Program-made: the position numbers and the translations under genes
In this document: positions 1 through 43,412 of the stretch, piece after piece
Numbering within the stretch: position 1 is the first letter of the stretch
Layout: each line of letters begins with the position of its first letter
Source: an uncultured Eubacteriales bacterium
GTDB lineage: Bacteria > Actinomycetota > Coriobacteriia > Anaerosomatales > JAUVQN01
DNA length: 43,412 bases
Direction: 5' to 3'
NCBI GenBank assembly: GCA_964406675.1
Contig: CAYOSP010000007.1
Span: 6,096 to 49,507, forward strand
Notes under the pieces: model-generated
What the model was told of the DNA's origin: nothing
Databases searched by the model: none
What the model saw: the letters and a program-made list of their open reading frames with translations, nothing else

Positions 1-2
1 AC

Positions 3-911
3 CAGGCGCTCGCCGATCAGGAGGATCTCCAGCGACTCTGCGAGCAGGAACCGATCGAACATCCGGTCGAGGTATTCGGTCCGAACGTCTCGTACGGCTT
101 CGCCTGGACGCTCAAGGCGTACGCGGGGCATCCGCTGGGCCAGCCGGTGAGGGCCGTCATACCGCACGGCGTGTACCTGGACGCGCGGGGGTGGTGCTCG
201 GGCGAGAAGGACTGCAGCCTCAAGGCCGTCCTCAACTATCCTGCCTACCGGGCGCGCGTGTGGCAGGAGGAGACCGACAAGGTCGTAGTGCCCTCCGCGA
301 GTCCCTTCCTCTACGCGCTCGAACTGTTCCACGAGCGGTTCGGGACGCCGGATCCGGGGGAGGGTACGATCTTCTTCACCGCGCACACGGTCAGCGCCAT
401 GCGGACCACGGCGCAGTGGAGTCGGATCGCCGACCAGCTGCTCGAGCTCGACGAGCGCTACCAGCCGGTGACGGTGTGCATGTATCACGTCGACGTGACC
501 AAGCGACTCCACCTCCCGTTCGAGCACCGCGGCATCCCCGTGGTCGCGGCCGGGCACGGCGACGATCCGCGTTTCATCTACCGCTGGCTACATCTGCTCC
601 ACCAGCATCGCTATGCGGCCTCCAACGATCTGGGCAGCGCGGTCTTCTACGCGAACGCGGCCGGCAAGCCGGTCTTCCTGCTCGATGAACTCGCCAGGCA
701 CACGCACGACCCGTCGTTGCATCTCGTCAAGCAGCGTCCGGTCTCAACCCAGGTCCTGCAGACGAAACGTCACCTCACTGAGCTGTTCCGCACACAGGGA
801 GAGGGCCTCGGCGCCGAGTTGCGGGCCGCCGTGGGCTACATGCTCGGGGCCGAGAACCTCAAGACGCCCGACGACTTGCGTGCGGACCTGGAGTACGTGG
901 CGTCGCTCTGA
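3..911 (+). CDS. Hypothetical protein, 5'-truncated by the window edge; possibly surface-polysaccharide associated
   Basis: The frame of ORF 147..911 is open back to nt 3 (QALADQEDLQRLCEQEPIEHPVEVFGPNVSYG...), so the true start lies upstream. Coding-like composition; function is a guess. Confidence 0.6.
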   Translation, partial: QALADQEDLQRLCEQEPIEHPVEVFGPNVSYGFAWTLKAYAGHPLGQPVRAVIPHGVYLDARGWCSGEKDCSLKAVLNYPAYRARVWQEETDKVVVPSASPFLYALELFHERFGTPDPGEGTIFFTAHTVSAMRTTAQWSRIADQLLELDERYQPVTVCMYHVDVTKRLHLPFEHRGIPVVAAGHGDDPRFIYRWLHLLHQHRYAASNDLGSAVFYANAAGKPVFLLDELARHTHDPSLHLVKQRPVSTQVLQTKRHLTELFRTQGEGLGAELRAAVGYMLGAENLKTPDDLRADLEYVASL

Positions 912-951
912 GCGCATCGATCGAACGCCATCTCCATCCGGCTCCCGCACC

Positions 952-1436
952 TCACCAGCCCTGCGTGCCCGGCGCCCCCTTGAACGGTCCGGTCACGTCG
1001 CTGGTGACCCAGCCACCGTAGAAGTGTCCGGGCTGGGGCCGCACCGGTTCGCCGTCCAGCAGGCACTCGACCAGCTGCGGGTAGAACGAGACGTGGTCGG
1101 CGAGCTCGGCGTAGTCGGGATCGGGGTACGTCCACGCCGCGTTGGCGGTCTCCTCGTCGCCGGCGCGCACGGTGAAGTAGGCCGCCTCGCCCTTCCACTC
1201 GCAGTAGGTCGTGTGGTCGGTGGCATCGAGGAGGTCCATGGGCACGTCGCCGGGAGGCAGGTAGTAGGAGGGGGCGAGCGAGGTCTCCATCACCTTGTCG
1301 GCCGGTCGTTCTCCGCGATGGTCACACCGCCGAGACGCACCTCGACGTGGCGCTCGAGCCGCACCGCCTTCGGCGGCCGCGGGTAGTCCCACACCGACTC
1401 CTGTCCGGGTCCGGGTTCGCGCAACTCGGGACTCAT
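952..1436 (-). pseudogene. DUF427-family protein interrupted by a 1-nt frameshift (pseudogene or sequencing error)
   Basis: ATG at 1436 with GGAG upstream gives MSPELREPGPGQESVWDYPRPP...TIAENDRPTR*. The rest (ADKVMETSLAPSYYLP...CEWKGEAAY...FYGGWVT...KGAPGTQGW) is in another frame. One extra G at ~1302-1303 joins them. Confidence 0.75.
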
Positions 1437-1544
1437 GGCGCTCACTCCATCCGCATGGGCGGTCTATGCAGCATGCATACTCGCTCGGTGCATCCGAGAG
1501 ACCTCTCGCCGGCAGCCACACCTCGCGGAAGGCGCACCCGCTGC

Positions 1545-1949
<405 letters not shown>

Positions 1950-1955
1950 CTATGT

Positions 1956-3257
1956 CTATGCGACGAAGTCGGTCTGGACGAAGTCAGGATACGCCCGGTT
2001 CCCGTGTTCGCCGATGTCCAGGCCTTCCATCTCCTCTTCCTCGCTCACCCGCACGCCGATGGTGACCTTGATCGCGTACCAGAGCCCGAGCGAGACCACG
2101 AACACGGTCGCGCCGACCGCGGCGACGCCGATGAACTGGTTGACGAGCAGTTCGGTCCCACCGCCGAAGAACAGGCCGTCGCCGGTCGTGCCCGGGGCGA
2201 TCGCGTCCTGGGCGAAGAGGCCGACGGCGATCGTTCCGAAGATCCCGCCCATGCCGTGCACGACGATCGCGCCGACGGGGTCGTCGATGCGGACCTTGTC
2301 GAGCAGGAGCACGCCGAGCACGATGATCGCGCCGGAGACCGCGCCGATGATCAGCGAACTGCCCATGCCGACGAACGCGCAGCCGGCGGTGATGCCGACG
2401 AGCCCGCCGAGAGCGCCGTTGATGGTCATGCCGATGTCGGGTTTACCGAGCAGGATCCAGCCCAGCGCGGTCGCGGCGAGCGCCCCGGCCGCCGCGGACA
2501 TGTTCGTCGTGACGACGATGTGCGAGATGGCGCCGGGGTCCGCGGCCATCGTGCTGCCCGGGTTGAAGCCGAACCAGCCGAGCCACAGGATGAACGCGCC
2601 CGCGAACGCCGAGGTCATGTTGTGGCCCGGTATCGCGTGCACGCTCCCGTCCTTGCGGTATTTGCCGAGTCGCGGTCCGAGCACGATGACGCCCGCGAGC
2701 GCCGCCCACGCTCCGGTGGAATGCACCACCGTCGAGCCGGCGAAGTCCCAGAAGCCCATCTCGGCGAGCCAGCCGCCGCCCCAGATCCAGTGACCGATCG
2801 TCGGGTACACGAACGCGACGAGCACGGCCGAGAACACGATGAAGGAGATGTACTTGATGCGCTCGGCCACCGCTCCCGACACGATGGTCGCCGCGGTCGC
2901 GGCGAACACGAGCTGGAAGAAGAACTTGGCCTGCAGCGGTATGCCCGCCCAGCCGATGGCGGAGTAGGCGCCCTGGTAAGCCTCGCCGACGGCGGGGCTG
3001 TTGTCCGCTCCGCCGAGGAAGAACAGTCCCTGGGCGCCGAACAGGCCGTTGCCGTCTCCGAACATCAGGCCCCAGCCCACCGCGAAGAACGCGATCGTGG
3101 CGATGGCGAACACCACGAAGTTCTTCGAGATGATGTTGACCGTGTTCTTGGCTCGAGCGAACCCGGACTCGACCAGCCCGAAGCCGAGGTTCATGAAGAA
3201 CACGAGCATCCCGGCGATGACCACCCAGAGGGTGTCGAGTACGACGGGAGTGTCCAT
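1956..3257 (-). CDS. amtB: Ammonium transporter
   Basis: Multi-TM protein with FQLVFAA, SGAVAER, DFAGSTVVH, WFGFNPGS, DDPVGAIVVHG and GLDIGEHG motifs. Confidence 0.97.
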   Translation of the reverse strand: MDTPVVLDTLWVVIAGMLVFFMNLGFGLVESGFARAKNTVNIISKNFVVFAIATIAFFAVGWGLMFGDGNGLFGAQGLFFLGGADNSPAVGEAYQGAYSAIGWAGIPLQAKFFFQLVFAATAATIVSGAVAERIKYISFIVFSAVLVAFVYPTIGHWIWGGGWLAEMGFWDFAGSTVVHSTGAWAALAGVIVLGPRLGKYRKDGSVHAIPGHNMTSAFAGAFILWLGWFGFNPGSTMAADPGAISHIVVTTNMSAAAGALAATALGWILLGKPDIGMTINGALGGLVGITAGCAFVGMGSSLIIGAVSGAIIVLGVLLLDKVRIDDPVGAIVVHGMGGIFGTIAVGLFAQDAIAPGTTGDGLFFGGGTELLVNQFIGVAAVGATVFVVSLGLWYAIKVTIGVRVSEEEEMEGLDIGEHGNRAYPDFVQTDFVA

Positions 3258-3350
3258 GCGCTGCCTCCTTCTCCTATATCCGGACCGACATGCGCTCGAC
3301 GCACGTCGGCCGCGTAGCCGTCATCCACGGAAGCAGGATGCGGTCGCTAG

Positions 3351-3377
3351 GTTTCGGAAGCGTTTCTCGCTCGTGAA
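3351..3377 (-). promoter_or_regulatory. Putative GlnR-type operator upstream of amtB-glnK
   Basis: Minus strand reads TTCAC-n6-GAAAC-n6-GAAAC (11-bp period), resembling the actinobacterial GlnR box gTnAc-n6-GaAAc, ~95 nt upstream of amtB. Confidence 0.6.
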
Positions 3378-3433
3378 AGGGTGGTTGCGGTCGCGCGAGG
3401 GTCAAGACGCTGCCGCTCTGCTATCGTCACCGG

Positions 3434-4408
3434 GTGGCGACTCAGCGGACCGACGGGAAGGAGCGCGTCCACGTGCATCGCACCATCCCCGACTTCTTCA
3501 TCGTGGGGCAGGCGAAGTCCGGCACCACCGCGCTCTTCGACTTCCTGGGCCGACACCCGGACGTGTTCACATGCCTGCCCAAGGAGCCGCACTTCTTCTG
3601 CGGCGACCTGCACGAGGAGAGCGATCGCTTCTTCGGCAAGAGGAAGTGGTTCGAGTTCCGGACGCTCGACGAGTACCTGCGGATCTTCGACGGCGCCGAG
3701 GGGCACGCCGCTGCCGGTGAGGCGTCCGTCCACTACATCTACTCACAGACCTCCGCCGAGGAGATCGCCGCGTTCAACCCCGACGCCAGGATCATCATCA
3801 TGATCCGCGAGCCGGTCTCGTTCCTGCACTCGCTGTTCGTGCAGAAGCGCAACGAGACGGTGGAGACCCTCGAGACGCTCGGGGAAGCGCTCGAGGCCGA
3901 GCCCGAGCGGAAGCGCGGCAGACACCTGAACGACCGCGTCCGGTTCCCCTCGGTGCTCTATTACTCCGAGCGCGTGAGGTACGCGGAGCAGATCCGACGC
4001 TTCACCGAACGTTTCCCCGAGGAGCGTATCCGGATCATCCTGTTCGACGACTTCAAGGCCGACAACGAGCGGGTCTATCGGGAGACCGCTCGATTCCTGG
4101 GGGTCGATCCGTCGTTCACGCCCGATTTCCAGCTCGTCAACGCCGCCAAGGCGCCCCGGTCCGAGTTGCTCAACCGCATCGTCCGCTCGTCGGGTCCTCG
4201 CCGCCGGCTCAAGGCGATGCTCCCCACGTCGGTGTACGAGCCGCTGCAGATGCGCGTGCAGCGTCTCATCATGAAGGACGCGGAGAAGCCGACCCTGTCC
4301 GCCGAGACGAGACGCGAGCTCGAGCGCAGGTTCGCCCCGGAGGTCGAGGCGTGCGGCGACCTGCTGGGGACGGACCTGCTCACCCGGTGGGGCTACCGCG
4401 ACCTCTGA
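3434..4408 (+). CDS. PAPS-dependent sulfotransferase family protein
   Basis: 5'-PSB PDFFIVGQAKSGTT, KEPHFF, GEASVHY, 3'-PB IREPVSFLHS. Extended -10 TGcTATCGT ends 6 nt before the GTG (leaderless). Confidence 0.9.
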   Translation: MATQRTDGKERVHVHRTIPDFFIVGQAKSGTTALFDFLGRHPDVFTCLPKEPHFFCGDLHEESDRFFGKRKWFEFRTLDEYLRIFDGAEGHAAAGEASVHYIYSQTSAEEIAAFNPDARIIIMIREPVSFLHSLFVQKRNETVETLETLGEALEAEPERKRGRHLNDRVRFPSVLYYSERVRYAEQIRRFTERFPEERIRIILFDDFKADNERVYRETARFLGVDPSFTPDFQLVNAAKAPRSELLNRIVRSSGPRRRLKAMLPTSVYEPLQMRVQRLIMKDAEKPTLSAETRRELERRFAPEVEACGDLLGTDLLTRWGYRDL

Positions 4409-4462
4409 GTCCGGGTCCGCCGTCCGGGTCCGCCGTCCGAGCTCGTGCTCGTCCCTCGCCCT

Positions 4463-5884
4463 TCAGTCGGCCGTGGGCCAGCCGCCGTCGGAGGGCGGCC
4501 TGACGGACCGCTTCGCCGCACGGTTCTCGTCCCGTTCCGCCATGGACAGGTAGTCTCGCTCCATCGCGACGCTCTTGTAGGCGGGACGGATCATCTTGCC
4601 GCCGTTGGCGACCTCCTCGATCCGGTGCGCGCTCCACCCGGCGATGCGGGCCATCGCGAACAGCGGCGTGTAGAGCTCCGGCGGGATCTCGAGCAGTCTG
4701 TACAGGAACCCCGAGTAGAAGTCGACGTTGGCGCTCACTCCCTTGTACACCTTGTGCACCTTGGCGATGACCTCGGGCGCGAGGCGCTCGACGCGCTCGT
4801 AGAGCTGGTACTCGTCCTCGAGCCCCTTCTCTCGTGCGAGTCGCTTGACCTGCGTCTTCAGGATCTCGGAGCGAGGGTCGGAGACGGAGTAGACGGCATG
4901 GCCCATCCCGTAGATGAGCCCGCTGCGGTCGAACGCCTCGCCCCGGGCGAGCCGGTGTAGGTAGTCCTCGATCATCGCGTCGTCCGACCAGTCGGCGACG
5001 TGTTGTTTCAGGTCCTCGAACATCCTCAGCACTCGGATGTTCGCGCCGCCGTGTCTGGGCCCCTTGAGGGAGGCGAGCGCGGCCGCCATCGTGCTGTACG
5101 TGTCGGTCCCGCTCGACGTCACCACGTGCGTGACGAACGTCGAGTTGTTGCCGCCGCCGTGCTCGGCGTGCACGGCGAGGGCGAGGTCGAGCAGCCGGGC
5201 CTCCAGCGGCGTGTACTCGCTGTCGTGCCGGAGCATGTGCAGGAAGTTCTCGGCGACGGAGAGGCCGGGGACGGGTGAGTGGATCACCAGGCTGCGACGC
5301 TTGTGCCTGTGCGCGTACGCCTGATAGGCGTAGGTGAGGAGCAGCGGGAACGCGGCGATGAGGTGCATGCACTGCAGCATCACGCTGCGAAGGCTCGTGT
5401 CCTCCGCTTCGTCGTCGTAGATGTAGAGCGCCAGTATCGCGCGCGATATGGAGTTCATGATGTCGCGGCCGGGCATGTCGAGGATCGCGTTGTGGACGAA
5501 GCCCGGCGGCATGGTGCGGTACGAGTCGAGCAGTTCCTGGAAGCGGTCAAGCTCCTCGTCGTTCGGCAGCTCGCCGAACAGGAGCAGGTAGCAGACCTCC
5601 TCGAAGCCGAACCGGTCCTCGTCGAGGAAGCCGTGGACGATGTGGTCGAGGTCGTAGCCGCGATAGATCAGGTGCCCCTCCGTGGGGACGGGTTCTCCGT
5701 CGCGGAGTTCGTAGGCTCGTACGTCGCCGACGTGGGTGAGGCCGGCGAGGACGCCGCGGCCGGTGCGTTCGCGAAGGCCGCGCTTCACGTCGAAGCGGTC
5801 GTAGAGTTCCTCGTCGATCTGACTGTTGTGTTCGGCGAGCCCGGCGAGCCGGTCCAGCCAATCGTCTTCGAGTTCGAAGGGCAT
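4463..5884 (-). CDS. gltA: Citrate synthase (citrate/2-methylcitrate synthase family)
   Basis: [45 protein letters not shown]. Confidence 0.92.
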
Positions 5885-5955
5885 GCGGATCTCCCTGGGG
5901 TACGCGTGACGGACCCCCCGATTGTAGCGTGTCCGTTCGCTGGTACACTCCGCGC

Positions 5956-8043
5956 ATGCTCATCTCTCTGCGTGACGTCTCCAAGTCGATAGGCGAGCGG
6001 ACCCTGTTCCGCGACGTCGACCTGCGTGTGGGCGAGGGCGACCGCATCGCGCTCGTGGGGGCGAACGGCTCGGGCAAGACGACGCTGCTCGACATCGCCG
6101 CGGGGCTGCAGATGCCGGACGACGGCGTCATCGAGCGCCGCAAGGACGTGACGGTCGGCTACCTGCGACAGCAGGCCGGCGACCTCTCGGGAGACACCGT
6201 GCTCGACTCGACGGTCGCCTCCGCGGAGGACGTCGGCGAGCTCGAGGACAGGCTCGCGCAACTCGAGACCGCGATGGAGCGGCTCGGCCGGAGCGACCCG
6301 GAGGGGGAAGAGCTCGAGGGTGTCCTGCGCACGTACGGGCGGACCCGGGAACGCTACGAGCGCATGGGCGGGTACACGCTCGAGGCCCAGGCCCGCACGA
6401 TCCTCACCGGCCTCGGCTTCGCCGAGGAGGACATGGACCGGCCCACCGAGGAGTTCTCGGGCGGCTGGGCGATGCGCCTCTCGCTCGCGAAGGTCCTCCT
6501 GCGGGGACCCGACCTGCTGCTGCTGGACGAGCCCACCAACCACCTCGACCTCGAGTCGCTGCGGTGGCTGGAGTCGTTCCTCGCCTCCTACGACGGCGCC
6601 CTCCTCCTCGTGAGCCACGACCGGGCGTTCCTCGACGCGCTGGTGAAACGTGTCGTCGAGTTGGAGATGGGGCGGGCGACCCACTATGCGGGGAACTACT
6701 CGCACTACGAGCGAGAGAGGGTCGCGGTCCGAGAGCGGCTCGAGCAGGCGCACAAGCAGCAGCAGCGCGAGATCGAGGCGACCGAGGGCTTCATCGAGCG
6801 GTTCCGCTACAAGAGCACCAAGGCGCGTCAGGTGCAGAGCCGCGTCAAGGCGCTCGACAGGATGGAGCGCATCCAGCTGCCGCCCGAGCGCAAGCGGGTG
6901 CGCTTCCGGTTCCCGCAGCCCCGGCGCACCGGCAAGGAGGTCGCCGTGCTCGAGCGCGTGCGCAAGGCGTACGGCGAGCACGTCGTGTACGACTCGCTCG
7001 ACCTGACCGTGTACCGGGGCGACAGGGTGGCGCTCGTCGGGCCCAACGGCGCGGGCAAGTCCACGCTCCTCAAGCTGATCGCGGGCGTGATCGAACCCGA
7101 CGGCGGCGACGTCCGGCTCGGACACCACGTGAGCGTCGGCTACTTCGCGCAGCGGCAGAGCGAAGCGCTCGATGACGGCAAGACCGTGCTGGAGGAGCTC
7201 GAGACGGTCACCGAAGGCTGGAAGGATGCCGAGCGCCGCAGACTCGCGGGCGCGTTCCTCTTCGAGGGCCTCGACGTCGAGAAGAAGGTGCGCGTGCTCT
7301 CCGGCGGCGAGCGTGCGAAGGTCGCCCTCGCCAAGATGCTCGCCGAGCCCGCCTCGCTCCTGTGCGTCGACGAGCCCACCAACCACCTCGACATCGCGAG
7401 TCGTGACGTGCTCGAGCAGGCGCTCGACGCGTACACGGGGGCGCTCGTGCTCATCACGCACGACCGGCACCTCATGCGGGCGGTGGCGAACAAGATCATC
7501 GAGGTGGTCGACGGTCGGCTCACGGTCTTCGAGGGCGACTACGACTACTACCTGTTCAAGCGCGAGCGGATGGGGGAGGAGGGCGCCGACGGGCAGGCGC
7601 CTCGGGTGCGCACGGTGGCGGGACCCGCTACCGGCGTGGGAGGCGCCGGGGTGGCGGCCGTCGGCGCGGAGGAAGCGGGGGGCCGCTCTCCCGATGGGGC
7701 GGCGGGCGGCTCGGCGAACGGCTCGACGGGCGGGCCCGAGTCCGGTCCCAAATCGAAGGAGCGCAAGCGCGCGGAAGCCGAGGCGCGCGAGGCGCTCTCT
7801 CGCGCCACCCGAGAGCACCGGGACGCGCTCGCCGCGCTCGATGTCGAGATCGGCCGGCTGACCGGGCGGAAGAGCGAACTCGAGCGCATGCTCGCGGATG
7901 AGGAGACGTATTCGCAGCGCGACGACTTCGGCGACCTCGTGGCCGAGTACGGGAACGTGCGCGAGCGGCTCGATGAGGCCGAAGAGCGGTGGCTCGAGCA
8001 TTCGGCGGCCATAGAGCGCATCCGCTTCCCCGACCGGCGATGA
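5956..8043 (+). CDS. ABC-F family ribosome-associated ATPase with C-terminal coiled coil
   Basis: Two ABC domains ([23 protein letters not shown] and [23 protein letters not shown]), no TM segments. Start chosen from TGgTACACT ending 6 nt before the ATG. Confidence 0.93.
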
Positions 8044-8101
8044 GCCCGCCAGGGGTCCCGCCGCGGTCTCACTCGTCGCCTCGTCGCGGTATGCTCCTCC
8101 C

Positions 8102-8932
8102 ATGGATGAAGCGACTCAGGACCACGCGCCGTTCGCGCTCGCGCTCGGCAGCGGGAGCGCGCGGGGTTTCGCGCACATAGGCGTGCTCGCCGAGCTCGGG
8201 TCCGCCGGCTTCATACCGGACCTGATCACGGGCTCGAGCATCGGCGCGGTGGCGGGGGCCTTCTACTCCGCGGGGTACTCCGCCTCCGACCTGATCGAGG
8301 TGTCGCGGACACTGCAGCTTCGCCGGCTGTTCCCCATGGCGGACCTGCAGTTCGTCAGCGCCTTCGTGAGTGGTGACGGGATCGAGGCGTTCCTGCGCGC
8401 GCATCTCCCGCCCCGATTCGAGGACCTGGAGCGTCCGTTCGCCTGCGTGTCCAGCGATCTGCTGACCGGATCGCGGATCCTTCACACCGACGGGGACCTC
8501 GTCGAGGCGATCATGGGCAGCATCTCCATCCCGGTCATCTTCCCGCCGGTGGAGGTCGGGGACCGGCTTCTCGCCGACGGCGGACTCACGGAGCCGGTAC
8601 CCGTCGAAGCGGCGAAGGAGCGAGGCGCCGAGAAGGTCGTCGCCGTCACCCTCACGGGGGTCCGGTCGCGCATACGCAACGGTCGCGAGCAGGGGCTGCT
8701 CGATCGCTTCGGTCCCACGCGGCTGCAGATCGGTCTCACCGCCGCGGAGGTGATGCAGCGCCGCATCTCGCTGCGGGCGCTCGAGATGGCCGACGTGGTC
8801 ATCGCTCCCGATGTGATCGGGTTCAGCCAACTCGCCTTGGCCGACCGCCCGCCGCTGATCGCGCGGGGGCGGGAAGCCGCACGCGAGGCGCTGCCCGACC
8901 TCGAGGCGTCGTTGCGCGCCACGTCGGGCTGA
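8102..8932 (+). CDS. Patatin-like phospholipase
   Basis: LALGSGSARG oxyanion loop, GSSIG nucleophile elbow, DGG catalytic Asp. Confidence 0.92.
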   Translation: MDEATQDHAPFALALGSGSARGFAHIGVLAELGSAGFIPDLITGSSIGAVAGAFYSAGYSASDLIEVSRTLQLRRLFPMADLQFVSAFVSGDGIEAFLRAHLPPRFEDLERPFACVSSDLLTGSRILHTDGDLVEAIMGSISIPVIFPPVEVGDRLLADGGLTEPVPVEAAKERGAEKVVAVTLTGVRSRIRNGREQGLLDRFGPTRLQIGLTAAEVMQRRISLRALEMADVVIAPDVIGFSQLALADRPPLIARGREAAREALPDLEASLRATSG

Positions 8933-9004
8933 CGTTCTCGGGATCGTCCTGATCGCTGCGAGGGCGTGCCACGGGGTCTCCCCGGGATGACGCGGCCCTA
9001 GCCT

Positions 9005-9571
9005 CTACCGCTCACCGGGGTGTCTCGCCGCGAGCGCTAGGGCGACCGTCATGAGACCCGTGACGATCGCGAGTGCTCCGAGGACCCACGACGCCGTGAT
9101 GATCGCGGGGAGCGGGCGCGTCACGATGAAGACCCCCGCGAGCGTGATGAGCAGGCCGCGGAGCACATGCCAGCCCCAGGTCGGGAGCCGACGTCTGCCG
9201 GTCCAGCCGACCAGCGTGTCCGCCACGCCCCAGACGAGCACCGCGAATCCCACCAGGATCACGAACACCGAGGCCACGAACTCGGGGAAGAGCAGCGCGG
9301 CGAGACCGATGCAGACGGCGATCATCGCGCCGATGACCGGCAGGAGGGCGAGGCCGCGCAGCTGTCGTCGGGCCGTGACCGCCGCCGCGCCCTGCAGCGC
9401 ACCCGCGGCCAACGAGACCCAGCCGAACGCCATGACCATGAGCGAGGCCGTCAACTCGGGCGCCATCACCAGCACGAGGCCGAAGACCACCAGGGCTGCG
9501 CCCCATACGGCGAACGGCCACCATACGCGGCGATAGGTACTCGGATCCGAGCCGTATACGACTATCGGCAT
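9005..9571 (-). CDS. DUF308/HdeD-like membrane protein
   Basis: About six short TM helices in repeated hairpins; ATG 9571 preceded by GGAAGGAGG. Confidence 0.75.
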   Translation of the reverse strand: MPIVVYGSDPSTYRRVWWPFAVWGAALVVFGLVLVMAPELTASLMVMAFGWVSLAAGALQGAAAVTARRQLRGLALLPVIGAMIAVCIGLAALLFPEFVASVFVILVGFAVLVWGVADTLVGWTGRRRLPTWGWHVLRGLLITLAGVFIVTRPLPAIITASWVLGALAIVTGLMTVALALAARHPGER

Positions 9572-9786
9572 GCGCCCTCCTTCCTCGCGGAGACCCCTGG
9601 CGGTACGCGACGACGAACCGATGCGACGTCGGTCCCGCCTCCGGCCGCCTCCGGCCGCCTCCGTCGGGACATCCATGCGCGCAACGGACATACTCGTATG
9701 CGAAGCTTACGTCCGAGACTGCGTTCGTGACCGCGTCCGGCTGTGGTCCGCGGGTCCGGATACCGCCTCGAAAGGGATGATGCCCC

Positions 9787-11406
9787 ATGCGCCTGGCCCT
9801 CGCACAGATCGACACCGTCGTCGGCGACATCCAGGGGAACACCATGAAGGCGCTCTCGGCGATCGGTCGGGCCGAGCAGGAGGGCGCCACGCTCACGCTG
9901 CTGCCGGAGCTGACACTCACCGGCTACCCGCCCGAGGACCTCGTGCACAAGCGGCATTTCGTCGAGGAGAACCTGATGGCCCTGGAGCAGGTCGCGGGGG
10001 TCGCGCAGCACCTCGCGGTCGTCGGCTTCGTGGACCGCTCCGGCGACGACCTGTACAACGCCGCCGCGGTGTGCGGCAACGGCCGGGTGCTGAAGATCTA
10101 CCACAAGCGCAGGCTGCCCAACTACGGCGTCTTCGACGAGAAGCGCTACTTCGAGCCCGGCGAGCAGGAGGGCCTGTTCGAGCTCGGCGGGGAGATGTTC
10201 GCCGTGACCGTGTGCGAGGACATCTGGACGGACGACTACGTGAGCGAGGCGAAGGACCTCGGGGTGAACCTCGTCGTCAACATCTCGGCGTCGCCGTACC
10301 ACGCGGGCAAGGGGGCGGAGCGCGAACGGATGCTCGTGCGGCGGGCCCGGGACAACGACACGTGGCTCGCGTACTGCAATCTGGTCGGCGGTCAGGACGA
10401 GCTCGTCTTCGACGGCCGTTCGGTGATCGTCTCGCCGGAGGGCGAGGTGGTCGCGCGCGCGAAGTCGTTCGAGGAGGACTTCCTCACGCTGGACTTCTCC
10501 ACCAAGGGCCGTCTCGGCGCTCCCGATCGTGTCGAGGAGCCGCTCGAGGGGCCTGCCGAGGTCTACCGGGCGCTCGAGCTCGGCCTGCACGACTACGTGC
10601 ACAAGAACGGGTTCGTCGACGCGGTGATCGGGCTCTCCGGCGGGATCGACTCCGCGCTCACGGCGACCCTGGCGGCCGACGCGCTCGGGCCGGAGCACGT
10701 GCGGGGCGTGACGATGCCGTCGCGCCACTCCTCGGAAGGCAGTGTCGAGGACTCTCGCGAGTTGGCGCGCCGGCTCGGCATCGGGTTCCGGGAGACCCCC
10801 ATCGACGACGTGTTCTCGTCGTTCCTCGAGGCGCTCACGCCTTCCTTCGAGGGAAGGGAAGCCGACGTGACGGAAGAGAACCTGCAGGCGCGCATCCGCG
10901 GGACCGTGCTGATGGCGCTGTCGAACAAGTTCGGCCGGCTCGTGCTCGCCACCGGGAACAAGTCCGAGCTCTCGGTGGGGTACGCCACGCTGTACGGCGA
11001 CATGGTCGGGGGATTCGCGCCGCTCAAGGACGTCTTCAAGACGAACGTGTACGAACTCGCCCGCTGGCGGAACGGGGAGGGAGCCGACGAGCGCGGCGCG
11101 GTCATCCCTCAGGCGATCATCGACAAGGCGCCGAGCGCGGAACTGCGTCCCGGCCAGGTCGACCAGGACAGCCTCCCGCCCTATGAGGAGCTCGACGCAC
11201 TGCTCCGCGCGTACGTGGAGGACGATCTCTCGAAGGACGCCGCCGCCGAGCGCGCCGGCGTCTCGCGGGAACTCGCCGACGAGGTGGCATGGATGGTGGA
11301 CTCGGCCGAGTACAAGCGGCGTCAGGGGCCTCCCGGTATCCGCATCACCCCGAAGGGCTTCGGCAGGGACCGGCGCATGCCGATCACCAATCGCTACGGG
11401 GGCTGA
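9787..11406 (+). CDS. nadE: Glutamine-dependent NAD+ synthetase
   Basis: N-terminal nitrilase-type domain (LPEL, YHK, VCEDIW) plus synthetase domain (LSGGIDS, ENLQARIR, GNKSE, GYATLYGD, PSAELRPGQ.DQDSLP). Confidence 0.96.
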   Translation: MRLALAQIDTVVGDIQGNTMKALSAIGRAEQEGATLTLLPELTLTGYPPEDLVHKRHFVEENLMALEQVAGVAQHLAVVGFVDRSGDDLYNAAAVCGNGRVLKIYHKRRLPNYGVFDEKRYFEPGEQEGLFELGGEMFAVTVCEDIWTDDYVSEAKDLGVNLVVNISASPYHAGKGAERERMLVRRARDNDTWLAYCNLVGGQDELVFDGRSVIVSPEGEVVARAKSFEEDFLTLDFSTKGRLGAPDRVEEPLEGPAEVYRALELGLHDYVHKNGFVDAVIGLSGGIDSALTATLAADALGPEHVRGVTMPSRHSSEGSVEDSRELARRLGIGFRETPIDDVFSSFLEALTPSFEGREADVTEENLQARIRGTVLMALSNKFGRLVLATGNKSELSVGYATLYGDMVGGFAPLKDVFKTNVYELARWRNGEGADERGAVIPQAIIDKAPSAELRPGQVDQDSLPPYEELDALLRAYVEDDLSKDAAAERAGVSRELADEVAWMVDSAEYKRRQGPPGIRITPKGFGRDRRMPITNRYGG

Positions 11407-11501
11407 GCCGACGGTGACGCTCGAGCTCCCCCGGCTCCCGCGGGGCGGACGTACGACGTCCCGGACGACCTTCCGGTGAGGCGATACTTCGGCTGTGATC
11501 G

Positions 11502-11927
11502 TCACCAAGGGATGGGGTCGTCCCAGGCACGGATCATCAGGTCGATCGATGTCGAGCACGCATGCGCCCCGTCACACGACGCACAGACGCTCGCCCGCCA
11601 CTCCGGAAGGATCCCCGTGATCAGGCGCTCGAGATCCCTTGCCCCGATGCTCTCTCCCACAGCCAGGCCGAGTAGATGACGCGCGAGCCTATCCAGCTCC
11701 TCGATCGGGATCCCGCCGTGGATGCGCTTCTCGCAGGTCCCTGATTCGTCCAGCGAGGGGCACACGGCACACACCGCGTCTCGGCCCATGCCGACGATCA
11801 CGCCCGCGTCTTCGGCGTGCCCGCGGAGGCGGAGCATGTTGAGGGCGAAATCGGCCGAGTAGCCGTCACCGTGAAGGAAATGCATGCAGACGAGATGATG
11901 ACCGCGAAGCTCGACCGGTTCGTTCAC
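11502..11927 (-). CDS. DUF1284-like Cys-rich protein (start uncertain)
   Basis: LRGHHLVCMHFLHGDGYSADF N-terminus, DAVCAVCP...C and C-terminal CASC....C match the DUF1284 pattern. Confidence 0.75.
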   Translation of the reverse strand: MNEPVELRGHHLVCMHFLHGDGYSADFALNMLRLRGHAEDAGVIVGMGRDAVCAVCPSLDESGTCEKRIHGGIPIEELDRLARHLLGLAVGESIGARDLERLITGILPEWRASVCASCDGAHACSTSIDLMIRAWDDPIPW

Positions 11928-12671
11928 GGCGTCGGTCGCCCGGCGCGACCCCTCACGCGGGACCGGCGGCCGAGCGTCGACAGCGTCCCCGGATTCGAAG
12001 CACGTCGGCGCGGTCGTCCTGATCCCCACACCATCGTCGGCCCGAAGGATGCCGTAGTGCATCCGCTCTCACCTGCTCGTCCGATAGTAGGGGCTCGCCT
12101 CGACTCGGTGACGGACGGTCCGGGCACTCACCGTTATCCGATCATCCATACAGTCTCCTTCATTCAGGTCCATATGCGTACACGAATCCACGGAATGCGA
12201 TAGGGAGGTATGACCGGTACCCGTGGATCACGGATCGCGGACAGAGCGTGTGCGGAGGATACGTGTGCGCGAGTGTGGACGATGGTCTGCGACGCGGTTC
12301 GACGCGTGTCGCGGGTGCGCCCGGCGAACGAGGATGAGCGCGCTCGCGGACGGGGCCCCTCGATGAGGGGGGTCGGCGTGCGGGACGATCCTCGGTCCGT
12401 GCGTGGCCGCCCATGAGGCCTGCGAGCCCGGATATCCGGCAGGAGTCTCCGTGTTCGTACGGTCGCCCTCACGGTCCGTCACAGACGTCCCGTGATTCAT
12501 CAAACATGGCTGCAGTTCAGGTAACAGTCGAGAAAATGCTTGAACGATGTAGGAAGATGTACGTGCATTATCGATGCGCGGAAAGCCTCGGGCCGAGTTC
12601 GGGCATAGTCTCGAGCATAGTCTCGCGCGTTGCGGTACCCGGTACCCGAGTCGAGTCTCTGGAGGGAGGTC

Positions 12672-12755
12672 GTGAACTCGAAGGGTGTTCTGCCGGATGA
12701 TCAGTTCGACGTGTGTTCGCACGACGGTCCGATTCTCGAATCGTTCAGGAGGTGA
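12672..12755 (+). CDS. Possible 27-aa leader peptide / small ORF (MNSKGVLPDDQFDVCSHDGPILESFRR)
   Basis: GGAGGGAGG at 12661-12669 precedes GTG 12672. The stop TGA lies within the AGGAGGTGA RBS of the next gene. Confidence 0.3.
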   Translation: MNSKGVLPDDQFDVCSHDGPILESFRR

Positions 12756-12758
12756 ATC

Positions 12759-13607
12759 ATGAGGAAAGCGATGTGTGCCGCCGTCGTCGTCGTTGTGGTG
12801 CTCGTCTTCGCCGCTCCGGCTTTCGCGATAGACGGCGAGACGATCCCTCACGGCGGCTACTCGGCATCGACGGATGCGTGTCTGCAGTGTCATGACATAC
12901 ATGAGTCGGCCGGCGACTACGTACTGATGCGCCAGGCGACCGTGACCGCGACCTGTGCCACGTGTCACACGATCTACCAGACCGCGCCCACCGGCGCTTT
13001 CGATCCCGGTTACTCGGGTACGGAGGCCGGCACGGCCGCGGGCGCCCAGGCCTACAAGACCGACGCGGCTAACGCGCTCACGCACGAAGGCCACCGTCTC
13101 GGTCTTGGTTCCGGCGCCTACACGTTCGCCGACGGAGTGGTCGGTGACGGTTCATATATCCCGGGAGGTACCCAGGCGCTTACCGCCATCGCGTACCTGT
13201 CCTACCCTGTGACCGACAGTGCCCTCTCGTACGCGGCGACCGACGGACTCTACTGCGCGAGTTGCCACGCGCCGCACGGCACGTTCGGGAACGTGGTGGA
13301 CGCGCTGGTGTCCCCCGCGATCCTGTCGTCCAAACCCAACCACATCGACACCGCCATCCCGATGGCCAACTGGATCGACGACGGCGGAGAGTGGTGTGCG
13401 GGGTGTCACGACAAGCGTATCGACGGGGTGGACATGGAGGGCGATACCAATCACAACCATCCGTCGGAGGCCTGCCTGACCTGTCACGGCGACGCCTTCG
13501 GCGATTCCACGCCCGACTTCCCGCATACCGGCGAGGTCGCCAACCTACTCACGCTGGAACCCGACATGCTGTGCCTGCAGTGCCATACCGAGGGCACGCT
13601 GCCGTAG
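12759..13607 (+). CDS. Secreted hexaheme cytochrome c, OmcS/CwcA-like motif layout
   Basis: Sec signal ending APAFA; six CxxCH (CLQCH, CATCH, CASCH, CAGCH, CLTCH, CLQCH); RBS AGGAGGTGA. Hexaheme status is directly visible; the family assignment is by motif order. Confidence 0.9.
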   Translation: MRKAMCAAVVVVVVLVFAAPAFAIDGETIPHGGYSASTDACLQCHDIHESAGDYVLMRQATVTATCATCHTIYQTAPTGAFDPGYSGTEAGTAAGAQAYKTDAANALTHEGHRLGLGSGAYTFADGVVGDGSYIPGGTQALTAIAYLSYPVTDSALSYAATDGLYCASCHAPHGTFGNVVDALVSPAILSSKPNHIDTAIPMANWIDDGGEWCAGCHDKRIDGVDMEGDTNHNHPSEACLTCHGDAFGDSTPDFPHTGEVANLLTLEPDMLCLQCHTEGTLP

Positions 13608-13647
13608 TGACGGCGGTCGAATCTCCGGAAGGAGGACTGAGATAGAC

Positions 13648-14211
13648 ATGAACAAGCTGAGCAACAAGATCGCGCTCGTGGCGATCGCCACCACACTGTT
13701 CGTCGTCGGTCTCGGTGCGACCGCCGTGTTCGCCGCCTTCGATAGCGGCAACTACCAGCAGTCGCATCTCGACTCGAATACGATCACCAACGCCGAGTGC
13801 ATCGGGTGCCACGGGCAGAAGGCCAACCAGCCCTCGCTCGACCCCTTCACGTTCTCGGCGCACAAGAAGCACCTGAAGACCGCGTTCCTGCGGTTCCAGG
13901 TCATGGACGACGGCTGTGGCACGTGTCATGTCTCGACCGACATCGAGCAAGGCTCGGGCGCCACGGTGAACAAGCAGGTCGACGCTGCGTTCTGTCAGAC
14001 CTGCCACGGGCAGTTCCCCGCATCACTGCACGGCGGAGAGAACCTGGCCGTGACGAGCCCGCGCGGCTGCACGGCGTCGGGTTGCCACACGGACCCGGGC
14101 GCGATCCATGCGAGCGTCGAGTACGTCAACCAGTTCTTCGTGTTGTCCAGGACCTACTGCACGAAGTGTCATGGCGGACTGCCGTTCTTCGCGGCAGAAG
14201 AGACGAACTAG
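13648..14211 (+). CDS. Exported or membrane-anchored multiheme cytochrome c (4 CxxCH + 1 CX4CH)
   Basis: N-terminal hydrophobic helix; CIGCH, CGTCH, CQTCH, CTKCH plus CTASGCH; RBS AAGGAGG. Confidence 0.9.
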   Translation: MNKLSNKIALVAIATTLFVVGLGATAVFAAFDSGNYQQSHLDSNTITNAECIGCHGQKANQPSLDPFTFSAHKKHLKTAFLRFQVMDDGCGTCHVSTDIEQGSGATVNKQVDAAFCQTCHGQFPASLHGGENLAVTSPRGCTASGCHTDPGAIHASVEYVNQFFVLSRTYCTKCHGGLPFFAAEETN

Positions 14212-14225
14212 AGGAGGTGTAGAAC

Positions 14226-14723
14226 ATGGCCATGGGATTCAAGGTCGATCTCAAGAAGTGCGTCGGCTGCAAGGTCTGCGAGATGTCGTGTAAGACCCGC
14301 TTCGATCTGCCGCTCGGCGACCGTCGTCGTCGTGTCTACACCGAGGAGACCGGTACGTATCCGGATACCTCAGTGAGATTCGTCTCGATGGCGTGCAACC
14401 ACTGCTCCAGCCCCGCATGCGTCGCTGCGTGCCCGAAGAGCGCGCTCGTCCGTGACGAGGTCGACGGAGTCGTGAAGCACGACAAGGCCGCATGTGTCGG
14501 TTGCCGCCGCTGTGAGTGGGCGTGCCCTTACGGCGCGGTCACCTTCAACAGCGAGACCGGCAAGGTAGACAAGTGCGAGGCCTGCTACCGCTACGCGGAA
14601 GGCCCCAAGTGCGTCGCCAACTGTCCCGGTGGCGCCATCGAGTGGACCGACGTCACACCTGCCGATGCCGTCACCGGTGTCGACATGACCCTGACCGACC
14701 CGAACATCGAGTTCGTCGAGTAA
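14226..14723 (+). CDS. 4x[4Fe-4S] electron-transfer subunit (DmsB/PsrB-like)
   Basis: Four Cys groups: CVGCKVCEMSC, CNHCSSPACVAACP, CVGCRRCEWACP, KCEAC...KCVANCP. No signal peptide. Confidence 0.95.
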   Translation: MAMGFKVDLKKCVGCKVCEMSCKTRFDLPLGDRRRRVYTEETGTYPDTSVRFVSMACNHCSSPACVAACPKSALVRDEVDGVVKHDKAACVGCRRCEWACPYGAVTFNSETGKVDKCEACYRYAEGPKCVANCPGGAIEWTDVTPADAVTGVDMTLTDPNIEFVE

Positions 14724-14739
14724 CAAGGAGGTGAATTCC

Positions 14740-17565
14740 GTGCAAATCACCCGTAGGACCTTCATGAAAGGTGTCACCGCCGGCGCCGCGCTCCTCGCGA
14801 TGGAGGGGCGGCTGAATCTCTTGACGTCCGGCACAGAGTCGACCCTGGCGGACACGACGCACGTCAACTACGTCTGCAAGATGTGCTCGGCCGGCTGCAA
14901 GGCGCAAGCCAGGGTCGTGGACGGTGTCGTGACCGAAGTCTTCGGCATCGACGCCAGCCAGACCGCTCGCGGTCGCGTGTGCACCAAGGGGCACTCGGCG
15001 GTACGGCTGTACAAGAATCCGCGGCGCGTCACGAAGCCGCTCATCCGTACCAACATGAGCAAGGGCCCGGGCGTCGATCCCCAGTGGCGCGAAGCCTCGT
15101 GGGACGAAGCCATGGGAGTGATCGCCGATAGGATGAAGACCGCGGTCGCGGATCACGGCGGCAAGTCCATCGTGCTGGCCATGCGTCCGAGTCCGGGCGA
15201 CGTGACCAATCGACTGGCCGTCTCGCTCGGCACGCCCAACGACATGTGTCACCACGACACGTGTTACACGAGTCAGGATCTCGCATGGGCCGTCACGGCT
15301 CACGGCGCTGATGTCGCCGGCGCCTGGACGACCTATACCGAGACGACGGACTACACGCTCGATGACGGCGCCGGCACCATCACTCGTGTCGGCGGCGGCG
15401 CCATCGAGGCCGGCGGTTACGCGTACGTGATGTACGTCGGGACCGACGGTAATCGCTACACGGACTTCGTCGAGTTCGACACCGACACCCAGGATCTGAG
15501 TGCGCCGATCGATCGTGGCGCCAAGACGCCCGAGGTGCGGAGCAAGCCGACGAAGAAGTCCGGCCGTAACTGGACGCACGACATCGCGCGTTCCAAGTAC
15601 ATCGTGGGCTTCGGCTGGGATATGCCCGGCAAGGCAAAGAACATGATGGCGCAGGACTTCCTGTATGCGATCAACGACGGCGGCGCCAAAGCCGTGCTGT
15701 TCGACCCGCGTTTGTCGAGCACCGCCGCGGCCGCCAAGAACGCCGGCGGCGAGTGGATCAAGGTCAAGCCGGGCTCGGATCTCGCTATCGCGTTCGCGAT
15801 GATGAAGGTCATCATCGGCAACGGTATCCACACGATCGACGGCGGCAACGGCCGCTGGAACAGGACCTACTGCGGCACCTATGCCGCTCCAGCCGACGGC
15901 GTCTCCGGTTTTCCCGAGCTCATCGACCACATCAAGACCAACGCGTTCGCCGGTGAGGACGGCTCGATCCCGGGCGGTCTCGGCGATGGTTCCCCTGCCG
16001 ACATCGATGCGGTGTGCGCGTGGGCCGAGACCAAGAGCGGGGTTCTTGCGGCCGACATCAAGCGTATCGCCGAGGAGTTCTCGACCGAATCCAACTGGCC
16101 CGCGTACGTCCCGAGCCACAAGCGTGACGCCGCCGGACCGAACTATCGCAACTCGTTCGAGCTGGCCCATTCGTTGGTCATACTCAACGGGCTCGTGGGG
16201 TCGCTGGACCGCCTCGGCGGTTCGGTGAAGCAGCGCCAGCACTCGACGAAGAACCTCGGCTGGCTGTGTCCGGCCCCGGACGTGCACCTTCCCACGTACG
16301 AGCGGATCGACCACCTGCATCGCTATCCGATCCAGTGGAAGATGAACAAGGGCTCGTTCCAGTACATCGCGGACGCGATCCTCGACGAGGAGCCGTATCC
16401 GATCGATGTGGTGCTCTTCCGCAAGTACAACCTGCTGGCTCTCCCCGACGCCCCCAAGTACTACGAGGCGCTCAAACGAGTCTTCGTCGTCGCCGTAGAG
16501 CTCCAGATGTCGGAGACGGCACAGATGGCCGACGTCGTGCTGCCGGAGACGTTCTGGCTCGAGGGCCGTGGCTGGGACAAGGCGACCTACTTCGCCCTGT
16601 GGCCGCAGATCATGGTCACCGAGGGCAAGATGCCCAAGCTCCATCCGAACACCGATGACTCGACCGTCGCGGGCGCCGGTCAGAAGGGCTGGCGCGACAT
16701 CCTGATGACGGCGTTCCCGAAGGCGTTCGGCGAATGGGTCAACCCCGACACCGGACATACCGTGAAGGACTTCTTCCGGATGAACGTCGGCGGAGGGACG
16801 TTCGATCCGAGCGGCACCCCGATCTACGAGGATCCTCGCGGGGCGAGCAAGGCCTACGACGACGAGGTCCTCAAGCAGCTCGGTACCGACCTCGGTGACT
16901 CGTCGCTCGCATCGGGCGGATGGAGTTACATCGCCGATCAGGCGAACTTCGCCGATGGCCTGTATCCCGCTTCGGGAGGCGATAACTTCAACCTGGTCGG
17001 CGGCACGTTCCCGGTCGATCAGAAGACGTTCGCTCCCAAGTACGGTGTCACGGGCAAGCCGGTGTACCTCTACTCACCGATGCTCGAAGCATACGGCTAC
17101 GATCCGCTGCCCGTGTGGAAGGAGCGTCGTCAGGAGAAGACGGGCGACTTCGACCTCTACATGGTCACCGATCGTCCGCCGAGCCACATCCACTCGACCA
17201 CGCAGGATCTCGATTACAGCTCCGAGATCTACGACGAGAACGTGTTGTGGATGAATCCGACGACGGCAGCGGCCAAGGGCATCGGCAACGGCGATACCGT
17301 GACCGTGGAGTCCATGTCGCGAGGCAGTGGTGGCGCGGAGCGTTCGTACCAGATGCGTGCATTCGTCACGGAGCGGCTCATGGCGGATGTCGTGTGCATC
17401 CCGCACGGCTTCGGTCACTGGAGCCGTGACTATGCCGACTACGCGAAGAAAGGCCAGAACGACGGGGATCATATCCCCACCGTGTCTGTGACGGAGATCC
17501 TCTCCGAGAACACCCCGCAGCCCGGTGCGCGGATGACCGACGTCGTTCTGAACGTGTACAAGTAG
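14740..17565 (+). CDS. Tat-exported Mo/W-bisPGD oxidoreductase catalytic subunit, most like the Psr/Phs/Srr group
   Basis: GTG 14740 after AAGGAGGTGA; Tat motif TRRTFMK; FS0 CKMCSAGC...CTKG; probable Cys ligand in TPNDMCHHDTC; DPRLSSTA, VKPGSDLA, SETAQMADVVLPE, HIHSTTQ, MNPTTA, PHGFGH. Substrate cannot be determined by eye. Confidence 0.9.
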   Translation: MQITRRTFMKGVTAGAALLAMEGRLNLLTSGTESTLADTTHVNYVCKMCSAGCKAQARVVDGVVTEVFGIDASQTARGRVCTKGHSAVRLYKNPRRVTKPLIRTNMSKGPGVDPQWREASWDEAMGVIADRMKTAVADHGGKSIVLAMRPSPGDVTNRLAVSLGTPNDMCHHDTCYTSQDLAWAVTAHGADVAGAWTTYTETTDYTLDDGAGTITRVGGGAIEAGGYAYVMYVGTDGNRYTDFVEFDTDTQDLSAPIDRGAKTPEVRSKPTKKSGRNWTHDIARSKYIVGFGWDMPGKAKNMMAQDFLYAINDGGAKAVLFDPRLSSTAAAAKNAGGEWIKVKPGSDLAIAFAMMKVIIGNGIHTIDGGNGRWNRTYCGTYAAPADGVSGFPELIDHIKTNAFAGEDGSIPGGLGDGSPADIDAVCAWAETKSGVLAADIKRIAEEFSTESNWPAYVPSHKRDAAGPNYRNSFELAHSLVILNGLVGSLDRLGGSVKQRQHSTKNLGWLCPAPDVHLPTYERIDHLHRYPIQWKMNKGSFQYIADAILDEEPYPIDVVLFRKYNLLALPDAPKYYEALKRVFVVAVELQMSETAQMADVVLPETFWLEGRGWDKATYFALWPQIMVTEGKMPKLHPNTDDSTVAGAGQKGWRDILMTAFPKAFGEWVNPDTGHTVKDFFRMNVGGGTFDPSGTPIYEDPRGASKAYDDEVLKQLGTDLGDSSLASGGWSYIADQANFADGLYPASGGDNFNLVGGTFPVDQKTFAPKYGVTGKPVYLYSPMLEAYGYDPLPVWKERRQEKTGDFDLYMVTDRPPSHIHSTTQDLDYSSEIYDENVLWMNPTTAAAKGIGNGDTVTVESMSRGSGGAERSYQMRAFVTERLMADVVCIPHGFGHWSRDYADYAKKGQNDGDHIPTVSVTEILSENTPQPGARMTDVVLNVYK

Positions 17566-17600
17566 GGATCGTTCTTCCCTACCGTATGAGGGTGTGGAGT

Positions 17601-17636
17601 ACCCCGGTCGATCCGGTCCGACGGGTCGACCGGGGT
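17601..17636 (+). terminator. Stem-loop after the molybdoenzyme gene (terminator or mRNA-stabilising hairpin)
   Basis: ACCCCGGTCGATCCG-gtccga-CGGGTCGACCGGGGT, 15-bp stem with one G-U pair, weak U tail. Confidence 0.65.
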
Positions 17637-17703
17637 CGCCCTTTCCACCACACCGTCCATCGTCACCCCGCATGCACGCCGCTTCCGAGTGAGAGGATCG
17701 ACC

Positions 17704-18384
17704 TTGACGAAGCAGACCACGGCACGGATGTCGCAACGGGCGCTCGCTCTGGCGGGAGCCGCCGTCATGTTGTCCAGGTTGTTCTGGACCCCGCTCACCC
17801 GGGACACGCTCCTCGCCATGCGGGACGGAGACGAGTTGGACCACTTGTCCGAGTTCTTCGGAGTCCTCGGGAAGGACGTCTCACGCCACGTCGCCGGGCT
17901 GAAGGATCGACTCCGGGACTCGGAGATCGGTGTGGTCGAGCGCGACCTCAACGTCGACGCCACGTATCTGTTCAAGATCGGTTTCGAGGACTTGCCCGCT
18001 CCTCCGTACGGTTCGGTGTGGCTCGAGCCGGAGGGTCTGCTGATGGGGAAGACGACCGCTTCGGTGGCGCTCGCCTACAAGATCCAGGGCGTGGAGGTCG
18101 ACACGGACACCGCGGACACCATCCCCGACCACCTCTCGCGCGAACTGGAGTTCGTCGCGCACATGTACCGGAGGTACACCGAGGCGGTGGACGCCGGAGA
18201 CGATGAGGCCGTCGAAGCGGTGGAGGAAGCGACGCGTGGGTTCTTAGACACGTATTGCTTGCCGTGGTGGCCTTCGTTCGCGACCGCCGCGGGGGAGCAC
18301 GCGCGGACGGACTTCTTTCGAACCGCGAGTGATCTGCTCCTCGAGTTGTGCGACGCGCTGACGGAGGATCGCGGGACCGCGTAG
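17704..18384 (+). CDS. TorD/DmsD-family molybdoenzyme maturation chaperone
   Basis: APPYGSVWL and IPDHLSRELEF motifs; directly downstream of the Tat molybdoenzyme. TTG 17704 has a GAGGA RBS (alternative start 17689). Confidence 0.9.
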   Translation: MTKQTTARMSQRALALAGAAVMLSRLFWTPLTRDTLLAMRDGDELDHLSEFFGVLGKDVSRHVAGLKDRLRDSEIGVVERDLNVDATYLFKIGFEDLPAPPYGSVWLEPEGLLMGKTTASVALAYKIQGVEVDTDTADTIPDHLSRELEFVAHMYRRYTEAVDAGDDEAVEAVEEATRGFLDTYCLPWWPSFATAAGEHARTDFFRTASDLLLELCDALTEDRGTA

Positions 18385-18408
18385 CGGTCCTCGTCAAGGG
18401 ACGAGCGC

Positions 18409-19707
18409 TCAGTAGAAGCCGCTGAACCTTCTCTCGCGCGCCGCGCACGGAGGACAGAGCTTTCGGGCGCGCACGTCGTTCACAGGTACGGCGTTCACAG
18501 GCACGTCCCTCCCGGTGGATCGCGCATCCTTCACCGGTTCCGTGTCTCCGTGGGACACTCCGTACCCGGCGCCGCACGTCTCGCAGATCGCGTGTTCCAG
18601 CGAAAGGAGCCGCAGCGGGTTGCCGAGGAGTCGTCGCACGGGTCGGGCCACCATGTCGATGGCGTCGACCCGGCACAGGGCGGCGCACGTGCCGCATCCG
18701 ACGCATCTGTCGGGTCGCAGGCCGAGACACCACGAATCGTCCGTATCCCTCAGGACCAGAGCTCCCGTGGGACAGAGGCGCGCGCAGTCCCCGCAGCCGA
18801 TGCACCGTTCAGCGGAGACCCGCGGACCGAGGGTGGACAGCGCGCCCGGCTCGGGGTTCCGGGCTTCGAGTCGGAGCACGCCGGCCTGCTCGAGGCTCCG
18901 CAGCGTTCGCACGAACAGCAGTCGATCCAGGTTGTCCGAGGTCCCTCCTCGTGCGGGAGGCTCGGGGGGACCCGTGCTCGGGGCCTCGCCGGTCGGAGCC
19001 TCGCCGGTCGGAGCGAGGTCGCGGACGAGGGAGAGGACGTCTCGAGCCACCATGCCGAACGCCTCCCGCCTACCGATCGGCACCGATCGATCGGCGGGTT
19101 CTGTGACCCGTGGGTCCGCGGCATGTCCCGGGCGCGTGAAGGAGGTGCGATCCGGGTCGAGCCGGAGAACGCCGGGTGCGCCCATGGATCGGAGTACGGC
19201 CCCGACGTACTCGATGCGTGTGAGCAGCAACGATCTCGAGGCGGGGGCTATGCCGCACCCGGCGCAGTCTCCGGGAGCGAGCATCGTCGTTCCGTCTTCG
19301 GATCCCGCCAGAGCGAACAGCACCCCGTCGCTCACCGCGTGCAGGCACCCTATGTCCACCATGTCCTCCCCGGAAGGGTCCGGGTGTGCCGCACACGTGA
19401 GCACGGTCCGGGTCCTCTGCCGTGCGCTCGCGAGCAGTTCGCGGATGGACGCCTGGAGTCCCGGCGGTCTGCGTACGGCGCCCATCGGGCAGGCCGAGAC
19501 GCACGCGCCGCAGGCGGAGCACGACGTCCTAGCATCCTCTGAGAGGTATGCGTCGCCGTCACGGAACGGAAGGCCCGCTCGGCATGCCTCGACGCACGCG
19601 TCGCACGCTCGCCCCACCGCCGTGCGCAAGCAAGTCGAAGGGTCGAGCGTCACTCCGTCGCGGTCGAATCGCGCCTGGATGGCTTCGAGTGGTTCCACAC
19701 CGTCCAT
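18409..19707 (-). CDS. Polyferredoxin / 4Fe-4S binding protein
   Basis: CDACVEAC, CSACGACVSACP, CIGCGDCARLCP, CVGCGTCAALC, plus CETC...CPPC at the C-terminus. Confidence 0.85.
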   Translation of the reverse strand: MDGVEPLEAIQARFDRDGVTLDPSTCLRTAVGRACDACVEACRAGLPFRDGDAYLSEDARTSCSACGACVSACPMGAVRRPPGLQASIRELLASARQRTRTVLTCAAHPDPSGEDMVDIGCLHAVSDGVLFALAGSEDGTTMLAPGDCAGCGIAPASRSLLLTRIEYVGAVLRSMGAPGVLRLDPDRTSFTRPGHAADPRVTEPADRSVPIGRREAFGMVARDVLSLVRDLAPTGEAPTGEAPSTGPPEPPARGGTSDNLDRLLFVRTLRSLEQAGVLRLEARNPEPGALSTLGPRVSAERCIGCGDCARLCPTGALVLRDTDDSWCLGLRPDRCVGCGTCAALCRVDAIDMVARPVRRLLGNPLRLLSLEHAICETCGAGYGVSHGDTEPVKDARSTGRDVPVNAVPVNDVRARKLCPPCAARERRFSGFY

Positions 19708-19928
19708 TTGCCGTCTTCCGGGGCCGGATGTCAACCGGCGCCGTTGACGGGCATTCGCCCTTGAGCAGGCCGATCAACAGTTCGTACGACATCAGAGCCA
19801 TCCGTAACAGCCTGTGGGTTCTCTTGCGTGGAACGCGTAGGATGATAAGCAAGCTCGGTTCATGCTCGACAAGGAGGTGAAGCGGTGACACCTCCCTGTC
19901 TTCTTGTCTGTTCGTCGGAAGGGTTCGT

Positions 19929-20642
19929 GTGCCGGACTTCCGAACGTCGCGCGACCTGATCTCGTCCATGGCCGGACGACTCGATCTCCCTGTGACGGCG
20001 GCCGTCCTACTGCTTGTGGTGCTGTCGGGTGCGGTCGCGCTCACGTGGCGTTACGTCGCTTGGCACGATCGGGCGCCGTCGGACTACTACTCGTTCCAGA
20101 TCAACAGGTGGGAACAACAGCTCGCGAAGGACTCCGAAGACCCGCTCGTGTGGTCGACACTCGGGGAACTCTACCGTGAGGCGGGACGGGAGGAGGACGC
20201 GGACGAGGCGTTCGCACGCGCACTGGAATTGGACCCATCCGACCCCGCGGCGAATCTTCGTCGCGCTCGGGCGTACGTCGAGGCGGGGGACCTGGACGCC
20301 GCTCGCGAGCACGTCGTGACCGCGCTCGAGGGTCTGCCCGAGGGCGGTCGAGCGTATGCGTACTTCCGACTCGGCGAGATCGAGGAACGGGCCGGCGACA
20401 TCCCTGAGGCGATCCGGGCCTACGAAGCCTCCGTCGCGGACCGCGACTCGTACTTCAACGCTCACTACGCCCTCGCCGGACTCTACGAGCAGGAGGGTCG
20501 TTTCGATGACGCACTGGAGGCCGCCGTCATGGCCGAACGCTTCATGCCCGGACGACCCGACCTCGTCGAGCGTATCGAGCGCTTGCGAGCGCGGGGCGCG
20601 ACGATCTCGCCCGACGTATCGCCGACCTCGGCGGGAGGGTAG
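19929..20642 (+). CDS. Membrane-anchored tetratricopeptide-repeat protein
   Basis: One N-terminal TM helix then TPR-like units (WSTLGELY...AFARALELDP, YFRLGEIEE...AYEAS, HYALAGLYE...A). Confidence 0.85.
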   Translation: MPDFRTSRDLISSMAGRLDLPVTAAVLLLVVLSGAVALTWRYVAWHDRAPSDYYSFQINRWEQQLAKDSEDPLVWSTLGELYREAGREEDADEAFARALELDPSDPAANLRRARAYVEAGDLDAAREHVVTALEGLPEGGRAYAYFRLGEIEERAGDIPEAIRAYEASVADRDSYFNAHYALAGLYEQEGRFDDALEAAVMAERFMPGRPDLVERIERLRARGATISPDVSPTSAGG

Positions 20643-20659
20643 CGGAGTTGGAGACAGGC

Positions 20660-21718
20660 GTGAGTGAACACGGGCACGACGAGAGGGGCGAGACCGCTTC
20701 GAGCAGGCGTCGCTGGTGGTGGGCGCTCGTCCTCCTCCTGTTACTCCTTCTTCTCGCGTGCGGCATCGTCCATCTGCTGTTTCCGACCCCGCGTGGGACG
20801 ACCGGGAAGAAGAGCCTGCACGGGATGCGGTTCGCGATGAGCGTGTACGGCCTTCACCAGCCCCTGGCGGTCGCCGCGGGTCCCGAGGGGGAGATCGCGG
20901 TCGCCGATACCGGCGTGCAGAAGGCGTTGCTGTTCGATCCTTCGGGCGAGTGGACCGCGCAGCTGGGTGGAGACGATCCCGAGGACAGGCTGTTCGGTGT
21001 GTACGGATTGGAGTTCCACGACGGCCGTTGGTACGTCTGTGATTGGATACTCAGGCGTATCTGGGTGTTCGACGAGACAGCGGCGCTCGTCGGTCACTTC
21101 CCCGAGGATCCCATGGCCGCCCGGTACGGCCCCGACGGTTTCTCGCCGTACGACATCGCCTTCACGAAGGATGCCGCGCTCGTGACCACGCCCACGTCGA
21201 TCGAGATGTTCTCCCTCGGGGAGTTCGAACACGTGGGCCGCTTCGGAGAGGATCGGCCCGGAGGGATCCCGCTCGCGTATCCGAACGGTATCGCGGTGGA
21301 CGATCCGGGCGAACGGGTCTACGTGTGCGACGTGCTCAACCGACGTGTGATCGCGTACGACTCCGAGGGTGGGGTCGAGTGGATCCTCGGTCGGCCGGAC
21401 GAGGACGGGGAGATAGTGAGCTTCTTCTCTCTGCCGCGAGGCGTCGAGGTGGTCGACGGAGACGTGCTCGTCTCCGACACCTTCAAGCATCGGCTGGTGC
21501 GTCTGGATGCTCGGGGCGAGTTCCTCGGCACCTACGGTGACCGTGGCGTGACGGACCTGCAGTTCAATTTCCCGGAGGGTCTCGCCGTGGCGCCCGACGG
21601 CCTGGTGTACGTAGCCGATCGTGAGAACGACAGGGTCCAGGTGGTAAGACTGGACGATCCGGTGCCCCCGACGGGCGCCACGAAGGAGAAGTGGAGTGAG
21701 TCCTTCGTTGGACAGTGA
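20660..21718 (+). CDS. Membrane-anchored NHL-repeat beta-propeller protein
   Basis: RRRWWW plus poly-Leu TM; repeats QPLAVA, SPYDIA, YPNGIAVD, LPRGVEV, FNFPEGLAVAPDGLVYVADRENDRVQV. Confidence 0.88.
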   Translation: MSEHGHDERGETASSRRRWWWALVLLLLLLLLACGIVHLLFPTPRGTTGKKSLHGMRFAMSVYGLHQPLAVAAGPEGEIAVADTGVQKALLFDPSGEWTAQLGGDDPEDRLFGVYGLEFHDGRWYVCDWILRRIWVFDETAALVGHFPEDPMAARYGPDGFSPYDIAFTKDAALVTTPTSIEMFSLGEFEHVGRFGEDRPGGIPLAYPNGIAVDDPGERVYVCDVLNRRVIAYDSEGGVEWILGRPDEDGEIVSFFSLPRGVEVVDGDVLVSDTFKHRLVRLDARGEFLGTYGDRGVTDLQFNFPEGLAVAPDGLVYVADRENDRVQVVRLDDPVPPTGATKEKWSESFVGQ

Positions 21719-22238
21719 GGTCGGCGAGCGGCGTACGCGACGGGGCGCGACGATCGTCGTCCTCGCGATCGTCGTCTTGCTGCTCCTCGCGTGCTGCTGG
21801 GTCTCGTTCCGGCCGTTGCCGGACCCCGGCGACGGCTCGCCGGGGACCGAGTCCGGGTCGGGCCGAACGCCCTCGACCGCGCCCGTCGTGATCGGGGATG
21901 TCCGCGTGGAATCGCTCCCCGACGTGGATGTCGGCCGGAAGGGCGAGGCGTGGTTGGTGTCGTTCTCGCTCGCGAGTGGGCGGGATCGCCCGTTCGCCGC
22001 GGAGCTCGCTTCGCTCGACGTCGATGGTGTGAGGATCCCCCCTCTGCGGACCGATGCGCATGCATCCCGTATCTCGCGGGCGATCGTACCCGACGCGCTC
22101 GATGCGGGCATGTCGCACGGAGTGAGTCTCGCGTTCGCCGTTCCGAAGGCCTCCGTCGAGGCGACCTTGTGCGTGGTCTTTCACGACATGGGACCCTCGG
22201 AACGGATAGAGGTCCCGGTATCGATGGGAGCCGAGTGA
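21708..22238 (+). CDS. Hypothetical membrane-anchored extracytoplasmic protein
   Basis: One N-terminal TM helix, Pro/Gly/Ser linker, beta-rich domain. Overlaps the upstream stop, and its TGA overlaps the next ATG. Confidence 0.65.
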   Translation: MDSEVGERRTRRGATIVVLAIVVLLLLACCWVSFRPLPDPGDGSPGTESGSGRTPSTAPVVIGDVRVESLPDVDVGRKGEAWLVSFSLASGRDRPFAAELASLDVDGVRIPPLRTDAHASRISRAIVPDALDAGMSHGVSLAFAVPKASVEATLCVVFHDMGPSERIEVPVSMGAE

Positions 22239-22738
22239 TGCCGACGCATGCCCGGCATACCGAGAGGAGCCGGAAGGTGTTCACGTGGGCGGTCGTTCTG
22301 GCCTGCCTCGTGTGCGTATCGTCGGCGATCGCCGTGGCCGCGGGACAGACCGAGAAGCCTGACGACCACACCGATCAGTGGCAGTGGCTCCACGGCCGCG
22401 AGTACGTGCGCGACTCGGCGAGATGCGACGGGTGCCACGAGCCGATGAGTTGTCGCACGTGTCACCTTGTCGACTACCCGCACCCGCAGGATTGGCAGGG
22501 ACGTCATGGCGCCGAGGCGCTCGCGATGCGGTTCAGAGGATGTAGCCTGTGCCATAGGGACTCGTTCTGTGACCCTTGTCACGGGGGGGTCACCATGCCT
22601 CACCCGGAGGACTATCTTCGCACCCACTCGCGCGGCGGCGATGTGATCGAAGCGTGCGGTACGTGCCACCTCTCGACGGACTGTGACGGTTGTCATGATG
22701 CGCACGCATCGCACGGATGGGGAGGCGCGTCTCCGTGA
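22238..22738 (+). CDS. Small exported hexaheme cytochrome c built from three di-heme repeats
   Basis: ATG overlaps the upstream TGA; signal peptide (AIAVAA); CDGCH, CRTCH, CSLCH, CDPCH, CGTCH, CDGCH. Confidence 0.9.
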   Translation: MPTHARHTERSRKVFTWAVVLACLVCVSSAIAVAAGQTEKPDDHTDQWQWLHGREYVRDSARCDGCHEPMSCRTCHLVDYPHPQDWQGRHGAEALAMRFRGCSLCHRDSFCDPCHGGVTMPHPEDYLRTHSRGGDVIEACGTCHLSTDCDGCHDAHASHGWGGASP

Positions 22739-23595
22739 GTCGGACACGCACACGAGGGACCCTCGGCAAGTCGCTCGTCGCGCTCCTCGCTCTCTCGGTG
22801 GTGTTCATGGCGGCGGTGCTCGTCATCGCGCTGTCGTTCCCGGCGGGGACTCGCGCCATCGGCGCTCGTCTCCAAGCCGGGTATCCGGGCATGGTATCGC
22901 CGCTCGCTTCGCTGGCTTCCGAGGTCGGATCCCTCCCGGTCGTCGTCGCCGCTCGGTGGAGGGCCCGGGTCATCCAGCCGCTCGGTCTGGCGGCCGAGCC
23001 CGACGAACGAGAAGAGCTCGCGGAGCCCGATGAGGAGCACGACCGCCTGTGGGAGGGCTGTTCCGAGTGTCATCCTCATTGGGAGAGTCGTCCGCTGCAC
23101 AGCGTGGTGTACTTCGACCACGAGACGCACACGACCGCGGGAAGCGAGTGCGCGGACTGTCACGAACCGATCGGACTCGCGCGCGATCGCGTCCCTCCGA
23201 TGCAAGGGTGCGGGTCATGCCACGAGACATGGATCCGGTCCTCGGCTTCGTGTGTCGAGTGTCATCCGCCGGGTTCCTTGTTCCACGGAGCGGAACTGTC
23301 GGGAAGCCGCTCGATAGCCGACGCGTGCGAGACGTGTCATCCGCCATCCGTCCGTCTCGCATCTCCACGTGCACACGACATGCCCGCCTTCTCGGCGACC
23401 GACGAAGCGGGCTGTGAGGTCTGCCACACCTCGAGTGGATTCTGTGACCGGTGTCATCCCGCTCCGCATCCCACGCTCTACGGGTCCGTGCACCACGAGG
23501 AGATCCGGAACGGGGAGGTCAGCATGGTAGATTGCTATCAGTGTCACGACCCGCGGTACTGTGTCGGCCGATGTCATACGAAGACCGAGCGATGA
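22735..23595 (+). CDS. Membrane-anchored multiheme cytochrome c (8 CxxCH + 1 CX3CH)
   Basis: GTGA overlap with the upstream gene; N-terminal TM; CSECH, CADCH, CGSCH, CVECH, CETCH, CEVCH, CDRCH, CYQCH, CVGRCH; FDHETH c3/c7-type motif. Confidence 0.9.
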   Translation: MSRTRTRGTLGKSLVALLALSVVFMAAVLVIALSFPAGTRAIGARLQAGYPGMVSPLASLASEVGSLPVVVAARWRARVIQPLGLAAEPDEREELAEPDEEHDRLWEGCSECHPHWESRPLHSVVYFDHETHTTAGSECADCHEPIGLARDRVPPMQGCGSCHETWIRSSASCVECHPPGSLFHGAELSGSRSIADACETCHPPSVRLASPRAHDMPAFSATDEAGCEVCHTSSGFCDRCHPAPHPTLYGSVHHEEIRNGEVSMVDCYQCHDPRYCVGRCHTKTER

Positions 23596-24521
23596 GCGAT
23601 CCGGACACGCCGAGATACCGACAGATCCACGCACTCACGAGGCTGCTGCTGCGGGTGTCCGTGATCGGGACGATCCTCGCCATGGCGGCGGGGATACTCC
23701 TGGCCGTCCAGGTGCTGTCGCGAGCCGATCGAACCGTATGCGGACCCCTGTCTTCCGGTCCTGTGACGACCGTGGTCGTCGCTCGACTGCCTGGCGGGCC
23801 CACCGAGTGGCGCTCCTACATGAAGGCCGTCGAGGTGGTCTCGCGGGTGACCGGCCGTCCCGTAGCGGTCGCGTATGCCGAGAGCACCTCGGAGCTGGAG
23901 CAGCTCCTGCGAGAGCGGCAGGACGCCTATTTCTTCTCGACGACGTACGCGTACCTGTACGCCGAGGCCGAAGGACTCGAGCCGCGGTTGATCGCCGCAC
24001 CCGTCATCCTGGGAAGGACCATGGAATCGGCCTGCGTGGTGGTGTCCGAGTCGTCCCGGTTCGAGGACCTGGAGGATCTGAGGGGGCGGCGGGTCGGTGT
24101 GTCCGATCCGAGTTCACTCGCGGGCACGGCATACCTACTTCGCCTCCTGGACGAATCCGGATACGGTACGCTCCAGGGCTTCTTCGGCTCTGTCGACGCC
24201 GGTCGTTCTCAGGATTCGAACCTGAGGGACGTGCTCGCGGGCGAGCTCGATTGCACCACGGTGAATCGCTCGCAACTCGCCGCCTACCCTGAGGACGCGT
24301 TCCGCATGATCGCACGTTCCCCCGAGTACGGCATGCCGCCGATCATGTGCGGTCCCGAGGTGAGTCGGGAGGAAGCGGACGAGGTGTCCCGGGCGCTCGT
24401 GGACCTCGAACTCGGTCGGGATACACCGATCACCGGCGCGGTGGAGGGATTCTCGGTCCCGACCCCCGACCTCTATGAGTACCCCCGAGGCCTCATGCGC
24501 TACGCGGTGGTGACCGGATGA
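23592..24521 (+). CDS. PhnD/SsuA-type extracytoplasmic ligand-binding protein (probable sensory partner of the kinase)
   Basis: ATGA overlap; N-terminal TM; DLEDLRGRRVGVSDPSSLAG and downstream P-P motif typical of phosphonate-binding-fold proteins; no permease or ATPase genes adjacent. Confidence 0.8.
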   Translation: MSDPDTPRYRQIHALTRLLLRVSVIGTILAMAAGILLAVQVLSRADRTVCGPLSSGPVTTVVVARLPGGPTEWRSYMKAVEVVSRVTGRPVAVAYAESTSELEQLLRERQDAYFFSTTYAYLYAEAEGLEPRLIAAPVILGRTMESACVVVSESSRFEDLEDLRGRRVGVSDPSSLAGTAYLLRLLDESGYGTLQGFFGSVDAGRSQDSNLRDVLAGELDCTTVNRSQLAAYPEDAFRMIARSPEYGMPPIMCGPEVSREEADEVSRALVDLELGRDTPITGAVEGFSVPTPDLYEYPRGLMRYAVVTG

Positions 24522-26098
24522 GGCTTCCCGTGGGCCCCCGGTCGGATCCGGAACGCTCCTCCGGGCGGCGTTCCGGCTCGATCGCGTACAAGCTCGTCGT
24601 CCTGACCCTGCTCGGCGAACTGGTCTTCTCACTGACCCTCGGGGTGGCGGTCGGCGTGTACGTGGCGGAGGAGATGAGGCAGCATACGTTCGCGAGCTAT
24701 AGGCACACGGCGAGCGCGATAGCCGCGAGCTTCATCCCCATGGTCATGGACAAGGATGCCGCGGCGGTCCAGATGCAGATCCAGAGTCTCGTGGAACTCT
24801 CGCCGGAGTCACGTCTGGAGTGTCTGCGTATCGTCGACGGCACCGGTCGCCTGATCGCCGAGGCCGGATCGACCGGGCCGGACTGTTGCGAAACGCAGCG
24901 ATCCGAAGGCCTGGCGGGGTGGCTCGAAGCGGACATCATCGCGTCCCCCCTCTCGGTGAACGATGTCGAGCTCGGTACCGTCACCGCTCAGTTCGAGGCG
25001 GTCCCCCTCTCCGAGACGCTGTTCCCGGCCGTGCTCGTGTCGCTGATCGTGATGGCTTCCGTGAATCTGGTCTCCGTTCCCTGGGTAGCGTGGTTGTCCG
25101 TACGTCTGTTGTTGGAGCCGCTCGCTCAAGTCCAGGACGCCGCGGACGGTCTCTCCGCGGGCGAGAGGGACATCGACGTCGGCGTGGAACGGAACGACGA
25201 GATCGGTCGCCTGGCCCGGACCCTCGATGATCTCGCGGGTCAACTGAAGCGACGCGAGGCGGAACGATCGCGTGCGCTCGCGCGAACACGTGAAGCTCTA
25301 GCGCTCGAAAGGCGCGCGCGAGATGAGCTCCAAGAGATGTCTCGGATGAAGTCCGACTTCATGGCGGTCGCATCGCACGAACTGAAGACGCCTCTCGCTG
25401 CGATCAGGATGTATTCCGAGTTGCTCTCGGAGAGGGACGACATCACCGAACGAGAGGATGTCGGCGAACTCGTGAGCGGGCTCCGTGCCTCGGTCTTCAG
25501 GTTGACATCCATCACCTCGGATCTGCTGGATTCCGCGATGCTCGAGCGAGGGATCATGCCGCTCACTCGCGCGAGCATCGATCTGGTGCAGGTAGCCGGC
25601 GAAGCCGCCTCGGACGCGAACCGTCTCGGTGAGGCGCGAGGGATCGAGGTCGGGTTCGAGACGGAGGTGGACTCCCTCCCCGTGTACGGTGATGCGGTGC
25701 GCCTGCGTCAGGTGATAGACAACCTCACCTCGAATGCGATGAAGTTCTCGTTCGATGGCATGCCGGTCGATGTGAGGTGTCTGAAGGACGAGGATCAGGC
25801 GGTGGTCGAGGTATGCGATCGGGGCACGGGGATCGATCCACGTAAAGCCGAACGCCTGTTCACCCTGTTCGGGCGGCTCGACTCAGCGGACAATAGGAGA
25901 ACCGCCGGACTCGGCCTGGGACTCGCGATCAGTGCACGCATCGTCGAGGCGCACGGGGGGACGATCACCTGGCGCTCTCGGGACGACCTCGACGAGACGG
26001 TGTTCCAGGTGCGTATCCCATCGATGGACGGATCCCTGGAGATATCGCGCTGCGAGGTGCTGATCCTGGACGGGGAGGGTGGTCGAGATGGCCGATAG
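24518..26098 (+). CDS. Membrane sensor histidine kinase (2 TM, HAMP, HisKA, HATPase)
   Basis: HAMP (RNDEIGRLA), H-box ASHELKTPL, N-box NLTSNAMKF, G1 DRGTGI, G2 GLGLGLAI. Confidence 0.95.
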   Translation: MRLPVGPRSDPERSSGRRSGSIAYKLVVLTLLGELVFSLTLGVAVGVYVAEEMRQHTFASYRHTASAIAASFIPMVMDKDAAAVQMQIQSLVELSPESRLECLRIVDGTGRLIAEAGSTGPDCCETQRSEGLAGWLEADIIASPLSVNDVELGTVTAQFEAVPLSETLFPAVLVSLIVMASVNLVSVPWVAWLSVRLLLEPLAQVQDAADGLSAGERDIDVGVERNDEIGRLARTLDDLAGQLKRREAERSRALARTREALALERRARDELQEMSRMKSDFMAVASHELKTPLAAIRMYSELLSERDDITEREDVGELVSGLRASVFRLTSITSDLLDSAMLERGIMPLTRASIDLVQVAGEAASDANRLGEARGIEVGFETEVDSLPVYGDAVRLRQVIDNLTSNAMKFSFDGMPVDVRCLKDEDQAVVEVCDRGTGIDPRKAERLFTLFGRLDSADNRRTAGLGLGLAISARIVEAHGGTITWRSRDDLDETVFQVRIPSMDGSLEISRCEVLILDGEGGRDGR

Positions 26099-26849
26099 GA
26101 TGAAGACGGAGGTGCCCGAGCATCCCCGGATCCTCGTGGTCGATGATGATGCCGAGTTGCTCAGGGCTGTTCGACTCTCGCTCGCCGCGGCCGACTACGA
26201 CGTACTATGTGTCGGCAGTTCCGTAGAAGCGCTGCCGGTCATCCGTCGGACGAACCCACATCTGATCGTCCTGGACGTGATGATGCCGGACGTCGACGGA
26301 TGGCAGATCCTCAGTGCGGTGCGCCAGGAGCCCGCGCCGGTCTCCGGTGCGCTCGTCCTCATGCTCACGGCGAAGGACTCCTTGGAGTCCAAGGTGACCG
26401 GCTTCACTCTGGGCGCCGACGATTATCTGGTCAAGCCGTTCAGCGTGCAGGAACTCCGCTTGCGGGTGGCGGCGTTGCTGCGCAGGTACGGAACCAGTGA
26501 TCGGGCCGGGTCGAGAGCCACGTTCACGGTGGTCAACGGCGCATCGGGTCAGGTCTTGCTCGCCGCGGACGACGTCTTCTACTTCGACGGTGTCCGGAAC
26601 TACTCCTACGCACACACATGGGACGACAAGCGTCTGTGCAAGCTGCGCCTACATGAGGTGGAAGAGGCCGCTCCGAACCACTTCATGCGTGTCCATCGCT
26701 CGTTCATCGTCAACGGCATCCACGTCCGTGGTGGACGCTGGGTCAACAACTCTTCCTACCACCTGGTCCTCGCGGACAAGGACAGGACGGAGATCCCGGT
26801 GAGTCGGCGGGTGACCGCGGACGTTCGACGAGAATTGGGACTGAGTTGA
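26088..26849 (+). CDS. Response regulator, REC + LytTR DNA-binding domain
   Basis: VVDDD, LDVMMP, MLTA, DDYLVKPF; LytTR signatures FMRVHRSFIVN and IPVSRR. Confidence 0.92.
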   Translation: MADRMKTEVPEHPRILVVDDDAELLRAVRLSLAAADYDVLCVGSSVEALPVIRRTNPHLIVLDVMMPDVDGWQILSAVRQEPAPVSGALVLMLTAKDSLESKVTGFTLGADDYLVKPFSVQELRLRVAALLRRYGTSDRAGSRATFTVVNGASGQVLLAADDVFYFDGVRNYSYAHTWDDKRLCKLRLHEVEEAAPNHFMRVHRSFIVNGIHVRGGRWVNNSSYHLVLADKDRTEIPVSRRVTADVRRELGLS

Positions 26850-26934
26850 GCGGGCATGAGCGCGGATCACGCGGACCCGCTCCGGGGTCCGGTGCTCGAC
26901 GATCCGTGTCTCGACGGCGTGTTCTGGAGGACGG

Positions 26935-27798
26935 ATGAGACGATTCCTCGCGAGATGGTTCGGCGGTGACGCGACCAGGGCTGGACTGACCGCGATGCTG
27001 GTCGTGTCGGCGGTCCTGGCGCTCGCTCTGGGGATCGCCACGGTGATCGGTGATCCGCCCGGCGCCGATCCGCGTGACGGTCCGATCGGATCGCTCGATC
27101 CGGACGCGGCGGCAGGGGGGGTCGAGTCGTCCGAGTCGAGGAGCTTGGCCGACTTGTCCGGAGCAGGCGCCGAGTCGACTCAGGCTGTGCCCGCGGACGA
27201 CGACCCTTCGGACGGTGACCCTTCGGGAGCGGAGATCGCCGCGGACCTCGAGGGTCTCCGTTCGGAGCCCGACGATCCGTCCGGCCCCGCCACGGGCGAG
27301 GACCCCGCGGATCTGAACGGCGGTCAGGACGGCGGTCAGGACGGCGGTCCTTCGGAGGATCCGTTCGGAGCCGAGTACCTGGAGGCGCGATGGGGGCAGG
27401 ACGCGCTCCCGGAGATGCTCGGATCGCTGCTCGTCAAGACGCAGGTCTCAGGGGACGGCGATCAGCTGGAAGCCCACTATGCAGGCACTCAGGGATCGGC
27501 GATCGACATCGCGAAGGTCACGATCACCGACGCCGGGTCTTCCGAGGCGGCATCGGAGGAACTCGAAGGGCGCCTGGAGGGGTATCCGGATGCACGACTC
27601 TCGTTCGATCTGGGGACTCGTTCGATCAGGCAGGGGGCCACACTCGAGGAGCATCCGGAGGACTTCCCGCCCGCTCTCCAGTTCGCATGGGTCGACGGAC
27701 GTTACCTGATCCGATGCATCGCCGTACCGGTGCGGCCGGGCGGCGCGGTCTTTGCTCGCGAGGAGATCCTGGGTGCGGTGGCCGCTCTTCCGTACTGA
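26935..27798 (+). CDS. Hypothetical membrane-anchored protein with acidic low-complexity stalk
   Basis: GGAGG RBS; TM helix; Asp/Gly/Pro/Ser-rich region incl. GGQD tandem repeat; globular-looking C-terminal domain. Confidence 0.7.
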   Translation: MRRFLARWFGGDATRAGLTAMLVVSAVLALALGIATVIGDPPGADPRDGPIGSLDPDAAAGGVESSESRSLADLSGAGAESTQAVPADDDPSDGDPSGAEIAADLEGLRSEPDDPSGPATGEDPADLNGGQDGGQDGGPSEDPFGAEYLEARWGQDALPEMLGSLLVKTQVSGDGDQLEAHYAGTQGSAIDIAKVTITDAGSSEAASEELEGRLEGYPDARLSFDLGTRSIRQGATLEEHPEDFPPALQFAWVDGRYLIRCIAVPVRPGGAVFAREEILGAVAALPY

Positions 27799-27813
27799 GG
27801 AGGGAATCTACCG

Positions 27814-29934
27814 ATGCAGGAAGGGATTCGCATGGTGAAGCCGTTCCACGGCGCCGCGTACGCCGCACTCGTCACGATCGTGTTAGCCGCCCTCGTCGTG
27901 AGTGGCGTTCCTTCAGCCGCCGCGACCTCGGACGTCGAACGACTCCCGATCCCCGGTCCGCAGGTCTACGTGGCCGTCGGCGACGAAGCGTTGTACTTCG
28001 GGTCCGATGAGGACGGGGACGGGGATCACGATCTCATAGGCAAGATGCTCGGGACCGCGGGGACCACCGTGATCGCGAGTGGTCCCGGCAACCAGTGGCA
28101 ACCCGCCGTGAACGGCAGAGTCCTCGTGTATGTCGATCAAGCCCCTCCGGATCCAGGCGGAGGCGCGCCGGTGACCTCCAGGGTCGTCGCTCGGGATCTC
28201 ATCACTGGTGCGACCCGGGAGCTCTCCGTGGAAGAGGGGTTGCGATCGAGCCCGACGGTTCACGGCGGACGGGTCGCGTGGGTGGAGGTCGACGAAGGGG
28301 AGAGCGGCTCCATCGTCTACTGTGACCTCGACGTGGACGACGACGGCGTGCCGGACTTCGCGGAAAGCGACGGTCCCGCTCCGTCGGCGCCTCAGGTCGT
28401 CGTCACCGGCCCCGGAGCCCGCTCGCCGAGTCTTGGGAGCGCGGGATTGGTGTATGCCGAAGAAGCGGACGGGGACGTTCGGGTGATGCGCAAGCCGGAT
28501 CCTCCGGGCGCCACGGAGGTGACGGTCGCCGGGTCGACCGGCGGGGTCTCCAAGCCTCGGCCGAGGACGTCTGGAGACCTGATCTGCTGGACCGGGAGAG
28601 CGTCCGGGATCGACAGGGTATACGTGCGCGATCTGAGTGCCGGGACGACGAAGGCGACGAGCTCGTCGGATTCGAGTTCCCGACTCCCGGTCACCGACGG
28701 GACGCGTGTCGCTTGGGTAGAGGGGTACTGGTCCGACACCCCGTCCGTGTGGGTATCGGAAGGCTCGGAGACACGGCGGCTTCACACGGCGGACGGCGTC
28801 GTCGGATCGACGAGTCTCGAGGACGGACTGCTCGCTTGGACCGAGGTCGTCGATGAGAGCACGTTGGATTCGGATGTCTTCTACCACTCGATGACAGGAG
28901 AGGACGACGGCTCCCCTGCGGATGAGGACGAGGGCATCGAGCGTCTCAGTGGCGCCACGCGCTACGACACGGCTGTCGCGATCGCCCGAGAGGCGTTCGA
29001 TCCCGGCGGCGACGGGAAGTGGCCGGGGGTCGCACACGTGGTCATCGCCTCAGGAGCCGACGACCATATGGTCGATTCACTTCCGGCCGCGGGACTCTCT
29101 TGGCTCTACGACGCGCCGCTGCTGATCGCGCATCCGGACCCCGCGAGCAACTCGGCCGCGAAGTCGGTGCTCTCGGAGATCGTGGCGGCGAACGGCTCGG
29201 TGGACCTGCACGTGGTCGGAGGCACGGCTTCGGTCAGCGACGCGGTCTACCGGGATCTGGCCGCGGTCGTTCCGGGATCCGCGACGGCCCCGGATCGGAT
29301 CGCCGGGCCCGACAGATACGCCACGGCGGTGGCCGTGGCGCGTCGGATACATGCTCGCGCGGGATCCGAGGGAAAGGCGACGCCGAACGAGGCGCTCGTG
29401 GCCGCAGCCGTCACGGACGGCAATCTGTTCGACGCGCTCGCGCTCTCCGCCTTGTCGGCGAGACGAGGGGCCCCGGTCCTACTGGTACGTCCGTCGGAGC
29501 TTCCTGAGGTCACACGGAATGAACTGGAGACCCTGGCTCCCGGTACGGTGGTGCTCGCCGGCGGTGAGGGCGCGATCTCGGACACCACGAAGCGGTCGAT
29601 CGACGCAGTGGTCCCGACCACATGCCTCCGGTGGGGTGGAGCGGACAGGTACGCGACATCCGTCGTCATCGCTCGGGAGGCGATCGCGCGCGGTTGGTTG
29701 ACGCCTCGCACGATCGGAGTCGCCGCGATGCTCCCGGACGCTTTGACCGGCGGGGGCGCCGTCGGTCGATCGGGCGGGCCGTTGCTCACCACGAGGTCGA
29801 CGTCGCTGCATCACGAAGTGGCCGGATGGATGTCGGAGAGGCGTGCCGACATCCGCCGTTGCGAGGTGTACGGAGGAGAAGGCGTGTTGTCCGACGGCGT
29901 GTTCAGCGAGATCCGCGCGCTCTTGGGGCTGTGA
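27814..29934 (+). CDS. Cell-surface protein: beta-propeller-like N-terminus + three CWB2 (cell wall binding repeat 2) domains
   Basis: Sec signal; repeats PAVNGRVLVY, PTVHGGRVAW, PVTDGTRVAW; DxDxDG motifs; CWB2 signatures RLSGATRYDTA, RIAGPDRYATA, RWGGADRYATS. Confidence 0.88.
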   Translation: MQEGIRMVKPFHGAAYAALVTIVLAALVVSGVPSAAATSDVERLPIPGPQVYVAVGDEALYFGSDEDGDGDHDLIGKMLGTAGTTVIASGPGNQWQPAVNGRVLVYVDQAPPDPGGGAPVTSRVVARDLITGATRELSVEEGLRSSPTVHGGRVAWVEVDEGESGSIVYCDLDVDDDGVPDFAESDGPAPSAPQVVVTGPGARSPSLGSAGLVYAEEADGDVRVMRKPDPPGATEVTVAGSTGGVSKPRPRTSGDLICWTGRASGIDRVYVRDLSAGTTKATSSSDSSSRLPVTDGTRVAWVEGYWSDTPSVWVSEGSETRRLHTADGVVGSTSLEDGLLAWTEVVDESTLDSDVFYHSMTGEDDGSPADEDEGIERLSGATRYDTAVAIAREAFDPGGDGKWPGVAHVVIASGADDHMVDSLPAAGLSWLYDAPLLIAHPDPASNSAAKSVLSEIVAANGSVDLHVVGGTASVSDAVYRDLAAVVPGSATAPDRIAGPDRYATAVAVARRIHARAGSEGKATPNEALVAAAVTDGNLFDALALSALSARRGAPVLLVRPSELPEVTRNELETLAPGTVVLAGGEGAISDTTKRSIDAVVPTTCLRWGGADRYATSVVIAREAIARGWLTPRTIGVAAMLPDALTGGGAVGRSGGPLLTTRSTSLHHEVAGWMSERRADIRRCEVYGGEGVLSDGVFSEIRALLGL

Positions 29935-30085
29935 CCGAAGGAGCGGAGCCGGCCACGGTGGAAGTGTTCCGGTCCTGAGATAGGGTAGATAGGATACCGA
30001 GGTTTCCTCTACCGTTCTGTTGAGCGCCCCGTTCGTCGGGGCCGCGAGGGGAGCCGTCTCGTCAGTCGACGCACAGGAGGGGACC

Positions 30086-31081
30086 ATGCCGAAGCTCACC
30101 GCCGATACCGTTCGCGTGCCCGGGGACGTGCCGCAGGACGCTCGCGACACCTACGTGGACAGCTACCTCAAGGCGACCCGGGGCACCGGCAGGCTCATGC
30201 TGTTCGCCTGCGACCAGAAGATCGAGCACCTCAACGACGACTTCCACGGCGAGGGCATCTCGCCCGACGACGCCGAGCCCGAGCACCTCTTCAGGATCGG
30301 CGACCAGGGTGAGATCGGGGTGCTCGCCGGCCAGCGTGGCCTGGTGGCACGCTGGGCGCGGGACTACCCGGACATCAACTACCTGGTGAAGATGAACTCG
30401 AAGACGAACCTGGTGAAGGGCAGCCAGGACGACCCCTACTCCCCCCAGCTCTACGACATCATGTCCGTGGTCGAGATGCGGGAGTCCGGCGTCAACGTGG
30501 TGGGCCTCGGCTATACCGTCTACATCGGGTCCGAGTACGAGTCGCAGATGATGCTCGAGGCGGGCCAGCTCATCGCGGACGCTCACGCGCTCGGCCTGGT
30601 CGTCGTACTGTGGCTCTACCCGCGCGGCAAGGCCGTCGCGGACGAGAAGGACGCGCACCTCATCGCCGGCGCCGCCGGTGTCGCGCACTGCCTCGGCGCC
30701 GATTTCGTGAAGGTGAACCCTCCGAAGGCCGACGACCCGGCGAAGGCGCTGCGCGAGGCCGCGATGGCCTGCGGGTCGCTGGGCAGCGACGCGGACGCGG
30801 GCTCGACCCCGGTCAAGGGCACCGGGCTCGTGTGCGCCGGCGGTTCGACGGTGGCGGCCGACCGGTTCCTCACCCAGCTCTACGATCAGATCCACACCGG
30901 TGGCGCCATCGGCAACGCGACGGGGCGCAACCTCCACCAGCGCGACCTCGACGAGGCCGTGCGCCTCACCAAGGCGATCTCCGCGATCACCCTGCTGGAC
31001 AGCGACGTCGAGACGGCGTTCGCGGTCTTCCAGGGCGAGAAGGACTTCGCCTCCCTGGAGGGCGCGTCGGAGCTCGTCTGA
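30086..31081 (+). CDS. Class I (DhnA-type) fructose-bisphosphate aldolase
   Basis: LFACDQKIEH, LVKMNSKT, VLWLYPRG, GADFVKVNPP (Schiff-base Lys), CAGG, ATGRN; AGGAGG RBS. Confidence 0.85.
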   Translation: MPKLTADTVRVPGDVPQDARDTYVDSYLKATRGTGRLMLFACDQKIEHLNDDFHGEGISPDDAEPEHLFRIGDQGEIGVLAGQRGLVARWARDYPDINYLVKMNSKTNLVKGSQDDPYSPQLYDIMSVVEMRESGVNVVGLGYTVYIGSEYESQMMLEAGQLIADAHALGLVVVLWLYPRGKAVADEKDAHLIAGAAGVAHCLGADFVKVNPPKADDPAKALREAAMACGSLGSDADAGSTPVKGTGLVCAGGSTVAADRFLTQLYDQIHTGGAIGNATGRNLHQRDLDEAVRLTKAISAITLLDSDVETAFAVFQGEKDFASLEGASELV

Positions 31082-31219
31082 CGAGGTCCGTGCGGCTTCT
31101 GTGACGGGACCCGTTCGACTGGTGTGAGGGGACCGGTGTAGTAGGATACGCTCGACCGCATACGACGACATGACGGCACCGTCGGCGCCCATGCCGGCGG
31201 TGCTTCGGTCAGGGAGCCT

Positions 31220-32119
31220 ATGCCGATCTCCGACTGGTTCAGATCCCGTGAAGAGCATCGCTACACCTTGAGCAAGCAGCCCGAGGGCGGTTCGGCCAAG
31301 GCCCACGGCGCATGGGCCAAGTGCGACGAGTGCGGTCACATCCTGTTCGAGGGCGAGTTGGCCTCGACGGTGGGCGTCTGTCCCAAGTGCGATCACCACG
31401 GCCGCCTCGGAGCACGCCGGCGGATCGAGATGCTCGCCGATGACGACTCGTTCGTGGAGTCATGGGGCGATCTGCGCTCCGGGGATCCGCTCGCCTTCGA
31501 CGCGGGCAAGCCCTACGCGGCCGGTCTCGAGGACGCTCGCGAGAAGACCGGCCTCGACGAGGCGGTGGCGGTCGGCCGGGCGAGTATCGACTCGCACGCC
31601 GTCATGCTGGGCGCGATGGACTTCGGGTTCGTGGGTGGATCGATGGGCTCGGTGGTCGGGGAGAAGATCGTCCGCGCGTTCGACCGGGCCGCCGCGGACG
31701 GTCTTCCGGTCGTGCTCGCTATCGCCTCGGGCGGCGCTCGGATGCAGGAGGGGATGCTCTCGCTCATGCAGATGGCGCGGACGGCCGACGCGGCGCGCAG
31801 GTTCTCGGAGCGCCGGGTCTCCGGTCGCGCGCTTCCATACGTCGCGATACTCACGCATCCCACCACCGGCGGCGTCACCGCGTCGTTCGCGGCGCTCGCC
31901 GACGTGACCCTCGCCGAACCCGGGGCCCTCATCGGATTCGCCGGACCGCGGGTCATCGAGCAGACCGTCCGGGAGAAGCTGCCGAAGGGCTTCCAGTCGG
32001 CGGAGGCGGTCATGTCGCAGGGCTTCGTCGACGAGGTGGTCCATCGCACCGAGCTCAGGGACCGCGTGGCCACCGTCCTCGGTCATCTCGGCGGTCATCT
32101 CGCGGGAGGCGCGCGATGA
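31220..32119 (+). CDS. accD: Acetyl-CoA carboxylase carboxyltransferase beta subunit
   Basis: Zn finger WAKCDEC...CPKC, GGSMGSVVGEKI, SGGARMQEG, HPTTGGVTASFA, GFAGPRVIEQT. Confidence 0.95.
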   Translation: MPISDWFRSREEHRYTLSKQPEGGSAKAHGAWAKCDECGHILFEGELASTVGVCPKCDHHGRLGARRRIEMLADDDSFVESWGDLRSGDPLAFDAGKPYAAGLEDAREKTGLDEAVAVGRASIDSHAVMLGAMDFGFVGGSMGSVVGEKIVRAFDRAAADGLPVVLAIASGGARMQEGMLSLMQMARTADAARRFSERRVSGRALPYVAILTHPTTGGVTASFAALADVTLAEPGALIGFAGPRVIEQTVREKLPKGFQSAEAVMSQGFVDEVVHRTELRDRVATVLGHLGGHLAGGAR

Positions 32120-33096
32120 GCGGGCGCTACGTCATGGAGTTCGAGCGCCCGCTGGCCGAGCTCGAGCGGAAACTGCAGGGGCTCAAGGACATCGACATCT
32201 CGGGCGACCCGGCGCTCGCCACGGAGATCGAGGCGCTCACCCGCCGGATCAACGAGCTCAAGCGCACCCTCTACACCTCGCTCACCCCGTGGCAGAAGGT
32301 ACAGGTCGCCCGCCATCCGGACCGCCCCAAGACGCAGGACTACCTTCGCGAGCTCTTCGAGGACGTGGTCGAGTTGCGGGGGGACCGCGCGTTCCGGGAC
32401 GATCAGGCCATCGTCACGGCCATCGCCTCGATCGACGGTCGGGGGACGATGGTCATCGGTCACAGGAAGGGCAGGACGACAAAGGAGAACCTCGCCTATC
32501 ACTTCGGCATGGCCCACCCCGAGGGCTTCCGCAAGGCGATCAGAGCGATGCGGCTCGCGGACCGGTTCGGGCTGCCGGTGGTGACCTTCATCGACACCCA
32601 GGGCGCCTACCCCGGTGTCGGTGCGGAGGAACGTGGTGTGGCCTGGGCCATCGCCGAATGTCTGGCCACGATCACCGGCGTGCGCGTCCCCGTCGTGGCG
32701 GTCGGCATCGGTGAGGGAGGCAGCGGAGGGGCGCTCGCCGTCGGCTACGGCGACCGGCTCATCATGCTGGAGAACTCCTACTACTCGGTCATCACGCCGG
32801 AGGCCTGCGCGTCGATCCTGTTCAAGGATCCGGGACGCGCGCCCGACGTGGTCGACTCGCTGTGGCTCACCGCCGACGAGGTGAGGGAACTCGGCATCGC
32901 GGACGAGGTGCTGCGCGAACCGCTCGGCGGCGCGCACTGCGATCACGACGAGGTGTTCGGTAGCGTCCGTGAGGCCGTCGTCCGCGCGCTGGACGGACTC
33001 GGCGCCGAGCCGGTCGACGCGCTGCTCGCGCGACGCCGGGAACGGCTCCATCGCGTGGGTATGGTGAAAGAGACGACCGATCCCGAGGGGGACTGA
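32116..33096 (+). CDS. accA: Acetyl-CoA carboxylase carboxyltransferase alpha subunit
   Basis: ATGA overlap; MEFERPL, ARHPDRP, FGMAHPEGFRKA, GAYPGVGAEERG, GEGGSGGALA, YSVITPEACASIL. Confidence 0.95.
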   Translation: MSGRYVMEFERPLAELERKLQGLKDIDISGDPALATEIEALTRRINELKRTLYTSLTPWQKVQVARHPDRPKTQDYLRELFEDVVELRGDRAFRDDQAIVTAIASIDGRGTMVIGHRKGRTTKENLAYHFGMAHPEGFRKAIRAMRLADRFGLPVVTFIDTQGAYPGVGAEERGVAWAIAECLATITGVRVPVVAVGIGEGGSGGALAVGYGDRLIMLENSYYSVITPEACASILFKDPGRAPDVVDSLWLTADEVRELGIADEVLREPLGGAHCDHDEVFGSVREAVVRALDGLGAEPVDALLARRRERLHRVGMVKETTDPEGD

Positions 33097-33099
33097 GTG

Positions 33100-34320
33100 A
33101 TGCCCGAGACCGACCTGAAGCGCGTGGGGATGCTGTTCAGCGGGGGTCCCGCGCCCGCCGCCAACGCCGTGATCTCCGCGGCGGTGATGAACCTGGTCAA
33201 CGCCGGCGTGGAGGTGTACGGGCTCCTAGACGGATACCAGCACCTCGCCGAGTTCGACGGGGTGTCCCTCGAGGAGGGTACACACTACCGCAGGCTGGGC
33301 GTGGACGACGTCTCCGGCCACCGGCACACCGGACACATCCTGATACGCACGTCCCGCTCGAACCCCGGCAAGCCGATCGAAGTCGAGGCCGACCTCGCCG
33401 ACCCGGAGAAGAGCGCGGGGCTCAAGCGCGTGTACGACGCGCTGGAGAGTCTCGGGATCGACGCGCTCATCTCGATCGGCGGCGACGATACGCTCAAGAC
33501 GGCGAATTACCTGTACCGCATGCAGGAGCTGCGCGACGACGTGCCCCCGCTGCGGATCGTGCACCTGCCGAAGACCATCGACAACGACTACTTCGGGATC
33601 GACTGGACGTTCGGCTTCACCACCGCGGCCGATTTCGCCTCGCGTGAGATACGCAACCTCCTCGACGACGCCAAGTCCACGAACTCCTGGTGGATCCTCG
33701 AGATCATGGGCCGCAAGGCCGGCTGGCTCACGTACGCGTCGGGCATCGCCGGCATGGCGAACAAGATGGTGAGCATCGAGGACATCGACGGCGAGCTGGA
33801 CATAGAGCGCCTGGCGGAGGAGATCGTCGAGCTGATCAGCCATCGCAGGGACGACGGGCGCTGCTACGGGGCCGTGTGCATCGCCGAGGGCCTGGCGGAC
33901 AAGTTGCCCGACGACCTGCGTCCCACGGATACGGACATGCACGGGAACATCCGTCTCGGCAAGGCTGAGATCGGTCGCATGCTCGCCGAGCGCGTCCAGG
34001 AACTGGCCGAGGGATGCGGCGGCTTCAAGGTGCGGCACAAGCAGATCGGCTACGAGACCCGCTGCGCGGCGCCGTCGGCCTTCGACGTCCTGCTCGGCAG
34101 CCAGCTCGGGGTGGGAGCCTTCCGCGCGCTCGTCGAGGAGGACGAGACCGGCGTGATGGTGAGCGTGCACGGCCAGCTCGATCTCCGGTACGTGCCGTTC
34201 GGCGAGCTCGTCGATCCCGATACCCTCAAGACCCGCGTGCGGTTCATCGAGCGGGGCAGCGACTTCTACAAGCTCGCTCGCGCGCTCGAGTACCAGAGGC
34301 AGATGCCGGAGGTCGAGTAG
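33100..34320 (+). CDS. 6-phosphofructokinase family, PPi-dependent signature
   Basis: SGGPAPA, IGGDDTL (GGDD), LPKTIDND (Lys), EIMGR, GYETRC. Confidence 0.9.
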   Translation: MPETDLKRVGMLFSGGPAPAANAVISAAVMNLVNAGVEVYGLLDGYQHLAEFDGVSLEEGTHYRRLGVDDVSGHRHTGHILIRTSRSNPGKPIEVEADLADPEKSAGLKRVYDALESLGIDALISIGGDDTLKTANYLYRMQELRDDVPPLRIVHLPKTIDNDYFGIDWTFGFTTAADFASREIRNLLDDAKSTNSWWILEIMGRKAGWLTYASGIAGMANKMVSIEDIDGELDIERLAEEIVELISHRRDDGRCYGAVCIAEGLADKLPDDLRPTDTDMHGNIRLGKAEIGRMLAERVQELAEGCGGFKVRHKQIGYETRCAAPSAFDVLLGSQLGVGAFRALVEEDETGVMVSVHGQLDLRYVPFGELVDPDTLKTRVRFIERGSDFYKLARALEYQRQMPEVE

Positions 34321-34337
34321 GCCGTGGGTGGGCAGGC

Positions 34338-34913
34338 GTGACGTCCCTCGTCGAGCGGCACCATCGAGCCTTCGCCGACGTCGGCGCCGACCTGTTCGCG
34401 AGCGGCGCGGTCTCCTCACACGGCGGGAATCTCTCGGTCAGGGAGGGCGAGCGGATCCTCATCACGCGCCGCGGCGCCATGCTCGGCCGTCTCGGGACCG
34501 ACGACCTCGTCGAGTGCGGTATCGAGGCCGGCCCGGAGGACGAGCGGGCGAGCCGGGAGCTGGTGGTGCACCGTGACATCTACCGGCACACACAGCACGC
34601 GGCCGTCTGTCACGCGCATCCGGTGCACACCATCGCGCGCTCGCTCGCGCACGACGTCATCTCACCGGTGGACTCGGAGTCGAGGCTGGTCGTGGGTGAC
34701 GTGGCCGTGCACGCCTTCGAGCACACCATCGGGTCCGAGGAGGTGGCGCGCGTCTGCGGCGAGTGCCTCCGGGGATCGCCGGTCCTCGTCGTGCGGGGGC
34801 ACGGTCCGTTCGCCGCGGCCGGCACCCTCGAAGAGGCGTTCCAGGCGGTCTCCGTGCTCGAGGTGGCGTGCCGGATCCTCGATCTCGTGGAGTCGCGCGG
34901 ATCCGAGCGGTAG
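34338..34913 (+). CDS. Class II aldolase/adducin family protein
   Basis: GGNLSVR, ASRELVVH, HAHP, VVRGHG zinc-binding His pattern. Confidence 0.88.
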   Translation: MTSLVERHHRAFADVGADLFASGAVSSHGGNLSVREGERILITRRGAMLGRLGTDDLVECGIEAGPEDERASRELVVHRDIYRHTQHAAVCHAHPVHTIARSLAHDVISPVDSESRLVVGDVAVHAFEHTIGSEEVARVCGECLRGSPVLVVRGHGPFAAAGTLEEAFQAVSVLEVACRILDLVESRGSER

Positions 34914-34970
34914 TGTTCGGTCGCCGATCATCCGTCCGACCTATCTGTATACCCATCCCGGCGCTTCGCC

Positions 34971-34998
34971 TGGACGATGTCACCGAGTCCGGTACAAT
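34971..34998 (+). promoter_or_regulatory. Putative sigma70-type promoter of the liv operon
   Basis: TGGACG-n16-TACAAT, ~50 nt upstream of the binding-protein gene. Confidence 0.45.
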
Positions 34999-35049
34999 AT
35001 CCATCTGACCGTATCTGCAGTGGTGACACGTGGGAGGAGAGCAGGACTG

Positions 35050-36294
35050 ATGCAGAACGAACGCATGAGGAGGTTCCTGGCGCTCTTCCTCGTCGTGGCT
35101 CTCGCTCTGGCGACGTTCCTCGTCGCGGGCTGCGAGACCGAGGGCGAGGATGAGGACACCGGGACCGAAGAGGAAGAGAACGGGACGGAGACCGAAGAGG
35201 AGTCCGGTGAGGCCGAGACGATCAAGATCGGCGTCCATACCTCGCTGACCGGCGGATTGGCCGACTACGGGTTCGCCGCGGCCGAGGCGCTCAAGCTCGC
35301 GGCCGAGGACTACGACGGGTTCGAGGACGCGGAAGGGAACGTGTACGAGATCGAGCTCGTCATCAAGGACGACAAGGGCGAGCCCGCTGAGGCGCCGGTC
35401 GTGGCGCAGCAGCTCGTCGACGAGGGGGTCGTGGCGGTCATCGGTTGCCTGACCTCGGGTAACACGAATGCGTCGCTCCCGATCTACCAGGAGGCGGGCA
35501 TACCGCTCATCTCCGGTTCGGCGACCAACCCGGACATCACCGAGGGTGGCGAGTTCGAGAACTTCTTCCGCACGTGCCTGCGTGACGACGTGCAGGGCGC
35601 CGCGCTCGCCGACTGGGCGGTCGAGATGGGCGTCGAGAAGGCCGTCGTCATGGACGATCGCGGCGATTACGCCGTGGGCCTGGGTAACCTCGTGGAGGAG
35701 AACCTGGTAGAGGACGGCGTGGAGGTACAGCGGGAGCAGTGCCAGGAAGGCGACGTCGATTTCTCCGCACAGGTGAACAACGTCAAGGAGTTCGCACCCG
35801 ACGCCCTGATCTTCACGGGCTATCATCGCGAGGCCGGTCTGATGCGCAAGCAGCTCATCGAGACGGGTCTGGGCGACATCACCTTCATGGGCGGCGACGG
35901 CATCAAGTCCGACGAGATCGCCGAGGAAGCCGGTGGCGCGGAGAACGTCCAGGGCATCTTCTCGACCTTCGGCTCGCCCGCGCGCGAGGGGATGGACACG
36001 TTCCCCGTGTTCGCGGAATCCTTCAGGGAAGCGACCGGCGAGGAGCCGGGCCCGTACGCCGAGAACAACTACGACGCGCTCGCGGCTGTCGTGGCGGCCG
36101 TCCAGGAGGCTGGTTCCGCTGATCCCGGGAGCATCATCGAGGCGCTCGGTGAGGTGACGGTCGACGGTCTGGTCGGCGATTTCACCTTCAACGAGAAGGG
36201 CGACATCGCCGTGCCCGGCGCGACCGGCGTGGATCTGATCCCGCGGTTCGAGTTCCAGGGCGACACCTGGGCCTACCTGGGTGACAGCGGCTAG
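35050..36294 (+). CDS. livK: Branched-chain amino acid ABC transporter substrate-binding lipoprotein (LivJ/K-like)
   Basis: Lipobox LVAGC, acidic linker, IKIGV...LTG, DDKGEP, SATNPDIT, FRTCLRDDVQG. Confidence 0.9.
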   Translation: MQNERMRRFLALFLVVALALATFLVAGCETEGEDEDTGTEEEENGTETEEESGEAETIKIGVHTSLTGGLADYGFAAAEALKLAAEDYDGFEDAEGNVYEIELVIKDDKGEPAEAPVVAQQLVDEGVVAVIGCLTSGNTNASLPIYQEAGIPLISGSATNPDITEGGEFENFFRTCLRDDVQGAALADWAVEMGVEKAVVMDDRGDYAVGLGNLVEENLVEDGVEVQREQCQEGDVDFSAQVNNVKEFAPDALIFTGYHREAGLMRKQLIETGLGDITFMGGDGIKSDEIAEEAGGAENVQGIFSTFGSPAREGMDTFPVFAESFREATGEEPGPYAENNYDALAAVVAAVQEAGSADPGSIIEALGEVTVDGLVGDFTFNEKGDIAVPGATGVDLIPRFEFQGDTWAYLGDSG

Positions 36295-36342
36295 TACGTG
36301 TGCGTGTGGACGGGTGCGGCCGCGGTCGTCCCGTCCTCCGTT

Positions 36343-36379
36343 CACGAGGGGCGCAGGGGACCTCCCTGCGCCCCTCGTG
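36343..36379 (+). terminator. Perfect 16-bp stem-loop between the binding-protein and permease genes
   Basis: CACGAGGGGCGCAGGG-gacct-CCCTGCGCCCCTCGTG. Confidence 0.7.
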
Positions 36380-36478
36380 TGTGAGCTTTGCTCGCCTTAG
36401 GCGGTTCTGCTACCGTGACGCAGGTCCGAAGCGGCCGTCGTCGCCCGACGAGCGGTCACGAGTCCGTGAGAGGATCGG

Positions 36479-37699
36479 ATGAGCTTCGAGCACTTCTTCG
36501 CACTGACGGTCTCCGGCCTGACGGTGGGGATGATCTACGCCCTCATCGCGCTCGGCTATACGATGGTGTACGGCGTGCTGGAGTTCATCAACTTCGCGCA
36601 CGGCGAGATCTTCACGATCGGGGGCTATCTGGGGGCCATGACACTCGTGTGGATCGGGGTCGACGCGTCGACCCCGATCGGCACCAAGATCCTCTTCTTC
36701 GTGGCGGCGTTCCTCATCTCGGTCGTGCTCACGTCGATCCTGGGGTGGCTGGTGGAACGTATCGCCTATCGGCCCCTCCGGGGTCGGTCACGCATCATCC
36801 CGTTGCTCTCCGCGATCGGTGTGAGCATCTTCCTGCAGAACCTGATCCTCGTGACCGTCGGGCCCGATCCGATCATCATGCCGACCGCGGTCGTGCCGGC
36901 GGGCTTCGTGACCATCTTCGGTGCGCAGATACGCGTCCTGGCGCTCGTGATCATCGGCACGTCGGTCGGCTTCATGGCGCTGCTCACGTGGCTCGTGAGG
37001 GGGACCCGCATCGGTAAGGCGATGCGGGCGACCTCCCAGGACATGGAGGCCGCCGAGATGATGGGCATCGACACGAACCGGACCATCGCGTTCACCTTCG
37101 TGGTGGGTTCGGCGCTCGCGGCGGTCGGTGGCTTCCTGGTGGCGATGTACTACGGGTCGCTGCAGTACGACACCGGATTCCTATACGGGCTCAAGGCGTT
37201 CACCGCCGCCGTGCTCGGAGGCATCGGCAACATCCCCGGAGCGGTCGTGGGGTCGCTCGTGCTCGGCTTGGCCGAGAACTACGGCGTGGGGATGCGGCTC
37301 GGCTTCATCGCGTGGATGTTCGTGGCGCTACTCGGGCTGGGACTGTGGATACAGATGGTGCGCGCCCCGGCGCAGCGCCTCGTACACATCCGGGACGAGT
37401 GGCGTACCCCCGAGTACGTGCGCGAGCTCAAGCTCCTGTATCGTGCCGCGCCGGTATTCGCGGTGCGTACGTTGCTGCGGGAGCGGACCGACGCGCTGCT
37501 CTACGTCTCGGCCAAGCACGGATTGCGGCTCACCGTCGCGAACGTGCTGGTGCTGATCCTCGCGGTGGTGTTCGCGCTCAACGGTGACTACAAGTTCGAC
37601 ACCATGTGGCAGCACGTGATCGCGTTCGGCGTGCTGATGGTGATCCTCACCTTCCGCCCCTCGGGCATCCTCGGCGAGCACGTACAGGAGAAGGTGTGA
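36479..37699 (+). CDS. livH: Branched-chain amino acid ABC permease with ~100-aa insertion
   Basis: YALIALGYTMVYG...INFAHG, GKAMRATSQD, KAFTAAVLGGIG, FRPSGILG. Confidence 0.93.
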   Translation: MSFEHFFALTVSGLTVGMIYALIALGYTMVYGVLEFINFAHGEIFTIGGYLGAMTLVWIGVDASTPIGTKILFFVAAFLISVVLTSILGWLVERIAYRPLRGRSRIIPLLSAIGVSIFLQNLILVTVGPDPIIMPTAVVPAGFVTIFGAQIRVLALVIIGTSVGFMALLTWLVRGTRIGKAMRATSQDMEAAEMMGIDTNRTIAFTFVVGSALAAVGGFLVAMYYGSLQYDTGFLYGLKAFTAAVLGGIGNIPGAVVGSLVLGLAENYGVGMRLGFIAWMFVALLGLGLWIQMVRAPAQRLVHIRDEWRTPEYVRELKLLYRAAPVFAVRTLLRERTDALLYVSAKHGLRLTVANVLVLILAVVFALNGDYKFDTMWQHVIAFGVLMVILTFRPSGILGEHVQEKV

Positions 37700-37700
37700 C

Positions 37701-38837
37701 GTGGCGCGGGTGACGACGTCGATGAGGCGCACGTTCGCACGCTTGCCCCGCTGGGTCTACGGGGTCGCGGCGCTTGTGTTCGCCGTGGTGTTCCCGCTGT
37801 TCCAGGAGGCGGGGATGATGGAGATGCTGTGGCTGCGTGTCGGTGTCCGGGTGCTCATCTACACGCTCCTCGCCCTCGGTCTCAACCTCGTGCTCGGCGA
37901 GACCGGCCTGCTGCACCTGGGCTACATCGCGTTCTTCGCCATCGGCGCATACACCACGGCGTTGCTCGCATCCCCGCGCTTCGACCTGCACTTCCCGATC
38001 TGGGCGATCCTGCTGATCGCGATCGTGCTCGCGATGTTCTTCGGGTTCCTCATCGGGCTGCCCACGCTGCGCTTGCGCGGCGACTATCTCGCGATCGTCA
38101 CCCTCGCGTTCGGCGAGATCACCCGTCACACCTTCAACAACTGGGAGACGCTCACCAACGGACCGGGCGGCATCCCGGGCATCCACAACCCGGAGATGTT
38201 CGGCTTCGTGTTCGACCGCCCGATCGAGTTCTACTACCTGTTCCTCGTCCTCCTGGTCGTGGTGACCGTGCTCCTGGTGAACCTCAAGGACTCGCGCATC
38301 GGGCGCGCGTGGAACGCGCTGCGCGAGGATGAGATCGCGGCGGATCACTCCGGCATCCACGGCATGCGCGTCAAGATGCTCTCCATGGTGCTCAGCTCGG
38401 GCATCGCGGGACTCGCCGGCGCGCTGTTCGCCTACTATCAGCAGTTCATCAACCCCACGTACTTCCTGTTCATGCAGTCGGTGATCGTGGTCTGCATGGT
38501 GGTGCTCGGCGGGATGGGGTCGATCCCCGGCGCCATCCTCGGGGCGGTCGCGCTCGACACCGCGCCGGAGATCATCCGGCAGTCGTTCACCGCGCTGCCG
38601 GCCGGCATCACGAGTTCGTTGCCCCAGGCTATGCAGACGTTCTTCTTCGAGTTCGACCGCTACCGGATGCTGCTGTTCGGACTCGTCATCGTCATCGTGG
38701 TGATCTTCAGGCCGGAGGGTCTGCTGCCGAACACGCTGTGGCGTCGCGAGGCGCACGAGGACGACCCGCGCGAACAGGAACGCACACGCCAGACCCTCTT
38801 CGACTACGAAGAGGGCAAACAGGACCTGGAGGCCTGA
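37701..38837 (+). CDS. livM: Branched-chain amino acid ABC permease
   Basis: LGLNLVLGETGLLHLG, LRLRGDYLAIVTLAFGEI, GRAWNALREDE, VLGGMGS, RPEGL. Confidence 0.94.
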   Translation: MARVTTSMRRTFARLPRWVYGVAALVFAVVFPLFQEAGMMEMLWLRVGVRVLIYTLLALGLNLVLGETGLLHLGYIAFFAIGAYTTALLASPRFDLHFPIWAILLIAIVLAMFFGFLIGLPTLRLRGDYLAIVTLAFGEITRHTFNNWETLTNGPGGIPGIHNPEMFGFVFDRPIEFYYLFLVLLVVVTVLLVNLKDSRIGRAWNALREDEIAADHSGIHGMRVKMLSMVLSSGIAGLAGALFAYYQQFINPTYFLFMQSVIVVCMVVLGGMGSIPGAILGAVALDTAPEIIRQSFTALPAGITSSLPQAMQTFFFEFDRYRMLLFGLVIVIVVIFRPEGLLPNTLWRREAHEDDPREQERTRQTLFDYEEGKQDLEA

Positions 38838-38840
38838 CGG

Positions 38841-39638
38841 ATGCCCGACGAGCGCAAGGTGGTCCTCGACTTCCAGGGCGTGACGCTGTCCTTCGGCGGG
38901 CTCACGGCGGTCGACGACTTCTCGTTCCAGGTCCACGAGAACGAGATCCTCTCGATCATCGGCCCTAACGGTTCGGGGAAGACCACGACGTTCAACCTGA
39001 TCACCGGCCTGTACGAGCCGGACAGCGGCGACATCATGCTGCAGGGCGAGTCGATCGCGGGATTGCGGCCGGACCAGATCCAGGAGCGCGGCGTCTCGCG
39101 GACGTTCCAGACGCTGCGGTTGTTCAACAACATGACGGTGATGGAGAACGTGCTCGTGGGCATGCACGCGACGACGAGTTCGGGCGTGCTCGCCTCGATG
39201 TTCCGGCTGCCGTCCGTCCGTCGCGAGGAAGAGGAGATGCGCGAGAAGGCCCGCGAGATCTTCGCGATGTTCCCGGGACGCTTCTCCGGACCGCGACAGG
39301 ATCACCCCGCGTACTCGCTCAGCTATGCGAACCGGCGACGCCTCGAGATCGCCCGAGCCTTGGCCCCCGACCCCGCGCTGCTCCTGCTCGACGAGCCGGT
39401 GGCCGGGATGAACCCCGCCGAGACGCTCGAGGTGATGGAGCAGATCAAGGAGCTCAAGAAGCGGGGCTACACCATACTGATGATCGAGCACGACATGAAG
39501 GTGATCATGGGCGCTTCGGATCGCGTCATCGCCATGGACCACGGTGAGCGCATCGCCGAGGGGACGCCCGAAGAGGTCGCCGACGATCCGAGCGTGGTGG
39601 AGGCATATCTTGGCAAACGAGGCGCAGAGACTGCTTGA
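38841..39638 (+). CDS. livG: Branched-chain amino acid ABC ATPase
   Basis: FGGLTAV, GPNGSGKTT, RTFQ, LSYANRRRLEIARA, LDEP, IEHDM, AYLG. Confidence 0.94.
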   Translation: MPDERKVVLDFQGVTLSFGGLTAVDDFSFQVHENEILSIIGPNGSGKTTTFNLITGLYEPDSGDIMLQGESIAGLRPDQIQERGVSRTFQTLRLFNNMTVMENVLVGMHATTSSGVLASMFRLPSVRREEEEMREKAREIFAMFPGRFSGPRQDHPAYSLSYANRRRLEIARALAPDPALLLLDEPVAGMNPAETLEVMEQIKELKKRGYTILMIEHDMKVIMGASDRVIAMDHGERIAEGTPEEVADDPSVVEAYLGKRGAETA

Positions 39639-40338
39639 GTTCGACGACGTGGTCACGCACTACGGCCGCATCCAGATCCTCAAGCACGTCGACTACGAGA
39701 TATGGCCGGGCGAGATCGTCTGCCTGCTCGGGGGCAACGCCTCGGGCAAGTCGACGACGATGAAGACCGTCCTCGGCATCGTCATGCCGACCTCCGGCGA
39801 GGTGCGTTGGAAGGGCGAGGCCATCAATCACGTGCGCACCGCGGAGCGCATCAAGCGGGGCATCGCCACGGTACCGGAGAACCGCCGGCTGTTCCCCCAT
39901 CTCACCGTGTTCGAGAACCTGGAGATGGGCGCGTACACCCGCAAGGACAAGGACGCGATCAAGGAGGACTTCGAGCGCGTCTACTCGCTCTTCCCTCGTG
40001 TGCACGAGCGGAGGAGCCAGCGCGCGGGAACCCTGTCCGGCGGGGAACAGCAGATGGTCGCGTTCGGGCGCGCGATGATGTCGCGGCCCGAGCTCATCAT
40101 CATGGACGAGCCCTCGATGGGTCTCGCGCCCGCGCTCGTCGACCAGACCTTCGATACGATCCAGCAGGTCAACGAGCAGGGTGTGGCGATATTCGTCGTC
40201 GAGCAGAACGCGACCGCGGCGCTGGGCATCGCGGACCGCGGCTACGTCCTGCAGACGGGCCAGGTGGTCATCTCCGGCACCGCGAAGGAACTGCTGGCCA
40301 ACGAGGAGCTCCGGCGCGCGTACCTCGGGGAGGCCTGA
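39610..40338 (+). CDS. livF: Branched-chain amino acid ABC ATPase
   Basis: TTG 39610 with GGAGG RBS; GGNASGKST, LSGGEQQM, DEPSMGLAP, VEQN, AYLG. Confidence 0.93.
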   Translation: MANEAQRLLEFDDVVTHYGRIQILKHVDYEIWPGEIVCLLGGNASGKSTTMKTVLGIVMPTSGEVRWKGEAINHVRTAERIKRGIATVPENRRLFPHLTVFENLEMGAYTRKDKDAIKEDFERVYSLFPRVHERRSQRAGTLSGGEQQMVAFGRAMMSRPELIIMDEPSMGLAPALVDQTFDTIQQVNEQGVAIFVVEQNATAALGIADRGYVLQTGQVVISGTAKELLANEELRRAYLGEA

Positions 40339-40390
40339 GGAGTCGCGCTGCCGAGCGTCTGGTATCATCCGTCGAGTACACACGAATATC

Positions 40391-40497
40391 GACGCGGGAG
40401 CTGTCGCGCAGACGGCTGAGAGGGAAGGTACGCCTTCCGACCGTTCGAACCTGATGGGGCGCGGTCGCGCCACCGGGTAATTCCGGCGCAGGGAGCA
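40391..40497 (+). ncRNA. TPP riboswitch (with an extra hairpin)
   Basis: GCGGGAGC...GCTGAGAG...GACCG...GAACCTGAT...CCGGGTAATTCCGGCGCAGGGAG, upstream of thiM-thiE-thiC. Confidence 0.9.
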
Positions 40498-40568
40498 GCA
40501 TCCATGCGGGCCGCCGTCGCTCTGGTTCGAGCGTGGCGGTCTTTCGCGTCCGAGGAACGGAGGGTTCC

Positions 40569-41387
40569 GTGACGGACGCATCCGACAAGACGGGGCGCGA
40601 GACCGGGCAGATGCTCTCGGCCGTGCGCTCCACCAAGCCGCTCGTGCACCACATGACCAACCTGGTGGTGATGAACGAGACGGCCAACATGACGCTCGCC
40701 TTCGGCGCGTTGCCGGTCATGGCGCACGCGAAAGAGGAGGTCGAGGAGATGGTCGGACTCGCCTCGGCGCTTCTGCTCAACATCGGGACGCTCACCCCGG
40801 AACTCGTCGACTCGATGATCCTGGCGGGCAGGGCGGCGAACTCGAAAGGCGTCCCCGTGGTGCTCGATCCCGTCGGGGTGGGGGCGACCACACTGCGTAC
40901 GGATTCGGCCGCGCGCATCCTGTCCGAGGTGGACGTGGGACTCGTGCGAGGCAACGCGGCCGAGGTCACGGCGCTCGCGGGAGGGACCGCCGAGGTCAGG
41001 GGCGTCGAGTCCGTGGGTACGTACGAGACCGTAGGCGAGACGGCGGCCTCACTGGGCGCCGGGCTCGGCGCGGTGGTATGCGTGACGGGCGCGGAGGACC
41101 TGGTGACCGACGGGCGACGCACCGTACGGGTCCGCAACGGACACCCCATGATGGGCACGGTCACCGGCACCGGATGCATGTGCACGACGGCGATCGCCTG
41201 TTTCGCAGGGGCGAACGACAGCCCCTTCGAGGCGGCGGTCGCGGCACTGGTCGCCTACGGGATCGCCGGCGAGGACGCCGCGGTGGGCGCGAAGGGGCCG
41301 GGCTCGTTCCATGTCGCGCTCTACGACGCCGTCGCGAGCCTGGATGCCGACGCGGTCGACGAGCGAGCCGACGTGGTGTCCGAGTGA
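40569..41387 (+). CDS. thiM: Hydroxyethylthiazole kinase
   Basis: PLVHHMTNLV, PVMAH, LNIGTL, VLDPVG, RGNAAE, VTGTGC. Confidence 0.95.
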   Translation: MTDASDKTGRETGQMLSAVRSTKPLVHHMTNLVVMNETANMTLAFGALPVMAHAKEEVEEMVGLASALLLNIGTLTPELVDSMILAGRAANSKGVPVVLDPVGVGATTLRTDSAARILSEVDVGLVRGNAAEVTALAGGTAEVRGVESVGTYETVGETAASLGAGLGAVVCVTGAEDLVTDGRRTVRVRNGHPMMGTVTGTGCMCTTAIACFAGANDSPFEAAVAALVAYGIAGEDAAVGAKGPGSFHVALYDAVASLDADAVDERADVVSE

Positions 41388-42070
41388 CGGAGGGTGACGC
41401 GTTGGACCTCGGCCTGTACTTCGTCACCTGCGAGGTCTCGGACCGCGGCCTGGGCCACCTCGACACGGCCCGCGCGGCCGTGGAGGGGGGCGCGACGACC
41501 GTGCAGTTCCGCGACAAGCGGCTGAGCGGCGAGGCGCTCCTGGCGGCGGCCCGTCCGGTCCGTGAGATGTGCGGCGAGCACGACGTCGACTTCGTGATGA
41601 ACGACGACGCGGCCGCGGCACTCGCGCTCGACGCCGACGGGCTGCACGTGGGCCAGGACGAGCTCGAGGAGTCGGTGACGTGGCGTTCAGCCGAGGACCG
41701 AGGGACGGCGCCCCGCTTCCTGGGCGTCTCGGTCACCGACACGAGCCAGGTGGCGGAGGCGGAGCGACTCGGGGCCGACTACCTGGGGGTGGGACCGATC
41801 CACGCCACCCCGTCCAAGCCCGACGCCGCGCCGCCCATGGGGCTCGACGGGCTGCGCGAGGTGCGCCGTAGGACCTCCCTGCCGATCGTCGCCATAGGCG
41901 GGATAGGTCCCGACGAGGTCGGGCCGGTGATGCGGGCGGGCGCCGACGGCGTCTGTGTGATATCCGCGATCGCGTCCGCCGACGACATGGTCGTCGCGGC
42001 GAGGGAGCTGCGTCGGACCGTCGACGCGCACCGAGGGATGGTGTCCTCTCCGTGCACCGAGGGATGGTGA
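41384..42070 (+). CDS. thiE: Thiamine-phosphate synthase
   Basis: LYFVT, VQFRDK, VMNDD, GLHVGQD, DYLGVGPI..TPSK, VAIGGI, VISAI; GTGA overlap with thiM. Confidence 0.95.
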   Translation: MTEGDALDLGLYFVTCEVSDRGLGHLDTARAAVEGGATTVQFRDKRLSGEALLAAARPVREMCGEHDVDFVMNDDAAAALALDADGLHVGQDELEESVTWRSAEDRGTAPRFLGVSVTDTSQVAEAERLGADYLGVGPIHATPSKPDAAPPMGLDGLREVRRRTSLPIVAIGGIGPDEVGPVMRAGADGVCVISAIASADDMVVAARELRRTVDAHRGMVSSPCTEGW

Positions 42071-42077
42071 TGGGTCG

Positions 42078-43367
42078 ATGAGCCTGCTCGAAGACATCCG
42101 CCGAGGCCGGGAGGGCGAGCTCCTCTCACGCGTGGCCGAGGACGAAGGGGTGCGACCGGACGAGCTCGCCGAGGGGCTGTCCTCCGGCCGCGTCGTCCTG
42201 CCGCTCAACGCGCACCGGAGGGAGGCGGTCCGCCCGATCGCGGTGGGCGAGGGTCTCCGCACCAAGGTGAACGCCAACATCGGCACCTCGGAGACCGCCT
42301 CCGACCTCGAGCACGAGCTCGAGAAGCTGCGGGCCGCGCTGGACGCGGGTGCGGACGCGGTCATGGACCTGTCCACGGACCCGGACCTGACCCGCACGCG
42401 TCGCGCCGTGCTCGAGCATTCGGACGTGATGGTGGGTACCGTGCCGATCTACGAGGCGGCCGTGCGCGCCGCGGCTGACGACGAGGGCATCGTGTCGATG
42501 ACCGGCGACGACATGCTCGCCGCCGCGAGACGCCAGGCGGAGGAAGGCGTCGACTTCCAGACCATCCACGCGGGCCTCACGCTCGACGTGCTCGAGACGG
42601 TGCGCGCCGCAGACAGGCTCGCGGGCATCGTCTCGCGCGGCGGGGCGATGCTCACCACGTGGATGCTCGCCAACGAGGCCGAGAACCCGTTCTTCGCCAG
42701 GTTCGACGAACTGCTCGACATCTGCCTCGAGCACGAGGTCACGCTGAGTCTCGGGGACGGTCTGCGGCCGGGTGCGCTCGCAGACGCGTCCGACGCGCCG
42801 CAGGTGCACGAGCTCGTCGTGCTCGGTCGTCTTGTGAAGCGGGCGCGCGAGGCCGGCGTGCAGGTGATGGTCGAGGGGCCCGGGCACGTGCCGCTGGACC
42901 AGGTGGCGGCCAACGTCGCGATGCAGAAGTCGATATGCGACGGGGCGCCGTTCTACGTGCTCGGTCCGATCGTCACCGACGTCGCTCCGGGTTACGACGA
43001 CGTGACCGCGGCCATCGGCGGCGCGGTCGCGGGCATGGCCGGCGCGGACTTCCTCTGCTACGTGACGCGGACGGAACACCTCTGCCTGCCGGTGACCGAG
43101 GACGTGCACCGCGGGGTGATCGTGGCGCGCATCGCGGCTCACGCGGCGGACGTGGCGAAGGGGATCCCGGGGGCCCGCGAGTGGGACGACGCGATGTCGG
43201 CCGCGCGCAAGGACGTCGACTGGTCCCGCCAGATCGAGCTCGCGGTGGACCCGGGGCTCGCTCGTGATCTGCACGAGTCGCGAGGCGGCTCCGACGAGTC
43301 GGTATGCACCATGTGCGGGCCGTTCTGCGCGGTGCGACTCATGAACGAACTGCTGGACGGCGAGTGA
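42078..43367 (+). CDS. thiC: Phosphomethylpyrimidine (HMP-P) synthase, short form
   Basis: KVNANIGTS, MDLS, GTVPIY, IVSRGG, SLGDGLRPG, EGPGHVP, PGYD, C-terminal CTMCGPFC; under a TPP riboswitch. Confidence 0.93.
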   Translation: MSLLEDIRRGREGELLSRVAEDEGVRPDELAEGLSSGRVVLPLNAHRREAVRPIAVGEGLRTKVNANIGTSETASDLEHELEKLRAALDAGADAVMDLSTDPDLTRTRRAVLEHSDVMVGTVPIYEAAVRAAADDEGIVSMTGDDMLAAARRQAEEGVDFQTIHAGLTLDVLETVRAADRLAGIVSRGGAMLTTWMLANEAENPFFARFDELLDICLEHEVTLSLGDGLRPGALADASDAPQVHELVVLGRLVKRAREAGVQVMVEGPGHVPLDQVAANVAMQKSICDGAPFYVLGPIVTDVAPGYDDVTAAIGGAVAGMAGADFLCYVTRTEHLCLPVTEDVHRGVIVARIAAHAADVAKGIPGAREWDDAMSAARKDVDWSRQIELAVDPGLARDLHESRGGSDESVCTMCGPFCAVRLMNELLDGE

Positions 43368-43381
43368 GGTGCGAGAGGACC

Positions 43382-43412
43382 ATGCCGGACCGGACGCCGG
43401 AGCGGACGCCGG
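43382..43412 (+). CDS. Probable start of the next gene of the thi operon (truncated by the window edge)
   Basis: ATG 43382 preceded by GAGAGGA; only 10 codons visible. Confidence 0.35.
   Translation, partial: MPDRTPERTP

Follow-up and report, generated by a model that had tools for sequence, protein, structure and literature searches.

The window analyzed here is a 43,412-nucleotide stretch of DNA from a Gram-positive Coriobacteriia genome. ORF calls and Pfam/NCBIfam profiles place 16 genes in ~17 kb at positions 12759-29934, among them a molybdoenzyme, four multihaem cytochromes, a sensor trio, and several anchored or wall-binding proteins. Every gene listed by a first-pass annotation was found at its coordinates. 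The contents of that list stand, but the polyferredoxin gene lies on the minus strand, and two conserved members of the block, orf180 and unk287, had been missed. Plus-strand ORFs at 17586-18206 and 18515-19747 were rejected as genes, being high-GC artefacts.

The molybdoenzyme core and its cytochromes

MoA (14731..17565, plus strand) is a 944-aa protein that bears the Tat motif TRRTFMK and matches three molybdopterin domains of Pfam, and it is the predicted Mo/W-bisPGD catalytic subunit of an enzyme in the Psr/Phs-like clade. The Tat motif, the FS0 cysteines C49/C52/C56/C84, and Cys178, which lines up with the ArrA cysteine in SHSSVCAEA, are invariant in 13 MoA sequences; judged by its motifs, MoA is a genuine Mo enzyme that is exported by the Tat route. 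Residues 193-276 form an 84-aa insertion specific to the lineage. The closest family models are reductases, i.e., PhsA, DmsA, and ArrA, with PhsA at the top (277 bits against a curated cut-off of 694), and among PDB entries Thermus PsrA comes first (E 3.7e-34). MoA falls under every curated family cut-off, so its substrate is not readable from homology.

FeS (14226..14723, plus strand; 165 aa, no signal peptide) is a predicted four-cluster [4Fe-4S] electron-transfer subunit of the DmsB/PsrB type. Its 16 cysteines, in four cluster motifs, are all invariant across 22 sequences, and it scores 76.8 bits with Fer4_11 and 144.7 bits with the DmsB model (cut-off 214). Adjoining MoA is the gene for a TorD/DmsD-family chaperone (17689..18384, plus strand; PF02613, 71.5 bits) with a predicted role in cofactor insertion and Tat proofreading; a dedicated TorD is retained in all versions of the module. 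The polyferredoxin-like protein (18409..19734, minus strand; 441 aa) is cytoplasmic and has no transmembrane segment.

Motif counts confirm the four multihaem cytochromes that had been described as having 6, 4+1, 6, and 8+1 motifs: cyt6A has six haem sites, cyt5B five, cyt6C six, and cyt9D nine, a sum of 26. Their clustering is not a matter of chance, because the whole 1.9-Mb genome holds just 15 ORFs with at least three CxxCH motifs, and four of them sit inside the block. The hexahaem c-type cytochrome cyt6A (12759..13607, plus strand; 282 aa) has a conserved signal-peptidase-like site (AFA|A) and six CxxCH motifs that are kept in its orthologues. It scores 65 bits with Paired_CXXCH_1, and its wider family comprises 444 representative clusters. 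Its N terminus is weakly NrfH/NapC-like, with TIGR03153 (26 bits) and PF03264 (17.5 bits; cut-off 24.1) both sub-threshold. The OmcS/CwcA-type label earlier given to the hexahaems finds no support, with no sequence match in the PDB and no Foldseek match for the cyt6A model (pLDDT 81).

In cyt5B (13648..14211, plus strand; 187 aa), four CxxCH motifs are joined by C141x4C146H. This fifth haem site is invariant in 21/21 homologues, with a spacing of Cx2-5CH, so the protein is taken to be a pentahaem. A 23-residue hydrophobic segment at its N terminus could be a membrane anchor or a signal. Among 5.8 billion proteins there are only 19 cyt5B clusters, its own included, none of them below 54% identity; for at least five of the 19, the longest contig listed has the same length as for a MoA homologue, and cyt5B appears to occur only with the MoA module. 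The anchored hexahaem cyt6C (~22235-22738, plus strand) has its six CxxCH motifs in three CxxCHx4CxxCH pairs; it finds no match in Pfam or NCBIfam, and the Atlas gives generic c7/paired-CXXCH look-alikes. The membrane-anchored nonahaem cyt9D (22717..23595, plus strand) has a ~70-aa linker after its helix and carries eight CxxCH motifs plus a Cx3CH, a site that is a plain CxxCH in two of three orthologues. A Cx4CH spacing for this ninth site was rejected.

Accessory proteins and the sensor trio

From the TPR gene through the response regulator, neighbouring genes overlap or abut (-23 to +5 bases). The TPR protein (19929..20642) and the NHL-repeat beta-propeller protein (20648..21718) are membrane-anchored; orthologues of the former in G016, G132, and G137, three other genomes of the order, are 39-43% identical, and those of the latter 48-50%. 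The anchored protein orf180 (21696..22238) matches no known family and keeps its syntenic position. Also anchored is unk287 (26935..27798), which has an acidic linker and whose C-terminal domain matches no known family. The CWB2 protein (27814..29934) is secreted or anchored and joins an N-terminal beta-propeller-like region to three CWB2 wall-binding repeats (PF04122, 147 bits), with weak SlpA and beta-propeller repeat matches. All five genes are on the plus strand.

Between these lie, likewise on the plus strand, genes for an anchored PhnD/ArrX-like ligand-binding protein (23451..24521; PF12974, 91 bits; true start probably an internal Met), a sensor histidine kinase (24518..26098; two transmembrane segments, HAMP, HisKA, and HATPase), and a response regulator (26079..26849; REC and a LytTR DNA-binding domain). 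The suggestion that the module has a sensor of its own is supported in that the trio accompanies it in 4/4 genomes, sitting alongside it in G016 and G132. A separate anchored binding protein with a kinase and a regulator is the layout outlined for AioXSR (PMC5908839), and as in the AioXSR/ArxXSR/ArrXSR systems outlined there, a PhnD-like binding protein, kinase, and regulator adjoin a molybdoenzyme operon (PMC5908839). The block's binding protein has ArrX as its top PDB match (E 1.2e-19). The trio differs from those systems in its LytTR-type regulator, in a binding protein anchored by an N-terminal helix, and in keeping, on a tentative pairwise alignment, 2/7 pocket residues of the arsenic-binding subfamily. 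Moreover, the paralogue beside the genome's ttr-like operon is far closer to ArrX (E 8.4e-46), and the ArrX likeness is therefore uninformative on the ligand.

The block has at least two transcription units, which the convergent polyferredoxin gene and a gap of 194 bp keep apart. A tandem 11-bp direct repeat, two copies of GCATAGTCTCG at 12603..12625 on the plus strand, lies ~135 bp 5' of cyt6A. It has four matches in the window at one mismatch or fewer, a count reached in 2/100 shuffles, and no similar motif was seen upstream of the G132 cyt6A; a role as a regulator site is possible but speculative.

Distribution of the block and its missing anchor

The block is present in three further genomes (G016, G132, and G137), from three families, among 146 in the order. 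Strong cyt6A matches are found in 4/146 same-order genomes and strong cyt9D matches in the identical four, with no strong match to cyt6A, cyt9D, or MoA in same-order genomes beyond these; strong cyt5B matches occur in 3/401 genomes sampled from the class. A synteny search upholds the co-inheritance of the cluster genes, which stay syntenic in G016, G132, and G137. The first two of these carry the same set rearranged (cyt6A, cyt5B, TorD, MoA, FeS, polyferredoxin, TPR, NHL, orf180, cyt6C, cyt9D, unk287, and CWB2), and in both the polyferredoxin gene is conserved, is co-directional with the rest, and joins the two halves. G137 carries most of the gene set; neither MoA nor cyt5B was found in this genome, which is 90% complete and in 170 contigs. 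The two halves remain adjacent across three different rearrangements.

In the genome under study, the block is a single 18.6-kb insertion that leaves NadE and DeoC that far apart; in 7/7 relatives checked, the two are neighbours (0.1-2.2 kb). GC3 is 0.75-0.88 inside the block versus 0.87-0.95 in the flanks. By its distribution and composition the block reads as a rare, horizontally mobile, co-inherited unit.

No quinol-oxidizing membrane subunit is encoded among the block's genes, and none of its proteins has more than two hydrophobic segments. An NrfD anchor encoded elsewhere was looked for across the genome; the sole NrfD is on contig C8, where a TtrB-like gene and a TtrA-like gene flank it in a complete ttrBCA-like operon distinct from the block. 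An enzyme tree groups the enzymes of the window type and the G016 type in one clade (SH-aLRT 95) nested among 737-765-aa forms, though this is a quick tree and the clade joining both types rests on a long branch (1.57). Beside the shorter enzymes, 7/8 polytopic neighbour ORFs tested are NrfD/DmsC, and the nearest relatives outside the lineage appear mostly to have NrfD anchors. At a related archaeal MAG locus, the gene after MoA-FeS encodes a true NapC/NirT-type pentahaem (PF03264, E 1.4e-8). None of the block's four cytochromes reaches a NapC/NirT/NrfH cut-off among the Pfam/NCBIfam profiles, so the electron entry point is one that we infer. cyt5B has no match to these family models, and hhalign against a NapC-like neighbour protein gave only ~65% probability. 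Cleavable-looking signal peptides on cyt6A, and possibly cyt5B, mean that they may be unanchored.

On present evidence the host is a monoderm, as assumed from the start: the 96.6%-complete genome yields no Omp85/BamA, and its housekeeping homologues are labelled Coriobacteriia/Actinomycetota. A quinone in the host is plausible from the presence of an MqnP-like prenyltransferase, UbiX, and a decarboxylase that passes the mena_SCO4490 cut-off with 535 bits; MqnA was not found in the genome. In the two cultured isolates of the Anaerosomatales, an order to which this genome may belong, no quinones were detected (PMC9686372).

A proposed working and its relation to known systems

The reading that we favor, at a probability of roughly 0.55, is a Psr/Phs-like reductase in which cytochromes have replaced the NrfD anchor and which would act on a chalcogen or metalloid oxyanion at the outer face of the membrane. 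In the contacts and electron flow that we infer, MoA and the four-cluster FeS would form the core, matured by TorD and perhaps also by the cytoplasmic polyferredoxin. The enzyme would have lost the NrfD-type quinol-oxidizing anchor of its nearest relatives and become coupled to c-type multihaems instead. Electrons from menaquinol or another membrane donor would enter via an anchored cytochrome, cyt5B and/or cyt9D, and pass through cyt6A and cyt6C to FeS and then to the Mo site, where the anion would be reduced in the wall zone, on the outward side of the cytoplasmic membrane. Most likely this anion would be a sulfur compound (thiosulfate, polysulfide, or tetrathionate) or an oxyanion of Se, As, or Sb. 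The TPR, NHL, orf180, unk287, and CWB2 proteins may scaffold or tether the assembly, and the AioXSR-type three-component sensor would switch the island on upon meeting the oxyanion.

The first-pass annotation had seated MoA-FeS on a haem chain across or outside the cell wall, and nothing was found that places the dimer there. A dimer at or beyond the wall, ending a wall-spanning haem chain as a monoderm analogue of DmsEFAB, with elemental sulfur, an Sb/As mineral, or some other insoluble or colloidal acceptor as its substrate, seems unlikely. In its favor, the module of G016 and G132 also includes the CWB2 protein and unk287, 26 haem sites exceed the need of a short membrane-enzyme link, cyt6A might be released into the wall zone at its conserved signal-peptidase-like site, and in Shewanella a DmsE-fed DmsAB is described at the cell surface (PMC3820605). 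However, MoA and FeS have no wall-binding or anchoring domain, cyt6A has no detectable OmcS-like sequence or fold, and soluble oxyanions are the ligands of the sensor protein's family. Electrons might instead run the other way, with the Mo enzyme oxidizing an outside donor (e.g., arsenite, sulfide, or thiosulfate) and the cytochromes passing them to the membrane or to an external acceptor such as Fe(III). No sequence feature sets the direction, but with reductases as the nearest family models, and with strong cyt6A, cyt9D, and MoA matches limited to four same-order genomes, such a reversal is improbable. The Psr/Arr branch does have an oxidizing member, ArxA, and the genome is rich in multihaems, with 13 ORFs of at least four CxxCH. 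Parvivirga, which reduces Fe(III), has a multihaem and molybdopterin cluster proposed to take part in that reduction (PMC9686372), and NHL/TPR/multihaem clusters of Dethiobacter are tied to extracellular electron transfer (PMC10376724).

It is very unlikely that the block is a chance pairing of a Mo-enzyme operon (cyt6A, cyt5B, FeS, MoA, and TorD) with a separate extracellular-electron-transfer operon (TPR, NHL, cyt6C, and cyt9D onward). The split into transcription units would suit such a pairing, as would the NHL/TPR/multihaem clusters of Dethiobacter, which occur there without Mo enzymes (PMC10376724). Against it, cyt6A and cyt9D are confined to the same four genomes, the halves stay adjacent through all three rearrangements, the co-directional polyferredoxin gene bridges them in G016 and G132, and in the genome under study a single insertion accounts for the whole block. 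Less probable still is a cofactor-less electron-transfer module of the Qrc or alternative complex III kind, with the molybdopterin-like subunit as mere scaffold beside a multihaem cytochrome. Hexahaem, Mo-like, and FeS subunits do recall QrcABC, and cyt9D finds weak matches among ActA chains (6lod, E 8.7e-6; 6btm, E 0.01), but the QrcB model gives MoA 90.7 bits, far under its cut-off of 440; the Tat motif, the FS0 cysteines, and Cys178 are invariant, TorD is ever-present, and the NrfD subunit that both Qrc and alternative complex III need is absent.

The favored Psr/Phs-like reductase shares with PsrABC/PhsABC its top family model and PDB match, a B subunit with four clusters, export by the Tat route, and a chaperone of the TorD type. 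It departs from them in having four multihaem cytochromes in place of an NrfD/PsrC anchor, in a MoA that is ~180-200 aa longer, with its insertion after the ligand Cys, and in scoring below the curated PhsA cut-off. In NapC/NirT/NrfH/CymA-fed molybdoenzymes (ArrAB-CymA, TorCA, and NapABC), a membrane-anchored multihaem quinol dehydrogenase replaces the integral anchor. cyt5B and cyt6A have a fitting size and N-terminal helix but score below the family cut-offs, and the block has four cytochromes and scaffolds rather than one cytochrome. DmsF is the porin of Shewanella DmsEFAB; in contrast to that diderm system, the block has TPR, NHL, and CWB2 proteins in the porin's place, its enzyme falls in a different clade, and cyt6A scores 35.7 bits with the DmsE-family model (cut-off 192). 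The likeness that we propose lies in an A+B molybdoenzyme that has no quinol-oxidizing subunit of its own, is fed by multihaems (CymA to DmsE in the Shewanella account), and works outside the cytoplasmic membrane compartment (PMC3820605).

Multihaem genes beside those for NHL and TPR proteins are described in another Gram-positive monoderm, Dethiobacter alkaliphilus; unlike the host of the block, Dethiobacter lacks molybdopterin enzymes according to that source (PMC10376724). Parvivirga hydrogeniphila, a cultured member of the Anaerosomatales (Coriobacteriia), has a cluster of multihaem and molybdopterin oxidoreductase genes that resembles the block in this pairing; its description takes two sentences and ties it to Fe(III) reduction (PMC9686372). 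The combination had been put forward as a candidate for an undescribed system. The principle is already known from Shewanella DmsEFAB (PMC3820605) and CymA-fed enzymes, and a multihaem and molybdopterin cluster had been noted in the Anaerosomatales (PMC9686372). What is new is the recurrence of the block in three further genomes, its insertion between NadE and DeoC, its NrfD-bearing relatives, and a sensor with the AioXSR/ArrXSR layout.

Gene content and insertion of the block

The block at window 12759-29934 is a set of sixteen genes in a 1.9 Mb genome (G000; 61 contigs, 96.6% complete), and the window has a GC content of about 67%. In order, it encodes two c-type cytochromes (cyt6A and cyt5B), a 4x[4Fe-4S] subunit (FeS), a catalytic Mo/W-bisPGD subunit (MoA), the chaperone TorD, a polyferredoxin on the opposite strand, TPR and NHL proteins, orf180, two further cytochromes (cyt6C and cyt9D), a sensor trio, unk287 and a CWB2 protein. 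Every element that the first-pass annotation had listed was confirmed by translation, motif counts, Pfam and NCBIfam, with one adjustment of layout: the polyferredoxin gene (18409-19734) lies on the minus strand and is convergent with that of TorD. The block also includes orf180 (21696-22238) and unk287 (26935-27798), which were not on that list. Two plus-strand ORFs (17586-18206 and 18515-19747) were rejected as genes; they are Arg- and Ser-rich high-GC artefacts that overlap the real TorD gene in another frame and the polyferredoxin gene on the opposite strand.

The four cytochromes cyt6A, cyt5B, cyt6C and cyt9D hold 6 + 5 + 6 + 9 haem sites, 26 in all. The additional motif counted earlier in cyt5B (4+1) is a genuine fifth haem site with Cx2-5CH spacing: C141, C146 and H147 are invariant in 21/21 sequences, and so are five distal His residues. 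The additional motif of cyt9D (8+1) is likewise present, with the spacing Cx3CH, and is a plain CxxCH in two of three orthologues. Genome-wide, 15 ORFs have at least three CxxCH motifs, four of them within the block, and 13 have at least four. Multihaem genes outside the block are found on contigs C9 (46-54 kb), C17, C18, C20 and C33 and have 7 to 21 CxxCH motifs; none of their products is polytopic, seven having one N-terminal hydrophobic stretch and two having two adjacent or overlapping ones.

A hydropathy scan gives a single N-terminal hydrophobic segment for each of cyt6A, cyt5B, TPR, NHL, orf180, cyt6C, cyt9D, unk287 and the CWB2 protein, one near residues 64-93 of the binding protein and two in the kinase. 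The same scan gives no hydrophobic segment in FeS, MoA, TorD, the polyferredoxin or the response regulator, and no polytopic protein anywhere in the block. The CWB2 protein carries tandem CW_binding_2 repeats (PF04122, 147 bits, three stretches). For cyt6C the Atlas gave generic multihaems as look-alikes; for unk287 its matches were uninformative.

In seven of seven relatives (G001, G003, G014, G016, G019, G020 and G022) only 0.1-2.2 kb separate NadE from DeoC-AccD-AccA-Pfk. In G000, NadE and DeoC are 18.6 kb apart, and the interval (11407-30019) holds a DUF1284 gene and the block. The version of the block in G016 is on the same contig as that genome's NadE-DeoC region, in a different place. 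The block has a lower GC3 (0.75-0.88) than its flanks (0.87-0.95). A search for att-like repeats on either side of the insertion gave none, and no tRNA gene or integrase was noticed at it. Judged by this comparison of gene order, the block in G000 is an insertion, and it behaves as one mobile unit. A perfect tandem 11-bp direct repeat (GCATAGTCTCG x2, 12 bp from start to start) lies at 12603-12625, in an AT-richer region upstream of cyt6A, and may be a regulator site. No such repeat is seen upstream of cyt6A in the relative G132, and no promoter motif was seen in common between the window and G132.

Co-inheritance and the enzyme

The genes are co-conserved, a point on which the first-pass annotation had staked its proposal. 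The set recurs, rearranged, in G016 (family f16) and G132 (family f3) and in part in G137 (also f3); the window's genome belongs to family f1. The order in G016, joined over a contig break inside a duplicated cyt6A, is sensor trio, cyt6A', cyt6A, cyt5B, TorD, MoA (911 aa), FeS, polyferredoxin, TPR, NHL, orf180, cyt6C, cyt9D, unk287 and CWB2. G132 has this order from cyt6A on, with the sensor trio divergent and upstream of cyt6A. G137 has FeS, TPR, NHL, orf180, cyt6C, cyt9D, the sensor trio and a cyt6A-like gene; MoA and cyt5B were not found in this genome, which is 90% complete in 170 contigs, and their absence is unproven. The cyt6A gene itself varies in form: in G016 it is tandemly duplicated (C1:1-470 and C30:1-1625), with assembly breaks within the copies, and on two contigs of G137 (C129 and C59, loci L094 and L095) its domain sits inside proteins with 7-8 haems, and the ORFs that come next have 12 and 11 haem motifs.

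The block is rare. At E<=1e-20, MoA is found in 2 of 41 genomes (G000 and 40 relatives of the same order, from 25 families), namely G000 and G016, the latter with 35-40% identity to the window's MoA. Among 146 genomes of the order, five match cyt6A at E<=1e-10, of which four are strong (G000, G016, G132 and G137) and one is a short weak match (G052); cyt9D at E<=1e-8 is found in six, strongly in the same four and weakly in G006 and G040. Six of 401 genomes sampled across the class match cyt5B at E<=1e-8, three of them strongly (G000, G016 and G132) and three weakly. The metagenome search gave one close locus (L080), which has cyt6A-cyt5B-FeS-MoA at 59-78% identity.

MoA is a molybdopterin oxidoreductase, with all three domains above their cut-offs (PF04879, 31.5 bits; PF00384, 67.1 bits; PF01568, 52.5 bits). 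Its four FS0 cysteines (C49/C52/C56/C84) do not vary among 13 sequences, and neither does C178. The counterpart of C178 in ArrA is the Cys of SHSSVCAEA, a residue that we take to be the protein ligand of Mo. The protein begins with a Tat motif, TRRTFMK, and its chaperone is a TorD/DmsD protein (PF02613, 71.5 bits). It stays below the equivalog level for PhsA (NF012032, 277 bits, cut-off 694) and ArrA (NF041714, 118 bits, cut-off 1600) and scores 118 bits with the DmsA/YnfE model (cut-off 777.7). The GRYSH of ArrA is MRPSP in MoA, which does not retain the GRY region; (R/K)GRY is the substrate motif of ArrA. Its matches among solved structures include Thermus PsrA (E 3.7e-34) and Shewanella ArrA (E 5.7e-23). 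Among 5.8 billion proteins there are only seven close clusters (61-71% identity, 813-971 aa), one of them labelled 'Actinobacteria bacterium'; beyond these, identity falls to 36-39%, to forms of 737-765 aa outside the lineage. The long form has an 84-aa insertion past the ligand Cys and several shorter insertions.

In a quick maximum-likelihood tree, seven window-type enzymes and two 911-aa enzymes form a clade (SH-aLRT 95). Together with NrfD-type forms, this clade lies in a larger group that has full support, and the two 911-aa enzymes have a long branch (1.57). We considered whether the G016-type enzyme is an unrelated catalytic subunit that was swapped in. This was rejected on the same tree, where it is sister to the window clade, albeit on that long branch. 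With moderate confidence, the phylogeny points to one origin of the cytochrome-linked enzyme form, followed by strong divergence.

FeS has 16 Cys in four groups that are invariant in 22 sequences (Fer4_11, 76.8 bits) and scores 144.7 bits with the DmsB equivalog, under its cut-off of 214. In DmsAB-type enzymes the B subunit is exported bound to the A subunit. The N terminus of FeS opens straight into the first cluster motif, so by analogy with these enzymes FeS would be exported as a passenger on MoA.

Electron entry, anchors and sensor

PhsA- and PsrA-type enzymes are recognised by an NrfD/PsrC anchor encoded with the A and B subunits, and the block has no anchor gene. A search of species-representative genomes with a MoA alignment led to 76 loci whose enzymes are 22-47% identical in the best segment; their hosts include Thermodesulfobacteriota, Chloroflexota, ANME-1, Hecatellales and Bathyarchaeia. 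Matches by tblastn to the window's four cytochromes, TPR, NHL, unk287 or CWB2 occur in 0/76 of these. Neighbourhoods within 6 kb of the enzyme were surveyed for 42 of the loci (L002-L043): an ORF with at least five hydrophobic segments is near the enzyme in 29, and an ORF with at least three CxxCH in four. Among eight of these polytopic neighbours that were scanned with Pfam, seven are NrfD/DmsC and one is an ArsP-type permease. The permease gene (L026:5902-6936, a Dehalococcoidales MAG) is downstream of the genes for a sister-clade enzyme and its TorD, which hints weakly that arsenic compounds are handled by some relatives. In an unclassified bacterial MAG, a 1381-aa ORF with 27 CxxCH (L039:6656-10801) is about 3 kb from a sister-clade enzyme gene. 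A Methanocellales MAG has an enzyme of 39% identity followed by a short FeS subunit (173 aa) and a NapC/NirT-type pentahaem (L034:10001-13389; PF03264, E 1.4e-8). This archaeal locus has the look of a cytochrome-coupled variant that arose independently, and its pentahaem suggests that cytochrome coupling arose more than once in this branch of enzymes.

An NrfD/cytochrome b anchor that is encoded elsewhere and purifies with the enzyme would, according to the first-pass annotation, count against its proposal. The single NrfD of G000 is part of a complete separate operon (contig C8:46000-62000, locus L097), encoding in order an ArrX-like binding protein, an sCache/HAMP kinase, a LuxR-type regulator, a TtrB-like subunit (188 bits), NrfD and a TtrA-like subunit (520 bits, 1069 aa), next to a gene for a MOT1-family molybdate transporter. 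As far as can be told from sequence, the one NrfD-type anchor outside the block already has A and B subunits of its own alongside.

Another way for quinol electrons to enter would be a NapC-like quinol dehydrogenase among the block's own cytochromes. Both cyt6A and cyt5B begin with a hydrophobic helix at the N terminus, from which 18-21 residues lead to the first haem, and hhalign to a NapC-like protein gives a probability of 65-66%. The family model for NapC/NirT/NrfH (PF03264) scores 17.5 bits with cyt6A (cut-off 24.1) and has no match to cyt5B, and the NrfH model scores 26.4 bits with cyt6A (cut-off 134). By these profile comparisons, the NapC/NrfH likeness of both is under threshold. A conserved AFA|A in cyt6A is of the kind cut by signal peptidase I, so this cytochrome may be released. 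In cyt5B the hydrophobic stretch is 23 residues long, has a conserved V-x-A-A-Y at its end and could be either an anchor or a signal.

Structure prediction adds little. The AF2 model of cyt5B, built with 21 close homologues, has a pLDDT of 49 and is unusable. The cyt6A model (pLDDT 81) has 0 fold matches in the PDB at E<=0.001 by Foldseek, a method that is weak on haem-rich folds poor in secondary structure, and its only PDB sequence matches at E<=1 are two chance-level rows. These searches lend no support to the OmcS-type hexahaem label for cyt6A, having given no match to OmcS in sequence or in fold. A predicted complex of FeS with mature cyt6A (score 0.00, mark 0.32) is evidence neither way. 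The cyt5B family has 19 clusters including the window's own, all with 54% identity or more. The labels of two read Actinobacteria or Coriobacteriia, and several clusters share the listed lengths of their contigs with MoA homologues.

The ligand-binding/kinase/regulator trio noticed earlier is present and has a three-component layout, with a separate PhnD-like binding protein (23451-24521), a histidine kinase and a LytTR regulator beside a molybdoenzyme operon, as in AioXSR and ArrXSR. It is linked to the module in all four genomes (G000, G016, G132 and G137). AioXSR is described as a binding protein, kinase and regulator by a molybdoenzyme operon, with the orthologous ArrX and ArxX beside the arr and arx genes, and AioX, ArrX and ArxX each bind the substrate of their own enzyme (PMC5908839). 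TtrS and ThsS recognise tetrathionate and thiosulfate by means of a PhnD-like domain that is fused (PMC5408782).

The binding protein has a match to PF12974. Among solved structures it comes closest to the arsenate-binding ArrX (E 1.2e-19), with AioX far behind (E 6e-3); ArrX is also the best PDB match of the G016 orthologue (E 2.9e-12). Arsenate sensing is the obvious reading of this likeness, and it was rejected. The binding protein of the ttr-like operon (L097) is far nearer to ArrX (E 8.4e-46), and the pocket is not conserved. Of the seven AioX pocket residues (Y88, C106, Y131, S161, S163, H192 and D210), two are kept in a tentative pairwise alignment to ArrX by HMMER, the equivalents of Y88 and S161; the remaining five are substituted (C by T, Y by M, S by A, H by Q and D by N). 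It is safest to take the trio simply as an oxyanion-type sensor of the module.

Host and comparison with characterised systems

Named homologues of the flanking NadE are all from Actinomycetota; seven organism labels appear among the 120 matches listed, five of them Coriobacteriia or Coriobacteriaceae. Omp85/BamA was not found in G000 by a search that matched in 7 of 14 control genomes, and WhiB was not found there either. Cultured members of the Anaerosomatales (Coriobacteriia), an order to which G000 may belong, are described as having Gram-positive walls (PMC9686372). Late menaquinone genes occur together at C16:45470-49210 (L098), where UbiX and an MqnP-like prenyltransferase accompany a decarboxylase of the SCO4490 type that scores above its cut-off; no MqnA (PF02621) was found in G000. 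The sequence is listed for four DNA runs of one microbial-mat study and for no RNA sequencing run.

The earlier picture of a wall-crossing, surface-exposed, cytochrome-wired molybdoenzyme in a monoderm holds as an observation of genes and is supported in part as an interpretation. The sequences show the gene content, the motifs, the missing anchor gene, the co-inheritance, the insertion and the layout of the sensor. The cytochromes would dock on FeS; the cytochrome at which membrane electrons enter, the direction of flow, the substrate and the location of the enzyme are things that we infer. In its fullest form, to which we give a probability of roughly one in five, the island would serve monoderms as a plug-in respiratory organelle. 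The TPR, NHL and CWB2 proteins would hold a conduit of 26 haem sites that spans the wall and ends in the molybdoenzyme, and this would let the cell reduce (or oxidise) poorly soluble S, Se, As or Sb species at or beyond the wall. It would be the monoderm counterpart of DmsEFAB, having arisen independently by a swap of NrfD for cytochromes and moving between genomes as one piece.

Three-subunit iron-sulfur molybdoenzymes are usually read as A and B subunits plus a quinol-oxidising anchor. In this lineage the anchor appears to have been swapped for cytochromes and scaffold proteins, in a cell without an outer membrane. If the wiring is real, the block offers a natural test case for electron transfer from the membrane of a monoderm to an exported enzyme, and it widens the range of acceptors that Coriobacteriia of mats and the subsurface may use. 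It would also be a warning that annotation pipelines call such genes 'thiosulfate/polysulfide reductase' or 'hypothetical' and overlook the partner cytochromes. The block also behaves as a mobile unit, compact at about 17 kb and equipped with a sensor, which makes it attractive for heterologous expression and acceptor screening.

The novelty suggested earlier applies to the combination and not to the principle of a cytochrome-fed A and B enzyme. That multihaem cytochromes can take the place of an anchor in feeding a molybdoenzyme of A and B subunits is known, and CymA-, NapC- and TorC-fed enzymes are textbook cases. Shewanella DmsAB is described as a cell-surface enzyme fed by CymA and DmsE (PMC3820605). 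The monoderm Dethiobacter is reported to have multihaem genes clustered with those for NHL and TPR proteins, an arrangement linked to extracellular electron transfer (PMC10376724), and the block groups its multihaem genes in the same way. A multihaem and molybdopterin cluster is mentioned for Parvivirga (PMC9686372) and may bear on novelty. No characterised system of the block's exact make-up was found in open-access papers and bioRxiv preprints. What is new here is the combination of an NrfD-less enzyme of the Psr/Phs branch with a dedicated pentahaem seen nowhere else and three further cytochromes, together with a sensor of AioXSR type and five proteins that are scaffold, wall or unknown, all inherited as one mobile block in a monoderm host.

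What the first reader, a model, noticed from the sequence alone, without database searches (positions are those of the whole stretch)
12759..13607. Compact OmcS-like hexaheme (possible nanowire subunit) leads the molybdoenzyme operon
Seen, in order: PH...CLQCHDIH, VLMRQATVTATCATCH, EGH, IPGGT, LYCASCHAPHG, GEWCAGCH, NHP, CLTCH, FPH, terminal LCLQCH. Geobacter OmcS as I recall it (needs alignment) runs FH...CEGCHTMH, LLQGAT...CLNCH, KGH, APGGT, LHCSSCHDPHG, SEWCANCH, RHP, CLSCHRAH, LCNKCH. The His three residues after heme motif 1, the inter-subunit ligand in OmcS filaments, is retained. The protein is only ~260 aa mature versus ~400, and motif 5 lacks its +3 His, with FPH a plausible substitute. 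Inference: a minimal polymerising cytochrome co-transcribed with a terminal reductase.
Basis: partly seen in the sequence, partly recalled or inferred. Interest (0 to 1): 0.85.

Follow-up and report, generated by a model that had tools for sequence, protein, structure and literature searches.

The report
Compact hexaheme cytochrome heading a molybdoenzyme operon
This is a real, secreted six-heme cytochrome from an uncharacterised actinobacterial family that most likely carries electrons to an exported molybdenum reductase; it resembles the Geobacter nanowire protein OmcS only weakly, and nothing yet shows that it forms wires.

Summary
It is the first gene of a tight operon: hexaheme, a 187-aa pentaheme cytochrome with an N-terminal hydrophobic anchor, a DmsB-like FeS protein, a Tat-exported PhsA/PsrA-like Mo enzyme, and a TorD-like chaperone.

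The OmcS reading is only partly supported.
- For: a family profile's best PDB hit is OmcS, E 4.8e-8, but only locally. Foldseek's only hit is OmcS.
- The +3 His is a generic Paired_CXXCH feature. The family keeps 13 conserved His for six hemes.

Homology to a Thermincola CwcA-like hexaheme is firm for hemes 1-3 (hhalign 98%).

In relatives at least 43% identical, FeS/Mo genes lie alongside in 11 of 12 informative loci.

Best reading: a dedicated electron-transfer subunit that, with the pentaheme, replaces a PsrC-type anchor. Polymerisation is untested.

The parts
12747..12754 (+). Shine-Dalgarno AGGAGGTG, 4 nt before the ATG
   Evidence: read directly from the sequence
12759..13607 (+). hexaheme c-type cytochrome, 282 aa. 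Heme motifs lie at 12879-12893, 12954-12968, 13254-13268, 13395-13409, 13473-13487 and 13572-13586. The conserved C-terminal LP ends the protein.
   Evidence: (Paired_CXXCH_1, 65.4 bits against cut-off 20.6)
12759..12827 (+). predicted Sec signal peptide (residues 1-23, cleavage after AFA)
   Evidence: read from the sequence; inference, no predictor was run
13648..14211 (+). 187-aa cytochrome with 4 CXXCH plus 1 CX4CH and a 24-residue N-terminal hydrophobic segment (probable membrane anchor). It is a conserved neighbour of the hexaheme.
   Evidence: Copies 58-63% identical sit next to the hexaheme in L092, L093, L114 and L115.
14226..14723 (+). four-cluster FeS subunit, DmsB/PsrB-like, without a signal peptide
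   Evidence: TIGR02951, E 2.4e-42, below cut-off
14731..17565 (+). Mo-bisPGD catalytic subunit, 944 aa, with a Tat signal (RRTFMK); PhsA/PsrA-like
   Evidence: PhsA, E 2.7e-82, 277 bits, below cut-off 694; 2vpw_A 'thiosulfate reductase', E 3.7e-34; ArrA, 5.7e-23
17689..18384 (+). TorD/DmsD-family Tat proofreading chaperone
   Evidence: (Nitrate_red_del, E 9.2e-20)
18409..19734 (-). 441-aa polyferredoxin, convergent with the operon here; it lies downstream of FeS in the related operons
   Evidence: tblastn hits in L093 and L115

Best explanation
The hexaheme is a secreted electron-transfer subunit dedicated to a cytochrome-linked PsrAB-type molybdoenzyme of a monoderm Actinomycetota (Coriobacteriia-like) organism.

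Inferred path: menaquinol is oxidised at the membrane surface by the anchored 187-aa pentaheme, as NrfH, CymA and TorC do. Electrons then pass through the six bis-His hemes of the hexaheme to the FeS subunit, and from there to the Tat-exported Mo site. The two cytochromes (11 hemes together) thus take the place of the missing PsrC/NrfD-type membrane subunit.

Shown: the gene order, the domain content, and the conservation of this neighbourhood. Inferred: the direction of electron flow, the quinol site, and physical contact between the proteins.
For: 1. Tight operon with FeS, a Tat-signalled Mo enzyme and a TorD chaperone; none of the six operon and neighbour proteins scanned showed a NrfD/PsrC-type subunit.
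2. The hexaheme and cyt187 are adjacent, at 55-63% identity, in L092, L093, L114, L115 and L116.
3. Among loci whose hexaheme is at least 43% identical and whose flank is informative, 11 of 12 carry FeS and/or Mo genes alongside: L092, L093, L114, L115, L117, L118, L119, L120, L122, L129 and L145. The exception is L094. This holds although gene order differs (hexa-cyt-FeS-Mo, hexa-cyt-chaperone-Mo-FeS, or cyt-Mo-FeS-hexa) and although the Mo subunit is only 25-64% identical. The cytochrome pair is therefore the constant part.
4. On a tree of 49 family rows, all 10 Mo/FeS-linked rows fall in two neighbouring clades (4 of 6 rows and 6 of 8 rows), against 0 of 35 rows elsewhere.
5. Seven conserved non-motif His for six hemes allow full ligation within one chain.
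6. Precedent from established knowledge: TorC-TorA, CymA-ArrAB and NrfH-NrfA.
Against: - No binding or activity data exist.
- cyt187 matches no NapC/NirT, NrfH or TorC model above cut-off, so its quinol-dehydrogenase role is analogy only.
- More distant family members (30-42% identity) have no Mo or FeS gene within 8 kb. They sit beside cytochrome-maturation genes or large multiheme cytochromes, so the family is not intrinsically a Mo-enzyme subunit.
- One close relative (L094) precedes 12-heme and 11-heme cytochromes instead.
- Tandem copies of the hexaheme (2-3) in L119, L122, L129 and G111 are more than a simple adaptor would need.
Confidence: 0.5

Rival explanations
1. It is an OmcS/CwcA-type polymerising cytochrome. 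Subunits stack head to tail, with a His donated in trans, to form a wire through the Gram-positive wall. The wire feeds a surface-located Mo reductase or external acceptors.
For: - OmcS is the top PDB hit of the family profile (36.1 bits, E 4.8e-8). Two other nanowire subunits, 7tfs_A and 9yuq_N, are among the top five. 9YUQ is the D. soudanensis OmcE-homologue filament (passages read).
- The N-terminal half is homologous to a Thermincola CwcA-like hexaheme. CwcA has been modelled as an OmcS-like wall wire and was insoluble on expression (PMC7911101, passages read).
- Tandem paralogues occur.
- In G177 a relative sits in a cluster with 12-heme and 11-heme cytochromes.
- The genome has 15 ORFs with at least 3 CXXCH.
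- A cleaved soluble 26-kDa cytochrome in a monoderm needs some means of retention (inference).
Against: - The similarity is confined to heme-motif neighbourhoods.
- 13 conserved His for 6 hemes differs from the exact 2-per-heme count that the filament preprint ties to an unsatisfied interface heme. The CwcA-like family does have exactly six invariant non-motif His.
- The CwcA-OmcS link is itself weak (profile E 3.8e-3; 18% identity per PMC7911101).
- The strict Mo/FeS linkage in the two closest clades fits a stoichiometric subunit better.
Confidence: 0.2
2. Electron flow is the reverse. The Mo enzyme is a dehydrogenase/oxidase (formate-, arsenite- or thiosulfate-type). The hexaheme is its cytochrome-c3-like acceptor, passing electrons to the quinone pool or to extracellular Fe(III).
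For: - The FeS subunit also hits FDH3 beta (E 2.6e-26) and the Mo subunit hits Fdh-alpha (8.2e-33).
- In the cultured Anaerosomatales Fe(III) reducer, a cluster joining multihemes with a molybdopterin oxidoreductase was proposed to act in Fe(III) reduction (PMC9686372, passages read).
- The genome is rich in multiheme cytochromes.
Against: - The best family and structure matches of the Mo subunit are reductases: PhsA at 277 bits against Fdh-alpha at 113 bits, then 2vpw and ArrA.
- That this genome belongs to Anaerosomatales is not established.
Confidence: 0.15
3. The hexaheme is a general extracellular electron-transfer component or terminal metal reductase. It merely shares a regulon or island with the Mo enzyme and has no direct electron exchange with it.
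For: - Distant clades lack Mo enzymes nearby.
- The island also carries an NHL propeller, a TPR protein, two further cytochromes and a two-component system.
- Occurrence is sporadic: 4 of 146 genomes of the order.
Against: The translationally tight operon and the repeated, rearranged but maintained linkage with FeS/Mo in 11 of 12 informative loci.
Confidence: 0.1

Closest known systems
Thermincola ferriacetica CwcA-like hexaheme (523-aa ORF L035:7614-9182). Identity with Tfer_0075 is inferred from its organism, six hemes and position 1.8 kb after a 12-CXXCH membrane cytochrome; it was not verified.
   Same: The N-terminal module is shared: H-G-[GE]-Y...CXXCHxxH...CXXCH...PGG...CxSCHxPHG. hhalign gives 98.1%, E 8.6e-14 over 117 columns. 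P-G of the PGG motif is invariant across both families. Both are Gram-positive hosts.
   Different: CwcA-like proteins are 500-700 aa, with a roughly 170-260-residue insertion between hemes 3 and 4. Their heme-5 motif carries a +3 His (CLTCHFAH) and the tail is S-ALKRY-N...C-KCH. Here heme 5 lacks the +3 His, and an FPH motif plus a terminal LP are conserved instead. The CwcA-like family has six invariant non-motif His; this family has seven conserved ones.
Geobacter sulfurreducens OmcS (PDB 6EF8)
   Same: Six hemes. Local motif contexts are alike: xLxCxSCHxPHG then xWCAxCH. OmcS is the best PDB hit of the family profile (E 4.8e-8). The N-terminal module aligns collinearly but weakly (profile 14-90 to OmcS 8-132, E 0.031).
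   Different: About 259 against 407 residues. There is no single-sequence similarity and no fold superposition. The C-terminal module and the linker do not match. Heme 5 lacks the +3 His. The host is a monoderm, and the gene sits in a Mo-enzyme operon.
Cytochrome-linked Mo-bisPGD reductases without a NrfD-type anchor (TorCA(D), CymA-ArrAB); named from established knowledge
   Same: A Tat-exported Mo enzyme plus a TorD-type chaperone is fed by a membrane-anchored multiheme c cytochrome instead of a PsrC/DmsC subunit.
   Different: Two cytochromes (5 and 6 hemes) are present rather than one. Neither reaches the NapC/NirT, NrfH or TorC model cut-offs. An FeS subunit is present.

Membership tests
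OmcS family (hexaheme nanowire subunit, 6EF8) | Six CXXCH hemes in one chain | tested here: met
   six motifs; 76 of 83 family members have six
OmcS family (hexaheme nanowire subunit, 6EF8) | Significant full-length sequence similarity to OmcS | tested here: inconclusive
   phmmer finds no OmcS at E<=10. The family profile gives E 4.8e-8, but from two local stretches that both use the heme-3/4 part of the profile. N-terminal module E 0.031. C-terminal module: OmcS is not among 50 rows. Heme-free linker: 0 hits.
OmcS family (hexaheme nanowire subunit, 6EF8) | Fold superimposable on OmcS | tested here: not met
OmcS family (hexaheme nanowire subunit, 6EF8) | Head-to-tail polymer with a His donated to a heme of the next subunit | not testable with these tools
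   No model coordinates were available.
OmcS family (hexaheme nanowire subunit, 6EF8) | Exactly two His per heme, so that one heme is unsatisfied in cis (criterion taken from the OmcE-filament preprint) | tested here: not met
   13 conserved His for 6 hemes. H31 80/83, H48 83/83, H112 83/83, H173 83/83, H195 81/83, H234 82/83 and H256 83/83, plus six motif His. Which of them are ligands is unknown.
CwcA-like hexahemes of Bacillota | N-terminal three-heme module with a PGG motif | tested here: met
   hhalign 98.1%, E 8.6e-14, 117 columns; 98.6% against the family profile over 41 columns
CwcA-like hexahemes of Bacillota | C-terminal half: heme-5 CXXCHxxH and the conserved S-ALK-N tail before heme 6 | tested here: not met
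   This family has CLTCHGD..., DFPHT and a terminal LP instead. hhalign does not extend past heme 3.
Pfam Paired_CXXCH_1 (PF09699) | Score above the gathering cut-off | tested here: met
   65.4 bits against 20.6; 3 stretches
NrfH / NapC-NirT quinol dehydrogenases | Score above the curated cut-off | tested here: not met
   TIGR03153 26.4 bits against 134.2; PF03264 17.5 against 24.1

The most novel reading that the evidence does not exclude
A minimal (about 26 kDa) OmcS/CwcA-class hexaheme polymerises, alone or with its tandem paralogues, into a wire through the actinobacterial cell wall. The wire connects a membrane pentaheme to a Mo reductase working at the cell surface on insoluble sulfur, arsenic or iron substrates. 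This would be the first nanowire dedicated to a catalytic enzyme rather than to minerals or electrodes.
Probability: 0.15. Interest if true: 0.8.

Novelty: new variant of a known kind. Interest (0 to 1): 0.45.

Why it matters
How monoderm bacteria move respiratory electrons across a thick wall is poorly understood. The only proposed wall wire, CwcA, has never been purified in soluble form (PMC7911101).

This window defines a compact, well-alignable actinobacterial relative: 258 representative clusters at E<=1e-3. Its function can be tied to a specific partner set (pentaheme, FeS, Mo enzyme), which makes biochemical reconstitution feasible.

It also documents a PsrAB-type enzyme that uses two multiheme cytochromes instead of a NrfD-type anchor. 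No paper linking OmcS or hexahemes with Coriobacteriia turned up (no listed paper holds 'Coriobacteriia'). The OmcS-like / cytochrome-nanowire / Gram-positive search listed two papers, neither on such a filament by title and abstract start. None of the titles listed by the Gram-positive cytochrome-filament search describes such a filament either. In all three searches only the listings were read.

Tried and rejected
- Complex prediction, two copies of residues 24-282 with alignment A1: no verdict (median 0.25, mark 0.42). This is neither for nor against binding.
- The look-up of sequencing runs: no RNA holder listed. DNA holders are microbial-mat metagenomes of one study.
- Obtaining an OmcS sequence for a direct profile-profile comparison failed. 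A sample of 401 genomes from the phylum of G201 gave 7 genomes with hits at E<=1e-7, none a full-length hexaheme. The 14 control genomes respond only in E. coli. The Gram-negative tblastn hits (L030-L080) turned out to be 10- to 43-heme proteins with repeated CXXCHxPH modules, not OmcS. They show how easily paired-CXXCH repeats give E of 1e-5 to 1e-7.
- The CwcA-like single sequence against PDB finds no OmcS.
- ESM Atlas returned only generic Paired_CXXCH clusters.
- Rfam on the 700-bp upstream gap gave nothing. The promoter/terminator scan was uninformative.
- cyt187 against the TM pentaheme of L001: not detectably homologous.
- The first metagenome scan, with the single protein, found nothing. 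The scan with alignment A3 worked.
- Supplements are closed, so Figure S1 (the CwcA-OmcS alignment) of PMC7911101 was not seen.

Full report
**The object.** ORF 12759-13607(+) encodes 282 aa. A strong Shine-Dalgarno (AGGAGGTG, 12747-12754) precedes it. The protein starts with a signal-peptide-like segment ending AFA|IDG. Pfam calls it Paired_CXXCH_1 (65.4 bits against a cut-off of 20.6). NrfH and NapC-type models stay far below their cut-offs.

**Family size and conservation.** The word-indexed search found 179 proteins at E<=1e-3 among 7759 candidates. The exhaustive search of 50%-identity representatives found 258 at E<=1e-3, 108 at <=1e-10 and 34 at <=1e-30. Source names, where given, are Coriobacteriia, Actinobacteria and Thermoleophilia MAGs.
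- I aligned 83 of the 120 listed hits and dropped mostly short or partially covering rows (A1).
- 76 of the 83 have six CXXCH.
- Seven non-motif His are conserved: H31 80/83, H48, H112, H173 and H256 83/83, H195 81/83, H234 82/83.
- A C-terminal LP ends nearly all members.

**The operon.** Four genes follow the hexaheme after gaps of 40, 14, 7 and 123 nt:
- a 187-aa cytochrome with 4 CXXCH plus 1 CX4CH and a long N-terminal hydrophobic segment;
- a DmsB-like four-cluster protein without a signal peptide;
- a 944-aa Mo-bisPGD subunit with a Tat motif, closest to PhsA (E 2.7e-82, below cut-off) and, among solved structures, to 2vpw_A 'thiosulfate reductase' (3.7e-34) and ArrA (5.7e-23);
- a TorD-family chaperone.

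A polyferredoxin lies convergent to the operon. None of the proteins scanned in and around the operon matched a NrfD/PsrC-type membrane subunit. Downstream lie a TPR protein, a membrane-anchored NHL propeller, two more multiheme ORFs and a two-component system.

**Is it OmcS-like?** The sequence evidence is mixed.
- The single sequence finds no OmcS in the PDB at E<=10.
- The family profile's best PDB hit is OmcS, 6ef8_A: 36.1 bits, E 4.8e-8.
- Next come 6r2q_A at 4e-6 (labelled otherwise in the table; by my recollection the decaheme MtrA), then 6qvm_A, then 7tfs_A at 5.5e-5 (by my recollection OmcE), then 9yuq_N at 1e-3.
- 9YUQ is the Desulfuromonas soudanensis OmcE-homologue filament (bioRxiv 10.1101/2025.10.22.684050, passages read). 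By that reading, three of the five best hits are nanowire subunits.

However, the OmcS score comes from one part of the profile, the heme-3 to heme-4 segment. That segment matches OmcS 134-250 and, again, OmcS 299-406. I then tested the other parts separately.
- N-terminal two-heme module (21 sequences, A2): it ranks 6r2q_A first (1e-8) and puts OmcS at E 0.031, although the alignment is collinear (profile 14-90 to OmcS 8-132).
- Heme-5/6 module (A5): OmcS is not among its 50 rows. Its best real alignment is to a 6r2q_A paired module, which suggests that the conserved DFPH is a relic of a CXXCHxPH motif.

A caution applies to all of this. Large Gram-negative cytochromes with repeated CXXCHxPH modules reached tblastn E of 1e-5 to 1e-7 against this protein. 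Such values are cheap for this kind of sequence.

**Link to CwcA.** A Thermincola ferriacetica MAG locus holds a 523-aa hexaheme 1.8 kb after a 12-CXXCH membrane cytochrome. I take it to be CwcA-like.
- hhalign of A1 against it gives 98.1%, E 8.6e-14 over hemes 1-3, including the PGG motif.
- Against a 19-member profile of such Bacillota proteins, hhalign gives 98.6% over 41 columns.
- The C-terminal halves differ.
- The CwcA-like profile itself reaches OmcS only at E 3.8e-3.
- The published CwcA model rests on 18% identity to OmcS (PMC7911101, passages read).

**The His argument.** The +3 His after motif 1 (H48) is invariant. It is also the signature of paired-CXXCH modules generally, so it is not diagnostic. 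The filament preprint notes that a filament subunit has an unsatisfied heme needing a His in trans, and that a protein with one extra His would be self-satisfied. This family has 13 conserved His for six hemes. The CwcA-like family has exactly six invariant non-motif His. That leans against obligate His-swapped polymerisation here. It is not proof, because the ligand assignments are unknown.

**Genomic context of relatives.**
- Within the order, 4 of 146 genomes carry the gene at E<=1e-20. Within the class sample, 5 of 201 carry it at E<=1e-10. Both counts include G000.
- In G139 and G111 the order is hexaheme, cyt189 (58-59% identical), chaperone-like gene, Mo subunit (25-37% identical), FeS, polyferredoxin.
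- L114 repeats the window's order, with FeS 78% and Mo 64% identical. L115 repeats the G139 order.
- A second clade (hexaheme 43-46% identical: L117, L118, L119, L122, L129, with L120 and L145 cut) has a cyt187-like gene, Mo, FeS, then one to three tandem hexahemes.
- Counting loci of at least 43% identity with an informative flank, 11 of 12 have FeS and/or Mo alongside. L094 (G177) instead has 12-heme and 11-heme cytochromes downstream.
- I set aside as uninformative: L008, L095, L096, L116, L121, L123, L124, L125, L127 and L136. Their contigs are short or cut at the gene.
- More distant members (30-42% identity, L001-L017 and L126-L144) show no Mo or FeS gene within the fetched flank.
- L001 places the gene among Ahb heme synthesis genes, a dihaem ORF, a different TM pentaheme, an NHL propeller, ResB, CcsA and HemA.
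- L013 to L016 place it among 8- to 11-heme cytochromes.
- A maximum-likelihood tree was built of 49 rows. Rows were picked by the N-terminal motif, six CXXCH and FPH, with duplicates removed. All 10 Mo/FeS-linked rows fall in two adjacent clades (4 of 6 rows, 6 of 8 rows). None of the other 35 rows is linked.

**Interpretation.** The constant unit in the two nearest clades is hexaheme plus cyt187 next to a variable Psr-like enzyme that lacks a membrane subunit. The simplest reading is a cytochrome relay: an anchored pentaheme, then the hexaheme, then FeS and Mo, replacing PsrC. This is functionally like TorC or CymA systems (established knowledge). I give it 0.5.

The wire reading is not excluded and is partly compatible with the relay. 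I give it 0.2. Tandem copies, the CwcA kinship, a genome with 15 multiheme ORFs and the retention problem of a soluble cytochrome in a monoderm all speak for it.

Reverse electron flow gets 0.15. It has a literature precedent: a multiheme plus molybdopterin cluster in an Fe(III)-reducing Anaerosomatales isolate (PMC9686372, passages read). That this genome belongs to that order is not shown.

**Novelty.** This is an uncharacterised actinobacterial branch of the CwcA/OmcS-type hexahemes, in a new operon architecture. I found no paper linking such a hexaheme with Coriobacteriia or reporting a cytochrome filament of a Gram-positive organism (searches; only their listings were read). I rate it a new variant of a known kind, of moderate interest.

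Noticed in passing
window 19929-23595: Downstream island: a TPR protein with a weak CcmH-type TPR hit (19929-20642), a membrane-anchored NHL beta-propeller (20648-21718), and two further multiheme ORFs (21791-22738 with 6 CXXCH, whose true start is probably internal, and 22717-23595 with 8 CXXCH plus 1 CX3-4CH). An NHL propeller also follows the cytochromes in L001. The OmcE-filament preprint lists a beta-propeller lipoprotein as typical of nanowire gene clusters.
   Followed up: partly
window 23451-26849; L092 5793-9037: A periplasmic-binding-protein-like gene (Phosphonate-bd), a HAMP histidine kinase and a LytTR response regulator flank the cytochrome/Mo island. In G139, three ORFs of similar sizes (306, 522 and 251 aa) lie next to the related operon; they were not scanned against any family library. 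This may be a dedicated regulator of the island.
   Followed up: no
P0023, P0024 (alignment A3): Close paralogues (55-58% identical) have lost the heme-5 CXXCH (replaced by ...DC...SCH) and the whole heme-6 tail, but keep DFPH. P0023 and the full-length P0008 list the same longest-contig length (20235), so they may be neighbours. They could be degenerate copies or specialised end subunits.
   Followed up: no
L119 8070-10771; L122; L129; L127; L123; G111 C30 (L093 1-1622): The hexaheme occurs as two or three tandem paralogues in several related operons.
   Followed up: partly
G203 (Thermincola ferriacetica MAG) C25:289275-290198 and C3:55808-57781: Besides the CwcA-like gene, this genome holds a 368-aa ORF matching the whole family profile (positions 3-152 and 167-288) and two heptaheme relatives of about 400 aa. 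Thermincola thus has closer kin of this family than CwcA.
   Followed up: partly
window 12063-12758: A roughly 700-bp gap without a convincing ORF lies upstream of the operon, which is long for a 1.9-Mb genome. There was no Rfam match at E<=1 and no sigma-70-like promoter by the simple scan.
   Followed up: partly
window 27814-29934: A 706-aa protein with three CWB2 cell-wall-binding repeats (E 2.4e-43), consistent with a Gram-positive wall or S-layer.
   Followed up: no
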